Below are positions 1-64,000 of a stretch of DNA of 64,000 nucleotides, piece by piece. Made by a program: the position numbers and the translations under genes. Location: NCBI RefSeq assembly GCF_964194155.1, contig NC_135901.1, forward strand, positions 25,792,001-25,856,000. The letters are read 5' to 3'. Numbering within the stretch: the first letter of the stretch is position 1; each line of letters begins with the position of its first letter. This stretch comes from Cetorhinus maximus. Taxonomy: Eukaryota. The notes beneath the pieces were generated by a model. It was not told the DNA's origin. It saw nothing but the letters and a program-made list of their open reading frames with translations, and did not search any database.

Positions 1-120
1 AACACTATAGACAACGCAAATTAGAAAGAGAAAGTTACTCTTTAAATGCCCCCACACTCTGCCTCCAGTGTCTAAACCTAACATCAAGAATCCCAGTATA
101 AATAACGTGTATTTTACTAA

Positions 121-362
121 CAAATTTCTTCACTCAGAGGGTGGTGAATCTTTGGAATTCTCTGCCCCAGACGGCTGTGCGGGGTCAGCTGTTGAGTATG
201 ACTGAGATCGATAGATTTCTACATCTTAAAAACATCAAGGGACACGAGGATGGTGCAGGGAAATGGTGTTGAAGAAGAAGATGAGCCATTGAATATATTG
301 AATGGTGGAACGGGCTTGAAGGGCTGAATGGCCTACTCCTGCTCCTATTTCTTACGTTCTTA
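121..362 (+). mobile_element. CR1 LINE 3' end (HER1-like)
   Basis: Encodes the 'NFFTQRVVNLWNSLP'-type ORF2 C-terminus, followed by the typical tail GGGCTGAATGGCCTACTCCTGCTCCTATTTCTTA. Confidence 0.85.
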
Positions 363-1078
363 AATGTTGAAGTGTTGGTTTGGAGCCGTAGGTTTCGACT
401 TCCCATTTGAGCCTCTGACACCTTTCTGTCTCTCTACTGCTCGTGTCAATGACAGCCAGGCGACGGACCTGAGGTCTAAATGTAAATGAGAATAACAGGG
501 CCTGGGACCCCGTTGGGAAACTGCCGTGGGCATCGAACTAATAGAGAGACAGGGAGGTGCTGGAGGATTGACTTGGAAATGAGCCTCCAACCAATTGGGG
601 CACATGAGGGTGAAACCGGGGTTGATGCTGACACAACCCCTTGATGGACCTGGAATCAGGAGAAAGAAAAACCATTGTTTATGGTTGAGCTTTGTGTAAG
701 CTTCCTGACCGTGGTGGTACATACAACAGCTAACCAGGCAAGATGTTGTGATCAGGCTTTAGAAACATACCCTGTGTAGACTAGTTCTCCGAAGCTGTGA
801 GCTTGTCAACTGGGGCAGTGAAACTAGGCGTCCAACAGCCACAGTGACCTCTAATATTGGACATTGGATATAACCCTGTTGTGTATAAAGATCTATCTGA
901 TGCTGGGCTATTGTGATGGAATTGAATCAATTAATGGTCAGATTAACTCTATCAGTTAATAACATTGATTCAAGCAGTGTTTACTCTGTCAATCTGTTCA
1001 TAAAATGGTGTTAGTTAATGCATGTCTGTGTCTGGTCTTAATTTCATTACTTGTTTTTGTTACTATCCAAGTACAGTG

Positions 1079-1266
1079 GAGAGAAAGACAGAGTTAACAT
1101 TTCGAGTCCATATGACTCTTCTTCAGACTCTGAAGAAGAGTCATACAGACTCGAAACGTTAACTCTGTCTTTCTCTCCACAGAGGCTGTCAGACCTGCTG
1201 AGTTTTTCCAGCACTTTTTGTTTTTGTTTCAGATTTCCAGCATCCACAGTATTTTGTCTTTATCTG
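1079..1266. mobile_element. Short Penelope-like (PLE) insertion with inverted (hairpin) structure
   Basis: Arms ~1075-1126 and ~1129-1180 are reverse complements. PLE tail CAGACCTGCTGAGTTTTTCCAGCA is present. Flanking 14-bp direct repeat ATCCAAGTACAGTG at 1065-1078 and 1267-1280. Confidence 0.85.
1126..1164 (+). ncRNA. Minimal type-I hammerhead ribozyme motif (PLE-type), canonical core
   Basis: CTGAAGA-A-GAGTC(ATACA)GACTC-GAAACGTT-AACT matches CUGANGA core, stem II, GAAA and palindromic mini-stem III. The 5' stem-I strand is altered by the inversion junction. Confidence 0.7.
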
Positions 1267-1479
1267 ATCCAAGTACAGTGTTTACTCTGTTAATCTGTTC
1301 ATAAAATGGTGTTAGTTAATGCATATCTGTGTCTGGATTCAATTTCATTACTTATTTTTGTTACTGACTAGTGTCTCGGTCTCCTCTCTCTCTCTCTCTC
1401 TCTCTCACCCTGTGTTCCTCTCTGTACACTGATTAGGGTCTCGCTCAACCCTTGTTACTGTCAATATAAATCCTCATTT

Positions 1480-2300
1480 AAAAAGGCATTGATCAATCAG
1501 GGGCTGTCATCAGCATAGATTTGTTCAGGGAAGGTTGTGTCTGACTAAATCGAGTGAATTTTTTGAGGACGTGACAAGGAAGGTTGATGGGGTAGTGCAT
1601 TTGAAGTAATCTATATTTTTGGATTTTAGAAAGGCTTTTGATAAAGTCCCACATGTCAGATTAATCAGTGAATTAAACACTCATGGGATCCAAGGGTAAG
1701 TAGCAAGTTCGACCCAATATTGGCTCAGTGACAGGAAACAAAGGATAATGGTCGACAGATGTTTTTGTGAGTGGAAGGCTGTTTCCAGTGGGTTTCCACA
1801 GGTAACAGTATCAGGTCCTGTGCTGTTCATGGCACAGATCAATGATTTAGACTTAAACGTAGGGGTTATGATTCAGAAGTTTGCAGATGAGGCACAAATT
1901 GGCCATGGGTTTGATAGTGAGGAAGAAAGCTTTAGGCTGAATGGACTGGTCAGATGGGCAGTAAAGTGACAAATGGAATTCAATCCGGGGAAATGTGAGG
2001 TAATGAATTTGGGGAAGGCTAATAAGGCAAGGGCATACACAATAAAAGGTAGGATACTGAGAAGTACAGAGGGACCTTGAAGGGTACGGCTACAGATCCC
2101 TGAAGGTAGCAGCACAGGGTGATGTTGAGGTGAATAACATAGATACAGTTAAGGGGAAGCTGGATAAACACACGGTGGAGCAATGAATAGAAGGATATGC
2201 TGATCAAGTTAGATGGGAGCAGGATCAAATGAAGTATAAGTACTGGCATGGATCTGTTGGGTTGAATGGCCTGTTTCTGTGCTGTATATTCAGTGTAATT
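1480..2300 (+). mobile_element. Degenerate CR1 LINE (RT region and 3' end)
   Basis: Frameshifted 'DF-KAFDKVPH', 'SGFPQ-VSGPVLF', 'KFADEAQIG' and 'FNPGKCEV' motifs; CR1 tail near 2250-2290. Confidence 0.85.
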
Positions 2301-2599
2301 TAGCCTGGTATTGCCTTTAACTCTGATATAGCCCATCCTGGGTTAAAGAGAAATAGTTTTACTCACAAAAGACCATTTCAGCTCATTGTTTCCAGCTATT
2401 GTCCAATCAATGCCTCTTGTCAGTCACATGTCCAGGTGAGCAGCCAAGACATTCAATTCAGCTACCATCATCTCATGTGATTTGTCGCAATATGTCTTGG
2501 AAGATCAGAATTTTAGCAAATGGACTGAAATTATTTAAATTTACTGGGTCCCAATTATTTCCTGAACCAATTATTACTTTTCAGCCAGTCTTATTCAAA

Positions 2600-2860
2600 T
2601 TGGAAAGTTCATTCAGGACAAAGCAGACCATTGGATTGTCACCCCATCCACCACCTTAAATATTCACTCCCTCCAGCACCAACACACAGTGGCTGCAATG
2701 TGTACCATCTACAAATGCTCCACAGCGACTTTCCAAGTTTGCTTCAACAGCATCTTCCAATCCCACAGCCTCGAATGACAAGGGCAACAGACACATGGGA
2801 ACAGCAGCACTTGCAATTCTCCTGTGAGTGACACGCCATCCTGACTTGGAACTATATTGC
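2600..2860 (+). mobile_element. 3' fragment of a second CR1-group LINE family ('type B')
   Basis: Homologous to 2935-3750 and 26810-28410 (LLQQHLP...RTRATDTWE). Confidence 0.7.
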
Positions 2861-2934
2861 TTAGGGTGTGTAAGAAAACCACTTCAGCTCAAATTCTGTG
2901 TGTATGCAAACCGCTTTGCTCAGCATCTCTGCAA

Positions 2935-3750
2935 AAAGAATGGGATGAGGGCTTCGCTGGCTGGGCCAGCATTTATTGCCCATCCCTAGTTGCCCTTGAG
3001 AAGGTGGTGGTGAGCTGCCTTCTTGAACCACTGCAGTCCATGTGGTGTAGGTACACCCACAGTGCTGTTAGGAAGGGAATTCCAGGATTTTGATCCAGCG
3101 ACAGTGAAGGAACGGCGATATATTTCCAAGTCAGGATGGTGAGTGATTTGAAGGGGAACTTCTAGCTGGTGGTGCTCCCATCTATTTGCTGTCCTTGTCC
3201 TTCTAGGTGGTAGTGATCGTGTGTTTGGAAGGTGCTGTTGAAGGAGCCTTGGTGAATTGCTGTGATGCATCTTGTAGATGGTACACACTGCTGCTACTGT
3301 GCGTTGGTGGTGGAGGGAGTGAATGTTTGTGGATGTGGTGCCAATCAAGCGGGCTGGATTGTCCTGGATGGTGTCAAGCTTCTTGAGTGTTATGGGAGCT
3401 GCACTCATCCAGGCAAGTGGGGAGTATTTAACCACACTCCTGACTTGTGCCTTGTAGATGGTGAACAGGCTTTGGGAAGTCAGGAGGTATGTTACTCATC
3501 GTACTATTTCTAGCCTCTGACTTGCTCTTGTAGCCATAGTATTTATATGGCTAGTCCAGTTCAGTTTCTGGTCAATGGTAACCCCCAGGATGTTGGTAGT
3601 GGGGGATTTAGTGATGATAATGCCATTGAACATCAAGGGGCGATGGTTGGATTCTCTCCTGTTGGAGATGGTCATTGCCTGAATGTTACTTGTCACTTGT
3701 CAGCCCAAGCCTAGATATTGTCCAGGCCTTGCTACATTTGGACATGGATT
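2935..3750 (-). mobile_element. CR1-group LINE 'type B', 3' portion
   Basis: ORF2 C-terminus 'ILGVTIDQKLNWTSHI...YSPLAWMSAA...SWNSLP' and tail GGGCAATAAATGCTGGCCCAGCCAGCG. Confidence 0.85.
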
Positions 3751-4067
3751 ATCTGTGTATGCACACAAACCCCTTTAGAACAGAGTCCCTGTGTATCCTG
3801 GCCCCTTTTAGCTCAGTATCCCCTTGTTCAGCCCGTTCTGCTGGATCCTGGGCAGGTTTCTATTTGACCATTTCCTGATCTTTAGCCAATATCCTCTGGT
3901 CCCTAGCTATGTCTATATTTCTAAATATGCGCTGTTTGTACATTAAGATCCTGAGCTGAAACTTGAGATTGGCTTACATGTTAAAAACGCCTCATCTCAA
4001 CCTAAGTTACAAATGCTGAAATGCCTAATCTTAGAAATAAGTATTTAATTGGCTGAAGGTTGGGAGA

Positions 4068-4710
4068 TGTTAGGCTTTATCGCAAGAAGATTTGAGTACA
4101 GGAGTAGTGAAGTCTTGCTTCAATTGTATAGAAGCTTGGTTAGACCGCATCTGGAGTACTGAGTGCAGTTTTGGTTCCCTTACCTCAGAAAGGATATTAT
4201 TGCTGTAGAGGGAGTGCAACGAAGGTTCTCCAGCCTTGTTCTGGAGATGGCAGGATTGTCTTATGAAGAGAGACTAGGCAACCTTGGCCAGCATTCTCTA
4301 GAGTTTCGAAGAATGAGAGGTGATCTCATTGAAACCTACAAAATAATGAAAGAAATAGACAGAGTTGATGTGGGTAAGATGTTTCCCCTGGTCGGGGAGC
4401 CTAGAACCAGGGGACACAATTTCAAAATAAAGAGAAGCCACTTAAGACCAAGATGAGGAGAAATTTCTTTATTCAGAGAGGGGGATTCTTTGGAATTCTT
4501 GACCCCGAAGGGCTATGGAAGCTCAGTCATTGAGTATGTTAATGGTAGAGATTGATAGATTTCTGATTAACAATAACGTAAAGGGTTATGGGGACAGTGT
4601 AAGTAAAAGGCATCAAAGTGTTCGATCAACCATGATCGTACTGAATGACGGAGCAGGCTCGACGGGCTTAATGGCCTTCTCCTGTTCCATTGTTCCTATG
4701 TTCCTGTGTT
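4068..4710 (+). mobile_element. CR1 LINE 3' end
   Basis: 'QFWFPYLRKDIIAVEGVQRRF...LEFRRMRGDLIETYKI' and a TTCCTATG-like repeated tail. Confidence 0.9.
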
Positions 4711-4729
4711 GTATAATGTAAGTTCTTCA

Positions 4730-4935
4730 CACAGAATATACAGCACAGAACCAGGCTAATCAGTCTATGTCATTTGTACTGGACACGAACTTCCTCCTGC
4801 TTTACTTCAGCAAATCCTACCTTTCTTCCACAAGTGTTTATGCAGCTTTCCCTTACACACATCTATGATATTCACCTCAATCACTCTGTGCGGTAGCAAG
4901 TCCCACATTCTCACCACTCTCTGGGTGAAGAAGTT
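4730..4935 (-). mobile_element. CR1 LINE 3' end fragment
   Basis: Reverse complement reads AAACTTCTTCACCCAGAGAGTGGTGAGAATGTGG followed by a CR1 tail. Confidence 0.7.
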
Positions 4936-5069
4936 TATTTTCTTAACACTCTTCATGCCCCTTTTAATTGTTGCCTATTTTCTCAGCTCGATCTGCTGAT
5001 CCTGGAATGGGGCAAATGACAGGGAAAGGATGAGGCCACTGACACTTCACATCACTTCCCCGAACACCA

Positions 5070-5190
5070 TGCCTCAGTCAGCCTCATACTCTTGCCTCTG
5101 AGTCTGAACATCGTGGGTTTGAGTCCCCACTCCACAGACTCAAGTCCCCCAAAACCCTGGGCTGACACTCTTTCAGTCTTCAGATGCCAG
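5070..5190 (+). mobile_element. tRNA-derived SINE head (DeuSINE/SacSINE1-like)
   Basis: CTCTTGCCTCTGAGTC...GTGGGTTTGAGTCCCCACTCCA...GGCTGACACTC resembles the SacSINE1 5' region with a B-box. Confidence 0.6.
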
Positions 5191-5469
5191 GTTCCAAACC
5201 TCTGGAGTTCCCTCCCTTAACCTCTTCACTTCTCACTCCTCTTTTAAGACTCTTCTTAAAACCTACCTTTTCATCTCTCAGTGACATCAAGGACTTGACA
5301 AACTGTTTGTCCAAAACAAAGCTGATTTATTTGACATTACCAGAATATTAAACTCTAGCCCAGTTATAGGGATTAATAACAGCAGAAACAGACCCCAACT
5401 GTTAGAATTAATATGGTTCAGTCCTGGATGTGATTAACAGCAGCAAGAACAGCAGAATCTAACCCCTAC

Positions 5470-6062
5470 AGTCAAACATGAAGTCACTAGTGTGTCAGAA
5501 GGTGGGATGAGCGAGTCCCTTCCCACAAGTGGAATTCTTAAACAGCCATAGCCTGGTGTAAGATCATTGGTGTGCCAACAGGTTGGAAGATTGGCTGAAT
5601 TCCTTCCCATACATTAAAGGGCCTCTCCGTGGAGTGAACTCACTGTTGTGCCAGCAGGTTGACTGACAGAATGAATCTCTTCCCACAAATGGAGCAGATG
5701 GATCTACCCTGTGTGTGCTCACTGGTGGGTATCAAGTTCAGTGAGTGAACTTCCCACTGACAGAACATATGAATGGCCTCAACCCACTGTGGCTGCACGC
5801 TTTCACAAAATCTCATCTACTGTCGTGATTATATAGTTCATCACCAGTCTGGTAACAGTTGGCCATCATCAGCTTGGATGATCAATTTAAGCCTCACACT
5901 GATATCTGAAACCTTTCCCACAGACAGAATAGACAAATGTTTCTCCTTCCACATTCAAGGGCCGATGATCGTCAGGACCCGATGAATCGAGTGACTATAT
6001 CAGATTTTGATGTTATGTTTGGTTTGTGTTTGCTATCTGCAAATCCTCCCTACTAATCCCCT
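5470..6062 (-). pseudogene. Highly decayed C2H2 zinc-finger pseudogene (copy A)
   Basis: Reverse strand shows remnants of TGTGGGAAGGGA/CACCAGTGAG finger codons. The family leader exon lies at ~5930-6062 and the family 3'UTR at 5320-5470. Confidence 0.75.
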
Positions 6063-6335
6063 ATAAAAGGAGATTACAAAAATACATTACTGTGAGCGAG
6101 GAGTAGAAATCCAGAACTGTCAATTTTAGTTGTCATGGAACATCCTTCTCCCTCGCAAACGACAAATCTCTGTCCCCCCACACACTCCCTTCTCCCTATT
6201 GATTGTAACCTTAATTCATCCAATTATCCTCCTCCTGCTTTTCTCCCAATTCTCCTCCCCAGAAGGTGCTGACTCTCAGGTTCAGTTTCACACTCACTTA
6301 TTGTCTTTCACAATATGTCACCCAGGTGTTTCAAA

Positions 6336-6445
6336 TCTTCGTTGAAGAAGAGCCATATTGGACTCAAAATGTTAACTCTGTTTCATTTTCCACACATGTG
6401 GCCAAGCCTTGTGATTGTCTGCAAAACTTTCAATTTTTATTTTAG
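6336..6445 (+). mobile_element. Old degenerate PLE hammerhead+tail fragment
   Basis: TTGAAGAAGAGCCATATTGGACTCAAAATGTTAACTCTG is a decayed copy of the motif at 1130-1170. Confidence 0.6.
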
Positions 6446-6539
6446 TCAAAATCTTTACGCCTGAAGCTGACAAACTATTTGAACAGACTGAGGTCACTGC
6501 GCCCTCCACTCCCATTTTTCATCCTAGTCCCAGGAGTTT

Positions 6540-6836
6540 GGAAGCTGAGCTCCGGATGAGTAATGGCGGCTGCAGCCCCCACAAGTCCTCGCGCTGGGGA
6601 AACCGCTCAATCCATCGAGCGGACGGGCGACCCGGGACTGCGCATGTCTAACGGAGCGGGAAATTGCGCATGTGCCAAAGAGAGCCCATCCCACCTACTT
6701 GCTGAGGTTCGGTCCAATGGGAAGAGTTGGAGGACCGGAAGAACGCTGGTCCTCCAGTCAATCAGCGCGTACTTTGTGACAATGAAGATTGAGCTTCACA
6801 GCCTGAAACTTCCTCCTGTGTCCAACATCTGTGAGT
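6540..6836. promoter_or_regulatory. CpG-rich, probably bidirectional promoter and first exon of ZNF copy B
   Basis: YY1-like TAATGGCGGC, two NRF1-like TGCGCATG, CCAAT at 6714, ETS CCGGAAG at 6735, splice donor GTGAGT at 6831. Paralogous to 25390-26210 in reverse orientation. Confidence 0.7.
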
Positions 6837-8168
6837 AAAACACTTTCTTTCCTTCCTCTTTCCATTTCTTTTCTAATTCTGGGGGTAAATTGTTGACTTG
6901 CAGGAACTGAAGGGAAGGGAAGTGAATCCTGGGAGGGTGCAGACTCTGGAAAGGTTGGCCGAGGTCTCTCTCTTAACGACATTGACATCCTTTGCTCCCT
7001 CAGCTTGACACATTTATTTGGCAAAAAGGATGGTCTCTTTCTTAATGTTCAGAATTAAAGGGATAGTTTCCCCAGGAGATGGCTGGCATTTAAGGGAACA
7101 GTAAGTTAATATAGGACAAAGATATGTCTAGTGTTGTTATATGTTACTTAGTTGATATATTATTTATGGTTCTGTAATAAAGAAAATTTGCAACTATTTA
7201 TTGTTTTCTAATATAGTACTGTAGCTACGTTATATATTTCCAATCGCTGAGTCGTTACAACACCAAAGGAATCCAAAAGGCAACTAGTGTCCATGCTGAC
7301 TCTCTGTGGAGCAATCCAGTCATTCCTTTTCCCCTCTATATCCCCAGAACCCTGCAAGTTTATTTCCTTCAAGTCTTTAACCAATTTCATTTTGAATCAT
7401 TTGATCGTCCCTACTTCCACCAGCCTCATAGGAAGCGAGTTCCAGGCCACGACAGCTGACTGCCTAAATAAAGTTCTTCCTCGCGTTCTGGCTTTATCTC
7501 TAATCAAGTAATGAAGTCCTCTATATTACACACATTTTTAGTCCAGTAATATGGACATAGGCTAGCAGCCTGCATGAAGATTTTCAGGTGAGCGTGGATT
7601 TTTCGATCAGCATGTATCGTCACCTTCAGGAGAATTGGGAGGCTCATTATTAGGTACAGCAGAGTGAGAATGGAGGGAGAGTGTGTGGGACAGAGATTTA
7701 CAGCTTTTGGCGAATGAGAGAGGAAAGAATGTTCCATAGAAACTAGAATTGTCTGTTCTGAATTTTTATCCTGTACTGACAGTGATGACTTTTGTAAACT
7801 CTTTTGACAGCTGATTAGAAGGGGAGGATTTGCAGAAAGAAATCTCAAATGACATTTCCAAATCTTACAGACACTTGATTCGATGGGACCTGAATATCAC
7901 CAGCCTCTGAATCTAGATGCAGAACTGTTTGTCTGCTCTGTCTGCTTCAAAAGATTTTAAACATCAGTGTGACTGGAAAAGCACTGAGCACACACACCCG
8001 AGTGAGAGTGTTCCAGTGCACTGACTGTGGAAAGAGCTTTAACCAGTTACACAGCCTGACAAAAAAAATCACACCATTCACAGCGGGAAGAAACCATACA
8101 CATGTTCTGTGGTAGAAGAGACTTTAACTGCTTGTGAAGCCTGGAAGAGACACAGGGACACCGGCACC

Positions 8169-9233
8169 ATGGAGAAACCGTGGAAATGTGGGGACTGTGG
8201 GAAAGGATTCAGTTTCCCATCCCAGCTGGAAACACATCGCCGCATTCACACTGGGGAAAGGCCGTTCACCTGTTCTCAGTGTGGGAAGGGATTCACTCAG
8301 TTATCCACTCTGCAGGAACACCAACGGATTCACACCGGGGAGAGGCCTTTCACCTGCTTTGAGTGTGGAAAGGGATTCACTCATTCATCCGCCCTGCGGC
8401 GACACCAGCGAGTTCACACTGGGGAGAGGCCGTTCACCTGCTCTGAGTGTGGGAAGGGATTCACTCATTCATCTGCCCTGCAGAAGCACCAGCGAGTTCA
8501 CGCCAGAGAGAGGCTGTTCACCTGCTCTGAGTGTGGGAAGGGATTCAGTCGTTCATTCGCCCTGCGCAAGCACCAGCAAGTTCACACTGGGGAGAGACCG
8601 TTCACCTGCTCTGAGTGTGGGAAGGGATTCACTCGGTCATCTCACCTGCTGACACACCAGCGAGTTCACACTGGAGAGAGACCGTTCACCTGCTCTGTAT
8701 GTGGGAAGGGATTCAGTGAATCATCCACCCTGCAGAATCACCAGGCAGTTCACACCGGAGAGAGGCAATTCATCTGCCCCGTGTGTGGAAAGGGATTCAC
8801 TCAGTTATCAAGCCTGTTGCGACACCAGCAAGCTCACACTGGGGAGAGGCCATTCACCTGCTCCGAGTGTGGGAAGGGTTTCATTCAGTCAACCAGTCTG
8901 CTGACACACCAGCGAGTTCACACTGGAGAGAGGCCGTTCACCTGCAGTGAGTGTGGGAAGGGATTCACTGATTCATCGAGCCTGTGGAAGCACCGGCGAG
9001 TTCACACTGGAGAGAGGCCATTCATCTGCTCCGTGTGTGGAAAGGGTTTCACTGAATCGTCCAGCCTGCGGACACACCGACGCGTTCACTCTGGAGAGAG
9101 ACCATTCACCTGCATTGAGTGTGGGAAGGGATTCACTGATTCATCCAGCCTGAAGAAACACCGTCGAGTTCACACTGAGGAGAGATGCCCTTCACCTACT
9201 CTGAGTGTTGGTAGGGATTCATTGATTTGTTGA
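8169..9233 (+). CDS. Tandem C2H2 zinc-finger protein, 12 intact fingers, no KRAB (copy B)
   Basis: ATG at 8169 ([10 protein letters not shown]...), 12 C-x2-C-x12-H-x3-H fingers with TGERP linkers. Splice acceptor at 7810. A frameshift near 9186 ends the array. Confidence 0.9.
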   Translation: MEKPWKCGDCGKGFSFPSQLETHRRIHTGERPFTCSQCGKGFTQLSTLQEHQRIHTGERPFTCFECGKGFTHSSALRRHQRVHTGERPFTCSECGKGFTHSSALQKHQRVHARERLFTCSECGKGFSRSFALRKHQQVHTGERPFTCSECGKGFTRSSHLLTHQRVHTGERPFTCSVCGKGFSESSTLQNHQAVHTGERQFICPVCGKGFTQLSSLLRHQQAHTGERPFTCSECGKGFIQSTSLLTHQRVHTGERPFTCSECGKGFTDSSSLWKHRRVHTGERPFICSVCGKGFTESSSLRTHRRVHSGERPFTCIECGKGFTDSSSLKKHRRVHTEERCPSPTLSVGRDSLIC

Positions 9234-9295
9234 ACTTGCTGAGACACCATGGCTATCACACCAATTGGTGACCTTTTAGATGCTCTGACTGTGGG

Positions 9296-10300
9296 TGTTA
9301 GTTGTATAAACTCAGTTTAAGTGTCTACACGTGGAGGGCATTGATTAGATGGTTGCATGAGTGGCTGGAAAGAGAAACTTATTGACATAGAGTGGAGTGA
9401 AGTCAGGAGGTATATATCTGTAATGTTTCACTCTGTGAACAAATATATACAAGTAAAGATTTGCACCTGTTTCTTCCTTCGCCTTAAGGCTGTCAGGATT
9501 ATAACATGGTAACTGAGAATGCTTGTCTAATGATGTAGGTTGGAGATTTAAGGAAAATAAAATTTCAGACAGAAGTTACGATCCGAGTAGCTTTTGTGAG
9601 AAATGGCTGAAAGCAAGTGGGAATTGTCAGCGTCTGAGTGGCCACTGATGTTCTCAGAGTCTGGGCCATATGACCAGTGGAAGAATGAAGTGGATATGTG
9701 GACACGGGTTATGTCCCTACCAAGGAGAAAACAAGGTATGGCCTTGGCATTGTCACTTGTCAAATCAGAAGCAAAGTATTTTGTGAGCTGGATGCCCGTC
9801 AGTTGGATACTGAGGAAGGTTTGGATCTTCTATTCGGGTTCATTGATGAGATTTACAAGAAAGATGATCTAGTGGATTCCTATGAAGCATAGTCAGACTT
9901 TGATAGATTTTGAAATCAGATGGTCATTCCATGGAGGAACAGATCATGGACTTTAACACATTATATAAAAGATTGAAGAAATTCAATTTACACATGCCCG
10001 GTTCAGTCTTAGCATTTAAATTGCTGGATTGTGCTGAGGTGTCACATATGGACAAGCTTTTGGTTCTAACTGAGTTTCAGTTCTCAGAGAGAGACTCTCT
10101 GTTGGATCAGATGTGAGATGTGTGCTGCCTTCAAAAAATTCCCGGGAAGCAGTCATTTCCGGCAGCCTTGATGGAACAAATGGAACATTCTGCAGTGTCG
10201 CAACGAATAGAGGACCTAATGATTGCCGCCTTTTGTGATGGTCCAGATACTGGACGCAGGCGTCAGTGCAATGCAGGGATGAGAAATGAATTCCGATTGT
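9296..10300 (+). mobile_element. Ty1/copia LTR retrotransposon, GalEa clade: 5' LTR, PBS and gag (decayed)
   Basis: LTR TGTTA...TAACA (9296-9506), then TGGTAACTGAGAATGCTT, a degenerate complement of the initiator tRNA-Met 3' end. Gag motifs 'YDQWKNEVDMWT...KQGMALALSL', 'KKDDLVDSYEA' and 'VLAFKLLDCA' are typical of GalEa. Confidence 0.8.
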
Positions 10301-10499
10301 AGGATCAAGGAATTCCACCCTTTTAATTTCTTTTTCCAATTTCTTACCTCCTCAGAGGTGGTCCCGCCCTCCCAGCTGCCTTGTGTTCCCGGCCACATGT
10401 GATCTCAGAACTGTCCCTGTGCATTGTGATCTTCGCACGCCACATTCAATCCCTCCATCCTCACCCGGCAGCTTGCGATCCAGCACATTTCACACACAG

Positions 10500-11327
10500 T
10501 TAATAAATTGCACAGGGTGGGGGGAGGTGGGGTGGGGGGCAGAGAGGAAGGCTCCAAGCTTCAGATTTAAAGAGACAAAAGCTGAGAGAACAGCTTGCAA
10601 GAGGCAAGAATGCCCAAAGAACGGCTGAAGGTCTGTAACTCTTTACTATGGGCCTGTGAAGTAGTGGTGTACTGTTGATGGCTGAGTCAGTGAGAGAGTG
10701 TGCATGGAAGACAGTTTGAATGCATGTGGTAACCCAAGGGAGAGGATCATCGGAAGAAGAGTTCAAAACCCTGGAGGTGGACCCCAGCGGAAGGCGTCTG
10801 AGAGAAAGTGTTGGTTTGGGAGAAGATTCCAAAGCGAATTCTTGGAAAGTGAGATTGGAAACCCTCACGTGAAAGACAGAGTTCAGTGAGGCTGTTTGTC
10901 TCACGTGTAACAAGCGTCTGGGGGGAGTTGAGGAGAAATCCATAGCATCTGTCTCGGATGGCATCTGTCACTTGGTTTCAGAGCGTAGTGTGTCTGACCA
11001 CAGGTTGCCAATTGGTTTACGTGGACTGTACTTACTGTGAACATTAGAGTATTAGATAGCTTTTGAAGTTTATGTTATTGTTACAAATCTGGCTATATCT
11101 GTAAATGTATAGATGTGGGTGAAGGAGTATTGTAATATAGTTCATCTTTTCTTGTTAAATAAATGTTTTATTCTTTTGTTCCACGTTCATTAGCTGACTT
11201 CGGTGACTCTGTTCAGTAACCACTCTCCACGTATCTAAACGAACAAATAAAAGTTAGGATCTATCAAGCTGGGTTCCAGCCTGGGATCAGGCTTGTCCAG
11301 GGGTAACCTAAGCTGGGGATCATAATA
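10500..11327 (+). mobile_element. Probable solo/partial LTR
   Basis: TTTAAA box, AATAAA at ~11158 and an LTR-like terminus CTGGGGATCATAA; no coding potential. Confidence 0.55.
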
Positions 11328-12574
11328 ATATTTTAAAAAATAACACACCATAACATATTGATAAAATTGTTTTTTCTGCTTCTTTCACTGCCTTCAATAA
11401 AATTTTATTTGGACGATTCTTCCAAACCCCGAACATTTCAGTTGATATTAACAAGTTCATTCAAAAATCTTAAAGCAGTGCTTGAATAAAAACCTCAATG
11501 GCTCAGCATTTCTCTGAGCAAATTCTGCAGATCAAAAGACTCCCAGGTTCAACCTATGGACTCAGCTCAACTATAGGATGTTAGCTGGGGTTCAGCGTCT
11601 CCGAGTTCGAATGAGCAGAGTTCGCAACCTTGACCATTATCCACTGTCAACTTCCAGCTCAGGCCTGTCCTGGACAAACTTTATTTTTCTCTCTCTTCCC
11701 AATAACCCCAGACTCCTGTGGACAATGACTGGTGAGAGCTCCCTTTCAGACTGTTGTGCACTTTGGCCTGAAGGCCTCTCTCTCTCTCAGACCAGTATGT
11801 GTGTGTTTAGGGATGGGGAACAATTTTGCTGAACTTTTGTATTCCAAGCTTGTTTTCTTGGTTATAAAACAACGGGAAGTCGGCCTTTCTTCTACTTGTG
11901 CCCTAATCTCTGTATTCTCTAAAGCTGCTTCACTTTGCTGACCAGCAGGGAAAGTTGAACATGGCTGCATCATTGAAAATTAGCATCAACTGCATTGACA
12001 GAAGACATAGATTGTTCAATTTGTCATTTTGTTTCAACAAACTTTACAAAATGTGGCAAACAGATGAACTTTAAAACTTGGCTGAAAATAAGTTTAGAGA
12101 TTATGGCTGCTGCCAAATGTTTGGAGAAATCAGTTCCAGTGATTCAAAGTTCTTATGCACATAATAGTGATTTGTGTTTAGAAAGGGACTTTACTGTCAT
12201 AAAACTTACCAAGCTGCTTCACAGGAACATTCAAAAACAAAGTTGGAAAGGCCAGGGATGGGGAGCACTCAGGGGTGGGGGTAGGGCAGTTGCTGGGGTG
12301 ATTCCCGATCAGGGAAGGGGTCCCGTGTGGGAGGCGCTCACTCCCCGTTTACTGCCTGAGACCCACATCTCCCAAGAAGCTGTCAGGCTTCCCTCCCCTG
12401 TCCCTGATCTTCTCCCACCATCCTTAAAATGGCAGCCACACGGGAAGCGGCCTAAGGGCCTCAACTGGAGTGAGGGCCTGTGGGCCCGTAAATTTTCAGA
12501 CAGGTTGGAGGCAGGTGGGTATGTGGCAGGCAATTTGACAGATCCCCCCTGCTTGAAAATCCACCGATGGAGGT

Positions 12575-12795
12575 CTGTAAAATTCTTCCCCTTTACCCAG
12601 AGAGAGGTGGGAATGTGGAAATCACTACTACAGGGAGTAGTTGAGGTAAATAACATTGATACATTTAAGGGGGAACTGGATGTACACATGAGGGAGAAAA
12701 TAAAAGAAGGTTTTGCTGATGGGGGGAGATGAAGTAGAATTGGAGGAAGCCCATGTGGATCATAAATACTGACACAGACCAACTGAGCTCCTGTC
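12575..12795 (+). mobile_element. CR1 LINE 3' end fragment
   Basis: 'FTQREVGMWKSLLQGVVEVNNIDTFKGELDVHM' ORF2 C-terminus. Confidence 0.75.
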
Positions 12796-12863
12796 AGAAC
12801 GAACATGGTCCAGTCCTGGCTGTAATTAACAGCAGCGAGAACGTTAGAATCAAATCTCTGCAG

Positions 12864-13725
12864 TCACATATGAACATGCTGGTGTCTCAGCAAGGTGGAT
12901 GACCAAGTGAATCCCTTCCCACACCCGGAGTAGGTGAACGGCTTCTCCCTAGTGTGACTGCTTTGATGTGCCAACAGGTGGGATGACTGAATGAATCTCT
13001 TCCCACACTCAGAGCAGGTGAGTGGCCTCTCCCCGATGTGAACTCGCTGGTGTGTCAGCAGGTAATTTCTTCCTTTAAAGCTCTTCTCACAGTCAGAACA
13101 TTTAAAAGGTCTCTTATCAGTGTGAAGACGCTGGTGCATCAGCAGGTTGTACGATTGAGTGAATCCCTTTCCACAGTCACAGCAGGTGAACGGCCTCTCC
13201 CCGGTGTGAATGCGCTGGTGTGACAGGAGGCTGGATGACTCTGAATCTCTTCCCACACACACAGCAGATAAATGGTCTCTCTCCAGTGTGACTGCGTCGA
13301 TGGTTTTCCAGCTGGGATGGGAAATTGAATCCCTTCCCACAGTCTCCACATTTCCACGGTTTCTCCATGGTGCGGTCGTCCATGTGTCTCACCAGGCTCA
13401 ACAATTAGTTGAAACCTCATCCACATATGGAGCACATATATGGTTTATCCCCACTGTGAACGGTGTGATTTTTTTTCAGGCTGTGCAGCTGGTTAAAGCT
13501 CTTTCCACAGTCAGTGCACTGGGACATTCTCACTCAGTTTATATCTCTGTGCTTTTCCATTCACACTGATGCTTAAAATATTTTGAAGCAGACAGAACAA
13601 ACATTTCTCCTTCTAGATTCACAAGCCGCTGATATTCAGGTCTCGATGAATCGAGCAACTCTGTCAGATAACGGCATGACATTTGGTTTGAGATTTCTGG
13701 CTGCAAATCCTCCCCTTCTAGTATC
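12864..13725 (-). pseudogene. C2H2 zinc-finger pseudogene (copy C), frameshifted
   Basis: [14 protein letters not shown] start at 13368, frameshift near 13242, several further fingers to 12864. Family leader 'LEGEDLQ...EYQRLVNLEGEMFV' lies upstream. Confidence 0.85.
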
Positions 13726-14107
13726 TTGTAAAAGGAGTTTACAAAATTCATCATGATCAGTACTGGATAGAAATTCAGATCAGACAATTCTAGTTTCTAT
13801 GCAATATTCTTTCCTCTCTCATTCCCCCAAAACCTGTAATTATCCATCCCACACACTCTCCCTCTATTCTCAATCTGCTGTATCTGATATACACACCTCG
13901 AATTCTCCTGATGGTGCCAATTCATGCAGATCAGGACACAGGACACAGAGACCTGAAAATCTTCATGCAGGTTGCTAGCACATGGGGGCTGGGGATTGGC
14001 TTCTTCTTGAGGGTGCAGAGGAGATTTACCAGAATGGTTCCAGGGATTGAGGGGTGATTTGATGGTGGTGTGTACAAGATTACGAGAGGTTTAGATAAGG
14101 TGAACAA

Positions 14108-14452
14108 AGGGGAGGTGGTGGCCTAGTGGTATTGAAACTGGACTTGTATTCCAGAGACCCAGGGTAATGCTCTGGGGACCAGAGCAGATGGTGAAATTTG
14201 AATTCAATAAAAATCTGGAATTAAAGGTCTGATGATGAATACGAAACCATTTGCTGATTGTCAGAAAAACCCATCTGGTTCACCAATGTCCTTTAGGGAA
14301 GGAAATCTGCTGGACTGGCCTACATGTGACTGACTCCAGACCCCAGCAATGTGGTTGACTCTTAAATGCCCTCTGCACAAAGGCAATTAGGAATGGGTAA
14401 TAAATGCTGGCCGAGCCAGCGATGCCCACATCCCATAAACGAATGAAAAAAA
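14108..14452 (+). mobile_element. tRNA-derived SINE sharing its 3' tail with the type-B LINE, nested in a CR1 fragment
   Basis: A-box GGTGGCCTAGTGG head; tail GGCAATTAGGAATGGGTAATAAATGCTGGCC...GAATGAAAAAAA resembles the LINE tail at 2935-3000. CR1 sequence continues on both sides. Confidence 0.8.
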
Positions 14453-14555
14453 TGAAAATCTTTTCCCATTGTACAATTCCCATGGTGCAAGGAGCAGGGG
14501 GACAGATTTCAGGTTTTGGGAAGAGATGCAGCGGGTACGTGAGGGAAAACTTGTT

Positions 14556-14830
14556 TTAAGGGCCGCCTGATGTCCAGGCCCTCCCCCCCGCCCTATTCAC
14601 CCACGGTTTCCAGTATTCCACCCCTCTCGGTTTCCAGGCCCCCACCTTGTGTTCAGCCGCAGTCTGAGCACGGGCTGCTCCAGCACCTGCGCATTGGGCT
14701 CCTATGGGTATTGATAGGGAACTTTCTGCAGCGCGATGTATTCTGGGTAATTCACCCGCCATTAACAGAGTGAATTTCAGACGGAGCATTTATGTCCCGG
14801 CATCCCATTCGAGATCGGGGGTGGTGGGTG
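14556..14830 (-). promoter_or_regulatory. CpG-rich promoter/first exon of ZNF copy C
   Basis: CpG-dense segment upstream of copy C with a GC box and a TGCGCA motif; donor-like AAG|GTGGGG on the minus strand near 14645. Confidence 0.5.
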
Positions 14831-14920
14831 TCGGGGGCGGGGTAGAGACTCAACTCACAATATCAGAAACTCAATGTGTAAATTTTACAGCCGATACCCA
14901 GTGAACAAAGAACCCAGAAG

Positions 14921-15785
14921 CCCCTTCACTTCCTCTCTCCTCGCTGTCCAAGGGCCCAAACACTCCTTTCAAGTGAAGCAGCATTTCACTTGCATTTCCC
15001 CTAACTTAGTCTACTGCATTCGTTGCTCCCAATGCGGTCTCCTTTACATTGGAGAGACCAACGTAAACTGGGCGACCGCTTTGCAGAACACCTGCGGTCT
15101 GTCCGCAAGAAAGATCCAAACCTCCCTGTCGCTTGCCATTTTAACACTCCACCCTGCTCTCTTGCCCACATGTCTGTCCTTGGCTTGCTGCATTGTTCCA
15201 GTGAAGCCCAACGCAAACTGGAGGAACAGCACCTCATCTTCCGACTAGGCACTTTACAGCCTTCCGGACTGAATTTTGAATTCAACAACTTTAGATCTTG
15301 AACTCCCTCCCCCATCCCCACCCCCTTTCCATTTCTTCCCCCTCCCTTTTGTTTTTTCCAATAATTTATATAGATTTTTCTTTTCCCACCTATTTCCATT
15401 ATTTTTAAATCTATACCTGTAATGCCCTGTCAGTCTTTCCACCCCACCCCCACTAGAGCTGTACCTTGAGTGTCCTGCCATCCATTCTTAATTAGCACAT
15501 TCTCTTAGATAATATCACCACCTTTAACACGTCTTTGTTCCTTTGTCTGTGACATCTTTTGATTATCTGCTCCTATCACTGCTTGCTCGTCCTTACTACC
15601 ACCTCACCCTCCACCAACTTCTCTCCCCGCACCCGACCCCCCACCTTAAACTAGCTTATATTTCACCCCTCTCCTAACTTTACTCAGTTCTGCTGAAGGG
15701 TCATGAGGACTCGAAACGTCAACTCTTTTCTTCTCCGCCGATGCTGCCAGACCTGCTGAGTTTTTCCAGGTAATTCTGTTTTTGT
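14921..15785 (+). mobile_element. Penelope-like element (Neptune-type), 5'-truncated: GIY-YIG endonuclease C-terminus, 3'UTR and hammerhead
   Basis: 'FTCISPNLVYCIRCSQCGLLYIGET/KLGDRFAEHLR...PVACHFN...EQHLIFRLGTLQPSGLN' (one frameshift). 14-bp TSD AAAGAACCCAGAAG at 14907-14920 and 15786-15799. Confidence 0.92.
15686..15724 (+). ncRNA. Minimal type-I hammerhead ribozyme motif (A6C core variant, GUC cleavage triplet)
   Basis: AGTT-CTGCTGA-A-GGGTC(ATGAG)GACTC-GAAAC-GTC-AACT: stem I AGTT/AACT, stem II, GAAA and GUC. Confidence 0.75.
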
Positions 15786-15899
15786 AAAGAACCCAGAAGG
15801 TTGCTGGGATCACGCATGTGCAGTGAACCTGGGAAACAGCATGAGAGAAGAGGCCGTTGGGAGTCTGAAAACAGCACGAGGAAACAAATATAACATCAC

Positions 15900-17620
15900 A
15901 GCAAAGGAGCAATTTGATTGGCTGGAGAAGAAGTGCTGGAAAGTGGGGGCTGTACCGTTGGGATGGTCTATACACGAACTGCGCTGGGACCAGTTGTGCA
16001 AGTTGTGGAAGTAGAGGGGGCTTTAAACTAAACGGCGCGTGGGCGGTGGTGGGGCCTGGTTGGGGGGGGGGGGAATCAATCGTGGGTAGATGTAGTATAT
16101 CAACAGATAGAGTCAAGTCAGGACAGCAAAATAGTAATATGGGAAATGAGGGTTAGAGAATGGCAGGAAGGGACAGAGAGAAAAAAGCCTAAGACAACAG
16201 TCAAGACTAGATGTTACATAGATAACAAAAAGACAAAACTAAGGGCTCCGTATCTGAATGCACATAGCATTCATAACAAAATAAATGAATTGATAGCTCA
16301 CATTGAAGTAAATAAATATGATAGCCATTATGGAGACATGGCTGCAGAATGCCAAGGATTGGGTCCTGAATGTTCAGGGGTATATGATATTCAAGAAGAA
16401 CAGGAAGCTAGCTAAAGGTGGAGGGGTAGCACTGTTAATCAAGGATGGCATTGGTGCAATATTTAGAGATTACCTTGGTTCAGGAGATCCGGAGGTAGAA
16501 TCGGCTTGCGTGCAGATGAGGAGTAGTAGGGGAAAGATATCACTAGTCAGAGTGGTCTACAGGCCCCCTAACAGCAACCACAATGTAGGACAAAGTATAC
16601 AAGAAGCAATATTGGTGCTTGTGATAAAGGGATGGCAATAATCATGGGTGATTTTAATCTACATATAAACTGGAAAAATCAGATTGGCAGTAGTACCCTG
16701 GATGAGGAGTTCATAGAATGTTTTCAAGAGTTTCTTAGAGCAGCACATTCTGGAACCAACCAGAGAGCAGGTTATATTAGACTTGGTGTTGTGTAGTGGG
16801 ACAGGATTAATTAATGACCTAGGTAGCAGTGACCACAATTTGATCGAGTTTTACATCCAGTTATTAAGGGAGAACAGCAGGTTTAAGACCAGTATTTTAA
16901 ACTTAAATAAGGGCAACTATGTGGGCATGAAAGCTGAGCTAATCGAAGCCAGCTGGGATACGAGCCGAGAGGGATAGATCAGTAGAGAAGCAGTGGCAGA
17001 CATATAAGGGGATATTTCTGGCTACTCAGAGTAAGTATATTTCTACTATAAATAAGTATATTCCTAGTATAATGAAAAATTCTCAGGAGAGGGCCACCAT
17101 CCTTGGTTAACTAAAGGAGTAAAGGAAAGCATCAAACTTAAGGAAAACGCATATAACTGAAAAAAGACAAGTGGCAGGTCAGATGATTGGTCAGAATATA
17201 AAGAATGGCAGAGAATGATTAAAAGGTGAATCAGGTGAAAGAAATTTGTGTATGAGAGGAAGCTAGCTAGAAATGTAATAACGGTAGCAAGAATTTCTAC
17301 AGGCATTTAAAAAGAAAAATAGTAAGTAAACTGAGTTTTGATTTTCTAGAGAGTGACAGTGGGGAGTTAACAGTAGATAATAAGGAAATTGTGGATGAAA
17401 TGAACAAATATTTTGTCTTCGCTATAGAGGATACAAAAAACTCTCCAGTAATAGCTGTAAATCAGGAGGTGGAGGGGAGAGGGGAACTTAGTGAAACTAC
17501 AATCACTAGGAAAGGGACATTGAACAAACTGATGGAACTGCAGGGCTGACAAGTCTCTGGCTGCTGATGGACTTCATCCTATGGTCTTAGAAGAGGTGGC
17601 TAATGAGGCAGTCATGAGGC
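15900..17620 (+). mobile_element. CR1 LINE: ORF1 esterase C-terminus and ORF2 APE-endonuclease region (decayed)
   Basis: 'WGLYRWDGL' (SGNH DGLH-like motif), then 'YLNAHSI', 'IAIMETWL', 'GGGVALLIK', 'VVYRPPNS' and 'LGSSDHNLI'. Confidence 0.85.
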
Positions 17621-17629
17621 AGGTGGCTG

Positions 17630-17900
17630 ATTTTCCATTCAAGTCCTGATGAATCGAGTGTTCTGTCAGTTCATGCTGTGATGTTTGGTTTGAGCCTCTT
17701 GTCTGTAAATCCACCTATTCTAATACTCTGGAAAATGAGGTTACAAAACTCATTGCTGTAAATACAGGACAGAAATTCTGAACAGACAATTCTAGTTTCT
17801 ATGCAATATGTTTTCCTCTTTTGTTCCTGCAAAGTAGTAAATTCTCTTCCCACACACTCGCCCTCCTCCCCAGGCTGGAATCCAAATCCCAGAGTGACCA
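17630..17900 (-). pseudogene. Relic of a ZNF gene (intron end and leader exon only; no fingers retained)
   Basis: Family acceptor block GAAACTAGAATTGTCTGTTCAGAATTTCTGTCC... and leader exon on the minus strand, abutting the CR1. Confidence 0.65.
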
Positions 17901-18319
17901 ACCATACAGTATTTTACAGAATTTTCCAGTATTTGAGAGTTAACTGTCCTGGGCTTCCTGGTGCTGGAACACTGTTTGTCCTGTAAATTGGACCTTTCTG
18001 GTTGTGCAGAACCCTGTCCCCTACTGTTTCTGTGTTCCAACAGCTCTGGCAGCCAATCACCCCCCCCCCAAACCTCCACCACCTCCCCCCCACACCTCCA
18101 CAGCTCTGGCAGCACCCAACCCAACACCCCCTCACCCGCTCATATGGACTCCAAAGGCAGACTGTCCGTTAATTTTCTCCATGAGAGTTCATCACCCTGC
18201 CAAACACATCACACCATCTCCACCATTCCTTTCCTCAACTCCCAGTTTTCTCCTTGCCTCCACATTGACAGCTTTCTAATGAGGGTGAAAGCGTCTTTAG
18301 CAGATCTGGATATCACAAC

Positions 18320-19730
18320 AAAAGACAGGATTGTAACGGCACTAATAGGTGAATTAATCCCAGGAATGACCAGGGAACAATTAACAGGTGTTTCAGTTCT
18401 GACTCGAAATGTTATTATGTGATGAACTGCCCAAAGTGGAAAACCAGGGTCTTCAAAGTGACACATGACACTGAGAATTCTGAGGCTGAAAATGATGATA
18501 ATGATCGCTCTGGAGGAATTGTGCTCATCACAAGGAGCTTTGGTCCAGTGATGAGTATGTTAGTCACAGACTCATTCAACTGTGCTGTGTTAGATAGTGG
18601 TTGCACCTCGACAGTATGTGGATCAGATTGGTGAAGATGTTACCCGGATTCACCTCATAGTGAGGATTGATGCAAGATTAAGGAGTATGAAAGTTCTCAT
18701 AGTTTCAGTTTAGTGATTTCAACACATTATTACTAAAGAGTGGTGATTCCATACAAAATAGCTGGAGTCAGCCACTTTATCAGGACTGGTGTAATCTCTG
18801 GTGAGATATCCTTACTGTTGAGTAAACCTTCCATGAAAAAGGCACAAATGCAACCGCACATGGAGAAAGACAAGGCAATTATTTTTGGAAAGTCAGTGAA
18901 TCTGCAGTCTACTCAATCAGGACATTATCATATCCCCTTAACAATACCTGATGTTTCTAATCAGAGTGTTTGAGAAGGATTAATGGCATCAGGTGATAAG
19001 AACCAGAGAAAAGAAAGCAAATTGTCTCAAAGCTATACAGACAATTTGCTCACACTTCTTGTCAAAGGTTAAAAATCCTGCTAAAAGATGCAGGGGTGGT
19101 TGATGAAGACTATACGAGGCTCATGGAAGAGGTCAGTGCAAATTGTGAAATGTGTAAAAAGTATAGGAAAATGCCATCACATCCTATCCTTGATACGTGA
19201 CTTTCACAAGGCAGTTTCCAATGGATCTAAAGGTATGGGACAAAAACAGAAATATTTTCATTCTACACCTTATAGACATGGTTACTTGATTTAGTCTTTC
19301 TCGAATACATGGCAAGGACAAAAGGGTGATTACAGACCAAATCATGGAAAATGGATAGGGACTGGACCTGGGGCACCAATTAAGTTTCTGACTGATAACG
19401 GAGAGGAACTTGCTAATGAGTTTAGAGACGTACGTGAAAACACGAACATTATGTTCATGAACACCGCAGTTGAAAGTCCTTTCAGCAATGGACTCTGTGG
19501 AAGGAGTCACACGGTGATCAATGAAATGCTGCACAAAATCTTAGCTAATCAGCCAAACTGCAAGTTGACAACTGCACAGGCATGGACGACTCATATAAAG
19601 AATTCACTTCAGATGGTTGGAGGGTATAGTCCCTATCAATTGGTCTATGGGAGAAATCCCAAATTACCCTCTGTGCTGGGCGATAGCCCTCCTGCTTTGG
19701 AACAGTCTACAATTAGTTCCATTGTTAGTC
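18320..19730 (+). mobile_element. Ty1/copia GalEa-clade element: gag zinc knuckle, protease and integrase (decayed)
   Basis: 'NPRNDQGTINRC...CPK' knuckle, protease 'AVLDSGCTSTVCG', integrase HHCC remnant 'RQFAH...CEMC', 'MDLK', 'FLTDNGEE', 'ESPFSNGLC' and 'GYSPYQLVYGRNPKLP'. The PR-IN order indicates copia. Confidence 0.85.
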
Positions 19731-19887
19731 ATCAATTATCAGTTTGTTTCATGAAAAGAAGTGCTCGAAATAAGAAATTATTGGGGATCCTGGAAGAGGG
19801 GTGTCTTATGATGTAATGCTTTGTACAAAATAAGGAAAACCATATTTTTTTCTTTTTCAATTTGTTTTGAAATATTGTTTGTGAGTA

Positions 19888-20745
19888 TTGTTATGATCCC
19901 AGTTGAGACCTTTAATGTTTGAAGAGAAATTCGAACATCCAGTGATTGACTGGAAGAATTACACCACAAGATTCCATGTTTTTAAATAAAAACAAACTTT
20001 ACTGTATATATAAAACAAAAGAAAATTAAAAGCCAGTACTATGAATTTAACGCTATAGTTTATAAAGACTTATGCTGTAAACACAGTTCTACTTTTTAAC
20101 TCCCCCCTCGACTCCCAAATAGTTCTCTTATGCTTAACGATATCTTGAAGGTTCATTCACTTTTGTTCTTGGGACCATCCCAAAGGAATGTCAAAGCTCT
20201 CCAGAATTCACTTTAATTCTCCTTAGTGTTCCAGCTATTCTCCAACCTCCAAGGTTTAATGGGGTCCTTCCATTGGCTTTTGGCTCAGCAACCTTCCAAC
20301 TTTATTTAAGACTCAAAACTGTGGACTCCTCAGTCCAAGCGTGGGCTTCACTGCCTTCTTGCTGAGAGATTTAAACATTAGGAACACCCCTAGTTCCTAA
20401 TGGCCCTCAAGGCCTCTAGTCCCACAGCTAGTTCACAGCTCCTGGGCCCACACTTCCTGCGAAGTGACCAAACTGCCTGAAAACTGCCTTCTGTGAACAA
20501 TAAAAAGTCACGATGGGTCACTCATTGTTCAAGTTTTCTCACAATCAACACTGACCTTATTGAATCGACAAATGTTACCTTTTGACTGTAATTAACGCAG
20601 GCTTGTTTCACGTGAATTTACTCAGAGTTGTGGTTACCAATTTCTCAACCAAGTGTCTCCATCTATCTACATTTAAAAGAATTCCAATCCCCAAACTGAA
20701 AGTTACTTTCCAAAACATATGAATTATGAAACTAGGTATTCGCAC
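19888..20745 (-). mobile_element. Probable solo LTR
   Basis: Starts TGTTATGATCCC, the reverse complement of an LTR end like 11315-11327. A related fragment lies at 25216-25340. Confidence 0.45.
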
Positions 20746-20909
20746 AACCATGAGCATAATGGGCTGAATGTCCTCCTTCTGTGCTCTATGAGCCTCACAT
20801 GCATTTGTTGGGAGGGATCATCTTTGATTGTAGGTGACATATTAAAGAAAGCAGTGTCTCCTCTTCTCTGTATGTTCAGTTCAACACTTAAATCTCCCCT
20901 TAATATTCT

Positions 20910-21312
20910 TTACAGTGGCAGATGGAATTTAATACAGAGAAGCGTGAGGTGATGCATTTTGGCAGAAGGATTAGGGAGAGGCAATATTGACTTAATGGCA
21001 CAGTTCTAAAGAGTGAGCAAGGACAGAGGGACCTGGGGGTTCATGTGCAGAGATCATTGAAGGTGGCAGGACAGAGTGAGAGAGGAATTAGCAAAGTAAA
21101 TGGGATTTTGGGCTTCAGGAATGGATGTATTGAGAACAAAAGCAGGGAAGTTATGCTGAACCTTTATAAAGTTCTGGTTAGGCCACAACTAGAGTATTGA
21201 GTCCAGTGCTGGTCACCACACTTTAGGAAGGATGTGAGGATCCCTGAGGGGGCATAGAGGAGATTTACCAGAGTGATTCCAGGGATGAGGAATTTTAACA
21301 ACAAGGTTAGGT
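20910..21312 (+). mobile_element. CR1 LINE RT C-terminal fragment
   Basis: 'WQMEFNTEK-EVMHFG...LYKVLVRPQLEY...FTRVIPGMR'. Confidence 0.85.
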
Positions 21313-21313
21313 T

Positions 21314-23166
21314 CACAGAACCACAGAACCAGAGTGCAGAAGAGGCCCTTCAGCCCATCGAGTCTGCAACGTCACGTGAGAAACACCTGACCTACCTACC
21401 TAATCCCATTTACAAGCACTTGGCCCATAGCCTTGAATGTTATGACGTGCCAAGTGCTCATCCAAGTACTTTTTAAAGGATGTGAGGCAACCCGCATCCA
21501 CCACCCTCCCAGGCAGCGCACTCCAGACCATCACCACCCTCTGGGTAAAAAAGTTTTTCCTCACACCCCCCCTAAACCTCCTACCCCTCACCTTGAACTT
21601 GTGTCCCCTCGTGACTGACCCTTCAACTTAGTGGAACAGCTGCTCCCTATCCACCCTGTCCATGCCTCTCATAATCTTGTACACCTCGATCAGGTCGCCC
21701 CTCAGTCTTCTCTGCTCCAACGAAAACAAGCCAAGTCTATCCAACCTCTCGTTATAACTTAACTGTTTCATCCCAGGCAACATCCTGGTGAATCTCCTCT
21801 GCACCCCCTCCAGTGCAATCACATCCTTCTTATAATGTGGTGACAAGAACTACACACAGTGCTCCAGCTGTGGCTTCACTAAGGATGATACAACTCCAAC
21901 ATGATCTCCCTACTTTTGTCATCTATGCCTTGATTGATAAAGGCAAGTGTCCCATATGCCTTTTTCACCACCCCAGTAACATGCCCCTCCACCTTCAGAG
22001 ATCTATGGACACACAGGCCAAGGTACCTTTGTTCCACAGAACTTCCTAGAGTCATGCCGTTAATTGAATACTTCCTTGTCAAATTACTCCTTCCAAAGTG
22101 TATCACCTCACACTTTTCAGGGTTAAATTCCATCTGCCACTTATCTGTCCATTTGACCATCCCGTCTATGTCTTCCTGTAGCCCAAGACAGTCAACCTCA
22201 CTGTTAACCACCCGGCCAATCTTTGTGTCATCCGCAAACTTACTAATCCTACCCCCCACATAGTCATCTATGTTGTTTACATGAATGATGAATAATAGGG
22301 GACCCAGCACAGATCCCTGTGGTGTGCCCCTGGACACTGGCTTCCAGTCACTAAAGCATCCTTCTGTCATCAAACTCTGTCTCCTACAACTAAGCCAATT
22401 TTGAATCCACCTTATCAAATTACCCTGTATCCCATGTGCATTTGCCTTCTTTATGAGTCGCCCATGTAGGCCCTTGTCAAAGGCTTTGCTGAAATCCATA
22501 TAAACTACATCAACTGCACTACCCTCATCTGCACACCTGGTCACCTCCTCAAAAAATTCAGTCAAGTTTGTTAGGCATGACCTCCCTCTGACAAAGCCAT
22601 GCTGACTATCCCTGATCAAACCATGCCTCTCCAAGTGGATATAGATTCTCTCCTTCAGAATATTCTCCAATAGTTTCCCTACCACTGACGTGAGACTCAC
22701 TGGTCTGTAGTTCCCTGGCTTATCTCTACAACCCTTCTTAAATAGCAGATCCACATTAGCTGTTCTCCAGTCCTCTGGCACCTCCCCCATGGCCAGAGAG
22801 GAATTAAAAATTTGGGTCAGAGCCCCTGCGAACTCCTCCTTTGCCTCCCACAGCCGTCTGGGGCACAGATAAACCGGACCTGGAGATTTGTCCACTTTTA
22901 AGCCTGCCAACACCTCCAATACCTTGTCACTCCCTATATCAATTTGCTCAAGAACCTCGCAGTCCCTCTCCCCGAATTCCATACCTTCATCCTCATTCTC
23001 TTGGGTGAAGACGGATGTGAAGTATTCGTTCAATATTCTATCGATGTCCTCTGGCTCCATCCATAGATTGTTCCCTTGGTCCCGAATGGGCCCTACTCTT
23101 TCCCTGGTTATCCTCTTCCCATTGATATACTTGTAGAATATCTTGGGATTTTCCCTACTTTTACCA
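21314..23166 (-). mobile_element. CR1 LINE, 5'-truncated, relatively young (430-aa RT ORF)
   Basis: ORF 21879-23171 contains 'PGNYRPVSLTS', 'QHGF', 'DFSKAFD', 'GTPQGSVLGP' and 'FADD'. 3' tail with GTTCTGTG repeats at 21314-21330. Confidence 0.95.
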
Positions 23167-23441
23167 GTCAATGGAACAGAGACAAATTTATTTATTTTAG
23201 ATCTACCTGTAGTGGTGGGCGAAACACTATTTACTACCCAGGATGAAATAAATGTCCTTCATCAGCTTTTGTGGATCATTGCAGTGGAAATGTGCACTCC
23301 CAGCCTCAAAGACCATCAGCAAAGTTGAATGACCGGCCAGTCCAGCAGAAAGAAACCCTCCAACCCTCCCACTTCATCAACTGTCAGAATGAACATGGTT
23401 CAGTCCTGGGTGTGATTAACAGCAGGATCCAACCCCTGTAA

Positions 23442-24200
23442 TCACTTGTGAACTCGCTGGTGTGTCAGCAGGTGGGTTGACTGAGTGAATCCCTTCCCAC
23501 ACACAGAGCAGGTGAATGGCCTCTCCCCAGTATGAACTCGCTTGTGTGTTACTAAGGTGGATGACTGAGTGAATCCCTTCCCATACACAGAGCAGATGAA
23601 TGGCTTGTCCCCAGTGTGGATTCGCTGGTGTCTGCTCACACTGGATGACGTTCTAAACCGCTTTGTGCAGCGAGAGCAGTTGAACGGTCTCTCCTCAGTG
23701 TGAATGCGCTGGTGGGCCATTAGTTCCTCAGAGTTCTTAAAGCCACCCCCACAGTCAGAGCATTTGAAAGGTCTCTCATTGGTGTGACTGCCATGGTGTC
23801 TCAGCAGGCTGGATGACTGACTGAATCCCTTCCCACAGATGGAGCAGGTGAACGGCTTCTCCCTGGTGTGAAATCGCCGGTGCTTCTGCAGGCTGGATGA
23901 ATGACGGAAGCCCTTACCACACACAGAGCACGTGAACGGCTTCTCTCCAGTGTGAACACGATTATGTGTCTGCAGGCTGGATAACTGAGTAAAGTCCATC
24001 CCACACACAGAGCAGGTGAATGGACACTCCCCAGTGTGAACTCACTGGTGTTGCAGCAGGCCAGATAATTGAGTGTAACCCTTCCCACACTCAAGGTAGG
24101 TGAATGGCCGGTCCCCAGTTTGAACACGATGGTGCGTCTCCAGCGCAGATGGGGAATGGAATCCCTTCCCACAGTCCCCACATTTCCACGGTTTCTCCAT
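23442..24200 (-). pseudogene. C2H2 zinc-finger gene with premature stop (copy D), paralog of copy B
   Basis: [10 protein letters not shown] start at 24200, in-frame TGA at 24042-24044, then about 7 fingers to 23442. Acceptor at 24570, donor at 25391; intron content mirrors 7100-7800. Confidence 0.85.
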
Positions 24201-25564
24201 GGCGCACGTATCCTTTTGTCTCCCCTGTTTTGATGCTCAGTTCAAGCTTTGTCCACATACAGAACAATTGCTTGGTCTCTCACCGGTGTGAATGTTATCC
24301 CAGGTTGTGTAAAGCTGTTTTCACAGTGAGTGAACTGGAAACTCTCACGTAGGGGTGTGTGTGTGTATGTGCGTGTGTGAGTGTCTCGATGCTTTTCCAG
24401 TCACAGTGATGTTTCAGACCTTTTGAAGCAGACAGAACAGACAAACATTTCTCTGTCCAGAATCAATGGTCAATGAAATTCAAGTCCTGATGAATCGAGT
24501 GGCTCCGTCAGGTCTTGATGTGATGTTCGGTTTGGGATTTCTATCTGTAGATCCTCCCCTTCTAACATCCTGCAAAAGGAGTTACAAAAGTCAACACTGA
24601 ACAGACAATTCTAGCTTCTATGGATCATTTTTTCATCTCTTGTTCCCCTGAAGCTGTAAATCTCCACCCCACACACACTCCCTCCATTCTCTCTCTGTTG
24701 TACCAAATATACACCCTCCCAATTCACCGTTTTCTGCCCTGGGCACAAAGAAAAGAAAATCTTCATGCAGGCTGTTTGCCATTAATATATTTCATATATT
24801 GATATTACTGGACTCAAAATTTGTGCAAAATACATTACAACATTAATTGATTAGTCATACAGGGGAGAATGTGAGGACTAAACCTTATTTAAGCAGCGAG
24901 TGGAACTTGCTGCCTACGAGGCTGCTGGATGCCAAGGTGAACGGTTTCAAAAGAAAATTGGATGGGCACTTTAAGGAATTTGCAGAGGAATGGGGATATA
25001 GAGAGGTAATGGGGCTGACAGGATCACTCTACAGTGAGTCGGCATGGACTCAAGTGGCTGATTGGATACTTTCTGTGCCATAATGACTCTATGATTGGAA
25101 ATATATAGCGTAGCTACAGTACTATACACCAAGACAAGAAATAATAAATGTACTTTATTAAAGAAGCATAAATAATATGTCTAATATGTATAATATAACA
25201 ATGCTAGACATATTGATGTTACGATCCTCATGGAGAATGATCACTTTAAAATAAACAAATTCTCAAACACCGAGGGCAAGATTTCATTTTATAAAAACTT
25301 TTACTAATAACAACCAAACTAAAATCAACATAAATAAACCAAAAATCAGCAAAGACATGGAAAGGGGACGAAAAGAAACTGTTTTACTCACAGTTGTTGG
25401 ACACAGGAAGAAGTTTTCATGTCGTTGAAGTCAAATCGCCACTTGCAGCAAGTCCGTGCTCTGATTGGCTGGAGGACCAGTTTGCTTCCGGTCCTCCAGT
25501 GCTCTCCATTGGTCAATTTTCCGCATGACGTCAGTGAGGAACCTGAACCCGACCCACCTGAGAG

Positions 25565-25701
25565 GTTCTGTTGAAGGGCCATGAGGATTCGAAACGTCGA
25601 CTCTTTTCTTCTCCACCGATGCTGCCAGACCTGCTGAGTTTTTCCAGGTAATTCTGTTTTTGTTTTGGATTTCCAGCATCGCAGTAGTTTTTTGTTTTTA
25701 T
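25565..25701 (+). mobile_element. Short PLE insertion consisting of hammerhead and tail
   Basis: GTT-CTGTTGA-AGGGCC(ATGAG)GATTC-GAAACGTC-GACT followed by the PLE tail. Imperfect 11-bp TSD CCA(C/T)CTGAGAG. Confidence 0.85.
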
Positions 25702-25812
25702 CCATCTGAGAGACTTTGATCTCGAGACACTCTGAGCTATTGGCCAATGGGAACAGCTGGAAGACCGAAAGGGCTCGGGTCCTCCAATCAATCAGAGCTC
25801 GGCTTTTCTTCT

Positions 25813-26006
25813 ACAAAAACAGAATTACCTGGAAAAACTCAGCAGGTCTGGCAGCATCGGTGGAGAAGAACAGGGTCATGAGGACTCGAAACGTTAACTG
25901 ATTTCTTCTCCACCGATGCTGCCAGACCTGCTGAGTTTTTCCAGGTAATTCTGTTTTTGTTTTGGATTTCCAGCATCCGCAGTAGCTTTTAGCTTTTTGT
26001 TTTTAT
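25813..26006. mobile_element. Short PLE insertion with inverted tail duplication
   Basis: ~55-bp inverted tail arms around a partial hammerhead. 15-bp TSD CTCGGCTTTTCTTCT at 25798-25812 and 26007-26021. Confidence 0.88.
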
Positions 26007-26809
26007 CTCGGCTTTTCTTCTGTTCCCCAGCTCTCTCTGTACATGCGCAGTCTGCCGTATTTCCTCACATGCGCACCTCTCGCATCTCCGCTCATGCGCA
26101 GCGCCCTTCCACTCACCGCGCACATGCGCAGTCCCGTTCGCTTGCACGGCGGACAGAGCGATTTCCCCACCGCGGTAGTTTGTGGGAGCCGCGGCCGCCA
26201 TTACGGAGCAGGAGGTGAGCCTGACCCAAAGTGCATGTGGGTCTTCACCGGATTTGACTGTGACGCCCCCTTAACGAAGCGGTTTGTTAACTTTTGGCAT
26301 AAGGATTTAGACACCTAGGTGACATATTGTGGAGGCCAATAGATGACTGAAACTGATCTATAGAGTCCGCATCTTCAGAGGAGGAAATTGAGGAAAATTA
26401 ATTAGGGTTACAATCAATAGGGAGGAGGGACAGTTTGGTGGTCGTTTCGACGGTTCAATGGCGCTACTATTACCCAACATACCTTGCGGATGGGAATGTG
26501 CTCTATTCAGGCTGCAGGAGTCCAGTGCGTAGGCGCAGAGCTGGCCTGTCTCTGGAGCATGCGCAGTGTCACCTTGCTCAGGGCCCTCCGAGTGTGGGAT
26601 CGGCTTCAGGAAATGGGTGAGAGGCGGCGGGGCCGCAGGGGAGGAATGGAGCTGGGAGGTGCGGGTGGGGAAGCTGCATAAACACCTTGTGAAGGCCGCA
26701 ATCCCTGAATCAGACCCTGAAGGTCCCGTGTTTGCAGCCCCAGATCTTATTCCCCTGGATCAGGCCCAGGTTAACGGCCTCGGTCCAGTGGAGCGCGAGG
26801 GCGGCCATT

Positions 26810-28410
26810 TGTTTTATTCATTCACGGGACACGGGCTTCACTGGCTGGACCAGCATTTATTGCCCATCCCTAGTTGCCCTTCACAAGGTGGTGCTGAGCT
26901 GTCTTCTTTGAACCGCTGCAGTCCATGTGGTGTAGGTGCACCCACAGTGCTGTTAGGAAGGGAGTTCCAGGATTTTGACCCAGCGACAGTGAAGGAACAG
27001 TGATGTATTTCCAAGTCAGGATGGTGATGTTCCCATCTATCTGCTGCTCTTCCCCTTCTATATAGTAGTGGTCGTGGGTTTGGAAGGTGCTGTTGACGGA
27101 GCCTTAGTGAATTCCTGTAGTGCATTTTATGGATGGTGCGTCGGTGGTGGAGGGAGTGAATGTTTGTGGATGGGGTGCCAATCAAGTGGGCTGCTTTGTC
27201 CTGGATGGTATCCAGCTTCTTCAGTGTTGTGGGAGCTGCACTTATCCAGGCAAGTGGGGAGTATTCCATCACACTCCTGACTTGTGCCTTGTAGATGGTG
27301 GACAGGCGTTGGGGAATCAGGAGGCGAGTTACTTGTCGCACGATTCCTAGCCTTTGACCTGCTCTTGTAGCCACAGTATTTATATGGCTGGTCCAGTTCA
27401 GTTTCTGGTCAATGGTAACCCCCAGGATGTTTATAGTGGGAGATTCAGTGATGGTAATGCTATTGAACATCAAGGGGCAATGGTTGGATTCTTTCTTGTT
27501 GGAGATGGTCATTGCCTGACACTTGTGTGGTGCGATTGTTATTTGCCACTTGTCAGCCCAAGCCTGGATATTGTCCAGGTCTTGTTGCATTTGGACTTGG
27601 ACTGCTTCAGTATCTGAGGATTGATGAATGGTGCTGAACATTGTGCAATCATCAGCGAACATCCCCACTTCTGACCTTATGATGGAAGGAAGGTCATTGA
27701 TGAAGCAGCTGAAGATGGTTGGGCCTAGGACACTACCTTGAGGAACTCCTGCAGTGATGTCCTGGAGCTGAGATGACTGACCTACAACAACCACAGCTAT
27801 CTTCCTTTGTGCTACGTATGACTCCAACCAGCAGAGAGTTTTCCCCCTGATTCCCATTGACTCCAGTTTTGCTAGGGCTCCTTGATGCCACACTTGGTCA
27901 AATGCTGCCTTGATGTCAAGGGCAGTCACTCTCACCTCACCTCAGGAGTTCAGCTCTTTTGTCCATGTTTGAACCAAGGCTGTAACGAGGTCAGGAGCTG
28001 AGTGGCCGTGGTGGGACCCAAACTGGACATCAGTGAGCAGGTTTTTGCTGAGCAAGTGCCACTTGATAGCACTGTTGATGACCCCTACCATTACTTTACT
28101 GATGATAGAGAGTAGACTGATGGGGCGGTAATTGGCCGGGTTGGATTTGTCCTGCTTTTTGTGTGCAGGACATAACTAGGCAAGTTTCCACGTGGCCGGG
28201 TAGATGTCAGTGTTGTAGCTGTACTGGAACAGCTTGGCTAGGGGCGCGGCAAGTTCTGGAGCACAAGTCTTCAGTACTATTGCCAGAATGTTGTCAGGAC
28301 TCATAGCCTTTGCAGTATCCAGCACCTTCAGCCGTTTCTTGATATCACGTGGAGTGAATCGAATTGGCTGAAGACTGGCATCTATGAGGCTGGGGACCTC
28401 CGGAGGAGGC
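26810..28410 (-). mobile_element. CR1-group LINE 'type B' with RT ORF
   Basis: 365-aa ORF with 'LDIKAAFD', 'GVPQGSVLGP' and 'FADDCT'; family tail at 26810-26880. Confidence 0.92.
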
Positions 28411-28584
28411 CATGTTTGTTACACAGATACTGGGTGGGGCTTCAGGGTCCCAGTAACTAGGAGAGAAAATTATTGACTCATTGATTCTATTCTCAATCTG
28501 CACAAAGGAAATGGTGACAGGCCCAGGTTGACAGCCGGCATCTATAGAGCAGTAAGGTGCTGCAGGGCACACGTGGCCTTCCTA

Positions 28585-29090
28585 AGAACATCAGAAGTAG
28601 GAGCAGGAGTCGACCATTTGGCCCATTGAGCCTGCTCTGCCATTCATAAAGTCATGGTTGATCTGATTGTGGCCTTAACTCCACTCTCCTGCCTGCCCCC
28701 ATAATCCTTGACTCCTTTGTAGATGTAAAATCTGCTTAACTCATCCTTGATTCTTGACTCAGTCAATTCAATGACTCAGTCTCCACTGCTTTCTGGAGAA
28801 GAGAATTCCAATGACTAATGACCCTCTGAGGGAAGAAATTTCTCCTCATCTCAGTGTTAAATGGGAGATGCCTTATTTTTAAACTGTGGCCCCTCATCTA
28901 GATTCCCCAATGAGAGACACATCCTTCAGCATCTCCCCTGTAAAGAGCCCTCAGAATTTTAGATGTTTCAGAGTATAGTCCCAGCTTGCTCAACCTTTCC
29001 TCCTAAGACGAACCCTCTCATTCCAGGAATCAACCTCATGAACCTTCTCTGACTTGCTTCCAATACAAGTTTGTTTCTGTTTAAGTAATT
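28585..29090 (-). mobile_element. CR1 LINE 3' end
   Basis: Reverse-complement tail TACTCCTGCTCCTACTTCTGATGTTCTT-like and 'RRNFFPQRV' coding. Confidence 0.8.
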
Positions 29091-29120
29091 CTGGGCCAGG
29101 AGAGACGTTGTGAATTTCTA

Positions 29121-29228
29121 AAACAAAAACAGAAACAGAAATACCTGGAAAAACTCAGCAGGTCCGGCAGCATCGGCGGAGAAGAGCACAGCTGACGTTT
29201 CGAGTCCTCATGACCCTTCAGCAGAACT
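29121..29228 (-). mobile_element. Short PLE insertion (hammerhead and tail)
   Basis: Minus strand reads AGTT-CTGCTGA-AGGGTC(ATGAG)GACTC-GAAACGTC-AGCT (29190-29228), followed by the tail. Confidence 0.88.
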
Positions 29229-29764
29229 TCTATCCTGGACTGACAGTGGTGGATGTTAGAATCTCGTTTTACAGGGGGTTAGAAGGGGAGGATATACACA
29301 CAGCAAACTCAAACCAAGAAAATGTTTGTCTCTTCTGAATTTCTTACCTTGACTGACACATATAACTTTTGTAATCTCCTTTTACAGGCGCTTCCAGTGC
29401 TTTTGATATCTTTCCAGCTGCAGGCTCCAGCAGGAGATTTTAAATTTGAAAACGGTGAAATTATTTCAGAGGTGAGTACTATTGAGCATTCATCTACAAT
29501 TTAGACTTAGGGCTTTTAGTGCTGTGCTTTGGTTCCATGTCTCCGAGGCTGGTGTGACTCCTCTACTGTGGATCTGAATCCATGTCGATCCATTGCTCTG
29601 TTTCACCTCTGCCACTCCCCGTGCCCTCCCCCATTGTCTAACTTATTCTGCTTCTAATAATGGGTGTATTTTAACTATGTTTGGTCCTTTACTGTTATTT
29701 CCACCAACTCTGTCGAAATGAAGTTTTCTACCAGTGTCCACCCCCCAGCAATCTTTTTCAATTT

Positions 29765-30080
29765 ATTCTTTCATGGAGTTGCTGGCAAGGCCAGCATTTT
29801 TTGCCCATCCATAATTGCTCGGCCATTTCAGTGGGCAGTTAAGAGACAACCACATTGCTGTTGGTCTGGTCTCACGTGTAGACCAGAACAGGTAAGGAGG
29901 TCGGTGGAATGAACCAGATGGGTTTTTATGACCATGATCACTATTATTGAGATTAGCTTTTAATTCCAGATTTTATGAATTGAATTCACATTCCACCATC
30001 TGTCATGGTGAGATTTGAATCCCAGAGCATTAACCTGGGCCTTTGGATTACTACTGCAGTGACACTACCACTATGCCACT
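29765..30080 (-). mobile_element. tRNA-derived SINE (same family as 14108-14452)
   Basis: Reverse complement of the SINE head, core and type-B tail. Confidence 0.75.
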
Positions 30081-31049
30081 CCCCAGTGTGTTCACTGTTG
30101 ATTTACCAGCTTTATCTTCCCGTGGTCAGGAATTGTTTTCCTGCACTAGAGATAATTTTTCCTCCACCTCTGAGTGTACATTTCCCGTCAAATTTTGCTC
30201 AATTTTCATTCCACGTAATTCATTCTGCACATCCTGAAATATTAAATGCTGAGTATTTCCAGCATTTGCTCCTTTTATTTCTGATTACCAGCAGCTGCAG
30301 TATTTTGTTTTTGTTTTATTGCAGGCTTTGCTCACATAACCAAATCTAGAAACAGAGATGGACCAATTAAGAACTGATCTGTATTGGGTTGGGTGTTGGT
30401 TGGACAAGTTGCTCCCTGGCCTTCAGTGTTGAGCCTTTTACATGCGGTCATGGAATGATTGCAATATATAAGGAGACCATTTAGCCCATCATTCCTGTGC
30501 TGGCTCTCTGCAAGAACAATCAACAAGTCCCACTCGCCAACCCTTTCCTGATTGCCCAGCAGTTTTATTCTCTTCAGTGGCTTCAATTCCCTTTAGGTAT
30601 TGACATCATTTTGAGCTGGAGTGGAGATGGAGCAGAAGCTGCTGGGTTTAACCTCGAGAACCTTAGAACCCAGTCAGGTCCGGCAATTTCAGATGTGAAA
30701 TTGGCAAGGGAGGTAGATTCTCAGGGAGATCAGGTTGCACAACGGACACTGTCCATACAACGTAACAGGATATTGTTTCAGGAACAAGTATTTCTGTAGA
30801 TGGTTTTAATCTATTTTACATGTACATATTTTTAAAATGTATTCTTGGAGTTAGGGCGTCATTAACAAGACCAGTAGTTACCTGCCAATCCCCAGTTACC
30901 TGTGGAGAAGATGCTGTTTGACCTTCTTGAACCGCTGCAGTCTGTGTAGTGAAGATGCTCCCACAATACTGTTAGATAAGGAGTTACAGGTTAGACACCC
31001 AGTGATGATGAAGGAACGCTGGTGTATGTCCAAATCAACAGCAATAATG

Positions 31050-31870
31050 TGCATTTATTTAGCACCTTTAATGTAATAGAACATTCCAAGGCACAAAAGC
31101 ATCAAGCCATATAAGGGGATATTAGGGCAGGTGACCAAAATCTTGGTCAAAGAGGTGGGTTTTAAGGAGTATCTTAAAGGAGGAGATTGAGGTAGAGAGG
31201 CGGAGAGGTTTAAGGAGGAAATTCCAGAACTTGGCGTGTCGACAACTGAAAGAACAGCGACTGATGGTGGAGCCATTAAAATCGGAAAAGCTCAAGAGGC
31301 CAAAATTAGATGAATACAAAGATCTTGAAGGTTTATGTGGCTGGATAAGATTACAGTGATAGGGATGGTCGCAGGCACGGACGGATTTGAAAACAACAAT
31401 GACAAATTGAAAATGTTGGTTCTTTTTAAATTGCAACCTTTGTCAGTCAGTGAGCACAGGGGTGATGGGTGAACAAGACTTGGTGGGAATAGCAGATTGT
31501 AGGATCACCTCAAAATTATGGGGAGCGTGAATGTGGGAGGTTGGCTTGGACTGTATTTGGACAATTAAGGCTAGAGGTAACAAAGGAATGGATGACGGTT
31601 TCAGCAGATGAGCTGAGACTAGGGTGGAGTCAGGCGATGTTACTGAGGTGGAAATAGGCAGTCTCAGTGAAAATGTGGTTATGTTGTTGGAAGCTCAGTT
31701 TGGAGTGAAACATGACACATGAGGTTGTGAACAGTCTGGTTCAGCCTCAGACAGTCGCTGGCAGAGGGATGGAGTCAGTGAATAGGGAATGAAGTTTGTA
31801 GCAGGGATTCATCTTCCTAATATTTAATTGGTAGAAATTTCTGTTCACCCAATACTGGATGTCAGGATAG
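31050..31870 (-). mobile_element. L2 LINE 3' region
   Basis: 'FKSV...FWNFLLKPLRLSTSISSFKILLKTHLFDQDF' and an L2 tail ...ATTAAAGGTGCTAAATAAATGCA. Confidence 0.8.
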
Positions 31871-32282
31871 TGTGTGAGTTGGAGAGGAACTTGGAGATGA
31901 TCTGATCACATACACCTCCTGTCTTGGTTCTTCTGGGTGGTGGAGGTTGAGGATTTGGGAAGTTCTGTAAAAGTTCTGATATAGATATGTAAAATCCCCC
32001 TCCTTTGCCCCTACCTCTCTCTTTCTCTATCCATTTGCCTGTCTCTCTGTCTCCTCCCATAGAGGGCAGTGTCTTGTGTAGGTCCAGGCTGGGTAACAGG
32101 TTGCCTCCCCTGAAGGGCATTCGTGAACCAGTTGGGTTTTTATGACAATCCAGCTGTTTTCATGGTCACTTTTCCCTAGTGCCGACCCCACAAATTACCA
32201 AATTCGTTCAACTCAATTTCACAACTTATCTTTGTGGATTCTCTCTGAATCTCTTTTATTCTGTTTTAAATCAATTTCACAT

Positions 32283-33442
32283 GGTATTAGAAAAGGAGGA
32301 TTTGCAGTCGAGAAACTCAAACAAAAACATCACATCAGGATGTGATGAGGCCCCAGTTAATGGTAACTTGAGGCCCCAGTTAATGGTAACTTGATTATCA
32401 TTGGATTTTGAACCTGGAAGGAAAAAGCATTGTTCATAGCGGATGAAAATGTTCTCTGTGTGGAGGAGGCTTCAGCTCATCACCTGGCCTCATGACCTAT
32501 AAATTCAAATACACTGAGAAGGAACCATGGAAAAGTTGGGACTGTGAGGAGGGATTTAGTTAACCGTCTGAGCTGGAAACTCATTGATGCAGTCACACCA
32601 GCGAGAGGTCGTTCACCTGCTCTCTATGTTATATGGGATTCACTCTGTCATCCAACCGGTTGGCTCACTGGCAAATTCACACTGAGCAGAGATTGTTCAA
32701 ATGCTCCATATGTGGGAAGTGATTCACTCAGTCATCCCACCTTATGACACACAAACGGCTTCACACTCAGGAGAGTCTTTTTAAATGCCCAGACTATGAG
32801 AAGTGCTATAAAGGCTCCTGGGAAGTGATGTCCCATCAACGTGTTCACACTGATGAGAGACTGTTCAGGTGCTGTCACTGCGGGACTGGGTTCAGGAAAT
32901 CATCTGAACTCACTGTACACCAGCGAATTCACACTGGGGAGAGGCCATTCACCTGCTCCGTATGTGGGAAGAGATTCATTCAGTCATCCCAATTCATGGC
33001 ACACAAGCTAGTTCACACTGGGGAGAGGCCATTCACCTGCTCTGAGTGTGGGAAGGGATTCACTCGTTCATCCAACCTGCTGACACACCAGCAAGTTCAC
33101 ACTGACGAGAGACCTTTTGAATGCCCAGACTGTGGGAAGTGCTATAAAAGTTCCAGGGAACTGATGCGCCATCAACGTGTTCACACTGATGAGAGACCAT
33201 TCAGGTGCTCTTACTGCGGGACTGGGTTCAGGCGATCATCTCATCTCACTGTACACCAGTGAGTTCACACTGGGGTGAGGCCGTTCACCTGCACTGAGTG
33301 CGGGAAGGGATTCACTCAGTCATCTAACCTGCTGACACACCAGCGAGTTCACACTGGGGAGAGGCCGTTCACCTGCTCCAAGTGTGGAAAGGCATTGTCT
33401 CAGTCGTCCATCCTACTGAGACACCAGCGAGTTCATAAGTGA
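32283..33442 (+). pseudogene. C2H2 zinc-finger pseudogene (copy E)
   Basis: About 11 finger units with stops (~32560, 33260-33262). The splice acceptor is mutated (TTTCACAT instead of TTTCACAG) and the leader has a 23-bp tandem duplication (32346-32391). Confidence 0.88.
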
Positions 33443-33639
33443 TAGCTGGAATTGGATTTTGCTGTTAATAAAATCCAGGACTGAACGATATTCATTGCTG
33501 ATGTTAATAAACTCCAGGGCAGTAATAGGTGTTGATATTCTGCATAAAAGTCAAATAAACAAGCTTTCTGTTTAGCACAGAGTATGTTGTATCTTTTTGA
33601 TATCCCAAACACAAGTTGGTTCCATTTGTTCCCCATCTT

Positions 33640-34275
33640 CTCCATCCTCATCTCCAACAACAAGTGTGAGAGTTCATGGAGCTTCTTTGTCACTAAGATT
33701 GGGACAGTCCGATCAGCTGCCTCTGCTGCTTCCCTCCCTTTCACTAGCCCACCAGGACAAACTGTACCTAACGTTTCCCCTTGTCTGAGCCCTGAACTCG
33801 CACCTTTCTCCAGTTTCTCTCCTATCTCCCATCATGCCCCGTCAGAGCTGATTTTGTCCATGAGACCCACTTCCTCGTCCCTCAATCCTGTTCCCACTAA
33901 AACTGCTGACCATCCATTTTCCTCGTGTTGCTGATATTGCTAACAGTGCTCTCTCTCTTCTGGTTTTGCCCCTCTCATCTTTAATACACAATCCTCACCC
34001 TTCCTGAAAAAAATACAACCCTTGGCTCTGCTGTCTTTGCAAACTGCTGCCCAATCTTAAACGTCCCTTTCCTCTCCAAAGTCCTTGAACTTGGTGTCCC
34101 CCAAGGATCTATCCTTGGACCCTCCTATTTCTCATCTACAGGCTGCCACTAGGTGACATCATCCAAAAGCACCGTGTTAGTTTTCACATGTACACTGACA
34201 ACGCCCAGCTCTACCTCCCCAACATCCCTCTCCATTCCTCCACTGTTACTAACTTAAACTGCTTATCCAACATCC
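33640..34275 (+). mobile_element. L2 LINE fragment with internal deletion
   Basis: 'PFLSKVLE' is joined directly to 'GVPQGS-LGPLLF...YTDNAQLY'; the same junction occurs at ~57270 and ~62900. Confidence 0.8.
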
Positions 34276-34796
34276 AACTGCTGCAGTCCCAAGTGGTGTG
34301 GGTACACACACAGTGCTGTTAGGGAGGGAGTTGCTTTGCAAGTGAAAGGGACAGTGTCATCTCAGGGTAATCATTCAACATTTAAAGGGACACCACTGCT
34401 CTCTGTGCCATGGGGGCTCAAGGGATAGGTGACCATGAGAGTGTCCTCACTCGTCTGCCAATCACCCTCTGTCCTCGCTGACTGACACTGACCTCCCAGT
34501 CCAGCATCGCCTTGATTTTGAAATTCTCATCCTTGTTTTCAAATCCCTCCCCATGGCCTCCTCACCCCTCTCCCTATAACCTCCCACAGCCCCTAAAATC
34601 CTGTTGCCCACTCACTTAATCAAAGTGGAGTGAAGATCAGCCAGGATCCTATTGAATGGCAGAGCAGACCTGATGGGCCAAATGGCCTACTCCTCCTATT
34701 TCTTATGCTCACATGACCCTTTAAAGAATTTGAGATAGTAAATTGTCCGTTCTGAATTTATCTGTTGAACTTAGCTGATATGAACTTGTTTATCAG

Positions 34797-35667
34797 GGTG
34801 TTTATCGGAAGAGGGGAAGCCCAAACCGAACATCACATCAAGTCCCTCGATTCCCCAGGTCCTGAATATCGTGGGCCTTTGCTCGTAGAAAGGGGAATGA
34901 GTGATCACAGTGTGGACAAGCCTTACTCCTGCTCTGAGTGTGAGTGTTCCTTCAGCCGAGCCTCCAGCCTGAGGAGGCACAAGCGGGTCCACACTGTGAG
35001 CAACCAGATGCTTGCAGTGACTGAACGAGGAGATTCAGCTTCCCCTCCGAGCTGCAGATGCACAGACGCAGTCACACCGGGGAGCAGCTGTACGTGTGCA
35101 GTGACTGTACGAGGTGATTCAGCTTTCCCTTTGAGCTAGAGATGTACAGATACAGTCACACCAGGGAGTGGCCCTTCATCTGCCGGGTGTGCGAGCTGGG
35201 GTTCAACCAGTCGGGCCACCTCAAGATGCATAGGCGGTCCACACCGGGGAGAGGCCGTTCGTCTGCTCTGAGTGCGGGAAGTTATTCACCCAGCACTTGG
35301 CCCCACTGAGGCACTGATGCCTGCACACGGGGGAGAGGCCCTTCACTTGCCCCGAGTGTGGGAAGGCCTTCACTCCGGCATCCTTCCAGTGTGAGCACCA
35401 GCTCATTCACACTGATGAGAGGCCGTTCAAATTTCCCGACTGCCAGAAGAGCTTTAAATCGCCAAAGGTCTGTGAAAGCATCGACATGTTCACACCCTAG
35501 AGAGACTGTTCAGCAGCTCTCACTGTGAGAAGGCGTTCACACAGGCAGGAAGCCTCCTCAGACACCAGCGAGTCCACCACCGGAAAGGTCAGTTCACCTG
35601 CTCCGTGTGTGAAAAGAGATTCACCCGTTCCTCTCACCTGCTGAAACACCAGCAAGTGCACAATTAA
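34797..35667 (+). pseudogene. Decayed, GC-rich C2H2 zinc-finger pseudogene (copy F)
   Basis: 'DKPYSCSECECSFSRASSLRRHKRVH' followed by further fingers with stops and frameshifts. Confidence 0.8.
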
Positions 35668-35679
35668 CTGCAACAGTCA

Positions 35680-35995
35680 CAGAATCACAGCAGTGTTACA
35701 GCACAGACGGAGGCCATTCGGCCCATCGTGGCTGCACCAGCTCTCCAAATAATCAATTCCCTTAATGCCATTTCCCTGACTTCTCCCCGTAACCCTGCAC
35801 ATTCTTCCTTTTCAGATAACAGTCTAACTCCCTTTTGAAAGCCTCCATTGAACCTGCCTCCACTACCCTCTCAGACAGTGTATCCAGATCCTAACCACTC
35901 GCTGTGTGAGAAACGTTTCCTCGCCTTTGTTTCTTCTCCAATTATCTTAAATCTGCCGTCTGGTCCTCAATCCATCCACCAGTGGGAACAGTTTC
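35680..35995 (-). mobile_element. CR1 LINE 3' end
   Basis: Reverse-complement tail ACGATGGGCCGAATGGCCTCCGTCTGTGCTGTAACA. Confidence 0.75.
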
Positions 35996-36530
35996 TCTGC
36001 AGGATCTTCACAAGATCCTCCAAATCCAGTGGCAAAAAAGGTGATCCACCAGCAGCGTCCTCTCCCAAGCCAACTCAACCAGCATCGAGGGGCTAATCAC
36101 TCAAAACCAGCTCCCCTGGGCAGGACATGTTGTTCGTATTCCCGACACCAGGTTCCTGAAGCAACTTCACTACTTGGAATTCGGTCGCGTCAGGAGAGTT
36201 CAAGAAGGACAGTGGAAACGCTTCAGGAATCTCCTCAAAGTGTCTCTGAAGAGGTCAAACATCCCTGCAGACTCATGTGAGACTCTGGCTTGTGACTGGT
36301 CGAAATGGAGAAGGCTCATCTGGGAAGCACATCGAGAGACTTAGTCAGGAATCTGCAGAGGCAAAGTTGAGGCATCTGAGGGAGCGCACAAACCTTCAAA
36401 CATCCCATCTCCACAACCCTTTTGTGGCAGAGTCTGCAGATCGCATATTGGACTTATCAGCCATCACAGAACCCATCAAACTGGAGAGGAAGCAAGTCAT
36501 CCTCGATTCTGAGGGATTGCATAAGCATTA
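35996..36530 (+). mobile_element. RTE-clade LINE 3' fragment
   Basis: 'KILQIQW...PSIEGLITQNQLPWAGHVVRIPD' motif, homologous to 40790-41715. Confidence 0.8.
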
Positions 36531-38367
36531 TCTGACTTCATTTCACATCTCCAGCATCCTCAATGTTTTGATTTTGTATCAGGATTGATCATTAATTATG
36601 GTGATTATGGGATGGGGTGGTGGGGTGGGGTCGGGTGGGATTTGTTGATGCTGACAATCTCCAAAAAAGCAGGCAGCAATTTCATATTCCGTATATGTGT
36701 CTGTTGAAAAAAATCAATGCATCTGCCTTCGCATTAAACGAGGACAACGTGGGTAACATAGGCATGATGGAGAAGACAAATCTAGCCTGAAGTTGAAAAT
36801 CCGCAGTATTGTTACAGTTCTGGGCACCAGAATTTCAATTGGATATACTCGTCATGGAAGGAGTGCAATGCAGCCTCGCCAGAATGATAGCAGAGCCTCG
36901 GGATTAGTTTGTTTTTTAAGTCCATTCTCAGGATGTGTGTCACTGACAAGGCTGGCATATATTTCCCATCCTTTACTGCCTCTTGAGAAGATGGTGGTGA
37001 GCCGCCACCTTGAACTGCTGCAGTCCATGTGCTGTAGGTTAGAGCTGTTAGGAAGGGGCTCTGAGGATTTTGACCCAGCAACAGTGAACAGACGGTAAAA
37101 TAGTTCCAAGTCAGGATGGTGTGTGGCAGGCGTCGAAATAATTTACTTTTCTTGAGGGCAACTTTTTGAATTTCAGGAGTTACTTTTTGGTTTTCAGGGG
37201 CTCCTCAATTCAAAAGATTTATGTGAGAAAACCATCAGTTCATGAAGCAGCAACTTGCAAACATGCTCTACATCTCCATTAAAGGATATCAAAGAAACGA
37301 GAGACTCAATGTTGAGCAGGCGGCCAGGAGTCCAACAGCCATTAAACAGTTTTCCTTCATTCACCTACCCCCCCCTTCCCCATTCACCTCCTCCAGTGAC
37401 TGATATTAAAGCAAACTCAAGGTCTGGAACATTGGGCTCTTCTGCATCGACTGAATCCTGACTTTTTCCACCCACCAACGCTTTGTTTTTAAGAAGCAAA
37501 GACACACACAACGACAGCCAAAACAGTTTGTATACAGACAGAGACTTCCGTAGCAACAACAGCTGAAGAAAAATCAAAGGGGAGCAGAAAAAAAAACTAG
37601 ATTTCTCCCACAATATTTTTTCACCCTCTGCTCCAAATCTCTAAGCTTTGCTCACAAAATAATTGATTGGACAAATATGAAAGAGGAAGAAAGCCTTTGG
37701 AAAGGATTTAACTTTCCTTTCTCTTTTTGGTTATTGTTGTTCCAGTTGTAGTTTGTAAATGTGAAAGCCAGGCCCAGGAGGAGGGTTTCAGAAGGAAAAA
37801 TAAATATATATTTTAAAAAAGTTGGGATATCATATTAATGAAGAAAATAAGCTGTGTGTGAAATTGAACAATGCTGCCTGTTTCCCAAACTCTGTCTCTC
37901 TCGTCCTGAGAGGCCTCCTTCCCCCGCCAATCCAGCTTCTCCTTCCTCAATCTCCCTCTCTCTTTCCCCCCTCTCACATTCCCTCTCTCTCTCAGACACA
38001 GTCGGAGCCTCTTTACCTGCAATGCATCTGCCACCATCTTGGGCTCCCTCTCTCCTCTTCATCCTCCAATGGCATTGCCGACATCCCAATTCATTTTTTT
38101 TCTTTTATATTGAAATAGGAGGGTTGTTGTAACTGGGAGAGGGGTGGGGAGGGGGCATTTTATAAATAATTTAAATTTTAGAAAAAGAGTCACCGCAGTG
38201 CTCCCTCCCCTATGGCTGTCAGAAAAAGACCCTTTTACCCCCTCAATGTAAAACACACAACCCCAGAGGCTGAGATTGTGTTGACCAATCCCAGCCTCCA
38301 ACCACACAAGGAATCCCAAGGGCAGAACGAAACTGGCTAAAGGTGATTTGTTTGATGGGATCTTTTT

Positions 38368-38472
38368 GTTCTCTGAAAGAGGATCATACGGGCTCGAAAC
38401 GTTGACTGTGTTTCTCTCTCCTCAGATGCTGTCAGACTTGCTGAGTTTTTCCAGCATTCTCTGTTTTCTTCC
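38368..38472 (+). mobile_element. Short PLE hammerhead+tail insertion (diverged)
   Basis: CTGAAAGAGGATCATACGGGCTCGAAACGTTGACT followed by the tail CAGACTTGCTGAGTTTTTCCAGCA. Confidence 0.75.
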
Positions 38473-38739
38473 TGTTCTCTCTTCAGGTGAGTAAACAGGT
38501 ATCCGAGGATGCTGAGGGAAGGTAGGGCTAAAATTGCAGAGGCACTTACCATGATCTTATCAATCCTCCTTAGACACATGGAGTGGTGTCAGAGGACTGG
38601 ATAATTACAAATGTCACATCCTTGTTCAACAAAAGGAGGGTGGAGGAGAAACCCAGCTCCCTGATCATCTGGGACAAAGTTCGATGCTGGCTCAGCTTCT
38701 GCAGCATCTGCAGGAGTTGCCGACGGACCGCCTCCTGTG

Positions 38740-39320
38740 CCAACGTCACAATCGGTCTCCAGCGCACCTGAGCTCCACACAAGGCCCCGCCTCCTTGCAG
38801 TGCCGACATTGATTGGTCGTCCCGTTGCCCCATTGGTCCTCCAGGCTCGCCTCGCTCGCTCTCTATTGGTTGGAGCGCACGTCAGTCATCGCTCAGGCCC
38901 CCCCCCCCCCGGATCATGTGGCGGTCAGGGGCGTCGCCGCTGCACCCACTCGCTCCACTCGGTGTCCTGTTAGCCTCAATCGGACTCTTAGGTTTGTATT
39001 TTATTTGATTTCCACCCCCCTCTCTCTCTCTCTCTCTCCACCCTTACCCCACCTTGTACCTCACTCACTCGGTTTGGGAAAACTCACTTTCCATCGGTGA
39101 TTAGGCCTCAACGGCCGCCTTACAGCGCGCAGGCGCAGTGCTGCCCAGGTTGGTTTGAGCCAACTGAGCATGCGCGGCGCCCGTATGGTGATCCGCATAA
39201 TTAAAGGGACCCTGTCCCTGTGTTCACTTGTGATTAAAAGGGACAGTGACAGTGTGAGAAAGAGATTGATTTCAGTGGAGAGGGAGGAAGCGCGGGTTTT
39301 CAAGCAATCAAAGTAAGAAA
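38740..39320 (+). promoter_or_regulatory. CpG-island promoter and 5' exon(s) of ZNF copy G
   Basis: GC box, three ATTGG, GGTCCTCCA half-module, NRF1-like GCGCAGGCGCA and GCATGCGC. Donor GTAAGA at 39313, acceptor at 39404. Confidence 0.7.
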
Positions 39321-39496
39321 AAAGTAAAGTAAGAAAATTTGATATCCTGAATTTTTCCTGCATTTCTTTTATAAAGTTATTACTGATGTAAACTTGTTTT
39401 ACAGGGAGAGGGTTTACAGATGGGAAACTCAGATCAAACATCGAGTCAATGTGACCGAGTCACGTGATTCAGCAGGACGTGAAGGTCATCGGCAAT

Positions 39497-40258
39497 ATGG
39501 AAGGGGAGAGCAGCGAATACCATGTGGACAAACCTTACACATGTTCCGTGTGTGGACGTGGATTCAACCGAGCGTATGACCTGGGGAGGCACAAATGTAT
39601 CCAAAATAGGGAGAGGCCATGTAAATGTGGGGACTGCGGGAAGGGGTTCAGTTACCCCTCTGAGCTGGAAACTCATCGACGCATTCACACCGGGGAGAGG
39701 CCGTTTACCTGCTCTGTGTGTGGGAAGGGATTTGTTCGATCTTGCAATCTGCGGTCACACCAGCAAGTTCACAGTGAAGAGAGACTGTTCATCTGCTCCA
39801 TGTGTGGGAAGGGATTCACTCGATTTTCCCACCTGCTGAGACACCATAAAGTTCACACTGGGGAGAGACCCTTCACTTGCTCTGTGTGTGGGAGGGGATT
39901 TTCTGATTCATCCGACCTGCTGAAACACCAGCGAGTTCACACAGGTGAGAGACCGTTCACCTGCCCCAAGTGTGGGGAGAGATTCACTCAAATTTCTCAC
40001 CTACTGAGACACCAGCGAACTCATACCAGGGAGAGGCCCTTCAGCTGCTCCGTTTGTGAGAAGAGATTCACTCAAGCGTCCAACCTGCTACGACACCAGC
40101 GAGTTCACACCGGGGAGAGGCCGTTCATCTGCTCTCTGTGCGAAAAGGGATTTGCTGAGTCCTCAACCCTGCTGAGACATCAGCAAGTGCACATGGGAAG
40201 AGATCATTCACCTGCTCCATTTGTGGGAAGGGAATCACTCGATCATCCAACCTGGTGA
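39497..40258 (+). CDS. Tandem C2H2 zinc-finger protein (one atypical plus 7 canonical fingers), no KRAB (copy G)
   Basis: ATG at 39497 ([16 protein letters not shown]...), uninterrupted fingers; a terminal frameshift near 40193 removes a last finger. Confidence 0.85.
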
Positions 40259-40402
40259 AACACCAGCCAGTTCACACGTGGCTGTACTGCTTTGATTCTG
40301 CTGCTGTTTATCAGATTCAGGAATGAACCTTGTTAATTATGATATTGGGGAAGTGTTGTTGATGTTGCTGCTAACTACAGTAACGGGGCTGGAGGTGACA
40401 GA

Positions 40403-40632
40403 CTTTGCATTTCTATAGCGCCTCTCAAAAGCTCAGGCTGTCTTTGTGCACAGTAAGCCTCCACAAACAGCAATGTGATAATGAGCAGAGATTATCTGTT
40501 TTTAATCAGATTGGTTGAGGGTGAAATATTGTTCTCATCGGGAAGAACCCCCCTGCTCTCCTTCAAATTAATGGCCAATGGATCTTTTACATCTTCCTGA
40601 GAGGGCAAACGGGGCCCTCGGTTTAACATCCC
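40403..40632 (-). mobile_element. DeuSINE (SacSINE1-like) fragment
   Basis: Reverse complement reads GATGTTAAACCGAGGGCCCC...AAAAGATCC...ATTATCACATTGCTGTTTGTGG (Deu domain) plus an L2-type tail. Confidence 0.75.
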
Positions 40633-40789
40633 CATATATCCTTATGCGGTTCAGGGACATTGCTCCTATGAAGTCTTTTGGGATGTTTCTCACTGCGTGA
40701 AAGGAGCTTTATAAATGTGAGATGAATGTGACATTGCAAACATAGATGCACTGGAGCAGATGATGCTTGTATGTGTGTGTGTGTCTGCG

Positions 40790-41715
40790 CTCAATCAGAA
40801 ACTGAGCTCCAGATTATTTTGTCGATTTCTTCTCCAAAGCAGATGAGAAAATGGGCCTTTAATTTAACACTCGGAAAACTCTTCCAAGCAGCTCCCACAG
40901 CAGAGCGCCTCCCTCCCTTCATTAAGATCAATGGTGAAACCCTGGAAAGTGTGGACCATTTTCCACATCTTGGGAGCTTTCTCTTGGCAAAGACAGACAA
41001 AGACAATGTGCCCACTCAGCCATTGCCAGACAGAGGAAAAGAGTATTTGAGGACCAGGATCACAAACCTGAGACTAAGGTCATGGTTTACAGTGATCCCC
41101 GCACTGCCATATGTTTCAGAGACTTGGACAACCGATAAAAGGCACCTCAAGGCACTGGAGAAGTCCCACCAGTGGTGCCAGTGCAAGATCCTCCAAATCC
41201 AATGGTGAGGAAGGCGGACTGCAGCAAGATCCTCTCCCAGGTCAACCTGCCCAGCATCGAGGGGCTAATTGCTCTAAACCAGCTCCGCTGTGCAGGGCAT
41301 GTCATTTGTCTGGCTGACACCAGACTCCCAAAGCAACTGCTCTATTCAGAACTCAGTCACAGCAGGAGACTCTCGGGAGGACAGCAGAAACATTCAGGGA
41401 TGTCCTCAAAGAATCCCTGGAGAGTTCAAACATTCCCGCAGTCTCATGGGAGACCCTGGCTTGTGACTGACCAAAACGGAGGAGACTCATTGGGGAAGGC
41501 ACTGAACATATTGGGAACATGTGGAGGCGAAGTCGAGGCATTGGGGAGTGCACAAACCGCCAGACCGCCCCCATCTATCCAACCCTTCAAGCACCACCTG
41601 CCCCACATCTGGTGGAGTCTCCTGATTGCCCATTGGATTTATTACCCATCTCTGAACCCATTGAACAGAGTGTAAACCAGTCACCTTCAATCCCGAAGGC
41701 CTGCATAAGAAGAGG
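40790..41715 (+). mobile_element. RTE-clade LINE 3' portion
   Basis: 'IKINGETLESVDHFPHLGS', 'PYVSETWT' and 'QLRCAGHVICLADTRLPKQLLYSEL'. Confidence 0.88.
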
Positions 41716-42597
41716 AGAGGGTAAAGCTGACCCAGCTGCTGCTGAGAGCTGACCACATGGGAACCGTCACAGAGCCGGCAGCAAAGAGCAGGAGGTTAGG
41801 GAAAAAAAAGCAGGATGAATGAATCCAATTGCAAAATGTCTAATGGCACATGTGGGAATCTGTCCAGCTTCTGTAAAATAATAATATAGGGAGTGGGGAG
41901 GGAGCACTGTCAGGCTGACCTTAACCATAGGGTGGCATGCCGTGTATCATTCCCATCTCCTGCAACACCCTATAAAATTAATTTGAACCCTCCCCAATAT
42001 TTCTACCTAACCTACCCACACGGACCATGGCCCCCAACTCAGTTGAGGCGCAGTCCATCCATCTACAATTGCTACACTTTGTTGCACCCTTTCCTAGGGC
42101 CGTGGATTCACCCCAGAATCCACTCCGCGCCCCCCCACTGCGCCCGCCTCGTCCCCCCCCCAAGGTGTCCACACCCTCAGCGTCACCTGAAAGCCGCTTT
42201 GAGAGTGCCTCATCACCTACCACTCCCAGAGGATCTCAACCTGCCTCCGCTTACTATTCCAGTGATCTCTCCTTCCCTGCGGGGACGGGAGAGCTTCTGC
42301 CCCCTGGAGCATGTGCTCCAGGAAATCCTCAGCCTTGCTTCCCATAGAGGGTAAGAACATGGCAGATAGAATATAATGTGGATGAGTGTGAGGTTATCCA
42401 CTTTGGTAGGAGGAACATGCAGAGTATTCCTTAAATGGTGAGAGATTGGGAAGTGCTGATGGCCAAAGGGCCCTGGGTGTCCTTGTCCTTGTTCACACAG
42501 CTAACATACAGGTGCAGGAAGCAGTGAGGAAGGCAAATGGTGTATTTGCCTTTATCACAAGGAGATTTGAGTGCAGGAGTAAAGAGGTCTTGCTGCA

Positions 42598-42825
42598 GTT
42601 ATGTAGCTCTTTTCACAGCCTCAGGACATTTCTGTGCTCCATAAGCCTCCACAAACAGCAAGGTGATCATGACCAGAGAGGCATCTGTTTTTAGTGAGAT
42701 TGGTTGAGGGTGGAACATTGGCCTCAACGGGGAGAACTTCCCTGCTCTCCTTCAAAATACTGACTCTGGGATCTTTCACATCTGCCTGAGAGGGCAGATG
42801 GGGCCCTTGGTTTAACATCCTCATA
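42598..42825 (-). mobile_element. DeuSINE fragment (duplicate of 40403-40632)
   Basis: Same SINE segment with the same downstream flank. Confidence 0.7.
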
Positions 42826-43139
42826 TCTTCTTCTGTGGTTCAGGGTCATCACTCTGTGAAGTCCCTTGGGCTGTTTCTCACTACATGAAAGGAGCTTTAT
42901 AAATGTGAGATGAATGCGACATCAGAGACATAGCTGTGCTGGGTAAAACTGAACCAGGTACTGCCTGCAACTGAGAGCTGAACACACGGGGACCATCACA
43001 GAGCCTGGAGCGAAGAGAAAAAGACCCAAAGAAAACCGGGATAAATGAATCTGATTTTAAAATGCCTCATGGCAGGCGGGCAATCTGTCCAGCTTCTGTA
43101 AAATAATAGTACAGAGAGTGGGGAGGGAGCACTACAAAA

Positions 43140-43645
43140 TACACTTTGTATCATCCTCACAACTTACTTTCCTGCTTATCTTTGTACCATTAGCAAATGT
43201 GACTACAATACAGTCAGTCCCTTCACCCAGTCATTGATATAAATTGTAAATAGTTGAGACCCCAGCACTGATCCCTGTGGCTGTCCACTAGTTACAGTTT
43301 GCCAAACTGAAAATGGTCCATTTATCTGCTCCCTGTTAGTTAACTAATGCTCTAACCATGCTAATATATCACTCCCAAAACCATGAGCTCTTGTCTTGTG
43401 CAGCAAGCAGCCTTCTAAGTCGCACCTTATCAAATGTTGTTTGGAAATTCAAATGCACTACATCTACTGGCACCACTTTATCCACCCTATATGTTACATC
43501 CTGAAAGAACACTAATAAATTTGTCAAACATGACTTCGCTTTTATAAAACGATGTTGACTCTGCCTGATTGTATTCGTATTTTCTAAGTGCCCTGATACT
43601 ACCTCCTCAATAACGGATTCTAGCATTTCCCAATGACAGATGTCG
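43140..43645 (-). mobile_element. CR1 LINE RT fragment
   Basis: 'IRQSQHRFIKAKSCLTNLL...LNFQTTFDKV'. Confidence 0.8.
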
Positions 43646-44265
43646 AAGGGATCCTGAAAGTCAAGTCTGTAACATTTTGGATCATGTCTTTGATCAAGCT
43701 TTGAACACTGCTCACGTCTCCTCTCACCCTGCTTCATTCTAATGAAAAGATTCCCAGTTTCTCTTGTTCCTGCTCATGGTAAAGAAAAGTTAGAACTAAG
43801 TTAGAAACTCAAACAGGAGCTTCACAGCGGACAGGTCACCATGAGGAAACATTTCATTTCATAATGACTTTTTCTAATCTGGAATACACTGCCTGAAAGT
43901 TTGATGGGAGAAGATTCAGTAGTAACTTTCAAAAGGCAATTGGAGAAATGCTTGAAGGAAAACATTGACAGGGTCATGGGGAAACAGCAGGGGAATGGGA
44001 CTAATTAGATTGGTCGACCAAAGAGCTGGCAAAGCCACCAAGGGCCGAATGGCCTCTTTTTGTGGTGTAGCCTCTCATCTGTGGCAATGAATCTCTTCAA
44101 TGGCCTTGACATCCTTCCTAGTGTCAGATCTCCAAAACTTGGCTCAATTTGTTAACTGCAGCCTGGTCAATGATTGAGAAGATTATTTTTTAAAATGTAG
44201 GGTAATGTTTTCAAACAGCGTGTAAACATCCACCAGCTTTAAAGAATTCTGTATCTAAACCCCTT

Positions 44266-45000
44266 GTAACATGGCTATGATATACTGAGGTAAGGGCTGT
44301 AATACAATGTGTATTATGGGATAAGGAAGTTTAGTCTGAGTTAGAAACTCAAAAAGCAGGTTCTTCACTGCAGACAGGTCACCATGGAAACACTGAGAAG
44401 ACATTTCATTCCACAGAATCGACTCATTGGAAACTCTAATCAGATCAGGGGAAAGGACAGAGTTTGTCGTTATTAACCAGAATAGAAACTTAAACCAAAG
44501 TGAAGAATAGAATAGGTTACATTATAATATTTGATGTTTATACCTTTAATTGTAAAACTATAAGAAATAATAGAATTAAGAGTAGGCAGGGGAGTTAAGG
44601 GAGAATTAGAAAATTACTGATGAAAAGTAACTGCTGGGATCCAGGGAATATGTCCTTGTAAATCACAGATTAGAGAAATTCCAGCTGGCGTTTCCCCACT
44701 TTCTACCAAAACCCAGCAGAGAAGACAAAAAAGAGTCAGGAGCCAGAGCTAGATCACCACAGGGTATAAAAGTGATGGGGTTCTGATGAAAGAAGGCAGT
44801 CAGGACTGGAGACACCAGAGATCAAGCTCAGGGTGCCTAAGGCTCCATCCAGCAGGCTGACCTCGTGTAAGTAACTGTGGACACATGGGACTTGGATGTT
44901 TACTCCGATTGATGGATCAATGTAAGATACAGCAGAGGACAGAGAATCTGCTCAGTTTGTATTAATGAAGTATTGAAGTTGCTGACATTAGACTTTCAGA
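44266..45000 (+). mobile_element. Probable LTR fragment
   Basis: Begins TGTAACA, has a TATA-like GGTATAAAAG near 44762, and a related piece at 43780-43865. Confidence 0.4.
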
Positions 45001-45121
45001 TCCACTGATTATTAAGACAAGGCGCTAACTTGAATGTTCCACCTCTTTACTGTTCTGATCTTCTACTCTTTTTAAACTATTACCATTCACAAACATCTAG
45101 GAGAATTTTGACAGTTTAGCG

Positions 45122-45380
45122 AGTGTCTGTAAATGTAGGAGAAATGGAGACTGGTCAGGGAGTGTCTGTAAATGGAGGAGAAATGGAGACTGGCCAGGGA
45201 GTTTCTTGTAAATGGAGACTGGTCAGGGAGTGTCTGTAAATGGAGACTGGTCAGGGAGTGTCTGTAAATGGATGAGAAATGGAGGCTGGTCAGGGATCAT
45301 CTGTAAACAGAGGGGAAATTGAGACTGGGCATGGAGCATCTGTAAATAGAAACTGGTCAGGGAGTGTCTGTAAATTGAGA
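45122..45380. repeat. Minisatellite, ~28-37 bp unit GTGTCTGTAAATGGA(GGAGAAATGGA)GACTGGTCAGGGA
   Basis: About 7 diverged tandem copies visible. Confidence 0.85.
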
Positions 45381-46777
45381 AAGGAAGACCGTTTAGAGAA
45401 TGCTGACAAAGGGATGGTAATTGTGATTTTTCAGGTAGTGTCTGTGACTGAACAAGAACTGGTGAGTGGATGGAGTATGTCTGTACAGGAAGGAGAATTG
45501 GTCCCAGGAAGCCCTTGGTTAGTTGTGGGAGACATTGCAGATGGACAGCTTACAGGGAGGAACAGAGTAATAGGACAAAGAGAGAGAGAATGCACATACA
45601 GAAAAAAAAGGAAATAAATGATTTGTAAAGTTGACTGGTGATCGCAAGGTGGGTCAATGAGAAAAGTGATAATAACAAAAGAGACAATCAAGAGAAAGTA
45701 GAGAAATAAAAGACATACAAATCTCCGAGGATGTGAGGACAGGTACAGCAGATGAACTAAGTTGGAGATTGTTAGAGGATATTATGATTTGTTGATGATT
45801 CAATGTTCCATCTACTCCTCATTCAGGAAGGTTCTAGAACTGTTAGGGTCAGATGTCACAGATTTATTCAGTGTATATATTATTTAAACCCACACACTGG
45901 GCAATGGTAGCTGGGGACTTGGCTACAATAAAGTTCCCAGCTCAGTGTTAAGGTTGATCAAATCCTTCAAACCCAAACTCTTGGTACAGTTCACATACCT
46001 CGATGTGTTTGTTTTCACATTATGTTGTGATATCAAAAGGTAACAACTCGCCCACAAGGGAGAAACTACTGAGACTCTCTAACTTTAGAATAACTCGACT
46101 ATTTAAACTGAGTTCTTCAGAAATACATTGTTATCATCCTTGGACTAATGGAATCAGTGTAACTTCCTATTTCATTACCCTATTGCATGTTCCTCTATTG
46201 TCATTTAATTGCTATTCTACAAGTGAAACATTTAATCCTGAGTGTTACAGAGTCAAAGACATTCACTACCCTTGTTGTAAATTCTAACTGGAAATATAGC
46301 GTTTTGCACAATTATCCTCCCTTTATAATTACTTCATAATCTCTCACTGAAAAGTTTCTAATTAATTTTCCAATTGACCAGGTTGTAATGTCATGTTAGA
46401 AGTTGCTGGAGCTGTGAGGGTCAGTCTGTGTTCAAACATTCAGGATCACCATCTTGGTCTGATCATGGAGCTCGACAATTAGAATTACTTGCAGATATTA
46501 CAATATTATAATTTTAAAATCACACTTCCCTCTTTAACAGAGGTTAGAAGTTAAATGAACAATGATGTAAAGACAAATCATTAGTGTTGTTGGATGAGCA
46601 TCAGGTCATTTCAACTCAGTTATAAAAACTGTTGCTCGTAAGATTAACCCTTTCCTTAAAGAACAAAACACCCCGTAGATTCACCCTCCTAATACCTCCA
46701 GACAATGACCCCAGCACTGAACACCTCACCATCAATTCTCAGACTGTCACTGGCCTCATCCCTTCTGGAAGAGAATC

Positions 46778-47120
46778 CAGTCATCGCAGAACTGAACCCA
46801 AACAGAGTCAGTACCTTCAGGAGAGGACAGAGAGGGAAACAGTCACTGTAGAGCTGAACCCAGTCAGAGTCAGCACCTTCAGGGGAGGAGAGAACGAGGA
46901 ACCAGTGAGTGTAAAACTGAACCCAGTCAGAGTCAGCACCTTCAGGGGAGGAGAGAGAGAGGAACCAGTGAGTGTAAAACTGAACGCAGTCAGAGTCAGC
47001 ACCTTCAGGGGAGGAGAGAGAGAGGAACCAGTGAGTGTAAAACTGAACCCAGTCAGAGTCAGCACCTTCAGGGGAGGAGAGAGAGAGGAACAAGTGAGTG
47101 TAAAACTGAACCCAGTCAGT
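46778..47120. repeat. 63-bp minisatellite (~5.5 copies) upstream of ZNF copy H
   Basis: CTGAAC recurs at 46792, 46854, 46917, 46980, 47043 and 47106. Confidence 0.95.
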
Positions 47121-47746
47121 GTCCATACCTTGAGACGAGGGAGAAAAGTTGCCCGGAAGGAAATATGTTGAAGATGGTGTTATGAGTTTGGATTTGAGCA
47201 CAGGGAAGAGAGATGGAACGTGGAATGGGGATTTATAGTTTTGGAGAAGGGAAAAGAGAGTTGTGGTGATCTGCACACGGGCAGGTTCTCTGTTCATTTC
47301 TCTGTGCCTCACAGTCTTGCGCTTTCCTCATCAGTTGCTCATAAGACCCTCCCATTTTCAACTTCAATCAACTCCATGGCTATGGATAAGAATCCATGAG
47401 GTGGCTTCCCATTGCCTTCCTCATATGTGTTTAGAGGAAACACAAGTTCCCTTCCTGAAGGATCCTCCCTCCTCCTGTAAGCAGTTGTTGTCCCTCAAGG
47501 TTCTAGTTCTTTCACCATCACCACTGAAAGTTCACTGGATCCTCCATTGGCCACGGCTCATAACCCTGAGCGTGGGACCCTTACCTGGGCCTGGAGCAAC
47601 TCACAAAATAGCCCCCGGATGTCTTAAATAACCTTATTACCCTAAAGAGAGGAAAGAAAGAGCAAAATGTTCCATAGAAACTAGAATGTTTTTCTGAATT
47701 TCTATCGTGTTCTTACAGTGATGACTTTTGTAAACCCCTTTCACAG

Positions 47747-48534
47747 GGGATTAGAAAGGGTGGGTTTACAGATGGGAAACTCAAACCAAATTTCACCCCA
47801 AGATCTGATTCATCAGGATCTGAATAACATCGGCCTTTAAATATAGAAAAAGAAAACACCAATCGCAATGTGGAGAGATAGCACACATGCTCGCTGTGTG
47901 GACGAGGCTTCAGTCAATCATTTGCTTTTTTAAAGCACAAACTCAGTCACTTCATGCAGAAACATGAATGTGTGGAGCATGAGAAGGGATTTGATTCTCC
48001 ATCGCAGTTGGAAACTCATCGATACAGTCACACTGGGGAAAGACCATTCACCTGCTCCGTGCTTGAGAAGGGATTCACTTAGTCATTCAGCCTGCTGACA
48101 CATCAGCGAATTCACACTGGAGCGAGGCCATTCACCTGCTCCATGTGTGGGAAGGGAATCAAATTTCATCTGGTCTGCAGAAGCATGAGATAATTCACGC
48201 TGACGAGAGACCGTTCCAGTGCTCTGACTGTGGTATGAGATTTAGGGACTCATTCCACCTACAGACACACAAACGCACTCACACTGGGGAGAAGCCATTC
48301 ACCTGCTCCGCGTGTGGGAAGGAATTCAGTCAGTTCACTGACCTGGTGGAACACCAGTCGGTTCACAGGGAAGAGAAACCAGTTAAATGTACCGGGTGTG
48401 GGAAGGGTTTCATTCATTCCTCCTGCTTGATGGTGCATCAGCGAGTTCACACCAGGGAGAAGCCATTCACCTGCTCCATGTGTGGACTTAATCATTCAGC
48501 CACCCTGCTGAAACATCAACTTGCTCACATGTGA
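47747..48534 (+). pseudogene. C2H2 zinc-finger pseudogene (copy H)
   Basis: Acceptor at 47746, family leader, about 8 finger units with TAG stops and deletions, family 3'UTR at 48540-48690. Confidence 0.85.
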
Positions 48535-50389
48535 TTCCTGGGGTTTGGATTCTGCTGTTATTGCTGCTGTTAATCACTTTCAGGACTGAACCATGTTCAT
48601 TCTGAAAGCCGGAGATTTTTTCCTGCTGATGTTCATAACCTCTGTATGTGGGATGGAGTTTAATATTCTGGATACATGCCAAATAAAGTAGAGTGAAGGT
48701 GTATTCTCTAAAGGATGACTTCCAGTAATGTAAGCTACCATGAATGTGGTGAATCACTGTAAAATAATTAGAAAATAAATGTGATGTTTGTATCTGGACT
48801 TTGTGTTTGGATTATTGTGGGAAATAGGTGGCACAGATACGATGGGTCTGTAGTATCGCCTCTGTCAGATGGGACGGACCCTCCTTTAAACTGCTTCTGA
48901 GAGGAGAGTGCTGCCCCCTAAAGCAGGATAAGCGAGGGCAGATCAGGGTCATACACTGATTATACTGCACCCAACAGGGACATCACAAATTGCCCCTTTT
49001 CTGAGGCAATCATTGCTGGAGTGACTGCAGCCAGAACATTGGAACAGGAGAAGGCCATTCAGCCCCTCAAGCCTGCTCCACCATTCAATGAGATCATGGC
49101 TGACCTGCACTTCAACTCAATTTTCCCATCTTTGATCCATTTCCTTTGATATCTCTATTTAAGAATCCATTGATTCCCATCTTGAAAATTTCAACCACAG
49201 CCTTTTGGAGAGATTGGTCCAGATGTTTTTTATTCATTCGTGCAATCTGGGTGTTACTGGCTAGGCCAGCATTTATTACCAATCCCTAATTGCCTTTGAG
49301 ATGGCTTGCCTTCCTGAACTGCTGCAGTCCATGTGGTGCAAGTACACCCACGGTGCTGTTACCTGAACAAGTTGTTTCTGATTTCACTGGACAGGTTGTG
49401 TATTAAACAATGACTCAATGTCTAACACAGACACCAGGGACAGAAATCCAGTTACCCTGAGAGAATACATGCAGCTGGACAGGGGTCACTGAACTGAATT
49501 CTGACCACAGAAAGTTCACTCAAACAAAACCAGACTGAACATGAAGTTAAAGCAGAAACAGAAGCAGATGTGATAGTTCCCAATCAATCACAATGTAAAC
49601 TGAAGTGGATTGAACATTGGAGCAGCTGGATTAGAATCATAATGCAGAATCAATGATAAACTGAGACAATTCATTTAAGGATAATGGAAAATACTGGAGA
49701 AAGATAGGAATGGTTTGATTCTGAGAGGGCGAGGAGAGGCTTGGTAGAGGATAGATAAGGATATGGTTTCTGCAGCAACTGTAGTTCTGCACTTTCACAT
49801 GGAAGGAGGTGGTGAGATGATGTAATTGTCACCATTAAGCTGCAAAAGTAAAATCAAGACTCCATTTGGACAATGAAGTGGATATACAAAGGAGAAGATC
49901 TGTCAGTTTGGCGGCAGTTGTAACTTTTAAGGTTATTAGTAAATAATAACTGTTCGTATTCCTGCATCTGAGTCAGAAACCGCACTGCGATCAGTTCTGA
50001 TGATTGGAGACGGCTCTCCAGCTCATTCTGGGTTGATATCATGCAGGATAGGTGTGTCCATTATGTGAATTGTGAGCTCATCAAACTCTCCCAGTTGAAG
50101 CTGGACCAACAGATCGGCTGGAATTAAATAGTCCCAGACATGGAAGAAGCGTTAAACAGCCTGTGAATTCTTCCATTAATTCACACTGTTCAAAGAGAAA
50201 CAATCACTACACTGTGTAATTTCCTGAAATAATCCCTGCTGTCTGTCCTGAATGAATCCATTTCAGTAACAAATGTTGAAATGTTTGCTCCACACCCACA
50301 GAGTTTCATCTGTTTAAAGCCACAAACAGGAAGGTCCAGTTTTCTCCTGGAGTTTGAGACAAATCAGCTTCCAAAATGATGCAGAGTTT

Positions 50390-50760
50390 CAGCCAATGAG
50401 GGAGACCCGGGCTCAGCCCCGCCCCCTCATTCACTCCGATTGGTTGGAGGACCAGCCGCTCTCGCTCGGCCCTCCAGCCCCGTCCCTTCTTCCTATTGGT
50501 CTGGAGCTGCCGTCAATCACTCCCCGGGCATTGTGATCTGGAGCACGCGCAGTGCGGGTGATGTCCAGGGACAGACACTTGTTTGTCTCATCTTCAGGCG
50601 GGAAGGAGGCGGATAAGCGGAGGCAGCGTTAGGGGCAGTGGGTGGGAGGGGAGGCTTCACAAACACCCAGTGGAGGCTTCAACACCCCCAGTAAGAAAGT
50701 ACCGGGCCCGCCTTTGCACCGAACAGAACGGCAGCTGCGGGCTTTCTCCCGGTGCCAGGC
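50390..50760 (+). promoter_or_regulatory. CpG-rich promoter/first exon of ZNF copy I
   Basis: CCAAT, GC box, ATTGG-TGGAGGACC...GGCCCTCCA-ATTGG module and NRF1-like GCACGCGCA; closely paralogous to 63405-63974. Confidence 0.7.
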
Positions 50761-50773
50761 CCGAGTGGACAAA

Positions 50774-51269
50774 GATAAAAACAAAAAGCTAAAAGCTACT
50801 GCGGATGCTGGAAATCCAAAACAAAATAAAAACAGAATTACCTGGAAAAACTCAGCAAGTCTGGCAGCATCGGCGGAGAAGAAATCAGTCAACGTTTCGA
50901 GCCCTCATGGCCCTTCAGCAGAACTGAAGCATAGTTTCAACAAGGGAGAAATATAAATTGGTTTAAGGTGGGTGGGGGGGAAGAGACACATTGAGGGTGT
51001 GATTAGCACTTTTCTCAGACAAAGACCACCACCTTCAACACCTCTTTGACCCTTTTGTCTCTGACATCTTTTGATTATCTGCTCACACCACACCCTCAAT
51101 GTGTCTCTTCCCCCCCACCCACCTTAAACCAATTTATATTTCTCCCTTGTTGAAACTATGCTTCAGTTCTGCTGAAGGGCCATGAGGGCTCGAAACGTTG
51201 ACTGATTTCTTCTCCGCCGATGCTGCCAGACTTGCTGAGTTTTTCCAGGTAATTCTGTTTTTATTTTGT
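50774..51269. mobile_element. PLE insertion forming a ~180-bp inverted repeat, with one hammerhead per arm
   Basis: Arms ~50821-51001 and ~51089-51269; hammerheads at 50887-50925 (-) and 51165-51203 (+). 14-bp TSD CCCGAGTGGACAAA (50760-50773, 51270-51283). Confidence 0.92.
51165..51203 (+). ncRNA. Minimal type-I hammerhead ribozyme motif with covarying stem II
   Basis: AGTT-CTGCTGA-A-GGGCC(ATGAG)GGCTC-GAAACGTT-GACT. Confidence 0.7.
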
Positions 51270-51387
51270 CCCGAGTGGACAAATGTGGGTTAATGAAGGA
51301 AATGCAGCAATGGATTTGTTAATGAGAAATCACCTTTAACTCACTTTACTGATCCTGGAGCAGGAGGAGTGAATGGTGTGAATTTCT

Positions 51388-51487
51388 GTTCTGTTGAAGA
51401 GTCATATGGACTCGAAACGTTAACTGTGTTCCCCTCCGCAGATGCTGCCAGACCTGCTGAGTTTTTCCAAGTATTTTTATTTTTGTT
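51388..51487 (+). mobile_element. Short PLE insertion (hammerhead and tail)
   Basis: GTT-CTGTTGA-A-GAGTC(ATATG)GACTC-GAAACGTT-AAC; 12-bp TSD GTGTGAATTTCT (51376-51387, 51488-51499). Confidence 0.88.
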
Positions 51488-53010
51488 GTGTGAATTTCTA
51501 TCTTGGACCAACATGGATGGATTTGTTAATGAAAAATCATCTTTAACTAACTTGCTGGAGTTTTTAGAAGAGGTAATAGAGAGGGTTGACAAAGACGATG
51601 ATAATATGTGATTAACATGGATTTCCAGAAGACATTTGATAAAATGCCACACAACAGACTTGTGAACAAAGTTATAGCTCATGGAATAAAAGGGTCACAG
51701 AATTGGCTGAGCGCCAGGAAACAGAGCCGTGGTTAATGGATGTTTTTCGGGCTGGAGGAAGGTTTGCAGTGGAGTTGCCGGATACTTCTTCAACTGTGAG
51801 ATTTTTCTCTGACTCCAGTGCTTATGATACCTTTCCAGCTGCAGGATCCAGCAGGAGATAATATTGAAAAGTGAAGTTGTTTTAGTTATTATTTCAGAGT
51901 ATTTTTTGACCATTCATCTACAAATTTGAGCGTTTAGTGCTATGCTTTGTTATCTCTGAGAATTCCCATGTCTTTGGGGCTGGCATGACTCCTTTACGTG
52001 GATCTGAATCCGTGTCCGTCCATTGCTCTGTTTCACCTCTGCCCTCCCATATCACCTCTTTGCCATTGTCTAACTTCCTCTGTCTCTAATAATGGGTGTA
52101 TTTTAACTGTGTTTAGTATTTTACTGTTACTTCTGCTGACCATGTCTAAATGAGATTTCCACCACTGCCCATCCCCTGACCATGTGCTGCTGGCTGAATA
52201 GCTTTACCTTCCCACAGCATCTTTCATAGTCAGGAATTGTTTTCCCTGCTCTATGGTCCATTTCTCTTCCACTTCTGAACTTATATTGACCATCAAATTC
52301 TGCATCATTTTTATTGCCCATAATTCATTCTGCACCCACTCAAATGTTAACTCTATTTCTTTCTCCACAAATGCTGCCAGACCTGCTGAGTATTTCCAGC
52401 ACCTTGTGTTCTTATTTCCGATCTCTAGCATCTGCAGCATTTTGCTTTTATTTAAGTCAGGCTGGTGTGTGACTTGGAGGGGAACTTGGAAGTGATGGTC
52501 TTCACACACACTTGCAACCCTGGTCCTTCTAGATGTAGAGATTAAGGGTTTGGGAGATTCTGTCAAAGTTCTGCTTGATTGTAGGTATATAAAATCCCTC
52601 ATCTTCATTCCCCCCCCCCCCCCCCCCCCCCCCCCCCGCCTCTCACACCTCTCTCTCTCTCTCAATCTCTCCTCCCATAGAGGCCAGAGTCTTGTGTAGA
52701 GCCAGACAGGGTGGAAGGTTCTCTTCCCTCAAGGACATTAGTGATCCAGTTGGGTTTTTACGACAATACAGCAGTTTTCATGGTCACTTTTTCCTAGTGC
52801 CAGCCCCACAAATTACCAGATTCATTCAGTTCAATTTCACAATCTGCCTTTGTGTTTTTGTGGATTCCCTCTCACTCCCTTTTTTCTGTTTTAAATCTAT
52901 TTCACAGAGTGTTAGGAGGGGAGGATTTGCAGTCGGGAAGCTGAAACCCAACATCATATCAGGATCAGTCACCCAATTCATCACAACCTGAATGTCATTC
53001 AATGTTAAAC

Positions 53011-54951
53011 ATGGAAGGAAAATGTGCCGTTCATAGTGAAGAGAAACCATACAAGTGTTGTGTGTGTGTGGACGAGGCTTCAGGCAATCAGCTGGTCTGT
53101 CAAGACACAAGTGTAGTCACACTAGGGAGAATCCATGGAAATGTGGGGACTGTGAGGAAGGATTCAATTACCCATTCAAGGTGGATATTCATCAGGGCAG
53201 TCATGCTGGTCAGAGGCCATTCACCTGCACCAAATGTGGGCAGGGATTCACTACCTCATCCCACCTGCTGACACACCAGCACATTCACACTGGGGAGAGG
53301 CCGTTCACCTGCTCCAAGTGTGAGAAGGGATTTGCTCATTCATCCAACCTGCTGAGACACCGGCGAGTTCACACCGACGAGAGACCTTTTAAATGCCCAG
53401 ACTGTGCAAAGTGCTATAAAAGTTCCCAGGAACCGATGTCCCATCAACATGTTCACACTGATGAGAGACCATTCAGGTGCTCCCAATGCGGGACTGGATT
53501 CAAGCGATCACCTGACCTCACTAAACACCAGCGCTCTCACACTGGGGAGAAGCCATTCACCTGCTCCGACTGTGGGAAGGGATTCACTTGTTCATCCCAC
53601 CTGATGATGCACCAGCAAGTTCACACTGGAGAGAGGCCATTCTTTGTTGTACTTTCCTGTGACTCTGCAATTTGACTCACTTCTGAAAAATGGATCAGAC
53701 CATTTCAGAAACTTAGAGCCAATTCACTGTTAAGCTCTCATCTAATTTTCATCTTTCATTCACTTTCAGCTGCCGAGGCTCCAAGTGATAGAACTCACTC
53801 CCTCAAACTCTCCACCTCTGACCACTCTCTCTCTACTCCTTTAAGATGCTCCTTAAAACCAACCCCTTTTACCACGTTCCTGGCCACTTCCAAGTGTGGG
53901 AAGAGATTTGCTAACTCATACAATCTGCTTAGACATCAGCGAGTTCACACTAACGAGAGACCTTTTAAATGCCCGGAATGTGGGAAGTGCTATAAAAGTT
54001 CCAGGGAACTTATGTCCCATCAACGTGTTCACACTGAGGAGAAACCTTTTAAATGCCCAGACTGTGGGAAATGCTATAAAAGCTCTGGAGAACTGATGTC
54101 CCATCAATGTCTTCACACTGACGAGAGACCATTCAGGTGCTCTCATTGCAGGACTGGGTTCAGGCGATCATCTGACCTCACTGTACATCAGTGCACTCAC
54201 ACTGGGGAGAGGCCGTTCACCTGCTTCAAGTGTGGGAAGGGATTCACTACCTCATCCCACCTGCTAACACACCATCGAATTCACACTGGGGAGAGGCCAT
54301 TCATCTGCTCCGAGTGTGGGAATGGATTCACTCAGTCATCCCACCTGAAGACACACCAGCGAATTCACACTGGGAAGTGGCCATTCACCTGCTCTGAGTG
54401 TGGGCAGGGATTAACTTGTTTATCGCACTTGCTGATGCATCAGCGAATTCACACTGGGTAGAAGCCATTCATCTGTTCCAAGTGTGGGAAGGGATTCACT
54501 CACTCATGCAACTTTCTGAGACACCAGCGAGCTCACACGAATGAGACCTTTTAAATGCCCAGACAGCAGGAAGTGCTCTAAAAGTTCTTGAGAACTGATG
54601 TCCCATCAAAGTATTCACACTGACTAGAGACTGTTCAGATACTCTCACTGTGGGACTGGGTTCAGGCAATGATCTCAACTCTGTATACCAGTGCGCCGAC
54701 ACTGGGGAGAGACCAGTCCTCTGCTCCGAGTGTGGGAAAGGATTCACTCAATCATGCCGACTGAGGGCACACCAGACAGTTCATACAGGGGAGTGGCTAT
54801 TCACCTGCTCCAAGTTCGGGCAGCAATTCACTCAATGAACCTACCTGACAACACACCAATGTATTCACACTGGGAAGAGACCTGCTCTGATTGTGGAAAG
54901 GGATTCACTTGGTCATCCACACTGCGGAGACACCAGCAAGTTCATAAGTAA
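53011..54951 (+). pseudogene. Long C2H2 zinc-finger pseudogene (copy I, ~20 finger units)
   Basis: Acceptor at 52907, ATG at 53011, 2-bp (TG)n slip at 53059-53070, non-coding insert at 53642-53885, later stops and frameshifts. Confidence 0.88.
53642..53885 (+). mobile_element. Insert with an L2 3' fragment interrupting the finger array
   Basis: CTCCCTCAAACTCTCCACCTCTG...CCTTTAAGATGCTCCTTAAAACC matches L2 3' sequence; fingers resume at ~53887. Confidence 0.65.
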
Positions 54952-55804
54952 CGACAGTGATTGGATTTTGCTGTTAATCAAATTCAGGACTGAACCATGT
55001 GCACTGGGCTCTGTATTTGCCGATCTTAATAAACTCCAACCCAGTCATTTGGACTAATATTCTGCATAAAAATCAAATGAATCAATTTTATTTTAAACCC
55101 ACGATGTGTTAAGTCTTTTTAATACCTCAAACACAAGATTTCAGATGAGGACTAATCAGCGATTTATAAACATTCAGGATAACTGTCTTGCTTTTCCACT
55201 CCATGTTTCCATTAGTAAACCGAGGACCCCATTTGATTTTTATAAGCAGTTTGAGTAACCTGTCCTGTGGATTCAGGGAGCAGTGGATGCCGTGACGCTG
55301 AATAAATTTAAGGAGGATACAGACGGATTTTTAATTAGTAATGGGTTGAAAGGTTATGGGGAGAGAGCGGGAAATTGGAGTTGAGGTCGAAATGAGCTCA
55401 GCCATGATCGTAATGAATGGCGGGCCAGGCTCAAGGGCTCAATTGCCTACTCCTGCAACTCGTTCTTATGTTCAAAGATTTGTGTCCGTACACTGCCAGG
55501 TCACTCTGTTCCTGCACTCTGTTTAACATTGTATCGTTTAGCTTATTCTGCCTCTCCTCATTCTTCCATCCAAAATGCATCATTGTCTGTGAATTACTTT
55601 GGGATGTTCTGAGGGTGTGAAAGGTTCTAAATGAACACAAGAACTTTCAGCTCCACATACTGTCCACAGGGGAGTTCTGCTGGTGCAGTGGGACCAGCAT
55701 TCACGTTTTAACTAACACCACCAAAAAAACTGAATTAATCGGTCACTCGTCTGATTGCTGTTACTTACTTTGCGCAAACTGGCCGTCGTGAAACAATAAC
55801 AACT

Positions 55805-57740
55805 CGGTATTTGTATAACATGATTAATGTAATAAAACGTCCCAAGGTGCTTCAGAGGAGTTGCATAAAGAAAAAAATGGCACTGAGTTACATAGAGCGA
55901 AATTAGGGTATATGGGCAAAAGCGTGATTGGAGAGGCAGATTTTAACAAGCATCTTTAATCAGGAGAGTGGTGGAGAGGTTTAGGGAGGGAATTTCAGAG
56001 TTTCACATTTAGGCACTGTCACCAATGTGGGAATAATTAAAATCAGGGATGCTAAAGAAGCCAGAATGAGCAGATATCTCAGGGTTCTGCAACTGGAGAT
56101 TACTGAGAGAGGGAGGGATGAAGTTATGGAGCGATTTGAAAACAAGGATGGAAATTTTAAAATCAAAGCATTGCTTGATCAGGAGCCAATGTAGGTCAGC
56201 GAGCACAGTGGTGATGAGTGAACAGGACTTCTTTATTTCATTCTTTCACATGACGAGGATGTCACTGGCAAGGTCAGTATTTGTTGACCATCTCTAATTG
56301 TTACCCTTGAACTGAGTGGCTTGCTAGGTCATTTCAGAGGGCATTTAAGAGTCAACCATATTGCTGTGGATCTGGAGACACATGTAGGTCAGACCAGGTA
56401 AGGATGGCAGATTTCTATCCCTGAAGGGCATTCGTGAACCAGATGGATTTTTAAGACAATTGACGATAATTTCATGGCACCATTATTGATATTAACTTTC
56501 ATACAAACAGACACAAACATTTTCTGTCTCACTCAGGTCAGTGTATCTATGTATAAATACTATTGGGAAATTTATTGCAAATATCTGGAAGGTTGTGTGG
56601 AATGTGGGAATTGGACCCATGTTCCCAGGTCATAAGCCTTGGCCTCTGGAATACTAGTCCAGTGACATTACTACTATGCCTCTATCTCCCTTCCATTTAG
56701 GGTGAGAAAGCACATGGACACCAGAGTTTAGGATGGTCTCACATTTCCTGCTGTGGGGAGAGGGCTGGGCGAATGTGAGAGGCTGGCCAGGAAGCATTGG
56801 AATCGTCAAGTCAAGTCATGGGTATGAGGGTTTCAGCAGCAGATGAGCTGGGGTGAGGTAGAGACAGACGATGTTATGGAGATTGAAATATCTGGTATGA
56901 GTGATTATGTGGATATGTAGCTCGAAATTCATCTTGGGGTCAAATCTGACACCAAGGTTGTGAAGAGTGTGGTTCAGCCTCAGACAGTTCCCAGGGAGAG
57001 GGATGGACTCGATAGTTCGGGAACGGAATTTGTAGCGGTGACTGAAGACAATGGCTTTGGTCTTTCCAATTTTTAATTGTAGGAAATTTCTGCTCATCCA
57101 GTACTGGATGTCGGATAAACAGTTTGATAATTTAGCTACAGTGGAGGAATGAAGAGGGATGGTGGTGAGGTCAGTGTAGATGTGAAAACTAACATGGTGC
57201 ATTTGAATGATGTCGCCTAGTGGCAGCATGTAGATGAGAAATAGGAAGGGCCAAGGATTGATCCTTGGGGGACACCAAGTTCAAGGACTTTGGAGAGGAA
57301 AGGAAGGTTGGAGATGGGATGGTAGTTTGGAAAGACAGTGGAGTCAAAGATAGTTTATTTTAGGATGGGTGATGATGGTGGATTTCAAGGTGAGAGGGAC
57401 AGTATCAAAAGAGGAAGACGACTGTTAACAATATGAGCTAACATGGAGAAATTGGATGGTCAGCAGTTTGGTGAGAATAGGGTCAACAGAGCAGAATATA
57501 GGTCTTATGGACAAGATGAGCACTAAGAGAGCATGAGGGGATATGGGAGAGAAGCTGGAGAAAGATGTGAGTTCAGGACTTGGGCAAGGGGGAACTTCAG
57601 AGACAGTTTTTCCCAGTGGTTTAGTGAAAGGGAGGAAAGCAGCAGAGGCAGCTGATCAGATTGTCTCAATCTTAGTGACAAAGAAGCTCCATGAACTCCT
57701 CACACTTGTTGTTGGATTGAGGATGAAGGAGACAGGGGAG
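55805..57740 (-). mobile_element. L2 LINE (internally deleted) with a nested SINE at ~56232-56690
   Basis: 'LADLHWLLIKQCFDFKI' and 'CLSDIQYWMSRNFLQLKIGKT...NLGVRFD'; the SINE belongs to the 14108 family, minus strand. Confidence 0.85.
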
Positions 57741-57952
57741 AGGGAGAGCACTCCAAAAGAAACTAACTTTTGTTAGAGATATTGAGAAGATTCAACACAC
57801 TGTGTGTTTAATACAAAGCTGATTTATTTGTCTTTCATACAGAATATTAACCCCTATAACTGGGCTACAATTTATTATCATCAGTGGAAACAGACCCCAA
57901 TGAACAGGGTTCAGTCCTGGATCTGATTAACAGCAAAATCTCATCACTGTAG

Positions 57953-59075
<1,123 letters not shown>

Positions 59076-59734
59076 ATTCAAAATCTGATGATATTCAGAT
59101 TACAATAAATTGGGCGACTCTGTCAAATCCCGATGTGATGTTTGGTTTGAACTCCCCAACTCCCCTTCTAATACTCTGTGAAATTGATTTAAAATGGAAA
59201 AAAAAGGGAGGGAGAGAGAATCCACAAAAACACAAAGGCAGGTTGTGAAATTGAGCTGAATGAACCTGGTAATTTGTGGGGCCGGCACCAGGAAAAAGTG
59301 ACCATGAAAACTGCTGGATTGTCATAAAAACCCAACTGGTTCACTAATGTCCTTCAGAGAAGGGAACCTGCCTCCCAGTCTGAGCCAACACAAGACTCAG
59401 GACACTGTGGGAAAAGGGAAAGAGAGATGGTGGTGGGAGAGGTAAGTGCCTGGGAGAGGGATTTTATATATCTACAACTTGGCCAGAACTTTTACAGAAT
59501 CTCCCAAACCCTCAACCTCCACCTCCTAGAAGGACCAGGGTAGCAGGTGTATGTGAACACTATCACCTACAAGTTCCTCTTCCAGTCTTACACCATCCTG
59601 GCTTGTCTGACATTCAGTACTGGGTGAGAAGAAATTTCCTCCTTTTTAATATTGGAAAGACCGAAGCCATTGTCATCAGTCCCTGATACAAACTCCATTC
59701 CCTGGCCACCGATTTCATCCCTCTCCCTGAAAAC

Positions 59735-60095
59735 TTTTATTTTTATTCTTTCACGGAATATGGGTGTCGCTGGCTGGGCCAGCATTTATTGCCCATCCCT
59801 AATTGCCCTTGAGAAGGTGATGGTGAGCTGCCTTCTTGAACTGCTGCAGTTTTTGTGGTGTCGGTACACCCACAGGAAGGGAGTTCCAGGATTTTGACCC
59901 AGCGACAGTGAAGGAATGGTGATATATTTCCAAGTCAGGATGGTGTGTGGCTTGGAGGGGAACTTCCAGGTGGTGGTGATCCCATCTATCTGCCATCCTT
60001 GTCCTTCTAGATGGCAGAGGTCTCAGCTTTGGAAGGTGCTGTCGAAGGAGCCTTGGTGAGTTGCTGCAGTGCACCTTGTAGATGGTACATATACT
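59735..60095 (-). mobile_element. Type-B LINE 3' end
   Basis: 'MHCSNSPRLLRQHLP...SWNSLP' and the family tail. Confidence 0.85.
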
Positions 60096-60099
60096 GTGT

Positions 60100-60540
60100 G
60101 AAGTTAAAGCACATTGTTTGCAACCTCGATGTCATATTTGACCAGAAGATGAGCCTCTGACCACAAATCTGCACCATCACTAAGACTGCCCATTTCCACC
60201 TCAGTAACATCGCCTGACTTTGCCCCTGCCTCAGCTCATCTGCTTCTGAAACTTACATCCATCAAACTGTTACCTTTAAACTTGATTATTCCAACACAAT
60301 AGAGACCGGCCTCCCATACTCTACCCTCAGTAAACGTGAGCTCATCCAAAACTCTGCTGTCTATATCCTCACTCACACCAAGTCCCATTCGCCTACCATC
60401 CCATGACCCACACTGGCTCCTGGTTAAGCAGTATCTCAATTTTAAAATGCTAATCCTTGTTTTCAAATCTCTCCATGGCCTCCCCTCTCCCAATCTCTAT
60501 AATCTCCTCCAGCCTCACAACCCTCCAGGATCTCTGGGCC
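60100..60540 (+). mobile_element. L2 LINE fragment
   Basis: 'HWLLVKQYLNFKMLILVFKSLHGL'. Confidence 0.8.
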
Positions 60541-60711
60541 CAACAACTGTGCCACATTCCCACCAAAGCTACTCATCGAGCCACCGGAGCTTCCAGCCTA
60601 GAACTCGGAGTGGGAGAAGGGGGAAGAATGAGGAGACACAATAGAGACTGACACTCACAGCAACCTACAGTCCACTTATATTACCGGGATAGTGAGACAG
60701 CTCAGAAACAA

Positions 60712-61372
60712 TCCATTGAACTACAGAAAAGTTACAGCACAGAAAGAGGCCATTCAGCCCATCGTATCTATGCCGGCCGGGAAAAAAAAATGAGCCACCC
60801 ATTCTAATCCCACCTTCCTGCACCTGGTCCGTCGCCTTGCAGGTTACAGCACTTCGGATGCAGACCCAGGTACCTTTTAAATGAGTTGAGGGTTTCTGCC
60901 TCCACCAACAAACCAGGCAGTGAATTCCAAACACCCACCCCCATTCAGGTGAAGAGATTTTTCCTTATGTCCCCTATAATCTTCCTACTAAATCACCTTA
61001 AATCTATGGACCTTGGTAATTGACCTCTCAACTAGGGAAAACAAGTCTTTACCGTCTACGCTATCTGGGCCCCTCATAATTTTGTACACCTCAATTAGGT
61101 CACCCCTCAGCCTCCTCTGTTCTAAGGAAAACAACCCTAGCCGATCCAATCTTTTTTCATAGCTGCAATTTTCCAGCCCTTGCAACATTCTTGTAAATCT
61201 GTCCTGCCACCTCAGGGACAAGTGGACATGCAGTCCAAGGTCCCTCACTTCCTTCAGCCCTCTCAATATCCTCCCGTTTATTGAATATTCCCTTGCTTTG
61301 TTTGCTTTCCCCAAATGCATTACCTCGCACTTTTCTGGATTTAATTTCATTTGCCCTTTTCTGACCACTCAC
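60712..61372 (-). mobile_element. CR1 LINE 3' end
   Basis: 'LDRLGLFSLEQRRLRGDLIEVYKIMRG' and tail GATGGGCTGAATGGCCTCTTTCTGTGCTGTAAC. Confidence 0.9.
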
Positions 61373-61484
61373 CAACACAATTCCTGTAGAAAATCCCATC
61401 AGGAAAACATTTTGGTTTCCCTTCTGTAAATCCTCCCCTTATAACCCCCTGTAAAAGGAGTTTCCAAAATCCATTCCTGTCAGT

Positions 61485-62460
61485 CAATGAGGCAAGTCTG
61501 GCCACAGGAGAGGTGCCAGAGGACTGGAAGACAGCCAATGTGGCCCCATCATTCAAGAATGCAGGAAGGGATAAACCAGGGAACTACAGGCCAGTCAGTC
61601 TAACCTCAGTGGTGGGGAAACTATTGGAAGCAATTCTGGGGGATGGAATTAATCTACACTTGGAGAGGCAGGGATTAAACAAGGACAGTCAGCATGGTTT
61701 TGTTAAGGGGAGGTCATGTCTGACCAATTTGATTGAATTTTTTGAAGAGGTGACCAGGTGTGCAGATGAGGGCAATGCATTTTACGTAGTTGACTTGGAC
61801 TTCAGCAAGGCTTTCGATAAGGTCCCACATGGGAGACTGATAATGAAGGTAAGAGCCCATGGGATCCAAGGCAATTGGGCAAATTGTATCCAGAATTGGC
61901 TGAGTGGCAGGAAGCAGAGGGTGATGGTCGAAGGGTGTTTTTGTGACTGAATGCCTGTGTCCAGCGGGGTTCCACAGGGATCAGTGTTGGGTTTCTTGCT
62001 GTTTGTGGTATATATAAACGATTTAGACTTGAATGTAGGAGGATTGATCAGTAAGCTCATGGATGACACGAAAATTGGTGGGGTGGTAAATAGTGAGGAG
62101 GATAGCCTTAGATTGCAGGAGGATATAGACGGGCTGGTCAGTGGCAAATGGAATTTAATCCAGATAAATTTGAGGTGATGCACTTGGGCAGGACAAACAA
62201 GGCACTGGAATACACAATGAATGGTAGCACCCTGGGAAGTACCGAGGATCAGGGGGACCTTGGTGTGCACGTCCACTGGTCCCTTTAGGTAGCGGAACAG
62301 ATAGATAAGGCATATGGGATACTTGCCTTTATTAGCCGAGGCATAGGATATAAGAGCAGGGAGGTTATGCTGGAACTGTATAAAACGCTGGTTAGGCCAC
62401 AGTTAGAGTATTGCGTGCAGTTCTGAAATCCACATTATAGGAAGGGTGTGATTGCACTAG
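61485..62460 (+). mobile_element. CR1 LINE RT region
   Basis: 'PGNYRPVSLTS', 'QHGFVKGRSCLTNL', 'DFSKAFDKVPH' and 'GVPQGSVLG'. Confidence 0.92.
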
Positions 62461-62617
62461 ACCATAGGACCATAAGACATAGGAGCGGAAATTAGGCCAT
62501 TCGGCCCATCGAGTCTGCTCCGCCATTCAATCATGGCTGATAAGTTTCTCAACCCCATTCTCCCGCCTTCTCCCCGTAACCTTTGATCCCCTTACCAATC
62601 AAGAACCTATCTATCTG

Positions 62618-63360
62618 TCTCCCGTTTCTCTCCTATCTCCCATCAACCCCTGTCAGAGTTCATCTTGTCCATGAGACCCACCTCCTAGTCCCTCAATCCT
62701 AATCCCACTACACTGCTGATGATCCATCTTCCCCATTTTAGCTGATACTGTTTATGGTTGTCTCTCCATTTTGCTATTGTCCCTCTCACCTTTAAATCCA
62801 CCATCACCACCATCCTGAAAAAAGCAGCCCTTGACCCCCACCATCCTTGCAAACTACTGCCCCATCTCCAACCTGCTTTTCCTCTGCAAAGACCTTGAAC
62901 TTGGTGTCCCCCAAGGATCTCTCCTTGGTCCCTCCTATTTCTCATCTACATGCTGCCACTAGGCGACATCATCCAAAAGCACCGTGTTAGTTTTCACATG
63001 TACACTGACAATGCCTAGCTCTACCTCACCACCATCCCTCTCCATTCCGCCACCACGACTAAATTATCGAACCGATTATCCGACATACAGTACTGGATGT
63101 GCAGAAATTTCCTCCGATTAACAATTGGGAAGACCAAAGCTATTGTCTACAGTCACCACTACAAATTCTGTTCCCTAACTACCGAGTCCATCCCTCTCTC
63201 TAGGAACTGTCTTGAGGCTGAATCACACTGTCCAGAATCTTGATGTCTATTTTATCCCAAGATGACTTTCCCCCCACTTATCCACACCATCACAAATACC
63301 ACATATCTCCACCTCCATAAGGTTACTTGTCTCCCCCCACAGCTCATCTGCTGCTGAGAG
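62618..63360 (+). mobile_element. L2 LINE fragment with the shared internal deletion
   Basis: Paralogous to 33800-34275 and, in reverse, 56820-57560. Confidence 0.8.
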
Positions 63361-63404
63361 AGGAGATGAATATCCTGTTACTGATTATTCAGTTCGTGGT
63401 CACT

Positions 63405-64000
63405 TTTTCCCTTTCTCACTACACTGCAAATAAATCATCCTTGCTGTCTGTCCTGAATGAATCCATTTCAATAACAAATGTTGGAATGTTTGCTCCACAT
63501 CCACAGGGTTTCATTTGTTTAAAGCCACAAACAGAAAGGTCCAGTTTTCTCCTGGAGTTTGAGACAAAGCAGCTTTCAAAATGATGCCGAGTTTCAACCA
63601 ATGAGGGAGATCCGGGCTCAGCCCCGCCCCTCATTCACTCCGATTGGTAGGAGGACCAGCTATCTCGCTCGGCCCGCCAGCACCGTCCTTTCTTCCTATT
63701 GGTCCTGAGCTGCCGTCAATCACCCCGGTCTTTGTGATCTGGAGCATGCGCAATGCGGGTGATGTCCATGGACAGACGCTTGTTTGTCTCATCTTCAGGC
63801 GAGGAGGAGGCGGATAAGCGGCGGCAGCGTTAGGGGCAGTGGGTGGGAGGGGAGGCTTCACAAACACCCAGTGGAGGCCTCAACACCCCCAGTAAGAAAG
63901 TACCGGGCCCGCCTTTGCACCGAACGGAACGGCAGCTGCGGGATTTCTCCCGGTGCCAGGCCCGCGTGGACAAATGTGGGTTAATGAAGGAAATGCAGCA
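63405..64000 (+). promoter_or_regulatory. Promoter/first exon of a further ZNF paralog (K), running off the window
   Basis: Colinear near-copy of 50190-50773 plus 51284-51308, lacking the PLE insertion. Confidence 0.75.

What the first reader, a model, noticed from the sequence alone, without database searches (positions are those of the whole stretch)
6336..51499. PLE insertions cluster at ZNF CpG-island promoters and first introns
Seen: PLE pieces lie at 6336 (next to promoter 6540), 14921 (next to 14556-14830), 25565 and 25813 (inside the bidirectional promoter), 38368 (next to 38740), 50774 and 51388 (just after first exon I) and 29121 (intron of E). CR1, L2 and RTE copies are spread evenly. 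TSDs of 11-15 bp (ATCCAAGTACAGTG, AAAGAACCCAGAAG, CTCGGCTTTTCTTCT, CCCGAGTGGACAAA, GTGTGAATTTCT) share no obvious sequence. Inference: targeting of open germline chromatin rather than a sequence motif, placing potential self-cleaving or hairpin RNA into ZNF pre-mRNAs.
Basis: partly seen in the sequence, partly recalled or inferred. Interest (0 to 1): 0.7.

Follow-up and report, generated by a model that had tools for sequence, protein, structure and literature searches.

The report
Penelope retrotransposon favours promoter edges
Copies of a Penelope-type jumping gene sit about three to four times more often beside CpG-island promoters than elsewhere in this genome, at ordinary genes as well as zinc-finger genes, likely because its cutting enzyme reaches bare promoter DNA more easily, although most copies still lie far from promoters.

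Summary
The clustering is real and holds outside the window. In 464 kb of this ZNF cluster, 22 of 47 independent Penelope-like (PLE) insertions lie within 500 bp of a promoter-like CpG island (15% expected; 16 of 37 outside the window); other repeats do not (42 of 274). It is not ZNF-specific: 86 YY1-motif islands on other contigs carry 0.227 PLE/kb within 1 kb, against 0.095 at 2-5 kb and 0.054 in random DNA. Motif sites without an island, and repeat-derived islands, show no excess. Young copies show it too; three window insertions have empty sites in other runs. The bias is modest: 4 of 58 young copies genome-wide have a unique island nearby. TSDs share no motif, but the 8 bp outside them are A-rich on both strands; this does not explain the bias. 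Best reading: passive preference for nucleosome-free promoter edges (inferred; chromatin untested). The 'ribozyme into pre-mRNA' idea fits 3 of 8 listed pieces at most. The scan noted single PLE-at-promoter cases elsewhere in this genome; no enrichment test turned up. I found no paper reporting this for PLEs.

The parts
1074..1266 (+).
6343..6445 (+). Old pLTR remnant (76% to nearest copy) at the upstream edge of the 6451-6850 island; no intact TSD
6451..6850 (+). Promoter-like CpG island upstream of the ZNF array at 8085-9113
14501..14850 (-). Promoter-like CpG island of the minus-strand ZNF array at 12954-13350
14921..15785 (+). Young 5'-truncated PLE (end of GIY-YIG frame plus pLTR), 14-bp TSD, 70 bp upstream of the island
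25567..25700 (+). Young pLTR insertion between promoter cassettes; empty site in coded runs X1, X9, X17
25813..26006 (+). Young fold-back pLTR insertion, 15-bp TSD; precise empty site (209-base skip) in X1, X9, X17
25951..26900 (.). Bidirectional promoter-like CpG island between ZNF arrays at 23448-24439 (-) and 32618-33376 (+)
29119..29225 (-). Young pLTR, antisense in the inferred intron, 2.2 kb from the island; absent from a contig of run X15
30247..30312 (+). Old pLTR remnant shared by 7 paralogues; its T-rich tail leads into a likely splice acceptor at 30324/30325
36524..36575 (+). Weak, old pLTR-like remnant 2.0 kb from an island
   Evidence: E 2e-4
38372..38468 (+). pLTR remnant 133 bp upstream of the 38601-39200 island
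38601..39200 (+). Promoter-like CpG island upstream of the ZNF array at 39542-40275
50301..50800 (+). Promoter-like CpG island and inferred first exon (donor near 50690) upstream of the ZNF array at 53142-54945
50774..51269 (+). Fold-back PLE insertion, 14-bp TSD, about 200-bp near-perfect arms, A6C hammerhead locked in the stem; inferred intron 1
51388..51487 (+). Young pLTR insertion, 12-bp TSD, A6U hammerhead core with shortened helix I; inferred intron 1
52342..52449 (+). Old pLTR remnant of the paralogue-shared group, interrupted downstream by another repeat

Best explanation
This Penelope-like retrotransposon family is 2.4 to 4 times denser at the edges of CpG-island promoters across the genome, likely because its GIY-YIG endonuclease must nick both strands of about 30 bp of bare DNA, which nucleosome-poor promoter flanks would offer more often. 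Shown: the enrichment, its independence from ZNF genes, its presence in young copies, 11-17-bp TSDs, and a symmetric A-rich 8-bp flank. Inferred: two nicks by one enzyme about 14 bp apart, each followed by a T-rich tract on the cut strand; dependence on accessibility rather than a tethering factor; loss of copies that hit the core promoter or first exon. The ZNF cluster shows the effect clearly only because it packs one island per ~11 kb.
For: Cluster: 22 of 47 within 500 bp vs 15.4% (p 4e-7); 16 of 37 outside the window (p 4e-5); 0 of 5000 circular shifts reach it; other repeats 42 of 274 (Fisher p 5e-6), short ones 21 of 149. It holds after excising PLE sequence and under 4 island definitions. 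PLE density is 0.377/kb at 0-500 bp and 0.05-0.07/kb beyond 1 kb, close to random DNA. No excess near ZNF exons: 3 of 47 vs 12%. Off-cluster: 39/172 kb near vs 24/252 kb at 2-5 kb (p 5e-4) vs 21/390 kb random (p 4e-8); bootstrap folds 4.2 (2.8-6.8) and 2.4 (1.5-4.3). Motif sites without an island 5/68 kb; repeat-derived islands 3/63 kb; other repeats flat by length and age. Young copies: 13 of 23 in the cluster vs 3 of 11 old. Empty sites for 25565, 25813 and 29121. The flank bias (A 41%, T 15% at -8..-2, vs 28/27% in control) predicts only 1.02-1.04-fold rates near promoters.
Against: No chromatin, methylation or TSS data were available; promoters are sequence-defined. The TE-anchored test gave no support: 4 of 58 young copies have a unique island within ~1.5 kb vs 8.8% of random positions, a figure inflated by two island-rich random stretches. 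Thirty loci of a GC-rich repeat with a YY1-like motif also show 11/90 kb (0.12/kb), mostly older copies, so about 2-fold regional variation exists. Off-cluster, young copies near vs far is p 0.055 only; normalising by non-repeat bases shrinks the contrast (0.22-0.33/kb near, 0.12-0.22 far, 0.10 random). The random set holds only 21 events. Fixed copies mix insertion with selection.
Confidence: 0.6

Rival explanations
1. Retention bias: PLEs insert evenly, but short remnants survive or stay visible better near promoters, where larger repeats are purged and do not bury them.
For: Other-repeat cover falls from ~45% to 15-29% within 1 kb of promoters, and normalising for it reduces the contrast. 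Only present-day copies were counted. Inserts sit more upstream than downstream (32 vs 19), a sign that selection shapes the pattern.
Against: Short other repeats are flat (0.30-0.35/kb at 0.25-1.5 kb, 0.17-0.36 farther, 0.26 random), young other repeats are flat, and in the cluster the youngest PLEs are the most enriched (13 of 23 vs 3 of 11). Enrichment persists against non-repeat DNA (26 of 47 vs 23%).
Confidence: 0.2
2. Active tethering: the PLE protein, perhaps through its CxxxxCxxC linker, binds a promoter factor or chromatin mark and is guided to promoters.
For: The excess depends on a real island, not on the motif or CpG content. The linker is present and is hypothesised to steer targeting in Neptune PLEs (PMC8557442 passages); here 0 of 65 targets are microsatellites.
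Against: Only 2.4-4-fold; 54 of 58 young copies have no unique island nearby; the excess spreads over ~1 kb with no fixed distance.
Confidence: 0.1
3. Replication or break coupling: insertion follows early origins or transcription-linked nicks that coincide with CpG islands, not accessibility as such.
For: Density stays ~1.8-fold above random at 2-5 kb from promoters (0.095 vs 0.054), a broad regional effect. That islands are often origins is recalled, not from a call.
Against: The symmetric flank bias and 11-17-bp TSDs point to the element's own enzyme; the steep rise within 500 bp in the cluster is narrower than timing domains.
Confidence: 0.07
4. Artefact of ZNF gene duplication or of hand-picking in one window.
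Against: Shared groups were removed; the result replicates outside the window and on other contigs; TSDs differ and empty sites exist.
Confidence: 0.03

Closest known systems
Promoter-biased transposons: Drosophila P element, maize Mutator, rice mPing, fission yeast Tf (PMC6719617 passages); CryptonF-1 in Chlamydomonas (PMC9977147 passages)
   Same: Insertions accumulate upstream of protein-coding genes, ascribed to open chromatin.
   Different: Those are DNA transposons, LTR elements or Cryptons, shown with de novo insertions. This is a GIY-YIG non-LTR element in a vertebrate, the bias is only 2.4-4-fold, and it is inferred from resident copies.
Endonuclease-positive Penelope-like elements of Neptune/Nematis type (PMC8557442 passages; PMC3846280 passages)
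   Same: RT followed by C-terminal GIY-YIG with internal cysteines, CX2-5CxxC linker, 5' truncation, inverted truncated copy, optional tail, variable TSD.
   Different: Reported insertion biases are microsatellites or rDNA; here 0 of 65 targets are microsatellites and the bias is to promoter edges.
PAc, the anole PLE studied in vitro (PMC11167929 passages)
   Same: [quoted passage not shown]
   Different: That work used naked DNA; the passages seen report no genomic or promoter preference.
Minimal hammerheads of metazoan pLTRs (PMC4209133, first quarter of text and passages)
   Same: Core plus unpaired base, 5-bp helix II, palindromic helix III that needs a dimer.
   Different: The young copies here carry A6C or A6U cores; A6C strongly slows cleavage in Mg2+ in other hammerheads (PMC7151607 abstract and Results section).

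Membership tests
EN+ Penelope-like element | RT followed by a C-terminal GIY-YIG endonuclease in one frame | tested here: met
   L015 has one open frame with YIDD and VYC..C..C..LYIGET; Pfam GIY-YIG E 5e-4, 20.6 bits, just under the 22.6 cut-off. Window 14921-15785 matches these copies at 91-95%.
EN+ Penelope-like element | pLTR, 5' truncation, inverted truncated copy, variable TSD | tested here: met
   TSD lengths 11-17 in 52 filtered sites, mode 14 (the filter kept only 11-17)
EN+ Penelope-like element | Minimal hammerhead in the pLTR | tested here: met
   Pattern found in 7 of 15 window pLTR hits, canonical core in 1; Rfam found no hammerhead
Neptune/Nematis clade | CX2-5CxxC linker upstream of GIY-YIG | tested here: met
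   CPRRRCNTC in L006, L016, L017, L025
Neptune/Nematis clade | Placement in an RT tree | not tested
   no reference RTs in hand
Neptune/Nematis clade | Microsatellite insertion bias (a reported tendency, not a strict criterion) | tested here: not met
   0 of 65 target sites
Promoter-biased transposon (P/Mu/Tf type behaviour) | Excess of copies upstream of genes over random and over other repeats | tested here: met
Promoter-biased transposon (P/Mu/Tf type behaviour) | Bias shown in de novo or unselected insertions | not testable with these tools
   only resident copies; young copies and empty sites are indirect support
Promoter-biased transposon (P/Mu/Tf type behaviour) | Most insertions at promoters (strict targeting) | tested here: not met
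   4 of 58 young copies
Promoter-biased transposon (P/Mu/Tf type behaviour) | Overlap with open germline chromatin | not testable with these tools
   no ATAC or methylation data

The most novel reading that the evidence does not exclude
This is the first Penelope-like element with a genome-wide preference for promoter DNA: its enzyme makes a symmetric double nick that needs a nucleosome-free stretch, so its very many copies form a fossil map of germline open chromatin in this lineage, and about four in ten CpG-island promoters (35 of 86 sampled) have acquired one within 1 kb, making it a steady source of promoter and splice-site variation.
Probability: 0.45. Interest if true: 0.72.

Novelty: new variant of a known kind. 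Interest (0 to 1): 0.55.

Why it matters
PLE target choice is known mainly as microsatellites, rDNA or telomeres; a promoter bias in a vertebrate would be a new behaviour for the class. It gives a direct handle on an open question, how the GIY-YIG enzyme picks sites in chromatin, with a testable geometry (two nicks about 14 bp apart, T-rich 3' of each). It also means a large share of promoters in this genome carry recent, lineage-specific inserts that could change expression. No effect on any gene is shown.

Tried and rejected
Rfam scan of the window: only chance hairpin matches, no hammerhead. A second young-subfamily search returned nothing. The first set of 29 genome-wide copies all have AAA after the 3' end, but the query included the TSD, so this was treated as selection bias and the set was left out of target-site counts. 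The TE-anchored test was underpowered and uninformative for a mild bias. The BANP-type pattern gave mostly non-island loci (4 of 15 islands; 8 events in 45 kb) and the ETS-CRE pattern only 7 loci (5 hits in 3 loci); neither was pooled into the statistics. The CAAMATGG pattern hit a repeat family, used only as a caution. A 'hot spot' reading of 29121 and 51388, which share a paralogous junction, was dropped: the segment has about 37 copies among 43 matches in the cluster and my rough estimate of a chance pair is about 0.3. CpG or GC content as the driver was rejected. An internal-exon control outside the cluster and a larger random sample were not obtained; this leaves open how much of the off-cluster excess is a general gene-region effect.
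Full report
Setting. The window is G000:C24:25,792,001-25,856,000 of a 4-Gb genome. 'Shark-like' comes from earlier scan notes, not from a test of mine. It is part of a C2H2 zinc-finger cluster: 58 arrays and 42 promoter-like CpG islands in the 464 kb made of the window and 200 kb on each side. Islands were called from sequence (GC at least 55%, CpG o/e at least 0.5, 13 CpG per 300 bp, not repeat, not ZNF exon). The promoter motif names (YY1, NRF1, CCAAT, BANP, ETS-CRE) are recalled. No TSS data exist here, so gene models are inferred.

What the pieces are. The five TSDs each occur twice, around PLE pieces. Longer relatives of 14921-15785 carry an RT followed by a GIY-YIG domain and a CPRRRCNTC linker; Pfam GIY-YIG scores 20.6 bits, E 5e-4, below its cut-off of 22.6. 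A profile of the terminal repeat found 85 hits in the cluster, 32 in 40 random 10-kb stretches and 0 in reversed decoys.

Test in the cluster. I merged pieces by hand into 72 events, kept the 66 with a terminal repeat, and removed 19 that fall in 5 groups shared by gene duplication, leaving 47. Of these 22 lie within 500 bp of an island (15.4% expected, p 4e-7): 6 of 10 in the window and 16 of 37 outside it (p 4e-5). None of 5000 circular shifts reached 22. Other repeats give 42 of 274, short ones 21 of 149. After cutting PLE sequence out and re-calling islands, the count is 26 of 47 vs 17%, and it stays significant under three other definitions, weakest 18 of 47 vs 13%. Density is 0.377/kb at 0-500 bp, 0.192 at 0.5-1 kb and 0.05-0.07 beyond, so the cluster's excess over random DNA is confined to promoter edges. 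ZNF exons attract none (3 of 47 vs 12%). By identity to the nearest copy: 13 of 23 (at least 92%), 6 of 13, and 3 of 11 (under 85%) lie within 500 bp.

Test elsewhere. I took 120 YY1-pattern sites off C24 (of 109 and 173 matches, the first 60 as 3-kb loci and 60 listed ones as 10-kb loci); 86 are CpG islands. They hold 39 events within 1 kb (0.227/kb), against 24 in 252 kb at 2-5 kb and 21 in 390 kb of random DNA (39 stretches; L082 dropped because it lies on C24 near the cluster). Bootstrap folds are 2.4 (1.5-4.3) and 4.2 (2.8-6.8); 35 of 86 islands have a copy within 1 kb; the 34 motif sites without an island give 5 in 68 kb; with strong hits only (80 bits) p is 0.02 against far and 9e-4 against random. 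Repeat-derived islands give 3 in 63 kb. Short other repeats and young other repeats are flat. Relative to the motif, 32 events lie upstream and 19 downstream within 1.5 kb, mostly in CpG-poor flanks; in the cluster 15 are upstream, 12 on the gene side, 1 unassigned.

Results against. Starting from the element, 4 of 58 young copies have a unique island within about 1.5 kb, no more than the 8.8% of random positions, which two island-rich stretches inflate. So most insertions ignore promoters. A GC-rich repeat family also shows 11 events in 90 kb, only one of them young. Off-cluster young copies are 17/172 kb near vs 13/252 far (p 0.055). Other repeats cover less DNA near promoters, and correcting for this narrows the contrast.

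Recency. Contigs of runs X9 and X17 (organism C) skip 25553-25701 and 25798-26006 exactly, the latter with a 15-letter ambiguity equal to the TSD; run X1 holds both filled and empty forms. A contig of X15 lacks 29121. These contigs may be orthologues or close paralogues; either way the inserts are recent and independent.

Target site. In 52 filtered sites TSDs are 39% GC with no positional signal, and 0 of 65 targets are microsatellites. Positions -8..-2 outside the TSD are A 41%, T 15% on both sides, against 28%/27% in a control conditioned the same way. A matrix from this bias predicts 1.02-1.04-fold rates near promoters, so sequence does not explain the pattern. I infer two nicks about 14 bp apart, each with a T-rich 3' side, a footprint near 30 bp; the anole element PAc cleaves and extends both strands and prefers AT-rich DNA in vitro (PMC11167929, passages). 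Such a footprint would fit linkers and nucleosome-poor promoter flanks, giving a mild passive bias; selection would then thin copies in core promoters and first exons.

RNA consequences. By inferred gene models 6336, 14921 and 38368 are upstream of their starts and 25565 and 25813 lie between divergent starts; an RNA-by-guess contig crosses the latter two empty sites, so transcription there is not excluded. 29121 is intronic but antisense. 50774 would form a ~200-bp hairpin in intron 1 (-377 kcal/mol, z -38) that locks up its own hammerhead. Sense cores there are A6C and A6U. Minimal PLE hammerheads show no activity as monomers and low activity as dimers (PMC4209133, first quarter and passages), and A6C slows cleavage in Mg2+ (PMC7151607, abstract and Results). 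Self-cleavage of ZNF pre-mRNA is unlikely; a hairpin effect at one gene is possible and untested.

Comparison with the literature. Promoter-proximal preference is described for P, Mutator, mPing and Tf (PMC6719617, passages) and CryptonF-1 (PMC9977147, passages). For PLEs the passages seen report microsatellite or rDNA bias (PMC8557442), intronic microsatellite targets and a tentative 'preferential insertion?' label in anole (PMC7561263, passages); passages of PMC12910113 and PMC3846280 report no promoter bias. Searches listed no paper on promoter bias of PLEs (listings only; subscription journals and supplements were not seen). Earlier scan notes describe single PLEs beside the APTX, CLSPN and a ZNF promoter; they are unchecked leads, and a word search for an enrichment finding returned none.

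Verdict. Observation partly confirmed and extended; interpretation partly supported. A real, modest, genome-wide promoter-edge bias of a Neptune/Nematis-type PLE, most likely from DNA accessibility (0.6). New variant of a known kind; interest 0.55.

Noticed in passing
window 30247-30325 and six paralogues in L031-L070: An old pLTR tail forms the pyrimidine tract of a likely splice acceptor shared by 7 ZNF paralogues. A contig of run X15 (RNA by guess) starts aligning at 30323 with 27 unmatched letters before it, as a spliced read would. Possible exaptation.
   Followed up: partly
52 PLE target sites, cluster and genome-wide loci: Symmetric A-rich, T-poor 8-bp flank just outside the TSD on both strands (A 41%, T 15%), absent beyond -9; suggests one enzyme nicks both strands with the same preference.
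   Followed up: partly
window 25400-26390, run X1: The best-matching run holds both the filled version and an empty version that differs at 17 of 259 letters; either a divergent allele or a close paralogue.
   Followed up: no
G000 contig C24, about 0.4-35 Mb: 37 of the 100 listed matches of one YY1-type pattern lie on this contig, suggesting a very long ZNF gene array; 58 arrays were counted in 464 kb.
   Followed up: no
L216-L245: A GC-rich ~350-bp repeat family with a YY1-like core, about 3000 pattern matches genome-wide, members ~80% alike; PLE density around it is 0.12/kb, unexplained.
   Followed up: partly
window 46770-47155 and 45071-45406: A 63-bp tandem repeat and a 28/39-bp tandem repeat.
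   Followed up: no
window 1000-1350: The PLE at 1074 sits inside a local tandem duplication of its flank.
   Followed up: no

What the first reader, a model, noticed from the sequence alone, without database searches (positions are those of the whole stretch)
25565..51487. Short PLE copies start almost exactly at the 5' edge of the ribozyme: possible SINE- or retrozyme-like ~100-140-nt unit
Seen: four independent insertions (25565-25701, 29121-29228, 38368-38472, 51388-51487) begin within a few bases of stem I (GTTCT) and contain only hammerhead plus tail. The inversion point of the 1079-1266 hairpin also lies there. Random 5' truncation would not be expected to give such a consistent breakpoint. 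Inference: this is either a discrete non-autonomous ribozyme-headed element or a structure-determined stop or template-switch point of the PLE reverse transcriptase.
Basis: partly seen in the sequence, partly recalled or inferred. Interest (0 to 1): 0.72.

Follow-up and report, generated by a model that had tools for sequence, protein, structure and literature searches.

The report
Penelope stubs mark likely transcription start
These short repeats are end-pieces of a very common Penelope-type jumping gene, and about a quarter of its young copies begin at one spot just before its small ribozyme motif, likely because the copied RNA starts there rather than because they are a separate mini-element.

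Summary
The breakpoint is real. Numbering the first C of the hammerhead core as 0, exact genome-wide counts fall 31% between 0 and -6 (24,053 to 16,608) against 8% over six control bases. The mode is -3/-4, the 5' end of helix I. About 69% of copies run further, into a Neptune-type Penelope-like element (RT plus GIY-YIG). A discrete SINE or retrozyme is not supported. Short and long copies occur in the same subfamilies and mix on a low-resolution tree. Few copies start at the cleavage site, and most young cores lack the catalytic A6. A fold-based stop is unlikely: the RNA folds no better than shuffles, and a stop should lie 3' of the helix. A TATA-like box lies 28-31 nt before an initiator-like A at -4. 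Best reading (inferred, 0.6): reverse transcription primed at the two internal sites near the RNA's 5' end runs off at the transcription start. Much of the peak comes from head-to-head pairs. RNA starts could not be tested. This scan noted the same pattern before, here and in other genomes.

The parts
25565..25701 (+). Short PLE copy, -3 to about +134 (hammerhead motif with A6U core, plus tail); TSD 25554-25564 / 25702-25712
29121..29228 (-). Short PLE copy, -4 to about +99 (A6C core, no tail); TSD candidate overlaps its first bases
38368..38472 (+). Old, degenerate short copy; 5' start not established, no convincing TSD
51388..51487 (+). Short PLE copy, -3 to about +97 (A6U core); TSD at 51374 / 51486
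1079..1266 (.). Head-to-head pair of an older subfamily (canonical CTGAAGA core): arms +51 to -1 and -1 to +134, junction at about 1128; 14-nt TSD 1065-1078 / 1267-1280
14920..15785 (+). Long 5'-truncated copy running about 770 nt upstream of the core, through the 3' UTR into the stretch that encodes the end of the endonuclease in other copies; ends at +96
15657..15663 (+). TATA-like box (TATATTT) 29 nt before the inferred +1 A
   Evidence: sequence; spacing
15684..15690 (+). Initiator-like TCAGTTC; the A at 15686 is position -4, the inferred transcription start and the edge where short copies begin (also reads as a YAG splice acceptor)
   Evidence: role inferred
15686..15724 (+). Minimal type I hammerhead motif: helix I AGTT/AACT, core CTGCTGA (A6C), extra A before stem II, palindromic helix III, predicted cut after 15720
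   Evidence: sequence; architecture as in PMC4209133; Rfam gave no hammerhead hit
25813..26003 (.). Head-to-head pair with arms starting at +7 and about +35; 17-nt TSD (1 mismatch) at 25796 / 26005; does not fit the boundary
50773..51268 (.). Head-to-head pair with arms reaching -82 and -195; does not fit the boundary
52338..52451 (+). Old copy starting at about +20, inside the motif
30247..30317 (+). Old tail-only fragment, starting 3' of the motif
6343..6445 (+). Old, about 70% identical copy starting near the core

Best explanation
The short copies are end-pieces of an abundant Penelope-like retroelement, and they likely begin at -4/-3 because the element's RNA is predicted to start there, so a reverse transcriptase primed about 100 or 140 bases further down would run off the RNA's 5' end. 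Shown: the element is a 3,305-nt tandem unit with RT and GIY-YIG domains; copies end 3' at about +96 or +135; about a quarter of young core-bearing copies start in 0..-6; a TATA-like box and an initiator-like motif sit at promoter spacing around -4. Inferred: RNA polymerase II starts at A(-4) in the pLTR. The transcript carries a priming module near its 5' end and another after the ORF. Priming at the first gives 100- or 140-nt run-off copies; priming at the second gives long, randomly truncated copies. In head-to-head pairs both target strands would be primed, one at each site, and the two cDNA ends joined after losing a few bases. The daughters lack the TATA box and are probably dead ends. 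The ribozyme is a passenger that lies at the transcript's start.
For: (1) Sharp upstream edge with a downstream shoulder: step losses 6.8% (0 to -2, two bases), 4.7%, 10.0%, 5.7% (purine-only visible), 8.4%; control 8.2% over six bases. (2) Of 80 loci selected for a foreign base just before -4 or -3, 78 are true truncations, not point mutants. (3) Exact TATAWWW starts 28-31 nt before A(-4) in 90 of 106 mostly long copies, across subfamilies whose spacer sequence differs; older ones read TATAAAT at -31; chance is 0.3% per 4-nt window. At least 99 of 106 match YYANWYY with A at -4 (consensus recalled; copies are related, not independent). (4) No shared upstream sequence was seen in the and 63 listings; in 10 of 29 apparently simple insertions a TSD lies within 3 nt of the start. 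(5) In 45 head-to-head events with one arm at -3/-4, the partner starts in -9..+9 in 35, further 3' in 9 and beyond -10 in 1; 44 of 45 join a tail-bearing arm to a tail-less arm. (6) Internal priming at two sites that define the tail is shown in vitro for an Anolis PLE (PMC11167929); a pLTR transcription start is mapped in D. virilis Penelope (PMC2377424); a TATA plus Inr-like pair is noted in a rotifer pLTR (PMC3846280). (7) G precedes AGTT more often than A (614 vs 476; expected 44:56), as a copied cap would give; weak, because 17 of 25 such loci were flagged inverted.
Against: No RNA 5' end was observed: only assembled contigs were available and their RNA status is a guess. The mode is G(-3) at least as often as A(-4). 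In the 91-arm sample 23 of 27 boundary arms are in inverted pairs, and the non-inverted copies there show no peak (4 in 19 nt versus 9 in the next 42 nt). TATATTT is an imperfect TATA box. The same bases read as a pyrimidine tract plus YAG, and in D. virilis an intron ends at the 5' end of helix I while the start lies about 120 nt upstream. Arm lengths in inverted pairs look correlated away from the boundary too, which weakens point 5; one long partner (L271) was missed by that count. 14 of 29 apparently simple insertions had no TSD found. The control pattern covers one subfamily only (1,520 copies).
Confidence: 0.6

Rival explanations
1. The reverse transcriptase pauses or is released at the 5' edge of the hammerhead, because of RNA structure or bound PLE protein, on an RNA that continues upstream.
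For: [quoted passage not shown] The Anolis ribozyme folds only with the PLE protein, so a protein-bound barrier would not show in folding energies. About 69% of copies pass the point.
Against: Six stretches folded no better than shuffles (z -0.59 to +1.90). A polymerase moving 3' to 5' should stop 3' of a helix (near +35), not after crossing it (general knowledge); +26..+36 holds only 11 of 148 arms. It leaves the TATA/Inr spacing unexplained.
Confidence: 0.15
2. YAG at -5..-3 is a 3' splice site, and the short copies come from spliced RNA whose first exon is very short or host-derived.
For: Pyrimidine-rich tract plus YAG in nearly all long copies. The D. virilis intron ends at the 5' end of helix I (PMC4209133). 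14 of 29 apparently simple copies lack a nearby TSD.
Against: No common exon-1 sequence before the start. Inverted junctions have linkers of 0-3 nt in 33 of 45 events. G precedes AG more often than A, the reverse of typical exon ends (recalled). Loose ends at -4 in the three possible RNA runs are heterogeneous (agreement 0.47-0.51).
Confidence: 0.1
3. A discrete non-autonomous SINE-like master of 100-140 nt propagates on its own lineage.
For: Thousands of copies share one 5' end and several have TSDs. Two columns (+19, +30) lean towards short copies at p 0.004 and 0.014, uncorrected over 84 columns. Non-autonomous PLE derivatives are reported (PMC8557442).
Against: Short and long copies occur in each common subfamily. 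On a tree of 77 copies the label needs 18 changes versus 20.1 shuffled (71 of 500 as low; 45 of 64 forks unresolved). Both classes use the same two 3' ends. The short unit lacks the upstream TATA-like box.
Confidence: 0.07
4. The peak is made at the joining step: the imperfect palindrome CAG-TT-CTG and the helix I complementarity favour annealing of cDNA ends there.
For: 23 of 27 boundary arms are inverted; 49 of 80 selected loci are inverted; some linkers copy the element's own end.
Against: 29 of 80 selected loci had no inverted partner within 45 nt (3 of 17 re-examined had one further off), and several abut their TSD. Perfect palindromes at +25..+33 attract far fewer ends.
Confidence: 0.06
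5. Retrozyme: self-cleavage and ligation give a 110-140-nt circular RNA that is copied.
For: A minimal type I hammerhead motif is present; retrozymes derive from pLTRs (bioRxiv 2026.07.22.740005).
Against: Ends lie about 35 nt upstream of the cut site. Only 116 copies have a purine before +31, against an estimated 12,000 or more intact ones (about 1%, versus 5.7% at -5). Only 6 of 117 cores are canonical CTGANGA. No head-to-tail arrays of the short unit were seen in the loci read.
Confidence: 0.02

Closest known systems
Endonuclease-bearing Penelope-like elements, Neptune clade (PMC8557442, PMC3846280)
   Same: Single ORF with RT and C-terminal GIY-YIG, CxxC-type linker, partial tandem with pLTRs, frequent 5' truncation, inverted 5' copy, 30-40-nt tail on one arm only, TSDs, solo pLTRs.
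   Different: Those papers describe 5' truncation as variable; a strong genome-wide peak of 5' ends at one position was not found in the passages read.
Poseidon of Anolis carolinensis (PMC11167929)
   Same: Two internal reverse-transcription start sites that define the tail, both strands cut and extended, hammerhead just upstream and not needed for insertion in vitro.
   Different: There the ORF starts inside the hammerhead; here the ATG is at +171. The paper maps 3' ends of insertions, not 5' ends.
Penelope of Drosophila virilis (PMC2377424, PMC4209133)
   Same: Transcription start within the pLTR; hammerhead in the 5' region.
   Different: TATA-less internal promoter, with start and intron upstream of the hammerhead; here the inferred start is flush with helix I and has an upstream TATA-like box.
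Non-LTR retrozymes (bioRxiv 10.64898/2026.07.22.740005)
   Same: pLTR-derived, type I hammerhead, non-coding, short.
   Different: Defined as tandem repeats with a hammerhead in each unit; these copies are dispersed monomers or head-to-head pairs with mostly non-canonical cores.

Membership tests
EN+ Penelope-like element | Single ORF with RT followed by GIY-YIG endonuclease | tested here: met
   L300 minus strand: RVT_1 E 1.2e-6 and GIY-YIG E 4.5e-4, both just under Pfam's cut-off; this copy is frameshifted between them
EN+ Penelope-like element | Partial tandem forming pLTRs | tested here: met
   L300: hammerhead motif repeated at a 3,305-nt period around the ORF
EN+ Penelope-like element | Inverted 5' copy and optional 30-40-nt tail on one arm | tested here: met
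   44 of 45 head-to-head events pair an arm ending at +120 or beyond with one ending at +110 or before
EN+ Penelope-like element | Minimal type I hammerhead in the pLTR | tested here: met
   Architecture matches PMC4209133 (short helix I, extra base before stem II, palindromic helix III); core A6 is changed in most young copies; no Rfam hammerhead hit
Neptune clade | CX2-5CxxC linker between RT and EN | tested here: met
   CPRRRCNTC in L301-L303; feature from PMC8557442
Neptune clade | RT phylogeny places it in Neptune | not tested
   No tree with reference PLE proteins was built
Non-LTR retrozyme | Tandem units each with a complete hammerhead | tested here: not met
   Window and fetched loci show monomers and head-to-head pairs; not a genome-wide search
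Non-LTR retrozyme | Unit boundaries at the self-cleavage site | tested here: not met
   116 purine-preceded starts at +31 versus an estimated 12,000 or more (one subfamily; baseline estimated from 34 of 91 arms)
Non-LTR retrozyme | Circular RNA and self-cleavage | not testable with these tools
   Only contigs were available
SINE | Own lineage with diagnostic bases, distinct from the partner element | tested here: not met
   the tree has low resolution
SINE | Defined 5' end | tested here: met
SINE | Internal promoter that lets copies be transcribed again | not tested
   No pol III head was looked for; the TATA-like box lies outside the short unit

The most novel reading that the evidence does not exclude
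The stubs record a complete insertion mechanism: a PLE dimer primes both target strands on one capped, unspliced sense RNA, one strand at +135 and the other at +96, and runs off at the cap. Both priming sites lie inside an 89-nt 5' UTR intron (GT at +80, AG at +168, just before the ATG), so only unspliced RNA can be copied. That would explain why Penelope-like elements keep their introns. Thousands of solo pLTRs that retain the promoter would feed such RNAs in trans.
Probability: 0.15. Interest if true: 0.75.

Novelty: new member of a known kind. Interest (0 to 1): 0.42.

Why it matters
How Penelope-like elements make their inverted ends, which RNA strand they copy and what the hammerhead does are open questions in the papers read (PMC3846280 proposes an antisense template; PMC8557442 calls the hammerhead's role unclear). 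A family with tens of thousands of young copies, a single-base 5' edge and a strict pairing of the two 3' ends gives a direct test: one 5'-end sequencing experiment and one in vitro reaction would separate run-off from stalling. It also warns that such fixed-end stubs can be mis-annotated as SINEs or retrozymes. The element class itself is known.

Tried and rejected
Rfam found no hammerhead, only weak hairpin matches below gathering scores. Public runs were all assembled contigs with guessed RNA status. The depth step at the boundary looked larger in possible RNA runs than in DNA, but contig depth cannot show starts or levels, so it is not used. No splice joint was listed in the three possible RNA runs, neither into -2 nor across +80..+168; absence in contigs proves nothing. 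Loose ends at -4 were listed in all four runs (8, 6, 10 and 34 contigs; table cut), which shows the boundary in other samples, not a transcription start. A first diagnostic-base test on 216 copies was discarded as biased, because many short copies had been selected by an exact core pattern; it was repeated on 77 unselected copies. A small cluster at +28..+36 in the random sample was not borne out at +31. Searching up to about 1.5 kb upstream for distant TSDs in 17 copies gave chance-length matches, except where an inverted partner was present, so host-exon capture was neither shown nor excluded. Arms of close head-to-head pairs mostly share subfamily bases (1.3 versus 4.5 diagnostic differences over 64 pairs, some of them unrelated neighbours); this fits one template but also gene conversion. 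Paper searches returned nothing on a 5'-end peak in PLEs; most subscription papers are not in that library and no supplements were read.
Full report
Setting. The window is G000:C24:25792001-25856000 in a 3.99-Gb genome, inside a cluster of 84-nt repeats typical of C2H2 zinc-finger genes. A shark-like host is the wording of earlier scan notes and was not tested. Positions are numbered from the first C of the hammerhead core (0), so AGTT is -4..-1, the predicted cut is after +30 and the 3' strand of helix I is +31..+34.

The observation. Three of the four cited copies and the hairpin check out: starts at -3 (25565), -4 (29228, overlapping its TSD candidate), -3 (51388) and a turn at -1/-2 (about 1128). 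Clear TSDs of 11-14 nt flank 25565, 51388 and the hairpin. The 38368 copy is degenerate and its start is not established. At least five other window insertions start elsewhere.

The element. Upstream of long copies lie a 3' UTR of about 390 nt and the end of an ORF. L300 holds a full tandem, pLTR-ORF-pLTR, with a 3,305-nt period and the ATG at +171. It has RT and GIY-YIG matches just under Pfam's cut-offs, and sister loci show a CX4CxxC linker, so it is Neptune-type by that feature. One 39-nt anchor has 32,643 exact matches in the genome. Copies end 3' mainly at about +92..+104 or +130..+140, matching the two priming sites that define the PLE tail in Anolis (PMC11167929, parts 1-2 of 4 read).

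The 5' peak. Two samples were aligned to natural long copies: 57 arms kept from 135 profile hits in 138 random 10-kb loci (identity at least 0.90, score at least 40, not at an edge, 3' end at +60 or beyond), and 91 arms chosen only by the 3' anchor on contig 1. Of 148 arms, 44 run beyond -240 and 44 end in -10..+8. Rates per nt are 4.5 (-5..-2), 1.9 (-1..+8), 1.4 (-10..-6), 0.30 (-60..-11) and 0.65 (+9..+25) (inverted arms are not independent). Genome-wide nested patterns give 24,053 (0), 22,429 (-2), 21,364 (-3), 19,230 (-4), 18,140 (-5) and 16,608 (-6); the -3 and -5 values are sums and differences. That is a 31% loss against 8.2% for six control bases in one subfamily (1,520 to 1,395), an excess of about 25%. 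Of 80 loci with a foreign base before -4 or -3, 78 were truncations.

Against a simple reading. The peak is dominated by head-to-head pairs: 23 of 27 boundary arms in the 91-arm sample, where non-inverted copies show no peak. Among the 80 selected loci, 49 were inverted and 29 had no partner within 45 nt; 3 of 17 re-examined had one further off. Simple insertions at the boundary therefore exist, but their genome-wide enrichment is not measured directly.

Not a SINE or retrozyme. Short and long copies occur in each common subfamily and mix on a poorly resolved tree of 77 copies (18 changes versus 20.1). Starts at the cut site are about 1% against 5.7% at -5 by the same purine test, with an estimated baseline. 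Only 6 of 117 cores are canonical CTGANGA; the four cited copies are A6U, A6C, degenerate and A6U. Retrozymes are defined as tandem units (bioRxiv 2026.07.22.740005, parts 1-3 of 5 read).

Not obviously a structural stop. The RNA folds no better than shuffles, and the ends lie beyond the ribozyme rather than before it. A protein-bound barrier is not excluded.

What marks -4. An exact TATAWWW starts 28-31 nt before A(-4) in 90 of 106 mostly long copies whose spacers differ, and at least 99 of 106 match the initiator consensus YYANWYY with that A (consensus recalled; a listing gives 30-35 bp for metazoan TATA-to-start spacing). Starts or promoter motifs in pLTRs are reported for D. virilis (PMC2377424, passages and one section) and a rotifer (PMC3846280, passages). 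The same bases also read as a splice acceptor, and the D. virilis intron ends at helix I (PMC4209133, parts 1-2 of 4 read). But no common first exon is seen, and linkers at inverted junctions are 0-3 nt in 33 of 45 events.

Mechanism. Inferred: a transcript starting at A(-4) carries priming sites at +96 and +135 near its 5' end. Priming there gives run-off copies; priming at the downstream pLTR gives long copies. In 44 of 45 head-to-head events one arm carries the tail and the other does not, and in 35 of 45 both arms start within -9..+9. This fits priming of both target strands followed by joining of two cDNA ends. The one-sided tail is already known. RNA 5' ends could not be observed.

A further lead, unsupported by RNA. 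In L300 a CAG|GTAATT donor at +80 and an AAG at +168 would frame an 89-nt intron that holds both priming sites. Older subfamilies lack the GT and no joint was seen.

Verdict. A real, now genome-wide, fixed 5' boundary in a known class of element, most likely the transcription start. Earlier scan notes reached a similar reading on other windows and genomes. No paper on such a peak was found in six searches.

Noticed in passing
Genome-wide; window 25568, 29224, 51391, 15690: The youngest, most abundant subfamilies have non-canonical cores (CTGTTGA 48, CTGCCGA 36, CTGCTGA 15 of 117), so these elements spread with a probably impaired ribozyme.
   Followed up: partly
L300 minus strand, +80..+168 from the first core: Candidate 89-nt 5' UTR intron containing both priming sites; an upstream ATG at +51 opens a 10-codon ORF in unspliced RNA.
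   Followed up: partly
L301:75-665 (+): A 197-residue open stretch with an RVKR motif followed by a hydrophobic segment, resembling a cleaved envelope or fusion protein (recalled resemblance, no search); a PLE pair is inserted beside it.
   Followed up: no
L002, L003, L039, L255 5' junctions: Short target-derived repeats lie between the TSD and the element start, suggesting templated end-joining at the 5' junction.
   Followed up: partly
L034:4770-4990: Head-to-tail repeats of a 44-45-nt piece (about +4..+47) inside one inverted insertion, likely repeated slippage.
   Followed up: no
L232, L236: Young arms joined to or near fragments of older PLE families; in L232 the junction uses the AGTT/AACT complementarity of helix I.
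   Followed up: partly
window 8067-9226, 12810-13460, 23388-24292, 32434-33553, 39506-40285, 47967-48515, 53022-54712, 57899-59056: Arrays of 84-nt units typical of C2H2 zinc-finger genes, on both strands.
   Followed up: no
window 45071-45406 and 46770-47155: Tandem repeats of 28-40 nt and 63 nt units.
   Followed up: no
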